A stretch of DNA of 64,000 nt from Cyanophora paradoxa CCMP329 (GCA_004431415.1 QPMI01000224.1:1-64000); one strand, 5' to 3'; shown: positions 1 through 64,000, counted from the stretch's first letter. The notes: generated by a model from the letters alone, not told the origin. Numbers and translations are program-made.

Positions 1-400
1 TCTATAGCTACCGGTATACCGTAGTACCTCGGGGCCAGCTCAGCGGCTCATGATCAGCGGCTGGGCATGCCATGATGCGCATGCGGGGGGGCCCAGGGCC
101 TGCAGCCATGTTCATGAATTCGAATTGGTCTAATTTGACCGCCTAAATTGCTGTTTGTGAGGCTCAGTGATTCATGATCAGTGAGGCTCTTGCAATTGCC
201 GCTGTGCACTCGGATCATCGGATCCGATGATCCGGAATGATTGCAGCATGCATCATGGCATATGCCACATCATCATGGCATGCGCAATTCTGACCGACGG
301 ACGCTCTATATCTCATGACCAGTCACTGCTTCTGATGATCAAACTTGAAAGTATCATAGTACCTGACTCGAGCTCTACGCATACAGTAACTTGGACGCCG
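1..400. repeat. Lower-GC intergenic region rich in short palindromes (CATG, GATC, TGCA, GTAC), downstream of the karyopherin gene
   Basis: Dense catgatgcgcatgc, ttcatgatca and ggatcatcggatcc words. Shares tctatagcta and taccgtagta with the 32.4-33.2 kb spacer. Confidence 0.5.
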
Positions 401-530
401 GATGACCCGGCCCGCCATGGACAGGCGGCGATGACGTGGGGTAATGGGTGATCGGCTGGGGGTGAATGAGTATGTGTGTGTGTGGAAGTTGGGGGGGGAA
501 GGGGGGGGGGGGGGGGGGGCAGGAGCGGTG

Positions 531-3500
531 CTAGGAGAGGGAGTAGGCGAGGAGGGCGTCGGGGGTCATCTGGGAGCGGCAGATGCGGGAGAGGTCCGTC
601 ACCATCGCCCGGAAGCGCCGCCGGTTGGCGAGCAGCGGCCCCGAGGTGAGGAGGGGCAGGGCCTGCTGGCGGCACTCGGGGGGCAGGGCCTCGGCGGCGG
701 CGGCGGCCCAGGGGGCGCGGGCCTGGGGGAAGGCGTCGAAGGCGAGGGCGAGGAGGTCGGCGACGGCGCCCACCATCGTGCCCGCCATCGCCCCCGCCAC
801 CGCCCCGAAGAGCCCCGCCACCAGCCCGCCGCCGAGCGCGGCCACGACGTTGCGCTGGGCCTCCCCCGGGGCGCCGGGGAGGGCGGCGGCGGTGAGGAAC
901 TGGGTGTAGAAGTCGAGGAGGGCGCGCGCCGTCTCCCGCTCCTGGGCGGCCAGCTGGAAGAGGCCCGCCTCGAAGACCGCCCCCGCGCTCCCCAGCGCCC
1001 CGGGGCGCGCGCGCGCGGCCTCCGCGGCGAGGCGGAAGAGGGGGGCGGGGAGGTCGGGGGCGGCGGGGAGGGCGGCGAGGGCGGCGTGGATGCAGCGGGC
1101 GACGGGGGCGTCGAGCTCGGGGCGCCAGGCGGGCCCCGCCCCGTACTTGCCCACGGCGAGGGCGAGGGTCTCGAGGGCGCAGGGGGCGCCGCGGGCGAGG
1201 AAGGCGGCGGCGAGGGCCTCCACGGCGGGCGCGACGGCCCCCGCCATCAGCTCGGGGCGCCCCACGGCGAAGGCCCGCTGGAGGGCGGCGCACGCGGCCT
1301 CGCAGGCCGCCGGCGGGCAGGAGGGCGCCAGGGCGGCGGCGAGGGCGGAGAGGAGGGCGGCGAGGGGCGCGGCGGCGGCGGCCGGCTCGGCGGCCTCGAG
1401 GAGGACGGCGGCCGCCTCGGCCGAGGCGAGCTCCGAGACGAGCGCCCGCTCGTCCCCGGCCCCCGCCGCCGCCGCCACCCGCCCCGCCAGCGCCCCCAGG
1501 ATGCGCCCCGCCGCCGCCGCCCCGCCCCGCACCCGCCGGGGGCGCCGGCTCGGGAGCGGGGCGTGGACGGCGGCCCCCGGGTTGTACTGCGCGATGCGCG
1601 CGAGGGCCTCGGCGAGCAGCGGGCGGGCCTCGGCGCGGGCGGCGGGGTCGGCGGGGAGCGGGGCGGCGGCGGCGGGGTGCGTGCGGGCCCAGGCGGCCTC
1701 GAGGGCGGGGAAGACGGTGCCGGCCATGAAGGCGTTGGCGCGCGTCGAGTCGCGGCAGAGGCCGCGCAGCGCCCGCGCCGCCGCCAAGCTCAGGGCCGGC
1801 TCGGGGAGGGCGGCGAGGAGGGCGGAGAGGGCGGCGGGGCGACGGCGGGCCGGCCCTGGACCCACTCGGCGTAGGCGCCGAGGAGGGCGAGGCGGCGGCG
1901 CTTGAGGCGCAGCGGCTCGCCGGGCTCCGCGGAGGCGGCGGCGGCCGCAAAGAGCGCCTCCAGCCGCCCGTGCGTCGCCTCCGGCAGCGCGTGCGCCGCG
2001 TCGCACACGTAGTCCGCCACCTGCCCCGCACCCTCAGCCCCCGCCCGGCCGCCCCGGCGCGGGGCGCGGCGGGCGCGCGGAGGCGCCTCCTGCACGGCGA
2101 AGAGCAGCGCCTCGGTCGCCTGCCAGGGCCGCCCCGCGCCCTGCGGGAGGAAGCGGCGGGGTCGGGGCGGGGTGGGCCAGGGCGGGCGGGGCGGGGAGGG
2201 CGGACGTGTGAGAGGGCGGCGAGGAGGGGCTCGAAGTAGTCGCCGCGGAGGAGGCGGAAGGCGGCCGCCAGCGCGTCCCCCGCCTCCCGCCGGTACGTCC
2301 CTGCGCCCCGCCTCGGCCCCGCCCCGCCCCGCCCGCCCCCGCACGCACCCAGGTCCTCCCCCGACGCCTCCGCCCCTCCTCCCCGCCCCCTCCTCCGGCG
2401 CCCCTCGCCCTCCTCTGCCCGCGGCGCCGCTCGAGGGGCGGCGGGGCGGGAGGGGCCGGGCCGGGGCGGGGCGGGCACCGGGCGGGTAGGCGCAGGAGCG
2501 GACGAGGGTCTCGACGAGGGCGCGGTACACCGGCGCGTACGCGGCCTGCCCGCACACTGAGCCCGCCCGGCGCTGCGCTGGCGGCGCGGGGCGGGGCGGG
2601 GCGGACGGCGGCGGGGGCGGGGGCGTCGGCGAGGGAGCGCTCGAGGTGGTGCCAGGCCTCGAGGGTGAGGTAGCTCACGCGCCGCGCCGGGTGCGCCGTG
2701 CACTGCAGCAGCACGTTCACCACCCCGACGCCTGCCCCGCGAGCCGTGAGCGGGGGCGGGGCGGCGGGCGGGGGCGGCGCGGGGGCGGACGGCGTCGTCG
2801 GGCGGAGGAGGGGCTCCCCGCAGGCCTCCACGAGGGCTGCCGCCACGCGGCACACCGCCTCCGCCTGCGCCGCGTCGCCCTGCAGCGCCCCCGCCCCGCC
2901 GCCGCCACCAGCTGCCGAGACGCCGCCGCGAAGACCGCCGCCGCCTCCCCGACGGCTGCCGCCGGCTCGGGGGCGGGGCGGGGCGGGGCGGGGGGGCGGG
3001 GCGGACGAGGGTGGCGAGGGCGTCGACAAGGAGCTCGGAGGCGGGGCCGCAGAGGGCGGCGCTCCGCAGGCCCTCCAGCGCCGCCTCCACCGGCCACCCC
3101 CGCACCACGAAGCTGCTCCCCGTCAGCGCGCCCCGCCCCCGCCCCGGGGAGCGGCCCGGCGCACCTCGGGGGCAGGAAGGGGAGCCAGTGCTGGAGGCAG
3201 GAGAGGGCGGCGCGCTTGAAGTGCAACCCGGCCGGCTCGGGCGCCGCCTCGCCCCGCAGGGCGGCCTCGCAGAGGGAGCAGAGGGCGGGGGCGCCCTTGG
3301 CGAGCTCCGCCTTCACCGCGTCCCGCCGCGCCTGCGTGCACACCATCGCCTCGTACTCCTCCGGCAGCAGTCCGAAGTACTGCAGCAGCGACGCCCTGCC
3401 CCCCGCCCCCCGTCACCCCCCGCCCGGGGCGAGGCGCGGAGCCGGCGCACCCGACGAGCGGGCTGGCGAGCTGGCCCTGGTCGCCTTGCGCGACGCGCAT

Positions 3501-4104
3501 GATGTCCGCGAAGCACGAGGGCCAGCCCTGAGGGATCACCCGCACCGCTGCGCGCGCCCGTCAGACGCCGCCAGCACCGCCCGCCGCACTCGCCCTCGGC
3601 GCTCACTGAGCGCCGCCAGAGAGAGGCAGAGCTTGGTCTGGACGATCGCAGGGCCGCTGGCGAAGCGCAGGAGCAGCGGCACCAGCGCCGACGCCGCCTG
3701 CTCCACCGGCGGCACGCAGTCCCTGCACCGGGGCGCGCGTCAGGCCGACGCGTCGCTGCGGGAACGGCGGATGCACCACTGCCTCGTGATGACAGAGTGG
3801 AGCGTCTGCGCCGCGAAGTGCTGGGCCTCGAGTCCCTGCGCGGCGTCAGCGGTCGGCGGCACGCGGTCAGAGCGCGTCCGGAGGACCTCAGCACTCGAAA
3901 GCAGCTCCAAACTGACGCCCCATGCCGCCGGCGTCGATTGGAACTGGATGAGCCACAGGTTCGCGTTGTTGCGCTGCCCGGCGTCTGGGCTAGTGTAGAG
4001 AGCGCGCAAAGCCTGCCGGTCGAGATCAGCAAGCGTCGCTTTCGACGCGGCACGCGTTGCTGGGGCCTGCCCCGGCGCACCGCCACGACTTCGGCGGCCG
4101 TCAT
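531..4104 (-). CDS. Importin-beta family karyopherin, transportin-3/MTR10/importin-13 type (multi-exon)
   Basis: Spliced N-terminus MTAAEVVA|ALRALYTSPDAGQRNNANLWLIQFQSTPAAWGVSLELLSSAE|GLEAQHFAAQTLHSVITRQW matches IBN_N. It is followed by IVQTKLCLSLAAL, LLPEE, PWQATEALLFAV and HEAT-like helices, ending RRFRAMVTDLSRICRSQMTPDALLAYSLS*. Confidence 0.85.
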
Positions 4105-4373
4105 CGCGCCCAGGCGCCGGCCGCGCGGACCGAACTTCTGTCGCTTAGGCCGGCTGGGTGCGGTGCTTCGGATGTTCTACGGACTATCCTGGAGCTCGAC
4201 GTCACAGAACGTGTAGCCCCCGATCTGTCTTCCCCCCCCACTTCGTTCGCTGATAGCTCTCACATTCGATTTCTGCTCGCGTTCTCTGCCTCGCGTTCGC
4301 TGTCCAGCTTCTGCTTTCTCTGGTGCGGTTTCCTACGTGTGCGACCTGCCTGAAGGGAGGGGAGGGGATGGGG

Positions 4374-5366
4374 CTAGGGCTTGCTGGGGGTGCCGGCCTC
4401 GTCGGCGGTGAGGGTGCGGAGGTCCCTGTCGGAGATGCCGAGGAGGTAGAGCACGGCGTCCACGTTCGTCTGGTTGATCGCAGCCTTCGCCGCCAGCTGC
4501 GCCCCTCGCCCCCGTCAGCCCCGCCCCCGCCCCGCCCCGCACGCCCCGCGCGCGCCTGGTAGGTGGGGATGTCGTTGAAGCAGATGCCGAGGCCGGCGCT
4601 CCGGATCATGTCCACGCTGTTCGCTGCGCGGCCTCAGCGGCGGGGCGCGGGGCGGCGGGCGGCGGGCCTCCGGGGCGCACCGCCGTCGCCGATGGCGATG
4701 ACCTGCTCGAGCTCGATCTGCTCCTGCTGCGCGATCAGCTGCATGATCTCCACCTGCCCGCTCCCTCTGTCACCCCCCGCAGACGCCCCCGGGGCGGGGC
4801 GGGCCGGGGCGGGGCGGGGGGCGCCTTGCGCTGTCCGTTGATGATCTGGCCGACGAGGCGCCCCGTGAGGTGGCCCTGCCGCGCCCCGTCAGCGAGGCGC
4901 GGGAGGCGGCCGGGGCCGGGGCCGGGGCCGGGGCCGGGGCCGTGGCGGGGGCGGGCCTGCTCGATCTCGAGGACGTTGGAGAAGGTGTAGTCGAGCCCGA
5001 GGTCCTTCTTGAAGTGCTCGATCATCGTGCTGCCCCCGCCCCGCACCCCCTCAGCCGCCCCCGCCGACCCCCCGCTGCGGAGGCCCCGTGCTGGGGGCGC
5101 CGGGGGCGCGCCTGAAGCCGGTGGAGATGACGGCGAGCTTGTAGCCGAGGCGGCGCAGGGCGTAGCAGAGCTGCCGCGCGCCGTCCGTGTACTGCGGGGC
5201 GGGTGAGGGGCGGGCGGGGGGCGGGGGCGGCGGGGCGGGGCGGGGGCGGGGGCGGGCCTTCATGCCTGCGACGACCTGGCGGAGGGCCTCCTCCTTCATC
5301 CCCGCCAGCATCGCCACGCACTTCTTCAGCACCTGCCCCACGCGCCCCCGCCCCCTCACGCTCCGC

Positions 5367-5447
<81 letters not shown>

Positions 5448-6575
5448 CCCGCTCTCCCTCCCAGCCGCCCCCGCCGCCCCCGCCGCCGGCCGGCCCTGCT
5501 AGATGCCCCACCCCCCGCCCTGGGGTGCGGGGCGGGGCGGTGCGTGGAGGGGGAGGGGGGCGGGGTGGGGCCCCCGCACCTCCTCGAGGTTCTGGGCGGT
5601 GGCGCTCTGCTTGAGGGCGCGGACGGCGTCGAGCTTGCCGGCGGCGCGCGCGAGCTCCAGCAGCATGTCCCCCTGCACCAGCGTGTTCGACACGTCCATC
5701 ACCACCAGCCGCTTGCTCCTCCGGTGCAGGCCCTCCCGCTGCACTGCCACGTCCGTCTTCTGCGCCCGCGCCAGCTGCAGCAGCTCCGCCTGCCCCAGCG
5801 TGAGGTCTGCCCCGCGGCCGGCGGCGCGCGGTGCGCCGCTCGCCTTGAACTCGTCGAGCTTGATCGATTGCGGGACCCGCACAGTGAACTCGAGCGAGGA
5901 GAGCCGCCGCTCGCTGAGGGGCGAGATCTTGTCGATCGTGATCTGCTTCCTGTTGAGCATGTCCTGCGCCCCCGCCCCGTGAGCCGCACCGGCGCCGCCG
6001 CGGGGGCGACGGCGCTCGGAGCGGACCGCGATCTCAGCGATCATAGCGGCTTTGATCTCCTGCGAGATGATGGTGATGGCGTACAACTCGTCGCTCGCCG
6101 CCGCCCGCGCCGCGCTCGGGTCCTTCGTCAGCACGTTGAAGTCCATCTTCATCCCCTGCTCGTTCGCATGGAAGAGTAGGTCCTTCACGACCTGCGGCGG
6201 CGCGTGCGTAGCTAAGCTGCGAATCTCTTGGGCGAGATGCAGCCGGCGAGCGGCGCGCGCGCGCCTGCATGCTACCCGAAGCCAGCTCGATAGTAATCAC
6301 CGCTGTAAGATATCCCTGCATCACCATCTGGTTCACGTCCTGCACGATGCAGTTGTTGTTTGCGATCGTTCTGCGGGGCGCGTCGATTCCGGTGAAGCCG
6401 AGGCGTCGCGGCCACGCTGAAGGGGAATCGAACCTGAATAACGAGCTCATGATGCCGGGCTTGTCGCGACCGGAGACCTGGCGCGACGGTGACGCACAGC
6501 GAGCGCGGTCGGCTGGCGACGCACTGTCATAACGATCCGCTCTGCACTTGCTCCTGAAGTCGACGGCTTCGTCAT
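4374..6575 (-). CDS. serB: Phosphoserine phosphatase SerB-like HAD protein with two N-terminal ACT domains; catalytic motifs altered (12 introns)
   Basis: ACT: IVMT|VSGRDKPGIMSSLF...DVNQMVMQGYL. HAD: RRSKRLVVMDVSNTLVQ, GYKLAVISTGF, GLDYTFSNVLEIEQ|GHLTGRLVGQIINGQRK, VIAIGDG|ANSVDMIRSAGLGICFN, AVLYLLGI. An alternative ATG at 6701 would need a 33-nt intron. Confidence 0.9.
5369..5444. repeat. Poly(C) tract (about 40 nt) followed by a (CA)n microsatellite, inside a serB intron
   Basis: Read directly from the sequence. Similar homopolymer runs occur near 491-519, 11305-11355, 29546-29566, 29840-29868 and 31197-31213. Confidence 0.95.
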
Positions 6576-6622
6576 TTGCGCAGTGCCGAGCTTCTTGCGG
6601 ACCTTGCGCAGTGCCGAGCTTC
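6576..6622. repeat. Perfect 19-bp direct repeat TTGCGCAGTGCCGAGCTTC in the divergent serB/ataxin-2 leader
   Basis: Copies at 6576-6594 and 6604-6622. Confidence 0.9.
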
Positions 6623-6735
6623 AACAGCGTACCCCTGGCTGGGCGCGAAACCTGAGCGGGCGGCGCCGCTGTTCGTGTTCGTTCCCGGAATCCGGCTGCA
6701 TCAAGTCTTTATCGGTCGTCGCGGGGCCTCAAAAG

Positions 6736-9700
6736 ATGGCCACTGGGGCCAAGGCCGGCGTGAAGTTGGAGGACGGAGTTCACTCCGGGGGAAACGCGTT
6801 CTTAGAGTGCGTTACCCTTGCGCATGATCTGGTGCGCCGGCTCACGGGGGTTCCGACCGCGCAGGAGAGAGACGATGCGCCAGGAAAAGCACCTCCATGA
6901 ACGGCTGGTGTTCATTACGACGAGCCTGATTGTGCGTAAAGCGCCCGCTCGACCCTCCGCCGCCGTTCGCGCGAGCCCTGATCGCCGCCAGGGTCTCGAG
7001 GTGGAAGCGCATGTCAAGAACGGCACTGTCTACGACGGCATCTTTCACGGCGCGGCGATGGACAAGGAATACGGCGTCGTCTTGAAGATGGCGCGCAAGC
7101 GACCCGGGTCAGATGGAGCGGCAGTTGTCACCGGGCTGCCCGCCGAGTCGATGGTCTTCTACGCTAAGGATCTGGTCATGCTGCTCGCGAAGGACGTTTC
7201 CATTTCAGAGATGCTCGATGACGACCGCCGCGGGGCGCACGGTCCGCTGCCCGCAGCTTGCCGTCTCATGCCCCTCCGAGTTCCGCCGAGCTTACGGTTT
7301 CCTTTTCCCTCTTCAGATTCCTTTGCTACAGATGCGGAGATCAGCGCGGCGGCTGGCTTTGGCGCGGAGCGCGAGCTGCAGCCCTGGTGCCCAGACGACG
7401 ACGCCCCGGACCACCTCGGCTTAGAATATCCTTTGCGCCTGCGAGCGGTTCCTTTTCGCGGGTGCGGGCGCACCCCATCGCGCTCTCCTTGACTGCCGGG
7501 GAGCACTTCGACGTTCCACGACCGGGGCTCGCTTAAGTGGGACCAGTTCAAGATCAACGAGCAGCGGTTCGGGGTGAAGACGACGTACGACGAAGAGATC
7601 TACACGACGAAGCTGCACCGGGAGACGAGCTCGCACGAGTTCCGCGAGCGCCAGAAGCAGGCCGAGCGCATCGCCGCCGAGATTGAGGGGGTCCGCCGCC
7701 CCACGCCGGCCCCGCGGCGCGCGGGGCGCCGGTGCGAGGGTCCGGCCGGCGCAGCGGGCGAAGGCGACGGAGAACGTGCACCTGCGGGAGGAGCGCGGGG
7801 TGGCGATGGAGGACGACAAGTACGACGAGGAGGCTCTCTACGGTGCCGTCATCCGCGACGACCAGCCCCGCAGCTCCGCCGGCCGCGGCGTCCCGTGCGC
7901 GCCGCCCCGCCTTGCCCCACCGCCTGCCCCCATCCCTGACCCCCCGCAGGATTGCCGCGCGCCCGCGCCCGACGAGCGAGATCATCGCGAAGGTGCGGCC
8001 GCCGGCTGGCGGGAGGGGGCGGGGCAGCGGGCGCCGGCCGGGGGGGCCTGAGCGGGGCTGCCAGGCGGGGAAGGGCGGGGCGGTGGACGAGTCGCTGGTG
8101 GCGGGCCACAAGCAGCTGCGCATCCAGGTCGCGCAGGCGCGCCGCACCATCGTGCGCCGCCCCGCCCCCGCCGCCCCCGCGCCGTGGCCGCGAGCGGGCG
8201 GGGGTGGCGGGGGCAGAACGCGGGGTCGCCGTACGGGAGCCCCGGGGCGTCGCAGTCGCCGCTGCAGGCGGCGGTGAGCGCGGGGGAGAGCCTGCTCGGC
8301 CTCAACCTGGACCCCGCCGTCCCCGCAACCGACGGTGCCCCTGCACCCCCGCCCCGCTCCCGCCCCGCCCCACCCCGCCCCGGAGCCGACGGGCGCTGCG
8401 CAGAGGAGACGCGGCAGAAGTTCCTCGAGTTCAAGCGGAGCAAGGAGGAGGACAGCACGGCGAGGAAGGCGCGGGAGCTCGAGGAGCTAAAGAACTTCTC
8501 CCAGCGCTTCTCCACCTCCTCGCCCATCGCCTCGCCCCGCAGCGGCTCCCAGTCGCCCACCGCGCGCGCCGCCGCCGCCGCCTCGCGCCGCGCCGCCGCC
8601 GTGCAGCTGCAGCGGCCGGTCCCCGACCGGGCGCGCACCCTCTCCGACGCCGACCAGGAGACGCCGACGGGCACCACGCCGCCCCGATCCCCGCCGCCGC
8701 CCGCCCCCCCGCCGCCGCCGACGCCGCCGCCGGCGCCGGCAAGCCGGCAGGGCGGGGACGGCGGCCGCCGCCGTGGGTGCGCCCTCGCTGGAGCGGAAGA
8801 GCGCCTTCAACGCCGGCGCCAAAGAGTTCGTCCCCTCGTTCCTCAAGGCCGCCCCGCTGCCCCGCCCCTCCTCCCACCCCACCCAGCCCGCCCCTCCAGC
8901 CCCCTCCCCCGCCACACCCTCAGCCCCCGCCCCCCGGCGACACCGACGGCCGCGGCGGTGCCTGGGGCCCCGCGACGCCGTCGGCGCCGGCCGCACCGGC
9001 GGCTTCGGCGGCGCCTGCTACGCCGGCCACACCGGCGAGCACCTCGACGCCGGCAGGCGCCGCGCCGGCCGCTCCGGCCACGCCGGCGACCCCCGCGGCC
9101 CCGGCGGCCGAGGGCGCGGCGGCGGGGACAGCGGCGGCGGGGACGCCGGGCGGGGAGAAGGCGGGGGAGGGGAAGGAGGAGAAGAAGGAGAGCAAGTCGA
9201 AGCTGAACCCGAACGCCAAGGCCTTCACGCCGACCTTCTCGGCAGCGCCGGCGATGCTCCCGTCCCCCGTCGTGGGCGGACCGATGCCCATGCCGCCGGG
9301 CCCCGGCATGATGATGATGCCCGCGATGGGCCCCGGCCCGATGATGGGCCCCGGGGGCATGGGCCCCCCGGTGCAGGCCTTCCACGCCTCGCCCCGGGCG
9401 GATCACGGGAGCATCAACGAGCAGTACATGGAGGGGATGCGGCGGCAGCAGCAGCAGCAGCAGGGGCCCTACATGGACTCCCCCGACGCCGCCAAGTGGC
9501 GCGGCCCCGGCGGCCCCTCCTGGCGCACCCCGGAGGACGGCCCCGAGGGGCCCCGCCCCGGCATGCTCCCCGGGCCGCAGGGGACCCCCGTCCGCCAGCC
9601 CCACTTCGCCGGCCCGCCCATGCCTTACAGCGGGGCCGGCCCCAACCAGGCGCCCCCGGGGGCGTACATGGGCGGTATGCCGCCGGGCGGGATGCCGCCG

Positions 9701-10483
9701 GGGAGCCCTGTGCCGCTGCTGCAGCAGCAGGCGCCGCAGACGCCGCCGAACATGCAGCCACAGCAACAGGGGAGCGCCCCGCCGCCCCAGCAGCAGGCGC
9801 CCCTCATGGCGATGCCGGGGCCCGGCATGCCGCCCCAGCAAGTCTACATCCTCCCCCCGGGCGCCCGCATGGTCCCCGGCCCGGGGCCCATGCAGCCCGG
9901 CGGGCCCCAGTTCGTGTACGCGGGCGGCCCGCCCCCGGTGCGCCGGCCCCGCCCTCGCCCGCCGTGCCGCGCCCGAGGCCGGCGCAGATGCAGATGCAAG
10001 GCGGGATGCAGATGCAGGGGCCAATGCAGGGCCCGATGCAGGGCGGGCAGATGCCGATGCAGCTCGTCGGGGGTCCGATGGGCGGGCCGGGCTTCCCCCC
10101 GGGCCAGGGCGGGCAGATGGTGATGCAGCAGGGGACGCCGCCGCCGCAGCAGCACGGGGCGCGGCGCACGAGCGCCGGCACCTCGGGCCCCGCCGGCGGC
10201 GGCCGCGGCTCCCCCGTCGCCGCCATTCCCCACGGTGCCGCCCCCGCCCCCGCCCGCCCACTCCGCCAACAGCCGGCCCTGACGCCCGGCGGCAGTGCCG
10301 GCGGCGCCGGGCGCCGGGCGGATGCCGCAGATGCCGCAGATGCAGCCGGTGGGGGTGATTCCGATGGGGATGGCCCCGCCCCAGATGGTGCCGGGCGGGG
10401 CGCCGCCGGGGGCCGTCATCCTCCAGGGCCCCGTCATGCCGGGCGCGCCCGGCCAGGTCTACTACCCCAACTACCAGGGCTAG
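6736..10483 (+). CDS. ATXN2: Ataxin-2 / Pbp1 / CID3-4 homologue (Lsm, LsmAD, two PAM2 motifs, P/Q/M/G-rich tail)
   Basis: Lsm: HERLVFITTSLI|GLEVEAHVKNGTVYDGIFH...VVLKMARK. Then SFATDAEIS and ERELQPW. LsmAD: WDQFKINEQRFGVKTTYDEEIYTTKL...AERIAAEIEG...NVHLREERG...DEEALYGAV. PAM2: AFNAGAKEFVP (about 8800) and KLNPNAKAFTP (about 9200). Confidence 0.95.
7426..7506 (+). other. U12-type (minor spliceosome) AT-AC intron, 81 nt
   Basis: 5' site ATATCCTTT at 7426. Branch site TCCTTGAC at 7486-7493, then 13 nt to the terminal AC. Removal gives HLGLD-STFHDRGSLKWDQF in frame; retention hits TGA at 7490-7492. Confidence 0.9.
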
Positions 10484-10583
10484 CGGCCCACGCCGCCCCG
10501 CCCCCTCCTCCTCTCTCGCCAACGCGATCGCTCTCAAGAAGGGAGGCGGGACAGGGGAGGCGGGGAGGGAGCCAGGGGAGGTA

Positions 10584-10623
10584 GGGGCGGGGCAGGGCGG
10601 GGCGGGGCGGGGCGGGGCGGGGG
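10584..10623. repeat. (GGGGC)n tract in the 140-bp gap between convergent genes
   Basis: ggggcggggcagggcggggcggggcggggcggggcggggg. Confidence 0.85.
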
Positions 10624-11304
10624 TCAGTCCCAGCGGATGTCGCCGTGGACGAGGAAGGTGGCGGGGTGGTGGGCGAGCAGGGCGCCCCAGGACCAGGGCA
10701 CCTTGCCCCAGTGCTGCACGAAGTCCCCGTACACGAACCCCCCGAAGACGCGCTGCATGAGCCGCCACTCCTGGTCCCGCAGGTAGTGCACCAGGCCCAC
10801 GTCGAAGGTGTAGCCCCCCGTGTACCCCCCGAACATCCGCCGCACGTACTCCGAGAAGCCCTGCGGGGGTTGAGGGGCAGGGGGGCGGGGAGGGGGGCGG
10901 GGGCGGGCGTCGGAGAGGGAGTAGATAGCGTTGCCGTTGAGGACCATCCACCTGGGGGGCCCTCGGCCCCGCAGGCGAGGGCGGCGCGCGCGGCGGCCCC
11001 CCGCACCAGTACGGCCGCTCCCACGAGCTCCGGTCGATGGAGCCCATCATCCAGAAGGGCTCGCTGCCGCCCCTCCCCATCGCGCCCCGCGGGGGCCCCG
11101 CCGGGGGCGTCTGGGGCGGGGCGGGCACCTGGAGTAGGCGAGGCGGCGGAGCTCGTCGAGCCAGTCGCGGCGGACGGCCTTCACGTCCGTGTCCATGAGG
11201 AAGTAGTAGTCGTAGCGCGCCTTGAGCGCCGCGTCCGTCGAGAGGAGGAAGAAGCGCAGCGTCACGCCCCGCGGGTAGACAGCCTGCCGCAGCACTCGGG
11301 GCAG

Positions 11305-11336
<32 letters not shown>

Positions 11337-12459
11337 GGGGGGGGAGGGGGGGGGGCACCTGCTGGACGTCGAGGCCGGCGCTGACGAAGCGGACCTCGCG
11401 GAAGCAGCGCCGCGCGAAGGAGCCTTCCTCGGAAAGCCGCAGCGCCTCGCGCACCTCCTGCGCCCCCCGCTCGCGCCGGCGGGGCCCGGGGCGGCAGCGG
11501 CTGCGCGGCGCGCACGGGCTCGATCCCAGGCTCCTCGCTCAGGTCCCGCACGTAGTGGAAGATCAGGTCCGCCGGCGGCCCGTACCTGCCGGCCCCCGCC
11601 CCCCGCCTCGCCTCGCGGCGCGACGGGGCGGGGGGCGGCGCACCGGTCGCCGGGGCGGCAGGGGAAGAAGTGGTCGAGCTGCCACTCGCGGAGGCCCTCG
11701 ATGAGCAGGGGCACCAGGTTCTTGTAGAAGGGCACGATCACCGCGAAGGCCCTCCGGCCCCGCGCCGCCCCCGCGTACTCCCCGCTCCACCCCGCGAACG
11801 GCCTGTGCGGGCGCCGCGTGAGGGGCGCCCCTGGGGCCGGGGCGGGGCGGGGCGGACCGGTGCCGGGAGTGCGGGAGGGCGGCGAAGTTGCCGAGCGCGG
11901 CGGCCTCCTCGAAGCTCGAGCCGCGTGTGACCCCCACCGCCGGCCCCCGCCCCCCCTGCCCTCCATCCCCGCCCTCGCCGCCCGGCGCGGGGGCCGGCTC
12001 GGAGAGGAGGCCGCCAGTCGCCTGCAGCTCGAGCTCCAGCGCCTCGAGGCCGCGCCGCAGCTCGAGCGCCGGCGGCACGACGAGGATCGAGTCGTGGTCG
12101 ACGAGCGCGTCGCCCGCCACCGCCGCCGCCGTCGGCTCCCAGTGCACGAACTCCACCTGCACGCCCTCCAGCTCCCCGAGCTCCGCGCTGCCCGGCTGCT
12201 CCTCCCGCGCGTAGATGACGATTACCGCTCCGGCGCCGTGCGCGTGCAGGGAGCCGACCAGGTTTCGCACGAGGTCGTCGCCCCGGTCACCTCGCGGCAG
12301 CCAGGTCACGACGCTCGGTCGCAGATGGAGCCGCCGCGGCTGCTCGGCAGCTGCCGACGACACGCAGATGCATATCGCCACCAACGCGAGCCACCGCGCG
12401 CACGCTCGGGGCGCGCGGGGCCGCGGACAGCGCCGCGGCCTGCCCGTCCTCGGTGCCAG
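10624..12459 (-). CDS. Secretory-pathway protein with a DxD motif, putative GT-A glycosyltransferase; start uncertain (candidate CUG)
   Basis: Signal/anchor RWLALVAICICVSSAAA. Then FAVIVPFY, RCFREVRFVSAGL, YDYYFLMDTDVKAVRRDWLD, FWMMGSI, VLNGNAIY, FDV, GDFVQHW and HPATFLVHG. Seven short introns join these blocks in frame. Confidence 0.65.
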
Positions 12460-12867
12460 GCTGGCGGCAGGCCCAGCGCCGAGATGCGTGCTCTCGCAAC
12501 GCTCCGAAGCTCCGATTGCACTGCAGCTTCAGGCTCGCTGTGCTGTTACAGCGCTGTACCGATGCTGGACTTCTGCAGTGAAGTAGGTCGTTGTGCGTCT
12601 CCCGAACTTTCTGCGCACGCCCTGACCTTGCACTCTTGCACTTTTGTGACGCCTTGGCCGTGGGTGCGCGGCAAAAAACGTGGGGTCTTTTTGTACTTTG
12701 ATCTGAGGCAAACTCAACAAACTAGAAAACGCGTCACTCGTCACAACCTCTACCCCGCTCAGCCTGTCACGAAAAAGGGAATTAAAATAATTCCGCGCGG
12801 CGCGGAGGGGGGGACTTTTTGAACGTGCACCGGATCAAACCGCGCAGCTCGCACCCAGCAGCCTTAG

Positions 12868-13425
<558 letters not shown>

Positions 13426-13445
13426 AGCCTCTGGTTCCTTCCTAC

Positions 13446-13462
13446 GGTGTTTTCTAAACACC
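13446..13462 (+). terminator. Histone 3' stem-loop-like element GGTGTT-TTCTA-AACACC
   Basis: Perfect 6-7 bp stem starting GG and ending CC with a U-rich loop, 20 nt after the H3 stop. Confidence 0.65.
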
Positions 13463-14127
13463 TCTTTCTCCTCTTCCACCCGAGAAGCGCGTGTTCTTCC
13501 TGGGCGCGCGCGTTCACCCGGGCTTGGGGACTGGGCAGCTTCGGCTAGCAACTGGGGACTGGGACTGGGCTTGGGGAATCGCTGTGCCTTCAGCTAGCAT
13601 CTGATTGGAAGAGCGCGTTCCCACGGACTATCTCTCCTGGTGCTCGTTTTGTTAAGACATTCGTTTTGTACTGATAGCCACAAGCTGTCGTGCTTTATAC
13701 TTCCACCCGGCGACAGTGCAGGCGATTGATCCCTTTGGATCGTGATGTCCACAGCTCCAGCGCCGCCCCTTCGTCGTTGCGGCTCCTCTAGCAAGCCTTG
13801 GGGGCGGGGGGAGCCCGCACCCGCCTGGTAGAGCAATAGACTTCGATTTCGAGCTTCGGTTTTTGATTTCGATCTCGTCAGTTTGCCAATGATGTCCAGA
13901 TTCCAGATGCCGTAGATCGCGTCTGAAATGCCACCTGCCTACTAATATTTCGGTTTCCAATTTGTTCTATTGCTGTTAAAATAGTTCCCAGTGCCCCCAA
14001 TTGTAGAATTCTTCCCCATCTATCCAGAATAGAGTTTCCAGTGGCCCCATCCGTCCAATTTCCATCATACTCGAGGGCGGGCAGCTGCCTAGCAAGCCAA
14101 AAAGATCTGTAAATTGAAGGTTCAAAG

Positions 14128-17100
14128 TCACTGCTCTCTTTCTTGCACGCTGCTGTGATCCCTGTCCCTGAGCGGCTCGCTATCTAATGCGGGTGTTCTA
14201 CTTCTGCTTGAATGAGGAAGCCGATAATCAATTTGGCCCTGGCCCGGGCCGTCCGGGGACGCGAGGTCGAGCGTGGGCTCTTTCGGTGCCTCCCGGACAA
14301 CGTCCCTCAACGCTTGCAGCTGCGTCCCCATGTCGCTGCTGCGCCGCCGGACGACCAAGAATGCCTTCATTGTGCCCTTCACCGTCTCTATGGTTCGGGC
14401 CTGAAGGAATAGTTTCAGCTGCGCGGGAAGCGCGCGAAAGTCGGGGAGCGACTGCGAGCTGGCGACCACGCGCCTCGGTCTCAAAAATGTACTTGACCCT
14501 CTCGTATGTTGAGGAGGAGATCTGGACGCGCCCTGCGGCAATGGCGAGGCAGTCAGGTCGACGTCCAAGCTGTCGAGGGGCGAGCTTGTGCCGGACCGGG
14601 GACGCCGTGCTGCTCGAGCAAGTTGGCCGTCGCGACGCTGTCGCCGTAGACGTCCCACGCGATCTTCCGCGTCGCGATCACGCCCGTCACCACGGACCCC
14701 GTGTTCACCCCGGCCCTGCCCCGCCGCCCGTCACGGGCCGCACGCTGCAGGCCGCAGGGCGCGGGGGGCGGGGGGCGGCACCGGAGGAGCAGCTCGAAGC
14801 CGACGCGCGCGGAGACGTCGCGCATGCCGCGCAGCACCTCCAGCGCGAAGTCCACCTGCGCGCCCCCTCAAGGGCCTCCCGCGGGGCGGGGCGGGGCGGG
14901 GCGGGGCCGGCCATGAGCTCGGGCCCGTGGGGGGCGCGGATGAAGTAGAATGCGGCGTCGCCGATGAGCTTGACGCGCTCGATGCGGCGGAAGCGCTCCT
15001 CCTCGTTGACGGCGTCGAAGTGGAGGAAGACGGCCTGCACGAGGGCCACCGTCTGCGCCGGCGTCATGCTCGAGCTCCGCTTCGTGAAGCCCTGCCGCGG
15101 GGGCCCCCGTCGGCGTCGGCGCGAAGGGGCGGGGGCGGGGGCGGGGCCCTCCGGCGCACGACGAGGTCGAAGAAGAGTAGCGAGGCGTCGTCGACGCTGT
15201 CGGCGATGAGCTGCTCACCGGCCTTGAGGCGCCCCGCCACGTCCGCGGGGACCATCGCCAGCAGCAGCGCGTCGGCGCGCTCCATGGCGCCCCGCAGCGC
15301 CGCCTCCTCCTCCAGCCGCCGCCGCACGTCGCGCGCCACGAGCACGAAGAAGGGCTCCCCGCCCTCCGCCGCCACCCCGCGCCCCAGCGAGACAGTCGCG
15401 GGGAAGCGCGCCCCGTCCCGCCGCACCGCCTCCACCGGCGCCGCCGCGCCGCACGCCGCCGGCAGGCCGAGCTCGAGGCAGGGCGGGTCGTCGGGGGCGG
15501 CGCCGGGGGCGGGGGAGGGGAAGGCGTCGGGGTCGGAGACGCGGAGGGCGGGGAGGAGGTCGCGTGCGGGGCGGCCCTCCATCTCCTCGCACGCCCCGAA
15601 CCCGAACGCCTTCGCCGCCGCCGCGTTCGCCCGCTGCCGTCCCCCGCCCCGCACCGTCGCGCCCAGATCGAGGAGCGAACGTCGGCGCAGGGCGGGGGCA
15701 CCTGGACGATGCCGCCGGCGTCGAGGATGAGGGTCGGGTCTGCGGGGCGCGCCGGCGTCGGAGGGCGGCCGCGGCGTCAAGGGGGGCAGAGGGGAGGCGG
15801 GGCGGGACCGAGGGAGGCGGCGAGGAGGGACTTGGACTGCTGCTGGACGGCGGCGAGGGCCGAGAGGGGCTCCTCCCGCCCCTCCCCGTCCCCGGCGTCG
15901 CGCGGCAGGAAGGGCGCGGCGGCCGGCAGGCGCCGCAGGCTCTCGTAGGGCACGTGCAGCAGCATCGTCCCGTCCGACGCGAAGGCGCCCCACATGCGCT
16001 GGATGCTGGGGAGGAGCGAGGCGAGGTAGAGGGCGAGGATGAGGGCGAGGGCGAGAACGAAGAAGAGGGAGACGAGGCCCACGACCCGCTCCGCCCCCCG
16101 CTCCGCCTCCTCCAGCACTGCGCCCCCGGCCCCGCTCGCCCCCGCCCCGCCCGCCCCGCCCGCCCCGCCCGTCCCGCCCGCCCGCCGCCAGCCCGCCGCA
16201 CCGGCGACGGCGAAGGCGTAGGAGGGCTCGACGGCCGCGTTGCCCGTCTCGAAGAGGGGCTCGCTGAAGAAGGGCCCCGGCGCCTCCGCCGCCTGCCGCG
16301 CCAGCGCCGCCACCGTCGCGTACTGCGCCGCGTCAGCCGAGGGGTGCGTTGGGGGAGGCGGCGGGGCGCGGGCCTGCGCGGCGAGCTCCGCCGGCATCGC
16401 GTTGACGGGGGTTGAGATGCCGGGCCCTCCGAAGAGGAGCGTGCTGAGCGCCTGCGCGGGGAGGAGCCGGGTCTGCGCGGGGCGGGCGGGCGAGGCCGGC
16501 GGGGCGGGCGGGCCGTGCGGAAGGAGGCGAGGACGGCGCGGAGGGCGGCCTGGATGGCGGGGGCGCCGCCGGGCCAGACGAGGCGGTCCTCGAGGGCGAG
16601 CTCGAGGGCGAGGAAGGCCGCCGCCTGCACCGAGTAGCGCAGCCGCGCCACCTGCGAGCGCCGCCCCGTCGCCGCCCGCGGCGCGCCCCGCCGGCCGGCG
16701 CGAGGGCGCACGGCGCCGGTGACGTAGGTGAGGCGGATGCCGACGGGGACGAAGCGGAGGATGACCGCGAAGGAGCCGGCGGCCAGGGCAAGGGCGACGG
16801 CGGCAAGGAGGGCGTAGCGCAGGACGACCCGCCGGGCCCGCCCCGCCGAGCGGTCGAGGCGGCCGGAGAGCACCTCGAGCCCGCCCGCCGTCGCAGCCGC
16901 CGCATCTACCAGCTCCCCGGCCTCCGCCTCGGCCTCCGCATCGCTCGCATCGGCTTCGCCGGCCGCGAGCGCCGGCGCCGCCTCCGCCCCGCCGGGCGAG
17001 CCGGTGGAGCGGGCGGGGCGGAGGTGCGGCGGGGGGGCGCTGCGGGCGCTCGGGGGGCAGCGCCTCGCGCTGCAGCAGCGGCGCCATCGCCTCGGCGCGT

Positions 17101-20100
17101 ATGCGCCGCACGACGGGCTTCGGGACCTGCGGGAGGCCGGGTTGGCGGGGCGGCGGCGCGGGGGGCGGCGCGGGGGCGGCGCGGGGCGGGCCTCGAGGAA
17201 GATGGCCATGGCGGAGCGGCGGGTGCGCTTCACCAGGAGCACGGCCGGCAGGATGAGGCAGAGGCTGCAGAGCAGCACCGCCGCAACCGACGCCGCGAAG
17301 AGGCCGGCCGCCGCGCCGCGCAGGCCGCGAAGGCGCTGGACCTGCCGTCCGGTCGGGGGGCGGGGGCGGGGGACGGGGCGGGACGGGGCGGGGGCGGGGC
17401 GGGGGGACCGTGTCGTTGCGGAAGGCGAAGGCGACGGCGGTGTAGGCGTCGGGGAGGGCGACGGCGGTGTTGGCGAAGAGGAAGAAGACGCGCGGCTCGG
17501 GCGGCGCGGCCGCCAGCCGCTCCTCGCTCGAGGCGAGCAGCGTCTCGCCGGCCTGCGCCACCGCCTGCGCGCCGCGTGAGGCGGCGCGCCGCGGCGGAGG
17601 CCCCGGGCGCACCGCGATGCCGGCGAAGAGGGTCGAGTTGCGGAGGAAGGGCACGGGCTCGCCCTCGGTGATCGCCCGCACCGTGAACGGGGTCTGCCAC
17701 AGCTGCGGAAGACTCACGATCACCGGCGGCTGCTGCAGGGACGGGGCCGGCGCGGACCTCGTGCCTAGCGACGATGTTCTCGTTCTCGTTGTAGAAATAC
17801 GCGAGGCTGGTGTTGATGATGTGCGCGCACTCGCGCAGGCCAGCGGCGGCGCGGGCGCGGGCGGCGGGGCCGACGAAGGAGGGGGGGATGCGGGGCGGGG
17901 GGGCGGGGAGGGCGGCGAGGGCGACCTCGCGGGCGTGCTGCCCGACGCAGGCGACGGCGTAGCGCACGGGGGCGTCGCTGAGAGAGACGGCGAGGCGGCT
18001 CTGGTAGGCCACCAGCCGCGAGCGCGTCTCCCCGAAGGTGGCCGCCGAGAGGGCGAGGAGGGCGACGACGGAGATGAGCGCCGCGGCGTGCAGCGCGAGA
18101 AAGGCCCGCCGGTAGCGCGCCTGCAGCCGCCCCGCCACCGCCAGCTGCTGCGCCCCCGCGCTCGTCCGCCACTGCCCGCCAGGTCGCGGTCAGCGGCGCG
18201 CGGCGGCGGGTGGGGACGGGGGCGGGGCGGGGCGGGCGGGCCCGGGAGCGGAGCTCGCGCAGACGGGAGGAGATGGGCCGGCTGGAGGGTGCCCGGCTCC
18301 GCGCCCCCGCCGCGCCCTCCTCGCCGCTCCCCTCCAGCGGCCGCCCCCGCCGCGTGCTCGGCACCTGCGCGCGCGTGCCGTCAGCGCCGCGATGTGCCGT
18401 CAGCGAGCTGTCTGACCCGCTGACGCCGGCTCCGCTGCCCGTCGACGTTCTCGCCAGCCGCGTCGCCCTGCGCGGCCTCCTCCTCGCGCGCCGCCTGCCG
18501 CTCGCCGCGGCGGGCGTTGGTGCGGCGCTGCTCGACGATGTTCTCCGCGCGCGCGGCCGTGCGGGCCGCCCCCTCGAAGTCTGCGGCGCGTCAGTGGGAC
18601 GCGCGGGGCAAGCGCTGCGGGGCGCGCCGAAGAGAAACTGCTGCTGGAAGGAGGCGTAGCGGAGGAGGACGCGGGAGGAGCCCGGCGTGGCGCGCAGCAG
18701 CTGGCGGTACAGCCTGCGGGCGCCCCCTCAGCGGGGCGGGGGCAGAAGGGCGGGGCGGGGCGGGGCGGGCCCGGCGGCGCGCTGCTTGGAGGCCTCGACG
18801 GCGGAGGAGCGGGCGGGGAGGTCGCCGAGGAGGCGGGCCTCCTCGGAGGGCCCCCCGGCGGCCCCCGCGGCCCCGAGGGCGAGGAGGGCCGTCCAGAAGG
18901 CGGCGGTGCGGACGGCGGCCTCGCGCTCGGCGGCGGCGATCTCGTCGAGGAGCTCGGAGACGGAGCCGCCCTCCTCGCCCCACGCCTCCCGCTCCGCCCC
19001 GCGGCGCCGCTCGAGGAAGTAGACCTGCCAGGCGACGCCCGGCGTCCCGTGCAGCTCCCGCGCCTTCCGCGCCATCGCCTGCGCCGCCCTCGCCGCCCGC
19101 GCGTGGGGCCGGCGGGGCGGGCGGGCGGGCCGTGGAGAGGGCGGCGAGGGCGGGGCGTCGAAGAAGAGGGCGGCGACGCGGGCGGGGATGCGCGCCGACT
19201 CGGGGCGCCCCTCCCACGCCCGCTCCGCCACCTCCAGCGCCTCCTCCGCCGCCCCCGCCACCCCGCGCCCCTCGCGCGCCGCCGCCGCCAGCATCGCCCG
19301 CAGCGCGATCTCCACGCACGCCGCCCTGCCCGCCCCGCACCCCCTCACAGGCGTCCCCGGCGCACGCCGCGCGCTGCAGCGGGGCGCGGGGGCGCACGGG
19401 GAGGTGTGGAAGGGGCGGCGGCTGCGGACGCGGGCGAGGGCGAGGGCGACGCGGGCGCGGACGAGGAGGGGCGTGGCGGGGGCGGCGAGGAGGGCGAGGG
19501 CGGCGGCGAGGGGCCAGAAGAGGGCCGGGGAGCAGCCGCCCGAGGCGGCGCAGGGGAGGGCGAGGGCGGCGAAGGCGAGGGTGGCGGTGCAGGCGTAGGC
19601 GCCGGCGAGGAGGGCGGAGCGGCGGGGCGCGGGGAGCCAGAAGAAGTAGAGGGCGGCGTGCGCGGCGGCGGCCGCGAGGCCCAGCGCCGCCCGCAGCACG
19701 GCCCGCTCCCGCGAGAAGAGCAGCAGCAGGAGCAGCAGGAGCTTCGCGGCGAGGAAGAAGGAGGAGGGCCGCAGCGTGGAGCGCGCGAGCGGGGGCGGCC
19801 CCGACGGGCGCGGGTCGGTGACGAAGGCCGTCGCGAGGTACGTGAGAGAGAGGGCGGCGATCGACGCGACGGCGAGCACAACCAGCGGCAGGTCCCCGCT
19901 CGCGAAGCTGCGGGCGGCCCTGAGCGCGGCCGCTCCGGTCGCCGGCCGGCGCGACGAACCACCTCCTGTGCGGCAGCTCGACCAGGCTTCCGCCTCTGCA
20001 GGCTATGACAGGGCCGAAGGCGCCCAGCACGGCCGGCGCCGTAAAGGCGACGACAAGGACAACGATCCAGCGCGCCGCAGTCGTCAGGGCTGCTGCGGTT

Positions 20101-20610
20101 GGGCGCGCAGAATGCCTCGCGGGGCGCGGGGCCGCTGGCGCACCGGAGGACAAAACCCGCGGCGGGTCGACGAAGAGGAAAACGTAGAGCAAGACGAGAA
20201 CGACCATTAGGGTGCCGAAGCAGACCCAGAAAAGGGCGAGGTACCCTGACCAGGAGCGGAACGCTGGGCGAAATTGAAGAAACCAAAAAAGCGCGTCGAA
20301 GGAACTCGTCTGCGACGCCGCTCCCGCCAGAACGAGCGCCGCGAGCTGCAGCCGATCGAGTGCCCGTGCAAGGGACATCCCGATGAGCCACGCCACGCCG
20401 GGATCGTCGACGAGGAGGAAGAGCCTCTGCGCAGGGTTGCGTACGTCGGCCCATCGCGTCCCCAGGCATAGCGAAGCGTCGACGCACCGCGAAGAGATAA
20501 GCGGGCACCCTCCGTATGCGTGAGAGGAGACGCGTTCGCCAGGAAAGGGCCTCTGACGCGCCTGTGGAGTGCGCGCCCGTCGGCGCTGATGCGCCGAACG
20601 CGCTTCTCAT
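14128..20610 (-). CDS. Large polytopic membrane protein (TmcB/C-like TM and helical region) with PAS domain and C-terminal class III nucleotide cyclase domain
   Basis: Many hydrophobic segments at 19.5-20.4 kb and 16-18.1 kb. PAS: DAGGIVQ|..NAAAAKAFGF...EAVRRDGARFPATVSL...FVLVARDV. Cyclase: ADALLLAMVPADVAGRLKAGEQLIAD, SLLFFDLV|GFTK, ERVKLIGDA, RAGVNTGSVVTGVI, WDVYGDSV, G|RVQISSSTYE. Confidence 0.85.
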
Positions 20611-20942
20611 GTGCTTCGCAGTGCGTAGCAAGCCTACATGACCCTGCTCCGCCGGCCGGCGACTCGGCGGCGAGTACGAGGCTTTGCGAACGTAGAGGCG
20701 ACGTATCCCCTGCCCTTCAGCTTCCCCCTCCAGACCCCAAGCATTGCAAACTGACCGTCGGACGAGCTCGAGCTAGGCTGGGCGGCCGGCGCGCAGTTGA
20801 AAGAAGAGTGTCGTGGTTGACGGTAACTACACAGCTGCAGTGCGCCGGGCGGCGCGTGGCCCCAACTGCAAGGGGGCAAACTACGAAAAGGCCCGAGGCG
20901 GCGCCACGAAGGGGCCGAGGGCCGGGGAGCCGCGGAAAGGCG

Positions 20943-23900
20943 CTAGGGGAGGGCGGCGGCCTCGTGGAGGAGGCGGGTGAGGGGCCCCCAGTGGCCGGCC
21001 TCGCGGAGCTGGTCGAGCCGCTTGATCACCTCGAGCAGCCGCTGGATGTCCTCCATCGAGTCTGCCGCGAAGGCGCGCGGTGAGGGGCGGGTGCGCGTGG
21101 CGCGGGGTCTGGGGCGGTGCACGGGCGGGGCGCACCGGAGACGGCGGCGGCGCGGATGCGCTGCGTGAGGCGCTCCCGCACGCCCCAGAAGAACTCGTCG
21201 CTCACGGGGCCCGCCGCGGGGCCCTCCGGCGGCCCCGGCGGCTGCGGCCCGCCGGGGAGGAGGCCCGGGGGCGGGCGGCGACGCCGGGGAGGGGCGCGGT
21301 GCGGAGGCGCTGGCGGGCGTGGTCGCGGGCCGGCATCGGCCGGTGCACCGCCTCGTCGCACTCCGCGCACAGGTGCCGAGCGCAGTCCGCGCAGTGCACC
21401 CGCGCGTGGTGCGTCCCGCACCCCTCGCACACACGCGCCGGCCCAGGCCCCGGCATGGGACCTGGCCCGCCCGCTGCCCCTGCGGGGGGCCGCCGGGGGC
21501 GTGGCGGGCCCCCTGCCGAGGGAGGCGGCGAGGGGCGAGGCGCGGAAGGGGCTCTGCGGGGAGTAGCCGGCGCCCATGGCGCGCTGCGCGGGGCCCACGG
21601 CCACCTCCAGCGAGCCGCCCGCCTGCAGGCCCGCGCCCCGCCCCTCCCCTGCAGGCCGCCCCGTCACGCGCGGCGGGGCGCCCCGGCGGGGCCGGCGGGC
21701 CGGGGCGGGGCGCACCGACGAAGGGGGAGTGGGCGCGGAAGCGGACGCCGGTGGCCGGCTGGAGGACGGGCCCGTGCAGGGGCGGCTGCTGCGGGGGCGG
21801 GGGCCGGGGTGGAGCGCGTGGGGCCCCGGGAGGCTGTGCGGGCGGGGCGGGGCGGGGCGGGGCCGGCTCGTCCTCCTCGGAGGTCGTGCTGGTCTCCGTG
21901 GCGCGCTCCTCGTCGTCGTCGCTCGACGAGCTGCTGTACGCCTGCGTCGGCCGGATCACCTCCGCCGTCTGCCGCCCCCGCCCCCTCAGCCCCGCCCCCG
22001 CCCCGGCCCCCACGCCCCGGGCCCGCACCTCCGAGAAGCTCACGCGCGGCCGCGTCATCCGCCCGGGGGCCGCGGGCTGCGGCGGCGGCGGGGCAGGGGG
22101 CATGGGCGGGGAGGGCTGGAGGCTGCGGGGCCGGGGCGGGGAGGGCGGGCGGGCGGCGGGGTGCGGGGCGTGGTGGTGGTGCTCGTGGTGGAACCGCAGC
22201 GGCGGCGCCGAGCCCGCCAGGGGCGTCCCCTCCGCCCCGAACGCCCGCGCCGTCCCCGCGAAGGGCCGGGCGGGGGCGCGAGGGGCGCGGCGGCCTCGCT
22301 GTAGGGCCCCGGGTCCGCGTGGAGGGGCGGCCCTCGCTCGAGCGGCGCCTCCTGCGGCGGCTGCAGCAGCGGCGGCGCCGCCCCCGCGCCGGCGAGCAGC
22401 GGCTCTGGCGGCGGCGGCGCCGGCGCGGCCATCGGCGTCGGCGCGTACGTCGGCGGCTGGTAGTAGTGGACGGGGTACGAGGCGGCGGCGAAGGGGGTCC
22501 CGAAGGGCGCCGCCGGGGCTGGGAGGGCGGGCCCGGGGGGCACATGCGGGGCGGGGAATCCGCGGGAGGCAATGTGCGTCGCCGAGCTGCTCGACGGCAC
22601 GGGGGCGGCGGCGGGCAGGGGCGCCGCGGGGGGGAGCAGCGGGGCCTCAGCCGCCGGGGGGATGAAGGCGGGGGTAGGTGAACGTGCGCGAGGGGCGCGG
22701 CGGGGGCTAGCGAGGGGGCGCGGGCGTGCAGGGGCGGCGCTGCCGAGTGCAGGGCGCCGTGGAGCGGGGCGGCGGGGCCGGCGAGGGGCGGCGTCGGGGG
22801 CACGAGGGGCGGCGTGGGCGCCAGGAGGGGCGCCGCAAACGGGTCGGAGGAGCGCCGGCCCGGAGGCGGCACAAGGGGGTCCGAGAGACGGGCGAGGGGC
22901 GCCGGCGAGGGCGGCTCGGCGAGGGGCGCGTGGGCGCTGGCCGAGGCGAGCGAGTCCGGCAGGCTGCGGGAGGAGGAGCGGTCGGGGCCGGCGGCGGCGG
23001 CGGCCTCAGCGGCAAGGGCGCGCGACGCGACCGAGACGACGGGCGCGGCGTTGGGCGCCGCGAGGCCGGCCCCGCCGGTGGAGGCGCGGCCCGAGCCGGG
23101 GGCGGCCGAGGAGCGCGCCTCGGCCCCGACGCTGAGGCCGCGGCTGCTCGGGCCGGCGGCGGAGCGCTGCGGCGGCTCCCGCGAGACCTGCACCGCCAGG
23201 TCGTCTGCGAAAAGGAATCAGCGGCGCCTGAGAGGAGCGGCCGCCCGGCCCCGCCGCGCACCCTTCGCGACGGGTCGCCCGCGCGCCTGCTGGCCTGCGA
23301 GAAAAGGAATGAAGGGGGCGGAGGGGGCGGGGGCGGGGCGGCGGGCACCGGCGGCGCGGGCGAGGGAGCCGACGTCTGAGCTGCTGCGGGCGACGGAGCG
23401 GGCGCCGGCGACGCGCGTCGCGCGGAAGATCGGCGCCGCCTCCTTCGGGTCGATCGGCGGCGGCACGCCCACGATGCCTGCCGCTCGGGGTTGGCGACGG
23501 GGCCCCCGCGGCAGCGCGCCGGCGGGCCGCACCGTTGCCGCAGTTTTTCGGAAGGCCAGAGCGTTGGCTCAGGTACTTCTTGGAGACGCCCTTGTACCGT
23601 GGCGGGTCCGGCAGCCGTGCGGGGAACGTGAAGCGGCCGTGCGCGTAGATCCGCTCGCCGACCAGCGCCGGGCGCTCAGCCGGCGCCGAGATGGGAGCGG
23701 CCGCCGCCGACGCCGGGCGCTGCTCGGGCGCAGGCATCGCGCGGCTCCGCGCCGCATTGACCGCCTCGCCTTGCAGGGAGGGCTGGCGGGACGGGGGCGC
23801 CCCGCCGGCCCGCAGATGCGCGCCGGTGGGGGAGCTGGCGAGGCCGGCGGGGGCGGAGACCTGGCGAGGCACGCCGGCATGCTTCGGGCTGATCCCCGCG

Positions 23901-24354
23901 AAGCCGCCGTTCGCCTCCAGGAGGAAGTCGGCCGGGGCCTTCGGCACTTGCCCGACGGGCGCCGGAGCTGCCCCGCCGACCACGCGCTGCGGCGCCGGAC
24001 GACTCGAGGCCCTCCCTTGTTGCACCGGCTCGGGCTTCGCGCCCGCAGCGGCGAATCTCGGGTCGGGCGCGGTCGGCTTCGAGCTGGGAGGGGCGGCGCT
24101 GGACGCCGCGTCTCGGAGCCATGCGTCGATGCTCTTGGTTTGCGGGGGGGTTTCCTTCGTTAAAACTTTCGCGACGCCGCGCGAGCTCACCGTGGCGCTG
24201 AGGTCGGAGACTGGGCCGCTCGTCAGTTAATGCGCCAACAGGAGGAGCGCGGGGCGAACGAACGGCGCGGCTGGCTCCGGTCAGAACACAGAGCATGTCG
24301 CAGACGTCTCCGGTCAAACGTCTGGATCTCGTTGAGGAAGTCGGCTCGCGACAT
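20943..24354 (-). CDS. Proline-rich protein with N-terminal WH2 motif, WIP/verprolin-like WH1-binding motif and C-terminal B-box zinc finger
   Basis: MSRADFLNEIQTFDRRRLRH (24354-24295). HGRFTFPARLPDPPRYKGVSKKYLSQR (about 23565-23642). B-box CEGCGTHHARVHCADCARHLCAECDEAVHRPMPARDHAR (about 21310-21430). Exon linkage is inferred and the first donor is ambiguous. Confidence 0.6.
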
Positions 24355-24561
24355 GGGTGGGCAGCCCGCGCCGGCCTGCCGGCGGGCGAAGACGCTCCGT
24401 GCTGTTCCGGCACGCTACTTCTACCGAGACGCGGCTGCTGCTTGCAACGGCGGCGAGCGCAGGACCACCTTCGAGGGGGGTAGAGCCTCAGGCAACCGCG
24501 ACACATCGCGCAGACTCGCGGCGCGGCTGGGCCCTTTGTGAGGTGCCGGGCTCGGTGCGCG

Positions 24562-27500
24562 ATGTGGCGGCCAGAAGGTGGCCTGCTGCTCGCCGCCAGC
24601 CTCATTCTGCTGGCCGGCGGGGCGCTCGCGCTCTACGAGGACCAAGTCGGCGTCGTCGACTGGTGCGGCGTACTTTATCGCGTTCATTCATCGAAGGAGC
24701 TGATCCTCGAACGCAGGTACAAGGACAACATTGGCGAGGTCACTCACGCCGTCGTCCACCCGGCCGCGAACCAGCGGCGCGCGTTCGTCGGCACGCGCCA
24801 CGGAGTCGTCGCCAGCATCAACATGCGCACGGGCCAGTCTTTCTGGCGGCAGGTGCTCCCCGAGGGCGAGGACGTCCGATGGCTGGAGTTCGATGGCAAG
24901 AGTGCGCGGGAGTTCGCTCGCCACTGCCCCCCGCAGCCGCTAACTCGCTGCGGCCTCCAGCGCTCTTCTCCGTGTCGGGCCCCTGTAAGTCGGTGCGGGC
25001 GTGGAACCCGACCTCGGGGGCGCTCTCCTGGGACGACCAAGCGTTCTCCGGGGGCCTGTCGGGCGAGGTGCGCGCCGCCCCGCGGGGCGGGCCGATCGCG
25101 CGGCGAGGCGGGGCGGCAGGCGGCGTGCGAGGCGGCCGTCACTCGGGACGTGAACGAGGACGAGATGCCGGACCTCGCGCTCCTCGCGAACAACGCCGTC
25201 CGCTTCTGGAGCGGCGCCGACGGGCACCGCCTCTGGTCCTGGGAGGACAGCTCTGCCGAGGGCGCGCACACCAACTACCTGCGCCTCGTGGCGCGCTCGC
25301 CGGCCTCGGCGACGGGCGGCGGCGCCGGCTCGCGGCACCTGCACGTCGTGGGCGTGCAGCGGAGAGAGGGCGAGGGCGCGGCGCAGCTGGTCGTGGTGAC
25401 GCTGGACGCGGCGCGCGGCTCGCAGCTCTCGCGGGAGACGATCGCGGCGCCCGGCGAGGCGGAGGCGATGCGGCGCCTCATCGTCGTCTCCAACCGCCTC
25501 GTCCTCTGGCTCGGCCAGCAGGAGACCGGCAGCGGGGAGGCCACCCTTTACGGCCACCGCCTCGGCCAGAAGCAGCAGCTCCACTCCTTCGGCGTCCACA
25601 GGCGCCCCGCCCGCCCCCCCCCCCCCCCCCGCCCCCCCGCCCTCCTCACGCGCGCGCGCAGCTTCTTCCCCGTGGTCTCGCACGTGCCGGCGGGGACGGC
25701 GATGGAACTTCTCCCCAACCGCCTCCCCGACGCCTTCATCATGCGGGTGCGCGCCGGCGCGCTTGGCTGGCGGCGGCCGTGGCGTGGGAGGCGAGGGGGC
25801 GGGCAGGTGGGCGCGGAGCACGCGGCGGCGGTGCGGGTGGCGGCGACGGCGGAGGACGAGCGGCTGCCGCCGGCGATGCAGCTCATCCACGAGTTCGACA
25901 AGCCCGGGCGCGTCTTCTCGGAGGGGAGCGTGGATGGGAAGGGCGTGCCGCACCTGGCGAGCGCGGTGGCCGGCGGCGACGGGCAGGCGCTGGCGCTGGA
26001 GGTGCTCAACCTGCGCACGGGCCTCGTCGCCGCGCAGGGGCCCGTCGCCGCCCTCGCCCCCCGCGAGCACGGCCCGCCCCTCCGCCTCTTCCTCTCCACC
26101 GTCTCCCGCAAGGCGCCCCCCGCCCCCCGCCGGCGCCCCCCGCGGCGCTGAGGGGGCGGCAGGAGGAGGGGGCGCTGCAGCGGGCGCTGGTGGTGACGGC
26201 GGACCACCAGCTCTCGCTGCACGCCGGCGGCGAGCTCCTCTGGCAACGCCACGAGGCCCTCGCCTCCGTCGTCAAGGCCCGCCCCCGCCCGCCCCGCCCC
26301 GCCCGCCCCCGCCGAGCCCGCGCCCGCAGATCCGGTTCGGGGAGCTGCCGCAGCGCTCGGTGACGTCGCGGCCGCGGCCGGAGCTGGAGGAGGAGGCGCC
26401 CCTCTCGGGGGCCCTCCACGAGGTCCCCCCGCGCCGCCCCGCCCCGCCGCGTGCGCTGAGGGGCCGGGGGCGGGGCAGCTGCTCGGGAGCCTGCGGCGGC
26501 GCGCCCTCGTGGACCTCGCCGAGGACGCCTTCTCCGCCCTCGACCAGTCCGCCCCGCCCCGCCCCGCCCCGGCCCCGGCCGCCCCGGGCGCCTCTCACGG
26601 GCGGCGGCGGCAGGCTGCGGCGGCTGGCGGGGCTGGCGGCCCCCGCGCCGGGGCGGGCGCGGGAGGAGGCCCCCGCGGAGCTCACCGCCGACCGCTTCGG
26701 CTTCCGCCGCCTCCTCTTCCTCCTCACCGGCCCGCCCCGCCCCGCCCGCCCCGCCCCGCCCCGCACCTGAGCGGGGCGCAGAGCCGGGCAAGCTTTTCGC
26801 GCTGCACACCGAGCGGGGCGCCATCCTCTGGTCGCGCTACCTGCCCGGCCCCGCGGGGCCCGGGGCGCGGCCGGCGGCGCTGCGGGCGCTGCTGGCGGAG
26901 GCGCCGCACGGGCCGTCGCCCGGGGCGGTGCTGGTCGTCACGGAGGCGGCCGTGCTGCGCTTCCGCTCGACGACGGGGGAGGAGCTGGGGCGGCACGCGC
27001 TGCCCTCCCCGGCAACGCACGCCGCGCTCCTGCACGAGGCCCCCGGCGAGGCGCACGCCGCGCACCGCGCGGGGCCCGTCCTGGTGGTCGCCACCGAGGC
27101 CGCCCGCCTCCTCCACTTCCCCGAGACGCCCGAGGCGGCGGCCGCCGTCGCGCGGCGCGCCGGCTCCATCGCCCTCCACACGGTCGACCGCGCCGCCGGC
27201 ACCGTCACCGGCTGCCGCGTCGTCGCCCCCGCGTCGGGGGCAGGGCTCGAGTGCGAGGCCTCCTGGCTCTTCTCCCTGCCGCCGCACGAGGCCCTGCAGC
27301 GCGTCTTCTACCCGCCCGAGCGCGAGGCCGTCCACGTCGCCGTCAAGGCCCGCCCCGCCCCGCCCCGCGCCGCCCCGCGCAGCGCGGCGGGGCGGGCGGG
27401 GCGGGGCCGACGGGGCGGGGCAGGTGGTGCGGGACCGGGAGGTGCACTACAAGTACGTCAACCCGAACCTCATGCTCGTCGCCGCCACCTCCGCCCCCCA

Positions 27501-28429
27501 CTCCCTCCCGGGGGCCGGCCCCAAGGGCGCCCCCCGCCTCGTCCCCGCCGCCGTGAGCGTGTACGCGGTGGACGGGGTGACGGGGGCGGTGGTGCACGCG
27601 GCGACGCACCGGCACGCGCGGGGCCCGGTGGCGGCGGCGCTCTCGGAGCACACGCTGGTGTACCACTACTGGAACGAGGAGGCGCAGCAGTTCGAGGTGG
27701 CCTCGGTGGAGCTGCAGTGCGAGCCCGAGGGCCTCTCCCTCGCCACCCCCTCCCTCGCCCTCCGCGGCCTCCTCTCCCTCAAGCCCCCGCGCAGGCCCGC
27801 CCCCCCCCGCCCCGCCCCGCCCCGCCCCTCCGCTGACGTCCCCGACGCAGCGAGCGCGAGTTCTCCTCCTTCACGGCGCCGGCGCCCTCGGCGGTGCGGC
27901 AGACGTACGTCTTCTCGACGGCCATCCGCGCCATCGGCGTCACGCAGACCGCCCGCGGGATCACCCCCAAGCACTTGCTCCGTGCGCGCCGCGGCGGGGC
28001 GGGGCGGGGGCGCTCGCTGAGGGCGGGGCAGTGGCGCTGGCGTCGGAGCAGCTGATGGCGCTGGACCGGCGCTTCGTGGACGCGCGGCGGCCCGTGGGCC
28101 CCGTGAGCCAGGCCGAGCGCGAGGAGGGGATCGTCCCCTACAACCCCCGCATCTTCGTCTACCCGCAGCTCGTGCTCTCCTACAACCTCACCCTGCACCG
28201 CGTGCGGGAGGTGGCGACGGCGCCGGCGACGCTCGAGTCCTCCTCGCACGTGCTCGCGTGGGGCCTGGACCTCTTCTACACGCGCCACGCCCCCGCCAAG
28301 CAGTTCGACCTCCTCAACGACGACTTCAACAAGGGCCTCCTGCTCGCCACCTGCACGGGGGTCGTCGCCGCCACCCTCCTCGCCTACTGGGTCGCCAAGG
28401 CCCGCGAGGCCGCCGTCGCCTGGAAGTAG
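24562..28429 (+). CDS. EMC1: ER membrane protein complex subunit 1 (13 introns)
   Basis: Signal peptide then ALYEDQVGVVDW, a PQQ-like propeller, DRFGFRRL, DREVHYKYVNPN, TQTARGITPKHLL, EREEGIVPY, LESSSHVLAWGLDLFYTRHAPAKQFDLLNDDFNK, and a C-terminal TM ending AWK*. Confidence 0.95.
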
Positions 28430-28746
28430 CTCGCTTGCAGTGTCGTGTAGAATCCCAGATGATAGCGCAGAGCCTGCAGGGCCCAGGGTTCCGAGGACTC
28501 GGGAATCGGCGAGGATCGTGGGGGGGTAGAGGAATTGCAGCATCGTTGTGCCCGCGAGCTGCAGTACTAGTAGTCCGATCGGCGCCATTGCAATTGCGAC
28601 CGCGGAATCGACGCCCTACCGCTGGTGGCAGGCGCTGCTCCTGGGCGTCGACGGGCGGGGCAGCGGGCGGCCGACGCCGCCCGCAGTGCCAGGCACTGCC
28701 AGCACTGCGCATGCCAGGCTGCCAGGTTCGACGGGGCGTTCCTCGT

Positions 28747-31700
28747 ATGGGCGCGACACGCATCCACAGGCTGCGGTCCAACTGCCTCGCCATCATCGCT
28801 CTTGCGCTGCTGCTGCTGCCATCGAGCGCCACCGGGCTCACATCGACCGCTGAAGTGCGTGCTTGTCCCGGGCCTTCAACAACCATCGCCAACGCACGCG
28901 CGCAGGCTGCAAGTTTACCAGCTCGAGCTCGCCAGTTTCTTGACGAAATCGACGTTCGCCTGGCCGAGGTCGAGTACACTTCGAGCTTAGCAGGTGCTTT
29001 CCTCAGACCCAGGCTATGGCCGGCGCGCGCGTGCCTTCCGCTAGCGCGCGAACGGTTCGGAAACACTGCGCGTTGAATGACACGGTCTCAGCTTGGCGCT
29101 ACAACACCAACCTCACCGCTGAGAATCAGAGGCTCGTCGTCCAGAATGAAGTGAAGGCGAATGCCCTCGCGCTTGAAGCGTGGCGGCGGACAACGGCACT
29201 CCTCGAGGACAATCGAAAAGCTGGCGGAGTCATCGATGACAGCGCCATGCGGGAGCTCGAGCTCATGCGTGTCCAGCTCGGCGGCGCGCATCCTGACCCC
29301 GCGAAGGCGGAGGAGCTCGCGGAAATCGCGAAGCAGCTCGAGCAGATTTATGGGAGTGGGAAGGTCGCCCCTGCCGTTCCTTTCGCCGCCGCCCCCGCCG
29401 CCCTCATCCGCCTCCTCACGTGCACCGCCGACCCCCGCCGCCCTCCTCCGCGTCGGGACAGGTCGGGACACGGCGGCTCGAGGATCTGGAGCGCCTGATG
29501 GCCACCTCCGACGACTACGACGTCGTTCTCGACGTGCATCTTTCCCTCCCCCCCCCCCCCCCCCCCTTCCGTCCCCACCCGCTTCCCCCGCCCCCTCTCC
29601 ATGCCCGCTGCCGCGTCTCCTTTCCGCGCCTGCGCCTGAGGCGCTCTGCGCAGGCGTGGCGCGGCTGGCGGGAGAGCGTGGGCCCGCGTGCGTGGCGCTG
29701 CGCGGGGCTGTGGGGCGGCGTGCCGAGGCGCGGGGCGCGGGGCGCAGAGATGCGGGCGCTGTACGAGCGGATGGTCGCTCTTCTCAACGAGGGCGCCCGA
29801 GCCAGGTTCGCCCCGCACCCCGCAGCCCGCCCGTCGCCCTCCCCCCCCCCCCCCCCCCCCCCCCCCCCGCCGCCCACCCCCCCTCCGCTCCCTTGAGCTG
29901 TTGGCGGCAGCGGCTTTGCAGACGCTGGGGCGCGCTGGCGCGCGTCGTATCTGCCCCTCTCCCCGAAGGAAGTGGAGTACGAGGTGGACAGGCTCTGGGG
30001 CCAGCTGCGACCCGTGCGTCGCAGGCCGCAATCCATACTTTGCGACAACACGTTCCTGAGTTTCCTCTGACGGTTTCTAGCTGTACACTGAGCTGCACTG
30101 CGTCACGCGGGACAAGGTGCGGGGCGCCAGCTGCAGCTGCAGACGCCCGCTCCCGAACGCGCTCGCCGACCACGGGCGTACGGCAGCTCTCCCGCTTCTA
30201 CGGCAAGGAGCGCGTGGATCCCAGCGGGCTCATCCCCGCGCACATCTTGTCTCTTCCCTCGCCCCGCCCCGCCCCATCCCCGCCCCGTGCTCACCGTGCG
30301 CGCCCCTCTGCAGGGGGAACATGTGGGCGCAGGACTGGCAGCACATCTTCCGCCTGGTCGCCCCCTACGCCAACGCCTCCAGCAACGACGCGACAGCGCG
30401 TCTCGTTCGTCCCCCGCGCCCGTTCCCCCTGCGGTCCCTCCCCCGAGGCCGCGCCAGGTGTCGCAGGGGTACACGCCGGAGCGGATGTACCGTCTCGCGG
30501 AGAGCTTCTTCCGCTCCATCGGTGCGCCAGGCGAGTGTGGATGTGGGGGGCGGGGGGCTGACGGGGAGCAGGCCTGGAGGCGCTGCCGGGGGCCTTCTGG
30601 CGGGAGTCGATGCTGGAGCGGCCGCGGGACGGGCGCGAGGTGGTCTGCCACGCGAGCGCCTGGGACATGAACGCCCCGGGGCTCGAGCGCGACGTCCGCA
30701 TCAAGGCCTGCGCCGCCCCCAGCCAGGTCCCCGCCCCCGCCCCCGCCCGACACCCTCCTGCCGCCCACTCGCCATCGCTCCCGCAGGAGGACCTCTTCGT
30801 CGCGCATCACGAGATGGGCCACTGCTACTATTATCTCCAGGTCCCCCCAGCTCCCCCCCGCCCTGCCCCGCCCCTCCTATTTTCTCCCGCAGTACGCTTC
30901 GCTGCGAGCGATGCACCGGCAAGGGGCGCACGACGGGTGCGGCCAGCGGGGGCGCTGCTCTGCGGCCGTGGCGCGCTGCCCTTGGCTGACGACTGCGGAC
31001 AGCTTCCACGAGGCGGTTGGGGACGCCGTGCGGTGTGGCCCCGCAGGCATCGGCGGCGGCCCTGCATCTGCCGCGCCCTCGCCGACGCGCGCCCGCGCAG
31101 CCTCTCGGTCTCGACGCCCAAGCACCTCTACGAGATCGGCCTCGCGGACGCCCCCAGCTCGAGCCCCGAGGCGACCATCAACGCCCAGATGCTGGTCCCC
31201 CCCCCCCCCCCCCCTCCCTCCCCACCCCCCCGCTCCCCGTCCCCCCCGGTGGATTCCGCAGCTGATGGTGACGGCGTCTCAGGTCGGACTGGAGAAGATA
31301 CCCTTCCTTCCTTTCGCTCTCTCCCTGGAGTTCTGGCGCTGGCGTGTCTTTTCGGGCCAGATCCCGCCCTCCCGCTACACCCAGGAGTACTGGAACCTCT
31401 ATGCGCGCTACGCCGGCGTAGCACCGGCAGTCGAGCGCAAAGACCCCGCTGCCTTCGACCCCGGTTCGTCGCGAGTGCCGCCGTTTTCCCGTTTTCAGGA
31501 TGTGTGCGAGGCACTGATTCAAACTCATTCCTTCTGATCGCGAAGGTGCCAAATACCACATCGCTGCCGGGGTATCGTGTAGTTTTGCTGCTTTCGAGAT
31601 ACCGCCATTTGTTCTGTTGAACTTTTCCGTTTGCAGGTCCCCTATCTTCGATACTTTTTTTCGTTTGTGCTTCAATTTCAGGTACCTTGGGGCCTTGGAA

Positions 31701-32393
31701 TTTCCGGCTTTTTGTGTCCCTCATGCACCCTTTCAGATGCACGCGGCGCTCTGCTCCGCGGCGGGGCACCAAGGTCCACTCCACGAGTGCTCGATATATG
31801 GCTCCAAGGAAGCCGGCACCCGCCTGCGTGCTGTGCGGCCTGCTCTCGTTCCCGCACCCGTGTGGAGTTGCTGACGGGAGGCAGGCGCTGGCGATGGGCC
31901 GCTCGCGCCCGTGGCCGGACGTGCTGGAGGCGCTGACGGGGAAGCGGGCGATGGACGCCGGCCCGCTGCTCGCCTACTTCGAGCCCCTGCGGCAGCACCT
32001 GCGGGAGGAGATCGCCAGGCGCCGCCTCCAGTGCGGCTGGCGGGGGGCCGACCGCACGGGGGCCGACGAGAACCCCGCGGCGGCGGGGGACTACAGCGAG
32101 GAGGCGCGGCGCAGCGTGGGGCAGGTGGCCGGCATCGCCGCCGGCTGCCTCCTCGCCGCGGCCGTCGTCGGCATCGCCATCGCCCTCGCCGTTCGCTGCG
32201 CCCGCGCCCGCCGCCCCCGCCGCTACACCGCCGCCCTCCAGGAGGTGCCCCGCCCCGCCCCCGATCCCCATCCCCAGCCGCCCCGCCCCAGGCCTCTGAA
32301 ACGTGACCCCCGGCGCCCTGCCAGGCCGACTCCGCAGGCTTCGTTGACGTCGAGCTCGATGATCCCCACACGGGCCCCGCCCCTCCTCATTAA
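28747..32393 (+). CDS. ACE: Angiotensin-converting-enzyme-like peptidyl-dipeptidase (family M2), single catalytic domain, type I membrane protein
   Basis: Signal peptide, [15 protein letters not shown]|[27 protein letters not shown] (30805-30822), GFHEAVGD, FDP|[36 protein letters not shown], then [25 protein letters not shown]. Confidence 0.95.
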
Positions 32394-32399
32394 CTCCAA

Positions 32400-33200
32400 T
32401 GGTATTGATAGCTGCTCATGATCATATGCAGTGGTCTAGTTCATCTGACCTTCTGTGTGTGGATCGCTTTCAAAGTTTCAATCTTATGCACTTGTATTGT
32501 TCAGGACAATTCCACGATCGCGATTTAGATCTACAGAGGAGTCGAATAGTCTATAGCTAGGTCCGGATCTTCGGATCCTTAATTATAATATCCGAGACTG
32601 CATGATCATGAGTGCACGTGGCACTAGATCACTTATCATCATGCATATGGCATGATCATGAGTGGCACTAGAGCCTACTAGTACCGTAGTACGTAATGCG
32701 GTATCATAGTATACTCCTATAGGTACCGTAGTGGGTATACGTGTTTATACTATGATACTGTACCGTAGTAGTAAATGTGCATGTGAAGCTGCAGGAGCTG
32801 GCCCAGTGGCATGTGTCTCATGATGTCATGAAGCCTGAAGGTAGGTCACTGAGGTGCCGCAGTGCTGCCAGGCTGATCATGAAGGTAGGTCACTGAGGTG
32901 CCGCAGTGCTGCCAGGCTGATCATGAAGCGCACCAACGATACTATGATAATCATGAGCCAAAGCCATGCCCATGAATACCCCCCCGGGGGCCGGGGGTAT
33001 CCCCAGCCTGGCAGCCCCGCGGGGCTGATCATAGGATCCCCGGTCCCCAACGCCGCGGCCCGGCGGCGGTCGACATAAATTGCAATTAAATCATTCAAAT
33101 GCAATTGTTTACTCATCTCACCAATTGCAAATGCAAGCGAAACCAAGGAAGCCTGCAGCTGGCTCTAGATCTATATTTAGCCATGTGAACGCGACGATGT
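32400..33200. repeat. AT-richer, palindrome-rich spacer between convergent genes
   Basis: Repeated catgatcatgagtg, gcactaga, taccgtagt and aattgcaa words. Confidence 0.55.
32836..32928. repeat. Perfect 44-bp tandem duplication
   Basis: gaaggtaggtcactgaggtgccgcagtgctgccaggctgatcat at 32837-32880 and 32881-32924. Confidence 0.95.
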
Positions 33201-33232
33201 CTAGTTGCGAGGGCCGATGCAGGGGGGAAGCG

Positions 33233-36200
33233 CTAGGGGCGGCTGGGCTCGTCGCGATCGGGCGGCTGCGGGGGGAAGCGGAGCCAGGGCGAGACGGTGG
33301 GGGGGGAGGAGGCGTAGGCGGAGGAGAGGGGGAGGAGGGCGGGGGAGAGGAGGCCGGCGTCGCTGCTGCCGCTGGCGGCGCGGGCGAGGGCCGCCGCCTC
33401 CGAGACGCCCCCCTCCTCGCTCGTGTGCGACACCCGCCGCGCCCGCTCCGTCGTCTCCAGCGGCGGCAGCTTCCGCGGCGCCGGCGCGTGCACCTCCCGG
33501 TCGGGGCCCGGCACGCGCGCGAAGGAGGGCGGGCCCCACTCGACGCCCCGCCGCTCCCGCTCGCGCTCCCGCTCGCCAGGGCGGCCGTCGCCCGCGTACT
33601 CGTCGGGCTCGCGCGCGTGGCGCCGCGGCGGCGGCGTCTGCGTCTCCGGGCGCGGCGGCGGGCTCGGCGCCGGCCCCTCGGAGACGATGCGGGCGGGCGA
33701 GGTGAGCGAGGAGCGGCCTGCGTTGCGCCTCCCGGCGCCGAACTCGGACGAGTCTGCGCGCGAGGGCCGCGGCTCGCGCTCGCCGGAGTGGTTGCTGCCG
33801 CCGTGGGGCGACTGGGAGCGGGCGGGGCCGGCGCCGCGCAGCAGGTTGCCGGCGGCGTCGTAGCGCCCCGCCTCGCCGCGGTAGGGGCCCTCGGCGCCCC
33901 GCACGGGGCTCGACGAGTCTTTGCCCGCGCTGCTCGCCCGCCGCCCCCCGCCCCCGCGCCCCGAGGTGGATGGGAAGGGGGCGGGGCCGGCCTGGGGGCT
34001 CGCCTGGGGGCCGGCGGGGCCGGCGGGGCCGCGCTCGCGGGCCTCGCGGACGCGGGCGAGGAGGAAGCGGGCGGGCTGGTCGGTGGAGAGGGCGGTGATC
34101 TCGGCGAGGAGGCCCTCGGCGGCGGCGAGGTCCGCCTCCCACCACCGCACCAGCGCCGCCTCGTACTTCGCGACCACCGTGCCCCGCGGGTCCTTGTCCC
34201 CCTCCAGCTCGCTCCGCCCGCAGATCAGCTCGTACACGCACTCCTCGCTCGAGAGGCGGCCCTCGCCGCCCGCCGCCCCCGCCCCCGCCCCCGCCGCCCC
34301 GCCCCCGGGCGTCTCCGAGTCCGAGGCCGCCTCCGAGGCGCGCTCCTTGCCCGCGAGCCGACCCGGGGGAGCACCGCGGGGCGCCCCCCCTCCCCCCGCT
34401 CCTCCCCGCCGCCGTTGCCGAACGAGGCGGGGGCGGGGCCGAGGCGGGAGGGGCGGGCCCTGGGGCGGGCGAGGGAGGCGGCGCGAACGATCTCGTCGGC
34501 GGACATGCCGACGTCGCTCACGCGGTCCACGGTGCGGCACAGGTAGAAGGCCCGCACCGCCGCGAAGACGCGCTGCGAGACCAGCACCTGCGTCCCGTAC
34601 CTGCCGCCCCCGCTCGCTCGCCGCGGCGCGGGCCCGGGCCGGGGCGGGGCGGGGCGCCGGGGGCGGACTGCTGGTTGAGCTTGGAAAGGGTGACGGCGGT
34701 GCCGACGGCCTCGCCCATGGCCGCGTACACCCCGAGGCGCTCCCCGACGATCCCCACGAAGCACTCCGCCGTGTCCAGCGCGAACCGCACCTGCCGCCCC
34801 CGGCCCCGCTCGCCCCGCCCCCCGGCCCCGCGGGGAGGGGAGGGGGCACCTTGAAGTCGGCCTCGCCGCGCTGGCGGAGGGCGTCGAGGCGGTTCTTGCA
34901 GAGGAGGGCGGCGTTGACGGCCATCGTCTGGTGGCCGGTCGCCTGGCGCGGGGCGTTCCACACGGCGACGAACGTGTCGCAGCAGGCGAGCACGGTCCCC
35001 TGGTGCTCCGTGACGGCCTTGGCCACGAAGTTGAGGTACTCGCGCATCTGCTGCAGGCGCCCCTCCCGCGCCCCCGCCCCGCCCTCCGCCTCGCCCCCCG
35101 GCCCCATCGCGCTCACGACGTCCTCAACGTACGCCTGCGGCGGGTCGGGCGGGGCGGGGCGGGGCGCGGGGGGAGAGGCGGGGGCGGGGGCGGGCGCACG
35201 ACCATGACGGTGATGAGCTGGGGGCGGAGCTCGAGGTCGCCGGCGCCGTGGGCGACGCCGTTGGGCCCGGCGGCCTCCACGGCGAGGAGCAGGTTGCGGA
35301 AGGAGACGAACTCCTGCGAGACGTGCGCCAGCGAGTCCTCGATCGCGCAGATCTCCGCCAGCCGGCTCGTGATCAGCTTCGACTGCGACACCACCGCGTC
35401 CGCCGGGTTCGCCCCCTCCCCCGCCGGCGTCTGCCGCCCGCGTGAGCCCCGTGGGGCGCAGGGGGAGGAGGGGGGCTGGCGGGGAGACGGGCCTGGAGGC
35501 GGGCGAGGGAGGAGACGAGGTGGTTCATGGAGGCGCGGAGGCGGACGAGGGGGCGCGTGATGAGGAGCGAGAAGACGATGGAGACGGCGATGGAGAGGGC
35601 GAGCCAGAGGGCGTTGATGACGAGGTTGATGATGTTGGAGGTGTAGATGTTCTGGAGCAGGTCGGCGCGCGGCATGGCGAGGTGCAGCAGCCAGGCAAGC
35701 TCCCCCTGCATCCCCACCACCGACCGCGCCATGAAGTACGTGTTGCCCCCGTACGTGAACCGCGCCACCGCCTGCCCGCCCCGCCCCGACCCCGCCGCCG
35801 TGAGCCGCAGCCGGCGCGAGGGCGGGGCGGGGCGGGGCGGGGCGGGGCGGGCCGTGTCGGTGGTCTCGGGGAGGGACTGGGCGACGCAGGCGCGGACGAG
35901 GCCGTTGGCAGAGTCGGCGGCCTGGATGGGGCGGCCGTCGCGGGAGACGACCTGGACCTGCTCCGTGGAGGAGCTCGCGACCATCGCGCCGCCCCGCGTG
36001 ATGATGAACGCCAGCGTCCCCGTCGAGAGCTTCTGCTCTTGCAGGAACGTCTCCACCCCCTGCACCTGCGCGCCCCCCGCCCTCGGCCCCCGCCCCCGGC
36101 CCCCCGCCCCCCGCCCCCGGCACTCACCTCGAGGTCCGCCCCGCAGACGCCCATCACCTCCCCGTCGGCGCTCAGCAGCGGGATCGACACCGTCAGCCAC

Positions 36201-37388
36201 TGGCTGTACTCGTCCAGCGTGCCGTCTCCTGCCCGCCCCGCGCTCAGTGCCGCCGCAGCCGGCCCCGGGCGCCCGGCGGCGCACTGAGCGCGGGGTAGAC
36301 GTCGGTCCAGGCCTGCGCCCGGGTCTCGAGGGCGCGCGTGAACCAGACGCGCTCCGACGCGTTGTACGGCGTCCGCCACGTCTCCAGCGCCGGCTGCTTC
36401 AGCTCCCACTTCGGCCCGTACTCGAACTTCTGGAGGCGCCGGCGTCAGCCTCCGGGCGGCGTCGATGGCGCGCCACCGGCCAGCGCACCGAGAACGCGTA
36501 GGGGGGCCCCTCCACCAGGATCGCGGCGAGCTCCACTCCCGGATGGCCCGGCGGCCTGCGCGCCCCGCCCGCCCTCAGCCCGCTGCCGCCTCGCGCGCGC
36601 CGCGCCCGGCAGACCGCCGCTCGACGCCGAAGAAGGCGGTGCCATCGAGGTTCGAGCAGAAGACGGCGTTGAGGCCTTCTGCGCCGGGCGCCAGCATGAT
36701 CGCCTCCATCTGGCGCAGGTACGAGGGCCTCCTGCGCGGCGGCCGCTGAGGGGCGGCCGCCGGCCGGCAGCGCTGCGCGACTTGGGGCACCGCAAGGGCG
36801 ACGGGATGCCGAGGAGCTCCTCCTGGACCGAGATCGCGTGCCGGATGGCGAACGAGGCCGGGTAGAGCAGCGCCTTCAGCACGTACTCCCGCAGGTGCTT
36901 CGACGTCGCCGTCACCAGGCTCCCCGCCACTTGGTCCACCTGGGCCCCGCGCGACCTGCTCAGCCCGCGCCCCGCGCCCTACCGTGCCGCCCCCGCGCAC
37001 CTGCTGCGTTGACATCGTGTAGCCGATGGCCCTGCGGCGCGCGCGGTCGGCATCGACCCGCCGGAGGCGCGTGGGGCCCCGCGCACCATGTAATGGCGGA
37101 TGAGCAGCCTACGTTAAGGATCGCGGAGATGATCAGCATCGCCCGGATATTCACCATTCGACGCCAGTTACGGCCCGCGGGCGCAGCCTTCACGGGCCAC
37201 CCGGGCCCCTCCTTCCCGGACACACCGCCGGATGTGCTGGGCGACCGCGGCGGCGCGCTCGCAGCTGCTCCATCGCTGCTGCCGGCCCCGGTTCCGGACT
37301 TGCCGGCCTCTGCTGGGCCCCCCGAGGACCCCGACACGGGGTGTTCAGAGGGCCGAATTTCGAGGTTCTTCCGAAGGCGCCAACCCAT
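33233..37388 (-). CDS. Receptor-type class III cyclase-like protein: TM, Cache-like sensor, TM, HAMP-like linker, degenerate cyclase, helical TPR-like segment, low-complexity tail
   Basis: TM1 AMLIISAILNVGCSSAITW. Sensor: YPALSTLDEYSQWLTVSIPLLSADGEVMGVCGADLE, LAFIITRGGAMVASS, WLLHLAMPRADLL. TM2 then LITRPLVRL and SRLAEICAI. Cyclase: HQGTVLACCDTFVAVWNAP, VRFALDTAECFVGIVG, KLNQQYGTQVLVS. Confidence 0.8.
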
Positions 37389-37939
37389 AGCTTCTATCTC
37401 GCTGACTTCTCTCGCTGGAGCACGCGCATATGCATGCTGTCCTCTCCGCCGACTTCTTCGCAGCGAGCGTGTTCGCCCGGCTTCACCGAGTCGGCGGCTA
37501 CAGTGAAGGCGGGCTTGTGTCTGCTACGCTAGGGGCGACATGCGAGCTGCAGCTGGCGATGGGGCGCAAGATACGCGACACTCAACCTAGCACGGATGGC
37601 TTAGTGGCGCGTGCTGCTCTCACTGTTTCCGTCTACCTTCAAAACAAGGGCCCGCGCGGGGCTGTGGACTGCGAACAGACTTTTGCGGACTACTCGACTT
37701 CGTGTACCCTTGAGCTCCACGCTTCACTCTAATTTTCCAGCTAGCACCGGCCGAACGAGCGAGGAACCGAAGCATAAGCGTGCTCCTCACACGTAAGCAT
37801 AGCTTTCCCGACTCGCTATCGGCCAGATCAGAAGCAAGCCCGTTGCTCTTTCGGCCTGACGTCGGGGAGCGACGCAGGAGATGGCGGAAGGAGAGAGACT
37901 GCCTTCCATACCGTTAGTATAGCTAAAGCGATTCCGAGG

Positions 37940-40900
37940 ATGAGGCTGCCAGCTCACGCGGTCTTGCTCGCGGTCGTCGTAGTGGCGGCTGCAGCGCTGC
38001 AGAACGAAGCCCCGCGGATCAGCGTTCCAGATGCGACAGCCGTGGTTGTAGCTTCCTCTTCGAGCAATGCGGCCCTGGCCGGCATCTCGGTCGCAGACAC
38101 GGACGCGGGGACGAGCGCGTTGCTTGTCGTGGTGGAGGCGCAGTTCGGGCAGCTGAAGTTCAGCAGCTCGCCTCATGCAGCCATCAGCAGTCTCAGCAGC
38201 AGCGGTCCAGCTGCCGCGATATCCTTCACTGGGCCACTGTCGGCAGTCAACGCCATGTTTGCCAACTCGAACTTCCTGTACACAGCCACTGCGGGGTTCG
38301 CGGGTGTGGACGCCGTGCGTATCACAGTAGACGACCAGGGAAACACAGGCCAAGGAGGAGCACAAGCAGACAGCGCTCTCATCAACGTGCGCGTTCTGGC
38401 GGAGGACACGGCAACCGTGAACGATGCGCCGGGCCTCTACTTTCCCCTTGTCAAGAAGGTCATGTTTGCAGGCCCCTACATTGCTGATGCGGACTCTGGC
38501 TCCTCATCCCTACGTTTGACGGTCTCATCAAATCTCGGGAAGGTCTCCCTAGCCAACACCACCGGGCTCAACTTCACGGAGGGCACTGGCGTGAGCGATC
38601 AAATGATGATCTTTACGGGGACGCAGGAGAGCCTCAACGAAGCCGTGCGGCAACTAACGTACTTGAGCGAGGGCTATGGATGGCTCGACACCATCCGGAT
38701 CTCTTTGGACGATCAGGGCGCGACGGGCACTGGCGGGACACGCACAACGTACTACTCGATCGACCTTATGCTTAACGCGTACAGCAAGACGATTGAGCCG
38801 AGTGTCACATCGGTGTTTCCCCCTTCAGGTCCGGACACTCTCTCATGCCAGGTGTCCACTCTGACCAGAGCCCTGGCGCAGGACCAAGCTCGGGTGGTAC
38901 AGTCGTCACCGTTCGAGGTGGGGGCTTCGTCAGCTCGGATAATCTGCGCTGTCGCTTCGATTCTCTCGTCGTCCCTTCCACCTTCGTCAGCGACAAAGAA
39001 CTACGCTGCGAGACCCCGTCTGGCCTGTCGGGCCTCGTTGTCGTCGAGGTGTCTAACGACAACATCGCCTTCTCTTCAAGTGGAGTGCAGTTCGAGTTCT
39101 TTGGTGCACAAGAGTTTCCTACTGTTTCTTTTTCTTTCTTTCGGCTGACCACGCCTTGCCCCAGTTACCCCACGCATTCAAGCTCTTTTTCCCGCATCCA
39201 CCGCTTCCCTCGGCGTTTCGCTTGTGCTTTTCGCCGGGACGAACCTCATCTCCACAGGCACTTCACAGTCTCTGTGCCAGATTGGAGAGGGGCGTCCAAC
39301 GGTGGGCCGAGCGCTCTCGACATCCTTCGTGCTCTGCGAGGCATACCTGTCCACCTCACCGACGCTGCAAACGTTAGCCGCTCGGCTTGCCTCCGATGGC
39401 TTCACCTACATTCCTGTCGATGTGAAGCTTGGCTTGCTGAGTGCGTCTCCAGCACTACAAGACCACCAAATCTTATTGCAGCTGACGCTTTTTACGCAGA
39501 GACCTCATTGGCGACAGCTGCCCGACCCCAATCAACGTTCTCGACTGGAGGATCGCTAGTGGTGCTTGCCGACGATGGATCGTCTCCCACATACAGCGAG
39601 GGTTGTCGCTTCAGTCGGGTGGTGGCAGCTGCGGAGGTTGGCGGTTGCAGGGCACCTGCTTTGGTCCCGCAGATTGCTTCTTCCACAGAACTAACGGGTC
39701 CAGATGGGACCCTCGCGTTGGTCTCTGGCACTGCCGTTCGAGTCGCAGGTACATGTGAATCGACGGTTTCTCGATTTCCTCGAGTTTTTTTCTGAATGTC
39801 TTTTCTCGTGGCAGAGGCTCCAAGGCTATCCAGCATTTTGCCTTCAGCGGGGACGACTGAGGGAGGCACATCTGTTACTGTAATTGCCCGCAATATTGTC
39901 ATCGGACAGGCTTACATATGTCTATTTGGCGTCACGGGCACGGTCGCGAACGTAATCGACGACACCCGCCTCGTCTGTGAGTCACCTCCGCACGGGGCCG
40001 GCTTTGTAGCTCTGCAGATTGCATTGGACCAAGCATCCCATGCGGAGAGCAATGCTCTTCTGTTCGAATATCAGGGTGCGAAATTTATTCGTTTACAATC
40101 ACTCTGTGCAAGATAGATTTGACGGCGAGCTGCAGCCTCGTCCCGCATCCGGACCATCGTCCCTTCTCGAACATCTCCGATATCAGAGCCCCTGTTTGAT
40201 GTTAATGGTGATCACTTCTCGAGCTCTGACATTATTTCGTTTTCTGAAGACATCGGTACACCTCTCCGAACACTGTCGTCATCTTTCGGCCTCTTCGAGC
40301 TCCGAACGCCCGGCATCGACTCTGCTGAATCCTATCAACACTTGCAGCGGAAGGACGAGAAGCTCGTACGTGTTTGTTGCGGGAGCAGGTCTGCTGACGG
40401 CAACTGCGGTCCTACCGTCGTCATCTCTGGTTATCGATTTGATTGGGTCTGTTTATGACACCGGATCGCATCTGAACTTCGCTATCGCAGCTTCGCCGGC
40501 ATTTGCGACCGATCCTGTTTCCACTTCCGCTTCCGGCGATGGAACTGTGTTGTACTTGGCGGGAATCGGATTTCGTGAAACGGGCAGCCTCGTTGTACGC
40601 CTCGTGAGAAGCATCGTCCTTAGGCTTCAGTGGATGAGCTCGTCATTGATGGGATCTGTTTTGCCAAGCATCTTTCCATCCAACGACGTACACGTGCTCG
40701 ACGTCACTGTTGATGGTGTCAGCATTGCCGGCGACATCATCTCGGATGTGCTTCACACGCCAGCATATCTAGAGAGGCGGAGCGCTGTCGCGTCGCTCAT
40801 ACCTTCTGGTGACGGTGGCATTCTAGTTATTTCGACCGTCATCTCGACATCGCACACCGCTTCATCTTCTTGCGTGGTTTCGGGTTTGCCGGTCCCAATG

Positions 40901-43900
40901 TCGGCCCTCTCCACCAACGTTGCTCTCTGCGTTCCTCCTAAGCGCTATGCCGGATTTGCCATCGTCGAAATCGCATCGACCTCTGGCATAGCTTCGGTTC
41001 TGTTGGACATCCCAGGTTTGCATCGATCTCGACTTTCCTGCCCGCGAGCTGATCTTGCGCTGCAGAACGCGGCTCGCTGTCCGACGCCACCCCCGGCACG
41101 TGGATGCAGTCGGGGCCAGATGTGATGATAGTCACCGGATCAGGTTTCGCGAGCTCCGACTTCCTTCGTTGCCGATTCGGTTCTTCGCAAAACCCCGTCC
41201 CTGCAAGGCACATCTCGTCGTCTGCCCTCGCCTGCGAAATTCCACTGGAAGCCATTGAAAAGCAGTCAACGCCGACCGCCCTCTCCATTGAACTTATCGA
41301 TGTGATGGATACTCAAACCTCGCTGTCCATCGCGGTAGTTCCGGAGGTTGCTGTCTCCTCCGTGCAACCGGTGGCGGCTTTATCTGGCACCGGCATCTCC
41401 GTCAGTGTTTTGGGGACCAATTTTTCAGCGGGAGTAGTGTTTTATTGTGCTTTCGGTCGCACAATTTGGGTTCGCGCGGACGTACGAGGGCAAGGACTAT
41501 GCATTTGCCAGGTCCCAGCGAGCTCTCGCCCGACTCTCTTGATATCCATTACAACCAATCCCGGATGGACTACGAACAACGCCGCTGCTCTATCTATGTA
41601 TGGTGCGCAGTGCCCTTTGTTGCGGCACTCGGTTTTTCTCGACTTAAGCTGGTGACAGAGAGTGCAAGGGTGTTCTTGCCGCGAGCAGTTGCTGTATCAT
41701 CTCAGGCCGTAACGATTATATCGAAACGAAGTGCCAGCGCTCTTGTGCTGAACTCTCCATTATCTTGCGGGATCGACTCTTTGGTTGTAGAGAGCTACGC
41801 ATTATCCGTTTCCGCACTCCAGTGCCGTCTTCCAGCTTCAGCGTCGGGTTTCGTGTCGGTTGCTCTTGTGGCGGATTCGTCCACCCCGTCTACGTTTCAA
41901 AGTATCGTCTCCATTATCGGTTCGTGTCTAACGCTCCCGACGCTGTCATCGGACCTGAACACAGCACAGGTCGCCCGGAGCTCACATTTCCGATCCCACG
42001 AGTTGCGCCGTCCTCGTCCGTTGGCCTAGTGCTCTTGCGCGGGCGAGAGCTTCAAAACTTGCCGTGGTCGTGTCAACTTAGATATGGCATTCGAGGCCCG
42101 TCACGCGCTCTCTCTTCTGTTCTCGCCGTCTGCGATTTGTTTATGGATTCGTCGGCAACCCACGGATATACTACCATCCAAGCCGTCCTCCCTGGCGAGT
42201 TCGAAGATTCAACCTCCCAAGCTGCATCGATTGAGATCATTGGTAACTCTGTTAATGTTGGGTGTTTTCGTCTGAAATATGCGCCGCTGAGAGAGGGACA
42301 TCGTGCAGATAAGCCGCGCTTGATCAGTTTAAGTGAAGCTCTGGCTGCAGCGCACGGCGGTGACCGTATGACTCTGCGCGTAGCCTCAACATCTTCCCCA
42401 GACGCCTTTTGCATAATAGGGAGGGTGCTGGTGACGGCTCGATTCGTTTCGGGCGATTTTGAGTGCACACTTCCTGCACTCCCTGCAGCATCAACAAGTA
42501 TTTCCATCTCGTTTGATGGAAGCATGTACACAGTCGAATTTGCAAGCTTGACCGCGAAGAGTATATCCCCTCCATCCGCCTTGCTTTTTCTTTTTGTGAT
42601 TTCTTCCTCCTGTGTGGCAGGCACAGGCTCTGTTCGGGGCGAAGGCTCAGTAGCATCAGCCAGTCGTCTCTCACCGTCGGTCGTTCTTGTAGGACCCCAA
42701 ATATGTTCATCGGTGATCACGCCCCGCTGCCTCATGAACCGACAACAAGTCGCTGCGATTGCGATCAACGATAATGCGTGCATGTGTCAGTATGCCATTT
42801 TCGAGGAGCGTGGTTTCGCTGCTCTTTCGCTCTCCTTCGGGACGGCCTCCCTAAATTTTGAGCTCACTGGTGCGAAACCTTCTATGCAATCGATTCTTTA
42901 TTTGACCAGACTTTTCAGAGGACCCAGACAATATCAGCTTCCTTCCGCAAGCTGGTTACGGTGGATCGCTGATAATTGTTTCGGGGCGCGATCTGGCATG
43001 GGGTTCAGCATGCAGATTCGGAGGCGACAGTCGGTTTGCTCTGGAGGTGTTCTCATCGAGCGTTGGAGTTTGTGAAGTGCCGGTGACGTTGGCAGATGCT
43101 GCCGTCCTCGTGCACGTCAGTCGCTCTTCCGACGCCGTATTTGCTGGCACATCGCTGTCCGTTTACGCAACTGTGACAGGTGTGTTTTTCCAGTTCCTTT
43201 CTAAAATCTTCCGATCATGTCTTTGATGTGCTTGCCAGGGCTGTCTATTCCCATCAACATGACTGCACCTGTTCTCGCTGCGACTGGTGCATCACTTGTC
43301 GGGCTTCATACACGTCAGGTCTTTTCGCGAAGCCTGATTGCGGTGAGGATGAGGCAACGAGTGCTCGTGTGGGCGACCTTGCAGGACACTCCGGTTTATC
43401 AATTCAGATCGCCAAGTTTGCGGCCTGGGCTCGCAACTATCGACTGGAGCTGTAACGGTGTTGATTTTGTGAGCATCGCCAGTTCCGTTGCAGTTGCGGA
43501 GTATCGGAATGTACTGGCATCCTCCCCATCATTCAGCTTCTCGACCGGCTCGCCGCTTGTTAAGCTGGCCGTGTCTCCAAAAGCTGTAGCGCCGCAAGAC
43601 ATTGCGTGTGTATTCGGCACTGTCCGTTCCCCTGTCGAAAGACGATCGGCCTCCTCGGTCGCGTGCCCTGCTCCCACCGACGGGGAGGGCTTTGTTCAGC
43701 TCTCAATCGACACGGAAATGCCGAAGACCGCTGTTGTGTTCGAAGTTCGGGGTAAGCACTACAAGTTGTATCGTTCGCGATCCTCTTTAAGCTGAAGTTA
43801 ATCTTTTGTTTCTGCAGCGGCGCCAGCACTGTCTGGGTTAATTCCATCGCATGGGCCGTCGTCCGGTGGGACCCTCGTACTCATCACGGGCACGAATCTT

Positions 43901-46900
43901 GGCCCATTTCGGTTTTGCTCGTTTTCGGACGAAATCTCCATGCCCAGCCCTCCTTTGATCGTGAAGTCAACTGCGGCTGCCTTGTGCGAGGCACCAGCGG
44001 GGTCTCGTGGCACTCGCCTCCTACCAGTTCCGTCGTCGGGCGCTACTCGATCAGCAGCGTTCACTTCAGAAGGTCTGCGTCCAGCTCCGCTCCTGTCTTG
44101 TTGATCTGACCTGCAGCTGGTGGCAGACGTCGCACTCCCTCGGGCGATCCAGCCAGATCAGACAACGGAATTTGGCGGAAGTGCGATTGCCGTCTTCTTC
44201 GACGGCGGCGCATGGAATACGGGACTTGTTTGCGTGTTTGGTCTGCGGCTGTTGGTGGCAGGTGCAGTGGACGTGGATGGGCGCGTTATTTGCAGGACAC
44301 CTGCCCGCGTGAGTGGCACAGTCACAATTGACATCGGAGGATTTGCGTCAGACCTCTACATATCCTCAAGTGCTCTCACTGTCACGTATCGCCCTGCACC
44401 ACCGCAACTTGCCGGCTCGGCTTACATCGACGCGACGCCATCCATCTCGTGGGCCACACCCCTTGCAGGGCTCCGCAGTGGCGGAACACGTGTCATCCTT
44501 GTTGGAATGCGATTCAGCACGATAGATCCTATGTTTTGTGACTTTGGAGGACAATCTGTGCCCGCGAGCGTCACGTCGGCCAATTTGCTTGTATGCACGT
44601 CGCCACCTCTGAGTGCTGGTTTCGTTTTTCTTCGCGTCACTCTGAACGGGCGCTCTTCGCACACTTCTGTCATTTTTTCCAGCGATGGTACAATCGTCTT
44701 TTTCTAATGCGCTTGCTAGACTCACGATGTGCAGATGTATCCGCTACCGGTCTGCGTACAATTCCGTCTCTCTTGGTGGCCCTGAACCCAGCCATGGTCA
44801 TTCTGGAGGGCGCCCGCTCCATGGGGGTCAGTTCAGCGGCGGACGGCGTAACATCCTTCGCTGTGTCGTCTTTGAGCACTTCATTCCTGCGGATTATCTT
44901 GCCCGAAGTCCCGACAGGAACTTTTCGACTTGAGCTGAACAACAACGGGCAACGGCTTCCTGGTCTCGTCTCTTTATTTGGTTCTGCCGGTGCGCCTGGA
45001 CTTTTCGAGCTGATCTGCCGGTATCCAATAACGCTGATTCGAGCGATTCTAGTCCCCTCCGCAATCAATTCTTCCGTTGTCGAAATGGACGTGAAGGGCG
45101 GATTTCCCATCTCCGTTGCGAGCCAGTCTCCCGCTTTCTCTTCCGTCGCCTGCGTTTTTCGGAGATCTGTTTTCACAAAACCGCTGATTACGTCGTCGAC
45201 CACCACTGAATGCGCGGCGCCAGCGCTGCCGCCGGGTGACTTCTCTCTCTACATCACAGTTGGCGATGTGTTGCTCGGTCAATTGATCCCGCTGCGTGTT
45301 GTTGGTATGCGTCCTTGTTTAGAGGGTCGTTCACTGCAGCTGAATTGCAAGCAGATCTTGCACAGCGACCGCTTCGGCTCGTTTTCCCGTCATCGTTGAC
45401 GACAGGCGAAGACAAGCTAGTGATCGTGAGCTCGGTTGCATTGTCCAAAGAGGCGTCGTTGAGCATTGGAGGAATAACTGTGCCGACTGTCGCTGTTACA
45501 ACGGGTGACAATCGTGCAATTCTGCAAGCACCTTTACCGTCAAATACAAAACCTTCGATCATTCAGCCCATGTTGATCTTGAGCTCGGGTAATGCCGTAC
45601 CGCTTGCAGATTCCCTTCTTGTCACAGGTACTTCCCTGATTGATTGGTGGCTGCAAAGCTGCAGTCGATTTCTGATCGAGTAATGCAGGCAAGATTCAAG
45701 TGACCGGAAGGCCATCCAAGCCCCTTGAGATGTACGGATCGTCGCTGTTGCTGCTCGAAGTGCTCAATGCTGTCATCAAGGGTCAGTCAGCGATGATATC
45801 TGGAGTCGCTGAACGAATAGGCGTACGAATTATAAGCTCAGCAGTGATAGCTCTGGAAGCGCCTACGACGACGGCTGCGCCGAGCCTTGCCGAGGTCATT
45901 TTGTCCGTCGGCGCCAGCGATCAGCACACTCTGTCATTGGCACTGTATGCTACACACCACCCAACTTACGCGCTTCAAGATTCGGCTGTCACGCACGAAA
46001 TTGGTGGCGTCGTCATTCGCCTTTTGTTAAGCGGCAGCGTGAATAGCCACGTGCAGTGCTTGTTCTCCGCCAAGGTCGCCGTGATAGCCTACGTGCTGAG
46101 CGACAGACTTCTTCAGTGCATTCAGCCCGCCGGGAATCTCGACCAAACAACGCTGGATTTGATAATTGCTGGGACGATCATTCCGCAACCTGGTATTGCT
46201 TTATCGAAGCAAGGCATGCTGGTGCTCTGGCCGTGTATATGTGGCGCAGCTGACAGCTCTAATCGCGCAGGCGTACCTACCATAATAGCCGCAGCCCCTG
46301 CCCTCGATGCGGCAGTTCTCAACGGACGATTCGAGACTGAGATCGCTCCAGTGTGTCTCGCAAGCCAGTCCGCGTCACCTGGGATACTGCTCCATTCTCG
46401 GGCTGTAGCTTGCACTATCCCCCCGGCGCTTGTAGGCTACGCCGTGTTCGTCATTGGGGAGGCAAATATCGCAAGCAGTGCGTTCCAGCTGCACCTCGCC
46501 GGTGAGCTCGCTAGATTTATCGAAGCATGCTTCCTGTTGAAATCCCTTGATCTGTTGCTGGTTTGCAGAGCCTCCAGAGATTCGACTCATTGTCCCTTCG
46601 ATTATCAGCTCGAGTGGGTTTTCTCTTGTTTCGATTTCCGGGTTTTCTGTCGGCCTGCATGGAAGGGTTGGATGTGCTGTTGGAGACTCAGCGGTTGAAT
46701 ACATCGCGCATGCCTTCTCCTCCGCGCTGTTGGTCTGCGAGGTGCAGTCAACGTCAGCAAAAGGAGTGTCCAAGCTCCACATGATCACTTCTACCTTCTA
46801 CAGTGGTAGCGTGCCGACCGCTTTCATTCGCTCAGGTGCGTTCAGGCTAAGTCGTTGCCATCGTGCTTTTCGATGACAAGATGTACAGTTGCCGACGTGC

Positions 46901-49900
46901 ACCGGAGCGAAGCTTCCAATGAAATAGCTGTCGCAGAGGCCGGAGGATCAGAAGTAGAATCCACTCTGACGGTGGAGGGCGCATCCGGACATTGGAAATG
47001 CATTTTCGATGGCAAGCTGTGGGTCTCTGGCACAGAAATTTCTGGTAAACTTGTGTGCCGTTCTCCAGCCAAATCGTTGCCTCGGGTCGGGTCCTTCCAA
47101 GTCTCCCTCAATGGACTCGACTTCTCCACGAATCCAGTTGATGTCACCTACGTCGGCCTTAGGGCGCTTGGAGCCGCTCACGTTGCAGGCCGATCTGCTT
47201 TCATTGCCTTCTCGACCGCAGTTCAACACGATGCAGATTGGGCGTGCTTGGTTGGCGCGACGAGGATCTCCATGTCCTTTGTTGCGAGTCATCTGGCAGT
47301 GTGCAATCTGATCTCGTTGGAGGAAGGGTTTGCGAACCTGCAGATCGCATTATCCTCAATCCCTCTCGATTTTCCAAGCATCGTTGCGGATGCCCGAGAA
47401 CTCTCGCGGACAACCTCGGTGGCTCCGGTCATTTCGATGCCTGGATCGACATTGTTGCAGCTGGAAGGCTCTGCTTTCTCCAGCACTGACAACTTCTGCG
47501 TCTGGAACGAGGTGGTTCGTGTTCGAGCGCGAGTGGTTTCATCGTCAGCTTTGCTCTGCGAGGCTGTTTGGATGTCGTCTTCGGGCGGTGAACTTTTATC
47601 GGTCACGTCATCCGATTGGAAATCCATTTCTAGTACGACCGTGCAAATATTATCTACAGGCGCTCTTCCATCAGCAAGAATCTTAAGTTCAAGCTCCTCT
47701 TCAAATGGCGGCGCATCTCATCAGATTCCGCTTCTCTCCACGGCAACCGTGCTTTATTGCAGATTCGATGGGGACATCGTCATCGCTTTGCGCACTCTTG
47801 CTGGAACAACAGCGGACTGTGTATCGCCAGCCCACCGACCCATTGCAAGCGTTGGTGTAGAGTTCTCTCTGTCTGGCTCGGAGTTCGAGTATGCTTTCCA
47901 GCTTTCCTACGAAGGTTCGCCCCGGAATCGTTTTTGTCTCGAGAAGATCGCCAACGCCCTCGCCAGATACCACTTTGTATGTATCCGTGCAGCCCCAGAG
48001 CTTCCAAGTCATTGGAGGCACCCTCATGACCTTCTCGTCGAATTTGGCGCTGCCATCGACTGCTGCATGCGCCTTCAATGGGATCTCGACAGCCTCATCG
48101 CGTGTGTCCCTGCATACTCTGCAGTGTCTTGCGCCGCGGTTGAGCGAAGGTTTTTCTGTTGCCGCATTGTCCCGTCCGGCACTTCCATCGTCATGGGCGG
48201 CATCATCACTGCTAATCGAGGGCTTACAAAGCCCGCTCGTGTCGGGGGTTGTTCCCGGATTTGGTCGCACTTTTGAGTCCGGCTTACAACTGGTATACGG
48301 CTTATTTACTGCAAGCGATGTCAGCTGCGTTTTTGGAGCAAAGAGCTCAGCTGCAACCGTGCTCAGTTCTGCTGCTGCTGTCTGCGAAGCACCGATATCC
48401 ACTCGTGCCAGTGCAACGACGCTATCTGTAGTACTTCCAGCTGTCAGCGCTTCTGCACCACATTCGTTCCAGTACTTCGGTGCAATGATTTTCATTACAT
48501 TTTGTTACAATGATTCCGATTCGCTCCGTGTGCTTGCTTGTAGGAACGGAGATTGTAGCCCCCATACAACAACTCATTGCGCCTCTGAACGGCGGGGCTC
48601 GCGCGAGCTTTACCATTGACGCTACAGCTGGCGCCGTCTTCACTTGCCGCTTCGGCCGTTCCGTGTGGACCACGTCGACGCTGACGACAACAAATGGCTA
48701 TTGCGTTTCACCTGCCATGGCGCCACAGTCTTCTGCGCTTTGCATAGGCATGACGGATTCCGCAACCACGTGCGGGGTGTTGTCGATCCTAAGCGGTGAA
48801 CGTTGTTGTCAGAAACTTTGAGCTTTGTCGCATTGAAACATTCCCGCAGTTTACAATACGCGTGTGATGGTCTCTGAGCTGATCACGCTGCCTTCTGCCA
48901 GTCTCCGGATCGCATCGCCTGTTTTCCGTTTTGCAGAGCTGGCGATCGAGGCCAGAATAGGTGGAAGTACATGTAACGTTGTTAGCCAGATGGACGGTAG
49001 TGCCTCCTGTTCAATCTCCGTGCTCGACGTTGGATTCTATTCCGTGGAGCTTGTGGCAGGGACAACGTACTTACATCTGGGAGTCGTTTCCGTGCAAGGT
49101 GTTTGCGATTTGCACCGCTGCTCGTGCTGATTCAGGTATGACATGTGCGTTCGCAGAAAAACCTCGGAGTACTTCGTCGCGATGCGTTTCAGCCGGAATG
49201 TTTGATCTCGCGCACCTGACGGGGAGCTACCTGCACGAAAATCTTCCGTGGACCCGTGGTGATATGCCTGTATCGGGGCTCCGTCTTTTGAGTTCCTCAA
49301 GTGGGGTGATTGAAGTGGAGTACCGCGGTCGTGCCGGCGACTTCACTCTGGGATCTGTTCCATTAGAATTGCAATTCATTTCCGTATGCGCTCTCGAGAG
49401 CCAAGTGTATGCCGAAGACGAGTCAAGCCAAACCCTCACCTCTGGGCAGTACACATTCTCATCACGTCCTCTCCGTGAAGAAGCGGGAACGCTGTGTCGC
49501 TTCGGCAAGGTTACAGTCGCAGCATTGGGAGGTTCTTCAGTGGGCGCATGCCCAGTTCCTAGTGTGCTACAGCTCTCGCGAGTGGACATAGCACCAACGG
49601 GACTTACCTTCCAACACTCGGCCTCCATCATGCAACCTTCCTCAACTTTGCTTACGCCTCTTGGTGTGTCATTTCCCTCTTCTTATTTTGTTTCTCTGCT
49701 CACATTGCTGTGCAATCTAGATGCTACACCAGTGTCTTTTTCGCGGAATGCGGAAACTGCAGAAGTCAGCTTGTGGTGGTCACTGCCAGACTCGTTCCAG
49801 CAGTCGGTGACAAGCATCTTCTGCTCAGATGGCTTAGCAGCTTCGGCTCGGGTATATGTGCGGGACAGCACGCTTTCGTGCTCGATTCGGCCGTCGGTTG

Positions 49901-52900
49901 TGGGATTTGCGAGCATCACGCTCGTTGCTGATGCGGCTCCGTTACCCTCAACAGGGCTTCTCGTGGAGACGCAGGGTCTGTCCAGACCTAACCTGATTTC
50001 TGATTTCCTGTGACTCCTGTTTTCGAGCGCAGATCGTGCTAGTGTGCCTCGAATCATTTCAGCAACGAACTCTCCAAGTGTAATGACTGTTATGACAGTC
50101 CAGGGAGCAGGCTTCTCGCGCGGCGTACAATGTGAATTCGGCGACACTTTGCGCACCGCTGACCGGCTGCTCTCGACGGCGTTCCTTCTGTGCGAAATTT
50201 TCTGGGATTCATCAACGCAAGAGCGCGTTCTTTTCTCTATTGCGAAATACACAGCAACACTCTATGCCGGTGCCCCTCTCAAAAATCCCTTCACCAAGTA
50301 GATGTTTTATTCGCCGATCGCCAGATCTTCCCGAGGCACAAACCCCTGCAAGTCGACTCGCCGATATCCAAGGCGGGAGCTTGGTTCCTGCGTCTGGTCT
50401 GGGGCGACATGACAGCAGCGCCGTGTGTCGCTTCAATGGGCGAGTTCTGGTGGCAGGAATATCCAGGGGATACGGCGAAGCCTATTGCCCATCACCCGCA
50501 CTTGCGTCAGTTATTGTCAGCGGAGAGGTGTCGGTGAATGGCGTCGACTTTGTGCAAGCCTTCCACGTTAGCGTCCGCGGTTCGTTGCAGGCCGCATTAC
50601 ATTGAAGCTGCTGCTTATTTTCAACAGATTCGAGCTTCCGTCCGGTTGTGTCAGGCTCGATTGTTTCTCCATCTGCAGCTCTGGCGATTCTCCACAGCGG
50701 GATCCCTTTCGGGCATTCAGTGACATGCACTGTAGACGGGTCGCCAGTGACAGCAGCAGATGTTGTTTCGGCAACCGTTCTTGCTTGTCGATTTCTGCCT
50801 TCAGCATCAGGCATTGCCAGTGTCGGTCTGGCTGTAGGCAGCGGTCATAACAGCCTGGAAATTGCGAGTATCGAATTTCCTGGTACGCCGGACATGGGTA
50901 TCCAGAATCAAACGTGAGACTGATTGTTTCCGCAGAGCCGGCTAGTGTATGGGCCCTATCTCCCTCTGCAGTTTCCGCAGATGGCGGCGCCCTTGTGGTA
51001 ACGGGAAGAAATTTACCAATGCTGGCGCTCAACGGTCAGCTGTTATCGGTGTGCAAGAAACCGTCGTCTGCTGCGATCGTTGTGGAACTTGATGACCAAC
51101 GTTCTTCTTCAACGCCACCCTTCTTTGTTGCGAGCACATCATCGGCATTGCATCTGAGTGTTATTCCGTCGCTCACGGAACAGAGCCCAACTGTGCAAGC
51201 CGTCTTCAGCTCGACTGGGGGCACGCTTGATGTCTCGATCCCCTCGTCGCTCACTCCGCGTCGTCTCTTCTGCCGCATTCGTCGCACTGTTGTCGGTTGT
51301 GCAGCCTCATCTGCTTCTAGCGATGGAAGGATCACGTGCTCCCTGCCGGCACCTTTCCGGCAAACGAGTGACGCGGCACTCTCGGTTGACAGTGTCGCGT
51401 TCCTTCACGTGGCGTTCACTTCGCGTTCGGGTTCGTTTATTGTGCACCCGAATTTGGTTGATTTCTACATTTTCACGCTTGAAAACACAGACTCCGGTCA
51501 AATCGTATCCATCGTTGAGCCGAATGCAGTTTCGTCGCAAACAACAACTCTCGTCATGTTATCCGCATCCGTTTCTGGGATCGCAGGGCCAGCTCTTTAC
51601 TCGGTCATTGAACGCCAGGTGGTATTCTCGTCGGCAGGGTTCACTGCAGTAGACGCCACTCCTGGGACCTTCGTGCAGGCTTCGGTCTTTGGCGAGCGCT
51701 GCTGCTATCTCTCTGCGTCTTTTACACCACACTAATTGCTCGTGCTCAGACCCACCCAACTCAGTCGGCTTCCAGTCGTCAACTGTAGTTGTGGGCGCGG
51801 CGTTGCTGACTGTTGTTGGAAGAGATCTTTTTCAAAGGCCGGGCTTGCTCATCGAAATAGGCGGTGTCCACGTGGCGCCTATCTGTCGCGTGTCATCCGC
51901 ATGCCTTGTCGAAGCACCAACTCATTGGCAGTATCCTTCTGCAAGCCTGATCTTTCAGGGCAAAGTTCTGGGCACCATTTCAGGACCTGTGGTTGCAGCC
52001 GGTAAGCACACCACCAACAGGAAGATCATTTGTTCAGCACTCAAACATTGTGTTCCAGAAACACCTTCGTTCTCTTCGGCGAATGTTCATGAAATGGAAT
52101 CGCGTGGCGGAGCTTACGTGCACCTTAAAGACATCAGTAACTGCGAACGGACGAGCGTTATCTGTCGATTCGGTCGTGCTCTCACCAGCTCTGGCCGCAT
52201 ATCGGATGGCGAAGTTGTCTGCACCGCCCCAGCAATGGCCGAGAAAACTATTGAAGTCCGCTTCTCATGTGACGGCATGTATTACAGTACGTTTGCTGCA
52301 ACCGTTGACTTCCGAGGTATGTGCTTGCAACCCCATGTTCTTTCGAGCGTTGTTTTCTTTCCGAAACTATGACTTGCAGCACCGCTTTCCGCATCCTCTG
52401 TCATGGCCGATGTGGTTTTTGCCCAGACTTCGGTTGATGTTGCCATACAAGTCACTGCAGGCACATCATTCGAGGCCGTGCAATGCAAGCTGGCGAATTC
52501 AGTGAGCAAAGCCGTCATAAAATCCACGCGGCTTGTTGCATGTTTGGGATTGCCCGTCGATTATGCCTTCGGATTTCGTGCTCTCGGCCTTGCCGTGGGC
52601 GATGGAATGACTTCATGGACCCATCAAGCACTGTCTATATCGCTGCAACCTGCTTTACGTCGTGGCTTTCCGACCATCGCAATCGCGGGTCATCCAACGC
52701 TTCTTGCAGTCATTGGCAGCGACCTCAGCAACGAAGGCACACGAGATTTTCGGGCCAGGGTATTGTCCACCGCGTTTGGGGTGATCGACACGTCTTTCAG
52801 CTCCTTGCTTCGGCCCCTCGCGCTTGGTACGTGATGGCCGCAGAATGCGTTGTCTCAATTCGACATTAACAATACGCCAGACGTGTCATCTGTCACGTTG

Positions 52901-55900
52901 CAGCCAGCGCCGCAGCTTGATTCCAATGGAGGGTCGTCCCTTGAGCTCTCGCTGAAGCCTAACCAGGCTTTGATTGAGGCCTTGCAAGGTACCAGCTGCA
53001 GATTCAATGCGAAAGTCTTCGTGCAAGCGGAAGTTGGGGCGGCATCTGGAGCCCTGTGCTCGTCTCCAGCCCTGGCATTATCGCGAGGAATCGATTTCTC
53101 CGTCAACAATGCAGATTTCTGGCCGGTTTCGGATGCGCTTGTTCCACGTGGTCTGTGCAATGAGCGATAATGGCTGAAACGCTAGCGCGGCTGACCGACA
53201 TCGCAGTAATATCGAGCGAGGTGTGGGTGCACGCAGACTCGCGAATCGCATCCTTGTCCAAAAGCGTGCTGCTCTCCTTGAGCGACCTCCCGTCGAGCCC
53301 GTCATGTTCCATCAATGGAGTCATGGGCTCAGGAGTACGACTTGGGCCCAATTGCGCCATATGTTTCCTTTCAAGAGTGAGTGTTGGGTTTGCTACGGTC
53401 GGCCTAGCTTCCTCTTCAACATCAAACCAAGCGTCCCTCGAATTTATCGGTGCATTTTTCTTAGCGAGCTATTAGCCGTCGCCGAGTATTGAGTTCTCTC
53501 AGATGATCCCGCGATCTCAGCAATTGTTCCCACGGTTGTGGTTTCAGCACAAAGCTCGCTTGTTTATCTAAGCGGAAACCTCGTGAAATCCGTCCGCGTT
53601 GGAATTGAGTCGTCGCTTGCAACTTTCGTTGCCTTTTCAACGGCTTTCCGCGTCATGGAGATGCCTTGGGAAGTCGTGACAGGCAAAGTATCCATTCAGT
53701 ACTGGGTCGATGAGAGCTTCATGCAAACCGCGTCATTGGATAACGTTGGTACATGTCACCTTTTCTGGAATGTATTCTTGTGCTCTCGTAATTCATCGCA
53801 ACAGACTATGCGGTGTTAATTGATGGAGTTCCTGTAGTGCCCACGTCAAATCATGGTGGCGGCGAACTAACCTTCAATCTGCCAGTAACGGATAGCCGGC
53901 TCAAGCTCGCCTCCTCGATGCGAATCGGCGGAAAGACCGTGGTCCGTATTGTGAATGGAGCAGTTGTGCTTCCTGCTGGTCATGCAGGTTCGACTATGGG
54001 GGTGGAGGTCGCAATCTGCAGTGCGGAATTCGTGGCAGTAAACACGCGGGTGAAGGTGTACGGTCCGTGTTTTGGCGATCAATCCATCCCTGAAGAATAC
54101 CAATGACCCGTGCATCCAGACTACGAGGCTGTGCGCGGAGTGCAACTCGCGTCATTGACCGGCGTGCCCCGTCGCCAGTTCTCTCTATTTGTTCAGGACA
54201 TGGCTTCAGTCAGACCTGACGCATGCTTGATCGATGCAATGACATTGGTACACCAATCGGTTTCGATAAATCTTCTCACCTGCACGCTGTCCACATCGCG
54301 CGTCGGCTTCTTCACGACGGGTGTGCGCTCTCTCAGCGGAGAATTGCTCTTCGGGCCAATTGTGGAAGTTCGATCTCCCGGAACAGTCGTTTCCACCGTT
54401 CCTTCAGTGCTAATGTCTTCGGGCGGCGATCTGGTGTTTGTTGCGGGGCGAGATGGTTGCAGTGCCGAAATGCGTCTTGCGGAGCAGGAGCTGCCGGTTC
54501 AGCGGCAAATGTCAACAGCCCTTTGCCTTGCCGAGTCTGTTGAAGTAGAAGCCGGCACTGTCGCCCTAAACTTTGCTGGTGGGGATGTATCATGCATTTC
54601 TGTCGGTGTGTGGTCTTCAGATAGTTTCAAACGTCTTCCTTAGCTAACTCGTTCCTTATTGCAGACGCGGTATCCCAAGTGTCCCTCAGCTCAGGAAACT
54701 CTCAATCTTCGGGAGGGGCGAGCGTGTTGCTTTCGGGCTCAACGTTCTCGTCTTTGGCAGATTACGGGTGCCGCTTTGGACAGATCTCCGTTCTCGCACA
54801 TCGCACGGCACCAACAACGATTGAGTGCATCTCGCCGGCCACCGAGGCGACCTCGGTCTTCCTCACGGAGAACCGCATTGCGACGGCCATGACAGGCACT
54901 CTATTGATGACCGGTATAATTGTTTAATTATACGTGTTTTGAATCGTTTCTCAACCTTGCTGCAGACTCGCTTAAGACAGTCATTGCACACACCTCTCTT
55001 GTGACCATGCCTACGGGAATTATTGTGTTCGCTGCCAAGAGACTGCAAGATGTGTCTTCCGGTCTCGTTTGCGCTCTTGACGCTTCGTTAGCTCCTGCTC
55101 AGCGCGTGGGAAGCGTGAGCGGATTTTGCTCGCCGTCCGTCACAGCTGTTGGCTACGTCACACTCGATGTCCATGGTGCACAGACGACTGTTTCGCTCGC
55201 CTGTGCGTTTTTCTGGACCTGTTTGCTGTGGCCCGCCCACCTTGATGTTCTTGCAGATCGCCCAGAAATATTTGAGTTCTACCCCACGCTGGTGCCCTCC
55301 TTGGGATCGTCACTTGTCGTGGTGGCAGGGAAGGGAATGCTCGGCAACATCGCTTGCCGTGGTGGACAGGCTGAACGAGTACCTTATGCGGCGCAGTCAA
55401 CCGGCCTGCTCATCTGTGAACTGCAAGTTCTTCATGGCACCCACGATCTCACTGTGGTCACCGAGGACTCGGCTGAGATCGGGCATGTCCGCCTTCGTAC
55501 GTATGACATTCCGTCAAGCGTGGAAGCTATCGTGGTGTCTCAAGGCGTCAACGGAGTCATCGTTCGAGTATCACTTTCACATGGCATCTCTGAGCATTTC
55601 GCGGCTTGTCGGCTCAGTACCAAGACCGTCGTGCACGCGACGGTGGACAGTGCGTACAGGGCAACTTGTCTGGCACCACAAATGGCGGCAGGATTCGCAC
55701 CCGTGGTGGAATTTTCTGTCAACGGAGTGGACTTTGAAATTGTTCCATCAACCCTGTCGATTGGTGCGAATCTGCCTCTGAATCGACTACTAGTTGTCGC
55801 TCCGACACGTTTTGTGACAGGGTCCTCTTCTGCTCCAGGGTCGGATTCCTCAGCTCCGAGCATAGCCGTGGTCTCCCCACCAAGGTCACCAACACAAGGC

Positions 55901-58900
55901 GGCGCTGTTTTTGTCGTCGTGGGGCGCGATGCTCTCCAGGCATCACTTGTCTGCCAGATCGGCGATTCACTGTTGGGGCAAGTCAGCGTCTCATCATCTC
56001 GTGCACACGCATGCATAACTGCAAGCGGGTCTGCTGGCTGGAGTCTGCTTGCGTTGTCTGGAGCGTTCGGAAGTGCCACATTTGCGTTCGAATACTTCGG
56101 TGTGCTTCTTCCTTATGTGCACTGTCTGCTTGCTCTGATCCGTCCAGCAGAGCCGCCCCAAGTTTCCCTCTCTGTTCCTGCAAGCTATGCGGCAAGCGGC
56201 GACATTGTGCTTCTTTCAGGACAGCTTTTTTCAGACTCCGACACGTGCACGACCCAGAACGGCAAGTTGTCATCGAGAAAACTTTCATCGACCGCAATTC
56301 TGTGCGAAATGCCGACATCTCAGCTCGGGTCCCACCAGCTGTGGGTCGAGAACAGCGTCAACGCAGTGAGCGTGTCCGGTCTTTCAAGTGAGATAGGAAT
56401 TGAGTTCGGCGTTCTTTTGGCGGGAGATGGCGGATCGCTTCTGTACATCACCAAGCTACCCTCCGATGGGCCTGTCTATCCCGTTTGCCATTTTGCACGG
56501 GTTGCTGTGTCATCCACTTCCGTGCTCGGGGGCACGGTTGCGTGCTGCTCCCCAAGTCTTCGGCGTGGTCCAACCACTGTGTCGATTGGCGTTCATGCTG
56601 GCGACGTTTCAGCTGTCGTGCTCCCAAGCGCTGTGAGAGGTGTGAGCTACTCGCTTATTGTTGCGCCGAAATTTGAAGCCCGCGAGCAGATCGAGTTCTG
56701 GGGAGACTGAACACTGGCCTTGTTCCCGTGCCTGGACACGCCTGGGTCTCATTTGCTTTGTCTTCACAAATAATCTCAGCGTTTTGCATGATTGGATCTT
56801 GGAGGATCCCAGCTGTCGTGACAGCATCACATGCAGCGTGTAAAGTCTCGGGCTTCAAAGACGGTTTTGCGACCGTCGCGCTTGAATCAAATGGCACCGA
56901 TGTAATGCTGAGCCATGAGTCGGTGGCGGAGTTCTTAACAGCAGCGTCCATTGTATCTGTGTTACCATCATCTGCGAGCGTTGCAGGAAACACGCTCGTC
57001 ACTTTCTCGGGCAGCAACCTCCTCAGCTCGACCTCCCTATGCACTCTTGCAGGCAAGGAGCCTGGGCGAGGCCGTCGCGTGTCATCCGCTGCCTTCCTCT
57101 GCGAGCTCCCGACATCGCGCAAGGATGTCAACAGTGCCGAGTATATACTCTCGCCGTCAACCGCACCCGTGAGTGCTTCACTCTCCTTCTTCGATGGTGC
57201 GTTTATTGGCGATTTTTTGCCAGTACTTTGTGTCTCGTCCCTGAGGCTGCTGCAGACTTGCAATGGCAAACATCGCCCATCGCTGTGCAAAGCGCGGAAA
57301 CTGGTGGGTCTGGCATCGGTGTGCATGTCCCCAGTCCTCTCTCTGCAAACACTCGGTCATGGCTTCGCGTGCACGGCCGTTTCCATGTGCTCCTGGACGA
57401 TACCACACAGTCAATCCTCCCAGCACTGCGCGCTGGACGATACTCCACTGACGTGGCGTGGAATGCTGTTGACTACAACTTCCTAGACATGACAGTGACC
57501 GTCTCAGGTGCGCTGTCTGTCTGTTGCGTGTTCGATTCGCTCGGACCTCCCATATTTTTGTTATCGCACAGATGCTGTTCGGGTCGGATCGATTTCTCGA
57601 GACATTGTAACAACCAGCGGCAGCTCCGTTCTTGATCTGTCTGGAGACAGTTTCACGGTTTCGAGCTGCATTTTTGGCACTGCCCAAGTCACAGGGCAGC
57701 TATTGTCAAGCCATGCATTGAGTTGCAGTGCACCCGTCAGTGCCGCGGGCTTCATAGCCTTGTCAGTGAGCATGTCGCGTGTGTCACTGTCGCTTTTGGT
57801 AGCAGGTATGTATCGCTTGGGGAATACGTTATTCTAACATTACTTACAATTAACACAGAGTCGCCCGAGAGGTTGAAGGTCCAGTCGAGAACTGTCATCC
57901 GCGGAGTCAGCATGCTCGTTGTGGAGTCGACGAACCTGCGCACTGGATCTTCATGCGTTTTCGACATGGATGCAGTGCAGGCCCGGGCAATCGTCATCTC
58001 GACATCGCTTGCACTTTGCGAAGCGCCCGTCATCTGGACTGGCTTGATGCTTGGTATCGCCGTTGAGCGGAAGAATGAAGCACATGCTTCCCTGGATGGA
58101 GGGCTGCAGACTTTGCCTGATCTCCTTGCGGTCTCCCCTTCGTCTGCTGGAGTATCGGGCGGCACAACGCTGTCGTTAACGAGCCGCGAGCCTCTTTCTT
58201 TGACTGCGACTAGTGTCTGCCGTATGGGAAAGATTCTGGTCGCTGCAGTTTATGATGGCGTTTCCGGATCAGCTCTGTGCTCCGTACCGAGCCAAGCCCT
58301 CAAGAAGACTTCGCTCACGGTCGATCTGTCTCTCAATCGCCAGGATTTCTCGTTCACAGCATTCGAAGTCGACCTGCATGGTAATTGATTTTCTATGCCG
58401 ATTATTTTGGTGCACTCACACACTTTCCTCGATTCAATATCAGATTCCGGGTCTTCGCCAGCAGTAATTCACGCCGACACGTCTTCAAATACTCTTATCG
58501 TTGCAGGGCGCGGGATCGGTGTCGCTTCAGCGTGCGTTTTGAACAGCCAGGTCCGATCACCGGCCAGCTCACAGCCATCGGCGCTCGCATGCTCCATTTC
58601 ATCAGCCGACTATGGCTTCTTGGCCGTTTCTGTGATTTCGTACCAGCAAACGATTCTGCTAGATTCAGGACCTGTGGCGGCTGTGATGGCGCCCAGCTTG
58701 TCACTCATTGTTCCTGCAAGTCCAGCTCGCGAAGGCCGCACTCTCGCTCATGTCGCTGGTACACACATGCTCAGCGTCGTGCGGATCCGGGCTGGCTCTG
58801 AGGTACTACTTGTGGATAACCGCGTATCCAGTGTGTTCGCATTATCGGAATTTGCGGCGCCGGATGCCACCACCGTATATTTGGCTGCCTCGCCGAATAA

Positions 58901-61900
58901 CGGACTCTCCATAAGCCCTTCAGATTTCGCCGTCAACGCAATTTCGGCATCTTTCAATGTGCAATCCAATGGTGGATCCCTTGTATCGGTTCGCGTCTCA
59001 TCCGCTGCAAGCTTCGGTCGACCCCTTTGTCGGCTACGCTCAGTCATCGTGCTCGGTTCAGCCGATGGCGCTTCTCTCCATTGCAGCACGCCTGCGTTGT
59101 CACCATCGCGCATTTCCCTCGAGACTTCATTCAACGGCGTTGACTTTTACGTGACCGATGTGATTATCCTTTTCTCCGGTCAGATTTTGCTGCGCAGATT
59201 CGTTGCCTTTGATTTTTCTTGAGTGTCCAATCCCTGCGCAGATCAAGCGATGTTGTCGTATGTGTCGCCGTCATACGTAGTGGCAGGCGAGCCTACCGTC
59301 CTATCTGTTGCAGGACTGCGGATGAAAATGGTCAAGGCAATGGCGTTCGACCAAATCACTTCGGAAGCAAGCAGTGAGGACAACGTGGCACGTGTCACTG
59401 CCCCTGTGTTGCAGACCGGCTTCGTGTACGTCAGAGACTTCGGGGGGCCGATGCAGCGTCAGCCATTGGTCGTTTCTGTGATCGGTCTGCCCCTTTTTGC
59501 GGAAAAGCCGGCCGCGACATTTGTTCTCATCTCTTTTTGCAGAACCATCGCAGGCTGGAGCTGTTTCGCCAGCATTCAGGATGTCTCTCTCCCCATCCCT
59601 CATCACTCTTTTGGGCGACTACCCTGTCGAACCCTTGTGTCACTTCGGCTCGCTCGGAACATCTCGTGGACGCTCATTATCAACAGCAATCGCCCTTTGC
59701 GAAGCGCTCTGCGATTCCGTTGAAGAATCGGCGGAAATAGTGTGGATATCCGGATTTAGATCCTCGTCAGGCACCATAGACATTCTTCGTGCGTGCAAAT
59801 TGCTTTGCTGACCTGTGCTGCTCTTTCTCACCTAGACTACTTTTTCTCACCTTTAACACAGCTACTGTATCTTGGAGACACGCTGCATTTGTTCCCTTCG
59901 AACAAGGAGGACAACAGCTCGTTGTCGGGGCTGGATCGATTTCCACAGCGCGAAGGACGCGCTGCAGGTTTGGTTCAGTACATGTGATGAGCACTGCAGC
60001 CACCGGTCTGGACGCAGAATGCGTCTCCCCGAGTCTGGTGCCGGGGTTCCAGTTTGATCCGGACTTCTCGATTGATGGGGAGATTTTCGATCGCCCAGTG
60101 CATGCGCTGTCACTCCTGCACATTGTCCAAGGTAAGCATCTCTTTTGAGAGCGCGAATCTGAATTTCCGACTGTTTTCTTTTCAGCGTCTTCCACCAGCA
60201 CTCTCGGTGATGCTGCCCTAGATGTCACGATGCCGGGTGAGCTGCGTTGCTTCGCTGCTGCTCCCTATGTGCCCTGATTTCCTGCAGATCTCGCGTTTGT
60301 CTTCGACGTGATTCCACAGGCTTTGTCTCGTTTGTCGTCGACGTTGGCTGTCATCACAGGAAGTGGATTTGTGTCATCACCGTTGACGCGCTGCGTCGTC
60401 CTGGAAGAAACCTCACCACTGCTCGTACTCTCAACCTGCTTTGGCGTATGCGAGCTCGCTACATCGTACGCACATGCCGGGGACGACTACGCTCAGCTAT
60501 TCATTCGCAACGCTCGCGATGCTGTGGGGCCGATTCTCCAGCTACGTGCTGAAAGTTCATCTCCCGTTCTCCCGCCCCGAGCAATTGTTCAGTTGCTCAC
60601 ATCCTCTCCAGATGAGATCGGAATGCGACTTCCAGCATCTCAGTTGTCGAGAGTGCCAGAGAGCGGTGGAATCGTAGTCTCGTTCCGTTCTGTCGCGTCG
60701 GACCGTCCCGTCTTCTGCAGATTGTCATCCGTCGCAACAAGCGCTCTTGTGAAGCAGTCCGGAGCTTCAGAATGCATCCTGCCTGCACACAAGCCTGGCA
60801 TAGCTCGGTTTGATATTCTGGTCGGCTCACAAGACATTTCGCATCCCCTAGGCGAGATCACATACTACAGTGTGTTGCTTGTTGTTTGCCCAAGTAGAGG
60901 ACGCCCTTAACTTGTTTGCATGCGCAGCAGCACCTGCAGGCTTGATTCTTTTGTCTACCCGCGTGTCCCGAGGCGGCCAGGTCACAGCAATGATTGGGTT
61001 GCGGCGAAACGCCGAGATGTCTGACCTGCAAATTGATGATGTTGGCCTGCTGGTACTTGATGCATCTCAGCTGGAAGGCACCTCTCCGCTTTCAGCCGGC
61101 TTTGCGTCCATTCTGAGTCTCCACGTTAGCAAGTCGTTTGCGACGGTATCTGTTTTCACAGGTATTTTGGCTCTCTGTAATGTATCTTTGTGGCAAGCGA
61201 TGCCGCTCACTGTCGTACAGATGGACCTGCCGTCCACACCGTCGTGCCATCTGCACTCGACGTCAGGGGAGGGCTGGTCACCGCATTGACGTCTCACATG
61301 GCCGATGCGGTCGCTGAGTGCCTCTGGGGAGTGGCGTCGACAGGCTCTGCTCGCCCACTCAGCACTGCTTTCGTTGTCTGTGATGGCGGCACATTCAGTG
61401 TGAAGGGTCATCTGCGACTTGCTGTCGCCACAAGTACATCCACTTCCGAAAGTTCGCCGGTATCAATCATGCAAGGTAGTCCTTCCTTTTTTGATGCTTG
61501 AGTGACCGGCGTTCTGACACCCATGAAGCTGCCGTGTCTGAATTCACGTTCTCCCGTCTAACGATCTCTTCTTTGGGCGGATCAACGGTGCCATTGACCG
61601 GATGCAGTGAACTTGATATACTGCCTGCGTGCTTCTTCGAGCAGATCCGGGTCGCATCCTACTGCCAGGGCGTTATGATCGTTTGCTCGGCCCCATCCTT
61701 TGTCGTATCCAACAAAGCTACTGCTGTCGGCTGGTCTTTCGGATCAGTATCAGATGCGTTCTCGACATCCCACGTTGCAGTTACAGGTGCGTTGTGCAGT
61801 GTCATTCATTTGAAGCAACGTCCTGAAAGGCATTGTCAGATGCGAATATCGTTTTTTCATCTGCGTCTGCAACCATGGCCACCATCACAGGCTCCGTTGT

Positions 61901-64000
61901 TCCTCTAGCTGGCATTGGCCTGTTGGAAGACAATTTAGTGTGCAGCGTTGGTGGGACGCACGGTCCAGTGACGTCTCTTTCAGCTTCGGCTGTCGGCTGC
62001 CACACTCCGAACCTTCCGCCTGCTTTTTATTCCATTTCACTTTCCGTGCCTGGTGCTACCTGGCCGTCTTTCGGTGTTGTTCTCGAGCTGGCAGGTACGT
62101 GAGCGCGCACCCAACATCCGGGCATCCGTGAGTCCAATAACCGCATCGCCCAGAACCATCGACTATCGTCGGCGCAGTTCCCTTGATTGCAGTGGAGTCC
62201 GACTTGATTCTGATCCGCACTGAAGGTCCATTGTTTCCCAAGGAAGGTCATACCCATCGCTCTTGGTCATCGGGCGTCGCTGTGGCCGCAGCTCCAGTTC
62301 TGACACTGGAACGCTTGGCGAGAATGACGTTCAGCATCAACGACATTTACGGCGATATGCAGGTCATCCCTCAAGCGCGCGTGTTCGGCGTCCAACCTCG
62401 AGTGGGATCTGGGAGTGGTGGAACGGTCGTCACCGTGTTTGGCGAGAATATTTCTCGTCTTCCTTCGCCTCGTTGCCGTTTCCATGCTAGGTTCTGGGTA
62501 GCTGCGGTCTGGCACACGGCTGGGAACATCTCGTGCTCATCTCCTGCACTCGGGGTTTCGTCCACAACAAGCTATGTGGATGTCACCAATGGTGGGGACT
62601 TCGCACCATCTTCGGCCAGCTTTAACGTTCCTTCCCCTATTACGATCGTTTCGGTGTCCACTTTAGAGGGCCTCCCTTCACGATCCTCGGCAGTGTTCAC
62701 TGCCCGCGGAGTCTCCTTGCCCGCGTCGATTGCCTGTGTCATCGCGGGCATACCGTTCCCAGCCGGCCATGTTGCCCCCAACTCGTTCGCTTGTCTGCTT
62801 CATAACCAGTTAATGGGCTTCGCGCCATTGGGGATTTCCAGTGAAAAAGCTATCTTCAGCTACGACGAAGGCTTGCAAGTGTCCATTACCAGTGCGCTTA
62901 TGCGGCAGCCTTTCTAAATGCGGTGTTTGTGTCCTTGACGCTTGCCGCAGAGGATCCAACTCCATCAAAGGCTCTGATCCCTCCGTTCATTGACCAAACA
63001 GATGGCGGGATCTTCAGCATTTCTGGAGGTGACCTGTTGAGTCTGGGCGAGAAAAGCCGATGCGCACTGTCGGATGGAAGAATGCTTGATGGGCGCGTAT
63101 TGTCGTCTGGGTATCTTCTATGCGATGCTGCCGGTCCGTCAACTGAGGTAACTTCCGTGGTTCTGAAGTCGAACACCTGGTTTTCAACCAACCTTCCTTT
63201 GTCTGGCAAAGGTTGGTCGATTCAGGTTTCCACTTTTCCTTGCTTGCGCTCACCGTCGCTCAGTGCGGCCCGGGCTTGGCGCTGTGGAGCCCTCAGTATC
63301 CAGTGAAGAAGGCGGTGTGGCCATCTTCGTCCAGCTTTCGACACCGATGTTGGAATCGGACGGAAGCCGTTGCTTCTTTGGCCTTAAAATCTGGGTGCTG
63401 GCTACTGTGTCAGCATCGGGATTGTCGTGCATTTTCCCTGCGATGCGCCCTGGCTCTGTGCTCCTGACTTTGTCCGTCGACGGCACCTGGCATGTTGACG
63501 CTTATCAAGTAATACATGCACTTGGTGCACAGTTTTCCTTATTGCAGCTCTATGCTGTCTGTGCGCTGACCTTTTGTTTAGCGCCCATTACTCGCACGTG
63601 GGCAAGTATGCTAACCGGATCTACTGCTGGCGGGAGCCTCGTCATTTTCCCCGTCGTTCAGACATCACCTCAAACTTTACTGGGTGTTCAATGTGAAATC
63701 GATGTGACCCCCGTGCCGCATGTTTACATGTCTGCGGACCTTGTCGGTTGTGTCATCCCGCCTCGTAGGCAGGCTGTGTACTCACTGGCACTCTCCCACG
63801 GCTCAAAAGCATCGCCATCCACCTCGTTTACTTTCTCAGGTATTCAATATTCTTCGCAGCTGTAAGCTGACACAGCAACCTTCAGTGACATTCCGTGCAG
63901 TGCCCCCATCTCCGGAAGGCCTTGCACTTCCGCAATTGAACCCTCTCGTCGTTTCGGCGCTGGCCATTTTGACTGGCAAACACATCCCATCTGATGTCTC
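37940..64000 (+). CDS. Giant secreted/cell-surface protein: signal peptide, two cadherin/Ig-like repeats, about 85 IPT/TIG-like domains; 3' end lies beyond the window
   Basis: MRLPAHAVLLAVVVVAAAA. Canonical IPT units such as PSVTSVFPPSG|PSSGGTVVTVRGGGF...CRFD...CETP...VEVSND, and VFGVQPRVGSGSGGTVVTVFGEN...CRF. Frame changes coincide with short GT-AG introns (38829-38881, 39104-39164, 39749-39814). I did not verify every junction. Confidence 0.85.

What the first reader, a model, noticed from the sequence alone, without database searches (positions are those of the whole stretch)
38790..64000. Giant IPT/TIG protein built from a regular three-domain super-repeat, about 28 copies at about 880-nt period
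Seen: the degenerate IPT units cycle through three subtypes. A is GG..v.v...C.f...C.sPa...S.nG.dF, B is C......GF.x.l, and C is R.lSs...lCE.p. C-type motifs recur near 39310, 41205, 42104, 43046, 43960, 44865, 45830, 46710, 47530, 48360, 49285, 50164, 51060, 51887, 52757, 53630, 54505, 55395, 56280, 57075, 57993, 58820, 59672, 60425, 61353, 62258 and 63095, with a weak one near 40250. An A and a B unit lie between successive C units. I see no obvious DNA-level identity between copies, which suggests an old expansion. Known: IPT/TIG arrays occur in plexins, fibrocystin and the Dictyostelium Tgr allorecognition proteins, and higher-order Ig super-repeats are characteristic of titin. Inference: a protein of more than 7000 aa forming an extracellular filament, ruler or coat scaffold some hundreds of nm long with 3-domain periodicity. 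This is the best candidate for an undescribed system in the window.
Basis: partly seen in the sequence, partly recalled or inferred. Interest (0 to 1): 0.82.

Follow-up and report, generated by a model that had tools for sequence, protein, structure and literature searches.

The report
Giant algal IPT-domain filament gene
This stretch is the first 7,500 residues of one expressed algal gene that strings together 84 antibody-like (IPT) domains in a strict A-B-C order. It belongs to a widespread but unstudied family of giant protist surface proteins that may build the long sugar-coated IPT fibrils recently seen by cryo-EM in pond water.

Summary
One + strand gene starts at ATG 37940 with a signal peptide and runs off the window end. 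My model has 61 short GT..AG introns, 60 of them phase 1, and gives a 7,517-aa reading frame with no stop. Spliced RNA contigs support 16 introns and an open 1,959-aa frame over 37940-44687.

The gene encodes 84 IPT/TIG units of about 86 aa. Similarity peaks at every lag that is a multiple of 3 (z = 14, 0 of 5,000 shuffles). Unsupervised clustering gives ABCABC..., and 82 of 84 domains fit their position. One A unit is missing near 60.2 kb.

It is not unique. A profile search found 272 strong relatives, giant "hypothetical" proteins of stramenopiles, green algae, a malawimonad and an oomycete. Of 56 testable relatives, 24 also show a period of 3.

Most likely this is a long extracellular, probably O-glycosylated filament. 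The closest physical match is the TLP-IPT glycofibril, whose gene is unknown. Function, the C-terminus and the role of the triad remain inferred. First-reader notes of this scan report the same gene and triad continuing in the next window.

The parts
37940..38005 (+). Start codon and signal-peptide-like N-terminus (about 22 aa, hydrophobic core).
   Evidence: Translation. It is the only hydrophobic 19-mer in the 7,517-aa model. By my arithmetic, RNA contig X1 record 1 reaches about 200 nt upstream of this ATG.
37940..38828 (+). Exon 1: signal peptide plus about 270 aa of non-IPT N-terminal region, with two roughly 100-aa repeats carrying DxDxG and NDAP-like motifs. The first IPT unit begins at 38813.
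   Evidence: No Pfam family passes threshold (weak Big_9, E 0.5). The only PDB sequence match is a weak one to protocadherin (E 0.4).
38829..44734 (+). Sixteen RNA-supported introns of 47-66 nt, all GT..AG and all phase 1: 38829-38881, 39104-39164, 39441-39499, 39749-39814, 40076-40135, 40430-40490, 41016-41065, 41603-41658, 41920-41969, 42243-42308, 42561-42620, 42870-42918, 43180-43238, 43752-43817, 44073-44126, 44688-44734.
   Evidence: Joints in spliced contigs of runs X1-X4, with boundaries resolved. The last intron rests on a loose contig end that matches 10 of 12 letters after the acceptor. With the 15 introns seen as joints, 37940-44687 reads as 1,959 aa with no stop.
38813..63998 (+). 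Array of 84 IPT/TIG-like units of about 86 aa in the order (ABC)x24, then BC, then (ABC)x3, then A. It holds 28 B units at a mean spacing of 881 nt and is cut by the window end. A-unit starts: 38813, 39835, 40784, 41673, 42644, 43520, 44453, 45381, 46273, 47161, 47987, 48870, 49735, 50645, 51433, 52406, 53230, 54140, 54983, 55871, 56707, 57592, 58455, 59262, 60945, 61860, 62657, 63602.
   Evidence: Gene model; domain slots; periodicity; classes; coordinates.
58444..59178 (+). Single exon encoding one complete A-B-C triad (d67-d69). It was used as the reference triad for the structure prediction.
   Evidence: exon-to-class map. The AlphaFold2 model with a 104-row alignment has mean pLDDT 81.8 and shows three beta-sandwich domains. 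Foldseek top hits are the plexin-A and MET IPT regions.
46889..47914 (+). Longest exon (1,026 nt), encoding C-A-B-C (d27-d30). It shows loss of three inter-domain introns.
   Evidence: Pfam TIG hit.
60132..60287 (+). Irregularity in the array: the A unit expected between d72 (C, exon 59862-60131) and d73 (B, exon from 60288) is absent. Either a 51-nt micro-exon (60186-60236) flanked by two good splice-site pairs remains, or the whole 156 nt is one intron.
   Evidence: There is no RNA evidence here.
51685..51775 (+). The only modelled intron that is phase 0 and 91 nt long. It is probably a local model error or an atypical splice; the d43/d44 units around it are degenerate.
   Evidence: There is no RNA evidence here.

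Best explanation
The region is the 5' part (7,517 codons, 62 exons in my model) of one expressed nuclear gene. Earlier notes of this scan name the organism as the glaucophyte alga Cyanophora paradoxa. After a signal peptide and a roughly 270-aa N-terminal region, the protein is an unbroken chain of 84 IPT/TIG beta-sandwich domains. The ancestral layout was one domain per phase-1 exon. The domains come in three sequence classes in the fixed order A-B-C, giving 28 triads. The most likely mechanism is as follows. The chain is secreted and forms a long, thin, beads-on-a-string extracellular filament. The window part would span about 275 nm at 3.3 nm per domain. The filament is probably stiffened and coated by dense O-glycans on its many Ser and Thr residues, as in the TLP-IPT glycofibril. 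By analogy with some relatives and with first-reader notes on the next window, it is held in the membrane by a C-terminal Cys-rich and multi-pass membrane part. The triad would give the filament a structural period of about 10 nm built from three different domain-domain junctions. Shown: gene, splicing, open frame, IPT fold, triad order, family membership. Inferred: extracellular filament (about 0.75), glycofibril or flagellar-hair identity (about 0.25-0.3), and a functional rather than purely historical triad (about 0.5).
For: Gene and expression: spliced RNA contigs give GT..AG joints of 47-66 nt and an open 1,959-aa frame. The model trained on those introns threads 26 kb with no stop, using 60 phase-1 introns with a median length of 57 nt. 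Introns sit at one fixed linker position, 7.7 aa before the domain start, at 57 of 83 boundaries.

Fold: Pfam TIG hits. Profile against PDB gives plexin-A1 at 1.5e-41 and MET at 1.7e-27. The AF2 triad model has pLDDT 81.8, and Foldseek ranks plexin and MET IPT regions first.

Triad.

Secretion: a signal peptide is the only hydrophobic segment, and each domain typically carries 2 Cys.

Family: 272 relatives at E<=1e-30, proteins of 3-8 thousand aa from stramenopiles, a prasinophyte, a malawimonad and an oomycete. A period of 3 is significant in 24 of 56 of them. Some relatives end in ephrin-receptor-like Cys-rich repeats plus 7-10 hydrophobic segments.

Filament precedent: the TLP-IPT glycofibril is more than 600 nm long, has more than 200 consecutive IPT domains of about 86 residues, a rise of 32.7 A and 13 O-glycans per domain, and its gene and host are unknown (bioRxiv 10.1101/2025.09.30.679562). 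This array has 18.4 Ser+Thr per 86-aa domain (21.4%). C. paradoxa flagella carry long narrow hairs of unknown composition (PMC6704402).
Against: Only 16 of 61 introns have RNA support, and RNA was laid on 6 kb only. The rest of the model is computational, and its splice matrices were trained on the RNA introns. The C-terminus lies outside the window and I could not read it, so membrane anchoring rests on unverified first-reader notes and on relatives. No glycosylation, localisation or proteomic data exist. The inter-domain geometry of the AF2 model is uncertain (pTM 0.49). I did not compare the TLP-IPT structure-derived sequence with this gene. The TLP-IPT authors' best BLAST hits were cryptophyte proteins, and their map was refined with a one-domain asymmetric unit, which neither shows nor excludes a triad. 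Only 3 alignment columns are at least 50% Ser/Thr, so fixed glycosylation positions are not evident. Class motifs could persist merely because each domain type needs them to fold.
Confidence: 0.6

Rival explanations
1. The triad is only history. The array grew by repeated duplication of a three-exon cassette, and the class motifs survive because each domain type needs its own core residues. The period of 3 has no higher-order structural or binding role, and the protein is simply a long spacer.
For: All exons are symmetric phase 1-1, which is ideal for cassette duplication. Period-3 patterns in relatives come with much higher copy similarity (mean SW 56-115 against 32 here), which fits recent cassette amplification. 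Whether their classes are homologous to A/B/C could not be shown (44 against 36 in a sign test, p=0.43). One A unit could be lost without ending the frame.
Against: Within-class identity is down to 19-21% with no decay over distance, yet unsupervised clustering still assigns 82 of 84 units to the class their position predicts. Only one register slip occurs in 84 units, although in-frame exon loss is mechanically easy. Both facts suggest selection on order. The same period recurs in many distant lineages.
Confidence: 0.35
2. It is a cell-cell recognition or adhesion receptor, like Dictyostelium Tgr or plexins, in which many IPT domains present variable binding surfaces, possibly diversified by exon choice.
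For: IPT arrays are typical of surface receptors, and the best sequence and fold matches are plexin and MET ectodomains. Symmetric phase-1 exons would allow in-frame exon skipping.
Against: No Sema, PSI or other ligand-binding head passes Pfam thresholds in the N-terminal region. Every RNA joint found is a short consecutive intron, and none skips an exon. Eighty-four or more domains far exceed any known receptor stalk. The copies are old and saturated in divergence rather than recently diversified.
Confidence: 0.12
3. It is a mechanosensory tether. The filament pulls on the C-terminal multi-pass membrane module, which acts as a channel or signalling unit, comparable in logic to the PKD2-mastigoneme link in Chlamydomonas cilia (my own knowledge, not checked here).
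For: Relatives P0019, P0022 and P0039 carry 7-10 hydrophobic segments after the array. A first-reader note reports a polytopic module at the end of this gene (s1-511118).
Against: The membrane module has no Pfam, PDB or Atlas match, so nothing says it is a channel. The C-terminus of this gene was not seen by me.
Confidence: 0.15
4. It is not a functional single gene but a decaying array, an assembly artefact or several short genes.
For: Two local anomalies in the model: a phase-0 91-nt intron at 51685-51775 and a 51-nt micro-exon at 60186-60236. GC content is far below that of the flanks. Five of the 84 slots were interpolated rather than found by the HMM.
Against: A 7,517-aa frame with no stop is obtained using almost only 47-75-nt phase-1 GT..AG introns at one fixed linker position. 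Spliced RNA contigs come from at least three studies. DNA runs hold the stretch completely. There is no DNA-level repeat that could mislead an assembler.
Confidence: 0.03

Closest known systems
TLP-IPT glycofibril (CryoSeek, Tsinghua Lotus Pond; bioRxiv 10.1101/2025.09.30.679562)
   Same: One polypeptide of consecutive IPT domains of about 86 residues with nothing between them. The scale is hundreds of nm and hundreds of domains. The source is a freshwater microbe. The array here is rich in Ser and Thr (21.4%), which is compatible with a dense O-glycan coat.
   Different: The gene and host of TLP-IPT are unknown, and its authors' best hits were cryptophyte proteins of about 1,000 aa. Its map uses a one-domain asymmetric unit, so no triad is described. 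I did not compare its derived sequence with this gene. Glycosylation of this protein is untested.
Plexin-A and MET/RON ectodomain IPT stalks
   Same: Same domain family by profile (E 1.5e-41 and 1.7e-27) and by fold. Tandem IPT domains with short linkers in an extracellular protein.
   Different: Plexins have 3-6 IPT domains behind Sema and PSI domains. Here there are 84 or more, with no Sema or PSI found, and three cycling subtypes.
Fibrocystin (PKHD1) and fibrocystin-L (PKHD1L1)
   Same: Very large surface proteins dominated by IPT/TIG domains, associated with cilia or surface coats (established knowledge).
   Different: They are about 4,000 aa with some 12-14 IPT domains plus G8 and parallel beta-helix repeats. 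None of these extra domains was found in the window part, and no triad is known for them.
Titin A-band super-repeats
   Same: A higher-order periodic order of domain types along a giant filament protein. Titin Ig tandems appear among the fold matches.
   Different: Titin is intracellular, uses Ig-I and Fn3 domains in 7- and 11-domain super-repeats, and is not homologous at the sequence level. It is an analogy only.
Unnamed giant IPT-array proteins of protists (for example Aphanomyces invadans XP_008870714.1 at 7,478 aa; Heterosigma akashiwo CAN0054030.1; Chrysoparadoxa australica CAM9095296.1)
   Same: True relatives: 15-41 matched stretches of the B-C profile among the proteins with E<=1e-100. 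BLAST alignments are colinear over as much as about 1,800 aa at 22-25% identity. Many have a period of 3. Some have a Cys-rich plus multi-pass C-terminal end.
   Different: Their copies are more alike, suggesting younger arrays. Most domains score as my C or A class, and B-type units are rare. None has a described function.

Membership tests
IPT/TIG domain (Pfam PF01833) | Sequence match to the family profile above the curated threshold | tested here: met
   Bit scores of 33-56 on several exons and stop-free segments, against a cut-off of 20.9. Many units fall below the threshold on their own but match a self-built HMM (79 of 84). The triad profile hits plexin-A1 IPT3-6 at 1.5e-41.
IPT/TIG domain (Pfam PF01833) | Ig-like beta-sandwich fold of the IPT type | tested here: met
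   The AF2 model of one triad has pLDDT 81.8 and shows three all-beta domains. Foldseek ranks plexin-A and MET IPT regions first, at E about 1e-6.
Plexin / MET receptor family | N-terminal Sema domain and PSI domains ahead of the IPT stalk | tested here: not met
   No Sema or PSI hit in the N-terminal 296 aa or in any exon scanned, even at E<=1.
Fibrocystin / PKHD1L1 | G8 domains and PbH1 parallel beta-helix repeats among the IPT domains | tested here: not met
   None was found in the exons and stop-free segments scanned. The slots of the window model are all IPT-like units (79 of 84 by HMM), which leaves no room for such domains. The part beyond 64000 was not seen.
Fibrocystin / PKHD1L1 | Single C-terminal transmembrane helix or GPI anchor | not testable with these tools
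   The C-terminus lies outside the window, and the look-up of encoding contigs gave no record to walk on.
TLP-IPT-type glycofibril | Uninterrupted run of IPT domains of about 86 residues | tested here: met
   84 consecutive slots with a mean spacing of about 86 aa and linkers of only a few residues.
TLP-IPT-type glycofibril | More than 200 domains, or at least 20,000 residues, in one chain | not testable with these tools
   There are 84 domains in the window and the frame is still open at 63998. First-reader notes claim about 33-43 kb more of the gene, which would give roughly 190 domains. I have not verified that.
TLP-IPT-type glycofibril | About 13 O-glycans per domain on Ser/Thr, and sequence match to the structure-derived sequence | not tested
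   Composition only: 18.4 Ser+Thr per domain. The derived sequence had no reference usable in the tools. No TLP-IPT entry appeared in the PDB searches.
Titin-like super-repeat architecture (as a way of working, not as homology) | Domain types recur in a fixed order with a constant period along the chain | tested here: met
   Period 3, z=14, with 82 of 84 units in register.
Dictyostelium Tgr-type allorecognition proteins | High allelic polymorphism and paired receptor-ligand genes | not tested
   No strain comparison was possible. The laid contigs showed no variant letters, but contigs hide variants.

The most novel reading that the evidence does not exclude
This gene, together with its continuation in the next window (roughly 190 IPT domains and 19-20 thousand residues if the first-reader notes hold), is a genomic example of the so far gene-less TLP-IPT class of glycofibrils. 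In Cyanophora it would build the long narrow flagellar hairs or a surface fibril coat. It would be anchored by its own multi-pass membrane module, and the conserved A-B-C triad would set a structural period of about 10 nm that one-domain helical averaging has hidden.
Probability: 0.2. Interest if true: 0.85.

Novelty: new variant of a known kind. Interest (0 to 1): 0.62.

Why it matters
Giant IPT arrays turn out to be a widespread family in protists: glaucophyte, green algae, stramenopiles, oomycete and malawimonad. The family has no described function. A regular three-domain super-repeat, so far a hallmark of titin-type muscle proteins, recurs in it. A cryo-EM study has just reported pond-water fibrils made of more than 200 consecutive IPT domains, and states that their gene, host and function remain to be determined. 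This gene family has the right domain size, continuity, composition and scale, in a culturable freshwater alga with a genome and RNA data. That makes the question testable by proteomics of Cyanophora flagellar hairs and culture supernatant, by cryo-EM without one-domain symmetry, and by glycoproteomics. The gene is also a clean example of exon-domain correspondence: one phase-1 intron at a fixed linker position, with about 26 later losses.

Tried and rejected
1. DNA-level repeats: TRF and the repeat finder found nothing relevant.

2. Early gene models: models without a phase or exon-length prior recovered only 2 to 12 of the 15 RNA introns and invented micro-exons. They were replaced by a model with a phase-1 prior and a minimum exon length.

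3. Word search (search for homologous proteins) with the 341-aa exon: one weak hit. This is uninformative because of the length filter.

4. The joined spliced protein model was never handed to a search tool. All searches used single exons by reference. The joined model was used only inside my own scripts.

5. Alignments A1 and A2 misplaced single A-type exons. A3 (B-C di-domains) was used for the big search instead.

6. Single-sequence AlphaFold2 of the triad gave pLDDT 38 and was discarded.

7. Triad-unit co-duplication: Mantel tests between the A, B and C similarity matrices showed no signal (r about 0, p 0.3-0.7), and there was no decay with distance. The history is saturated.

8. Homology of the relatives' three classes to A/B/C: 44 forward against 36 reverse, p=0.43, unresolved. 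My class HMMs label most of the relatives' domains C or A.

9. C-terminal modules of relatives: only Ephrin_rec_like was found. The multi-pass part has no Pfam, PDB or Atlas match.

10. Walking beyond the window with the look-up of encoding contigs: no record.

11. N-terminal region: no significant family.

12. Literature: no paper on IPT proteins in Cyanophora or on IPT super-repeats was found.


Full report
**Setting**

The window is very GC-rich, 70-80% in 2-kb bins. From about 37.5 kb to its end the GC content drops to 52-58%. Earlier notes of this scan name the organism as the glaucophyte alga Cyanophora paradoxa. I did not verify this independently. The short introns and high genomic GC agree with the published genome description of 67.6% GC and many short introns (PMC6704402).

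Stop-free segments on the + strand hop between the three frames, and several match Pfam TIG (PF01833). A profile built by iteration from one such unit finds 45 units, all on the + strand, about 280-340 nt apart. There is no DNA-level repeat.

**Gene structure**

- **RNA evidence.** Contigs of four public runs, from at least three studies, were laid on 38800-44799. That is the 6,000-letter limit set by the operators. They show 15 joints, all GT..AG and 49-66 nt long, and none skips an exon. One loose contig end supports a sixteenth intron at 44688-44734.
- **RNA-only frame.** With the 15 joint-supported introns alone, 37940-44687 reads as 1,959 aa without a stop. Every intron is phase 1, and each exon encodes one or two IPT units.
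- **Extension to the window end.** I wrote a dynamic-programming model with codon log-odds, splice matrices trained on the RNA introns, a phase-1 prior and a minimum exon length.
  - It recovers 14 of the 15 RNA introns; the missed one is an in-frame 60-nt intron.
  - It predicts no false intron in the RNA-covered stretch.
  - It threads the whole region to 63998.
- **Final model.** After adding the missed intron and repairing one spot by eye, the model has 61 introns. Sixty are phase 1, the median length is 57 nt, and the range is 47-91 nt. The frame is 7,517 aa with no stop and is still open at the window end.
- **Intron position.** Introns sit at one stereotyped place, 7.7 aa before the HMM-defined start of a domain. 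They are present at 57 of the 83 domain boundaries. The ancestral state was therefore one IPT domain per symmetric phase-1 exon, followed by about 26 intron losses.
- **Weak spots.** Forty-five introns are computational only. The phase-0 intron at 51685-51775 and the 51-nt micro-exon at 60186-60236 are doubtful.
- **How the model was used.** The joined protein model was used only inside my scripts. All database searches were done exon by exon by reference, and I left the joined search out.

**The protein**

It starts with a signal-peptide-like N-terminus, which is the only hydrophobic 19-mer in the model. About 270 aa follow that have no family assignment: two repeats with cadherin-like DxDxG and NDAP motifs, with only sub-threshold matches.

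Then come 84 IPT-like slots of about 86 aa. Seventy-nine are found by HMM and five were interpolated. Most domains have two Cys. Ser+Thr make up 21.4%, or 18.4 per domain. Lys is 1.1%.

**The super-repeat**

- **Lag analysis.** Local-alignment scores between slots average 36-39 at lags 3, 6... 30 and 28-32 at all other lags. The period-3 contrast lies 14 standard deviations above 5,000 order-shuffles, none of which reaches it. Periods 2, 4, 5 and 7 give nothing.
- **Clustering.** Clustering from random starts, blind to position, returns ABC repeated. Given one missing A between d72 and d73, 82 of 84 slots agree with their position.
- **Tree.** On a maximum-likelihood tree the class label needs 13 changes, against 35-42 in the ten label-shuffles printed.
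- **Motifs.** The mean period is 881 nt.
- **Age.** Identity is 19-21% within a class and about 16.5% between classes. It does not decay with distance, and the similarity matrices of the three classes are not congruent. The expansion is therefore old and its history is erased, yet class identity and order are kept.

**Relatives**

- **Word search.** It is limited to proteins of similar length to a single exon and found almost nothing.
- **Full HMMER search.** I used a B-C di-domain profile built from window exons (A3). It found 2,477 proteins at E<=1e-3 and 272 at E<=1e-30. The best are 3,000-8,000 aa long with 30-40 matched stretches.
- **Similarity.** None exceeds about 30% identity to the window protein. 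Some BLAST alignments are colinear over as much as about 1,800 aa.
- **Sources.** Those that carry a source name come from:
  - Heterosigma akashiwo, Chrysoparadoxa australica and Epipyxis (stramenopile algae);
  - Aphanomyces invadans (an oomycete; 7,478 aa, 'IPT/TIG domain-containing protein');
  - Mantoniella beaufortii (a prasinophyte);
  - Gefionella okellyi (a malawimonad).
- **Annotation.** All are hypothetical or unnamed, and the rest are metagenomic.
- **Period 3 in relatives.** Among 56 relatives with a regular run of at least 15 domains, a period of 3 has z>3 in 24 and z>5 in 8. Periods 2, 4 and 5 reach z>3 in only 1-2. A three-domain super-repeat is therefore a recurring trait of the family.
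- **Are their classes homologous to A/B/C?** This is unresolved. A sign test on cyclic order gives 44 against 36, and my class HMMs call most of their domains C or A. A few metagenomic proteins show ABC strings.
- **C-terminal ends.** Some relatives end in ephrin-receptor-like Cys-rich repeats followed by 7-10 hydrophobic segments with no Pfam, PDB or Atlas match. This agrees with a first-reader note that the present gene ends, about 41 kb beyond this window, in a Cys-rich stalk and a polytopic module. I could not read that part, and the one attempt to fetch the contig failed.

**Structure**

Folded alone, the single-exon triad 58446-59177 gave a useless model with pLDDT 38. Folded with an alignment of 104 triads (two from the window, the rest segments of relatives; A4), the model has pLDDT 81.8 and shows three beta-sandwich domains. 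The pTM is 0.49, as expected for beads on a string with uncertain junction angles.

Foldseek ranks plexin-A ectodomains, MET IPT domains and then titin Ig tandems. The A4 profile hits plexin-A1 IPT3-6 at 1.5e-41 and MET at 1.7e-27. The domains are thus bona fide IPT domains. The Sema, PSI, G8 and PbH1 domains that define plexins and fibrocystins are absent from the window part.

**What it most likely does**

A signal peptide, disulfide-type Cys pairs, the IPT fold and an unbroken 84-domain chain point to a long extracellular filament.

The closest physical precedent I found is the TLP-IPT glycofibril from pond water:
- it has a central chain of more than 200 consecutive IPT domains of about 86 residues;
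- its helical rise is 32.7 A per domain, and it carries 13 O-glycan chains per domain;
- it is more than 600 nm long, implying a chain of at least 20,000 residues;

The present family has the right domain size, continuity, Ser/Thr richness and scale. The window part alone would span about 275 nm at that rise. If the first-reader notes are right, the full gene would have roughly 190 domains.

Cyanophora flagella carry 'long, narrow' mastigonemes of unknown composition (PMC6704402). These links are inferences. I give the specific glycofibril or flagellar-hair reading about 0.2-0.3.

The triad may define three different junctions and a period of about 10 nm, or it may be a frozen trace of cassette duplication. 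The strict register over 84 saturated copies and the recurrence of period 3 in distant lineages favour some constraint. They do not prove it.

**Verdict**

It is a new variant of a known kind, an IPT-array surface protein, belonging to a large uncharacterised protist family. First-reader notes of this scan (s1-511118, s1-511217) report the same gene and triad on the adjoining DNA.

Noticed in passing
window 37500-64000 against 1-37500: The giant gene is a low-GC island: CDS 55.4% GC, GC3 only 56%, introns 49%. The flanks are 70-80% GC and the published genome mean is 67.6%. Exon 1 is intermediate (GC3 72%). The cause is unknown; it might be weak GC-biased gene conversion, low expression or a different origin.
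   Followed up: partly
window 37940-38828: The N-terminal 270 aa ahead of the IPT array contain two roughly 100-aa repeats with DxDxG and (V)NDAP motifs reminiscent of cadherin or bacterial Ig-like adhesin repeats. No family passes threshold (Big_9 E 0.5; protocadherin E 0.4). In BLAST, some relatives align from about residue 183-203 onward.
   Followed up: partly
window 60132-60287: This is the only register break in the array: one A-type unit is missing. A 51-nt micro-exon with good splice sites on both sides may be its remnant.
   Followed up: partly
relatives P0019:5179-7340, P0022:3923-6152, P0039:4801-6196, P0003:6464-7233: Several giant relatives end in ephrin-receptor-like Cys-rich repeats and a block of 7-10 hydrophobic segments with no Pfam, PDB or Atlas match. 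This is an unnamed multi-pass membrane module fused to IPT filaments.
   Followed up: partly
run X1: The longest contig in this presumed RNA run is 18,755 nt, so very long transcripts were assembled there.
   Followed up: no
relatives P0120, P0045: Some relatives show other regular orders under my class HMMs, such as a strict CBCBCB... alternation or a five-unit CACAA pattern. This suggests the family explores different super-repeat lengths.
   Followed up: no
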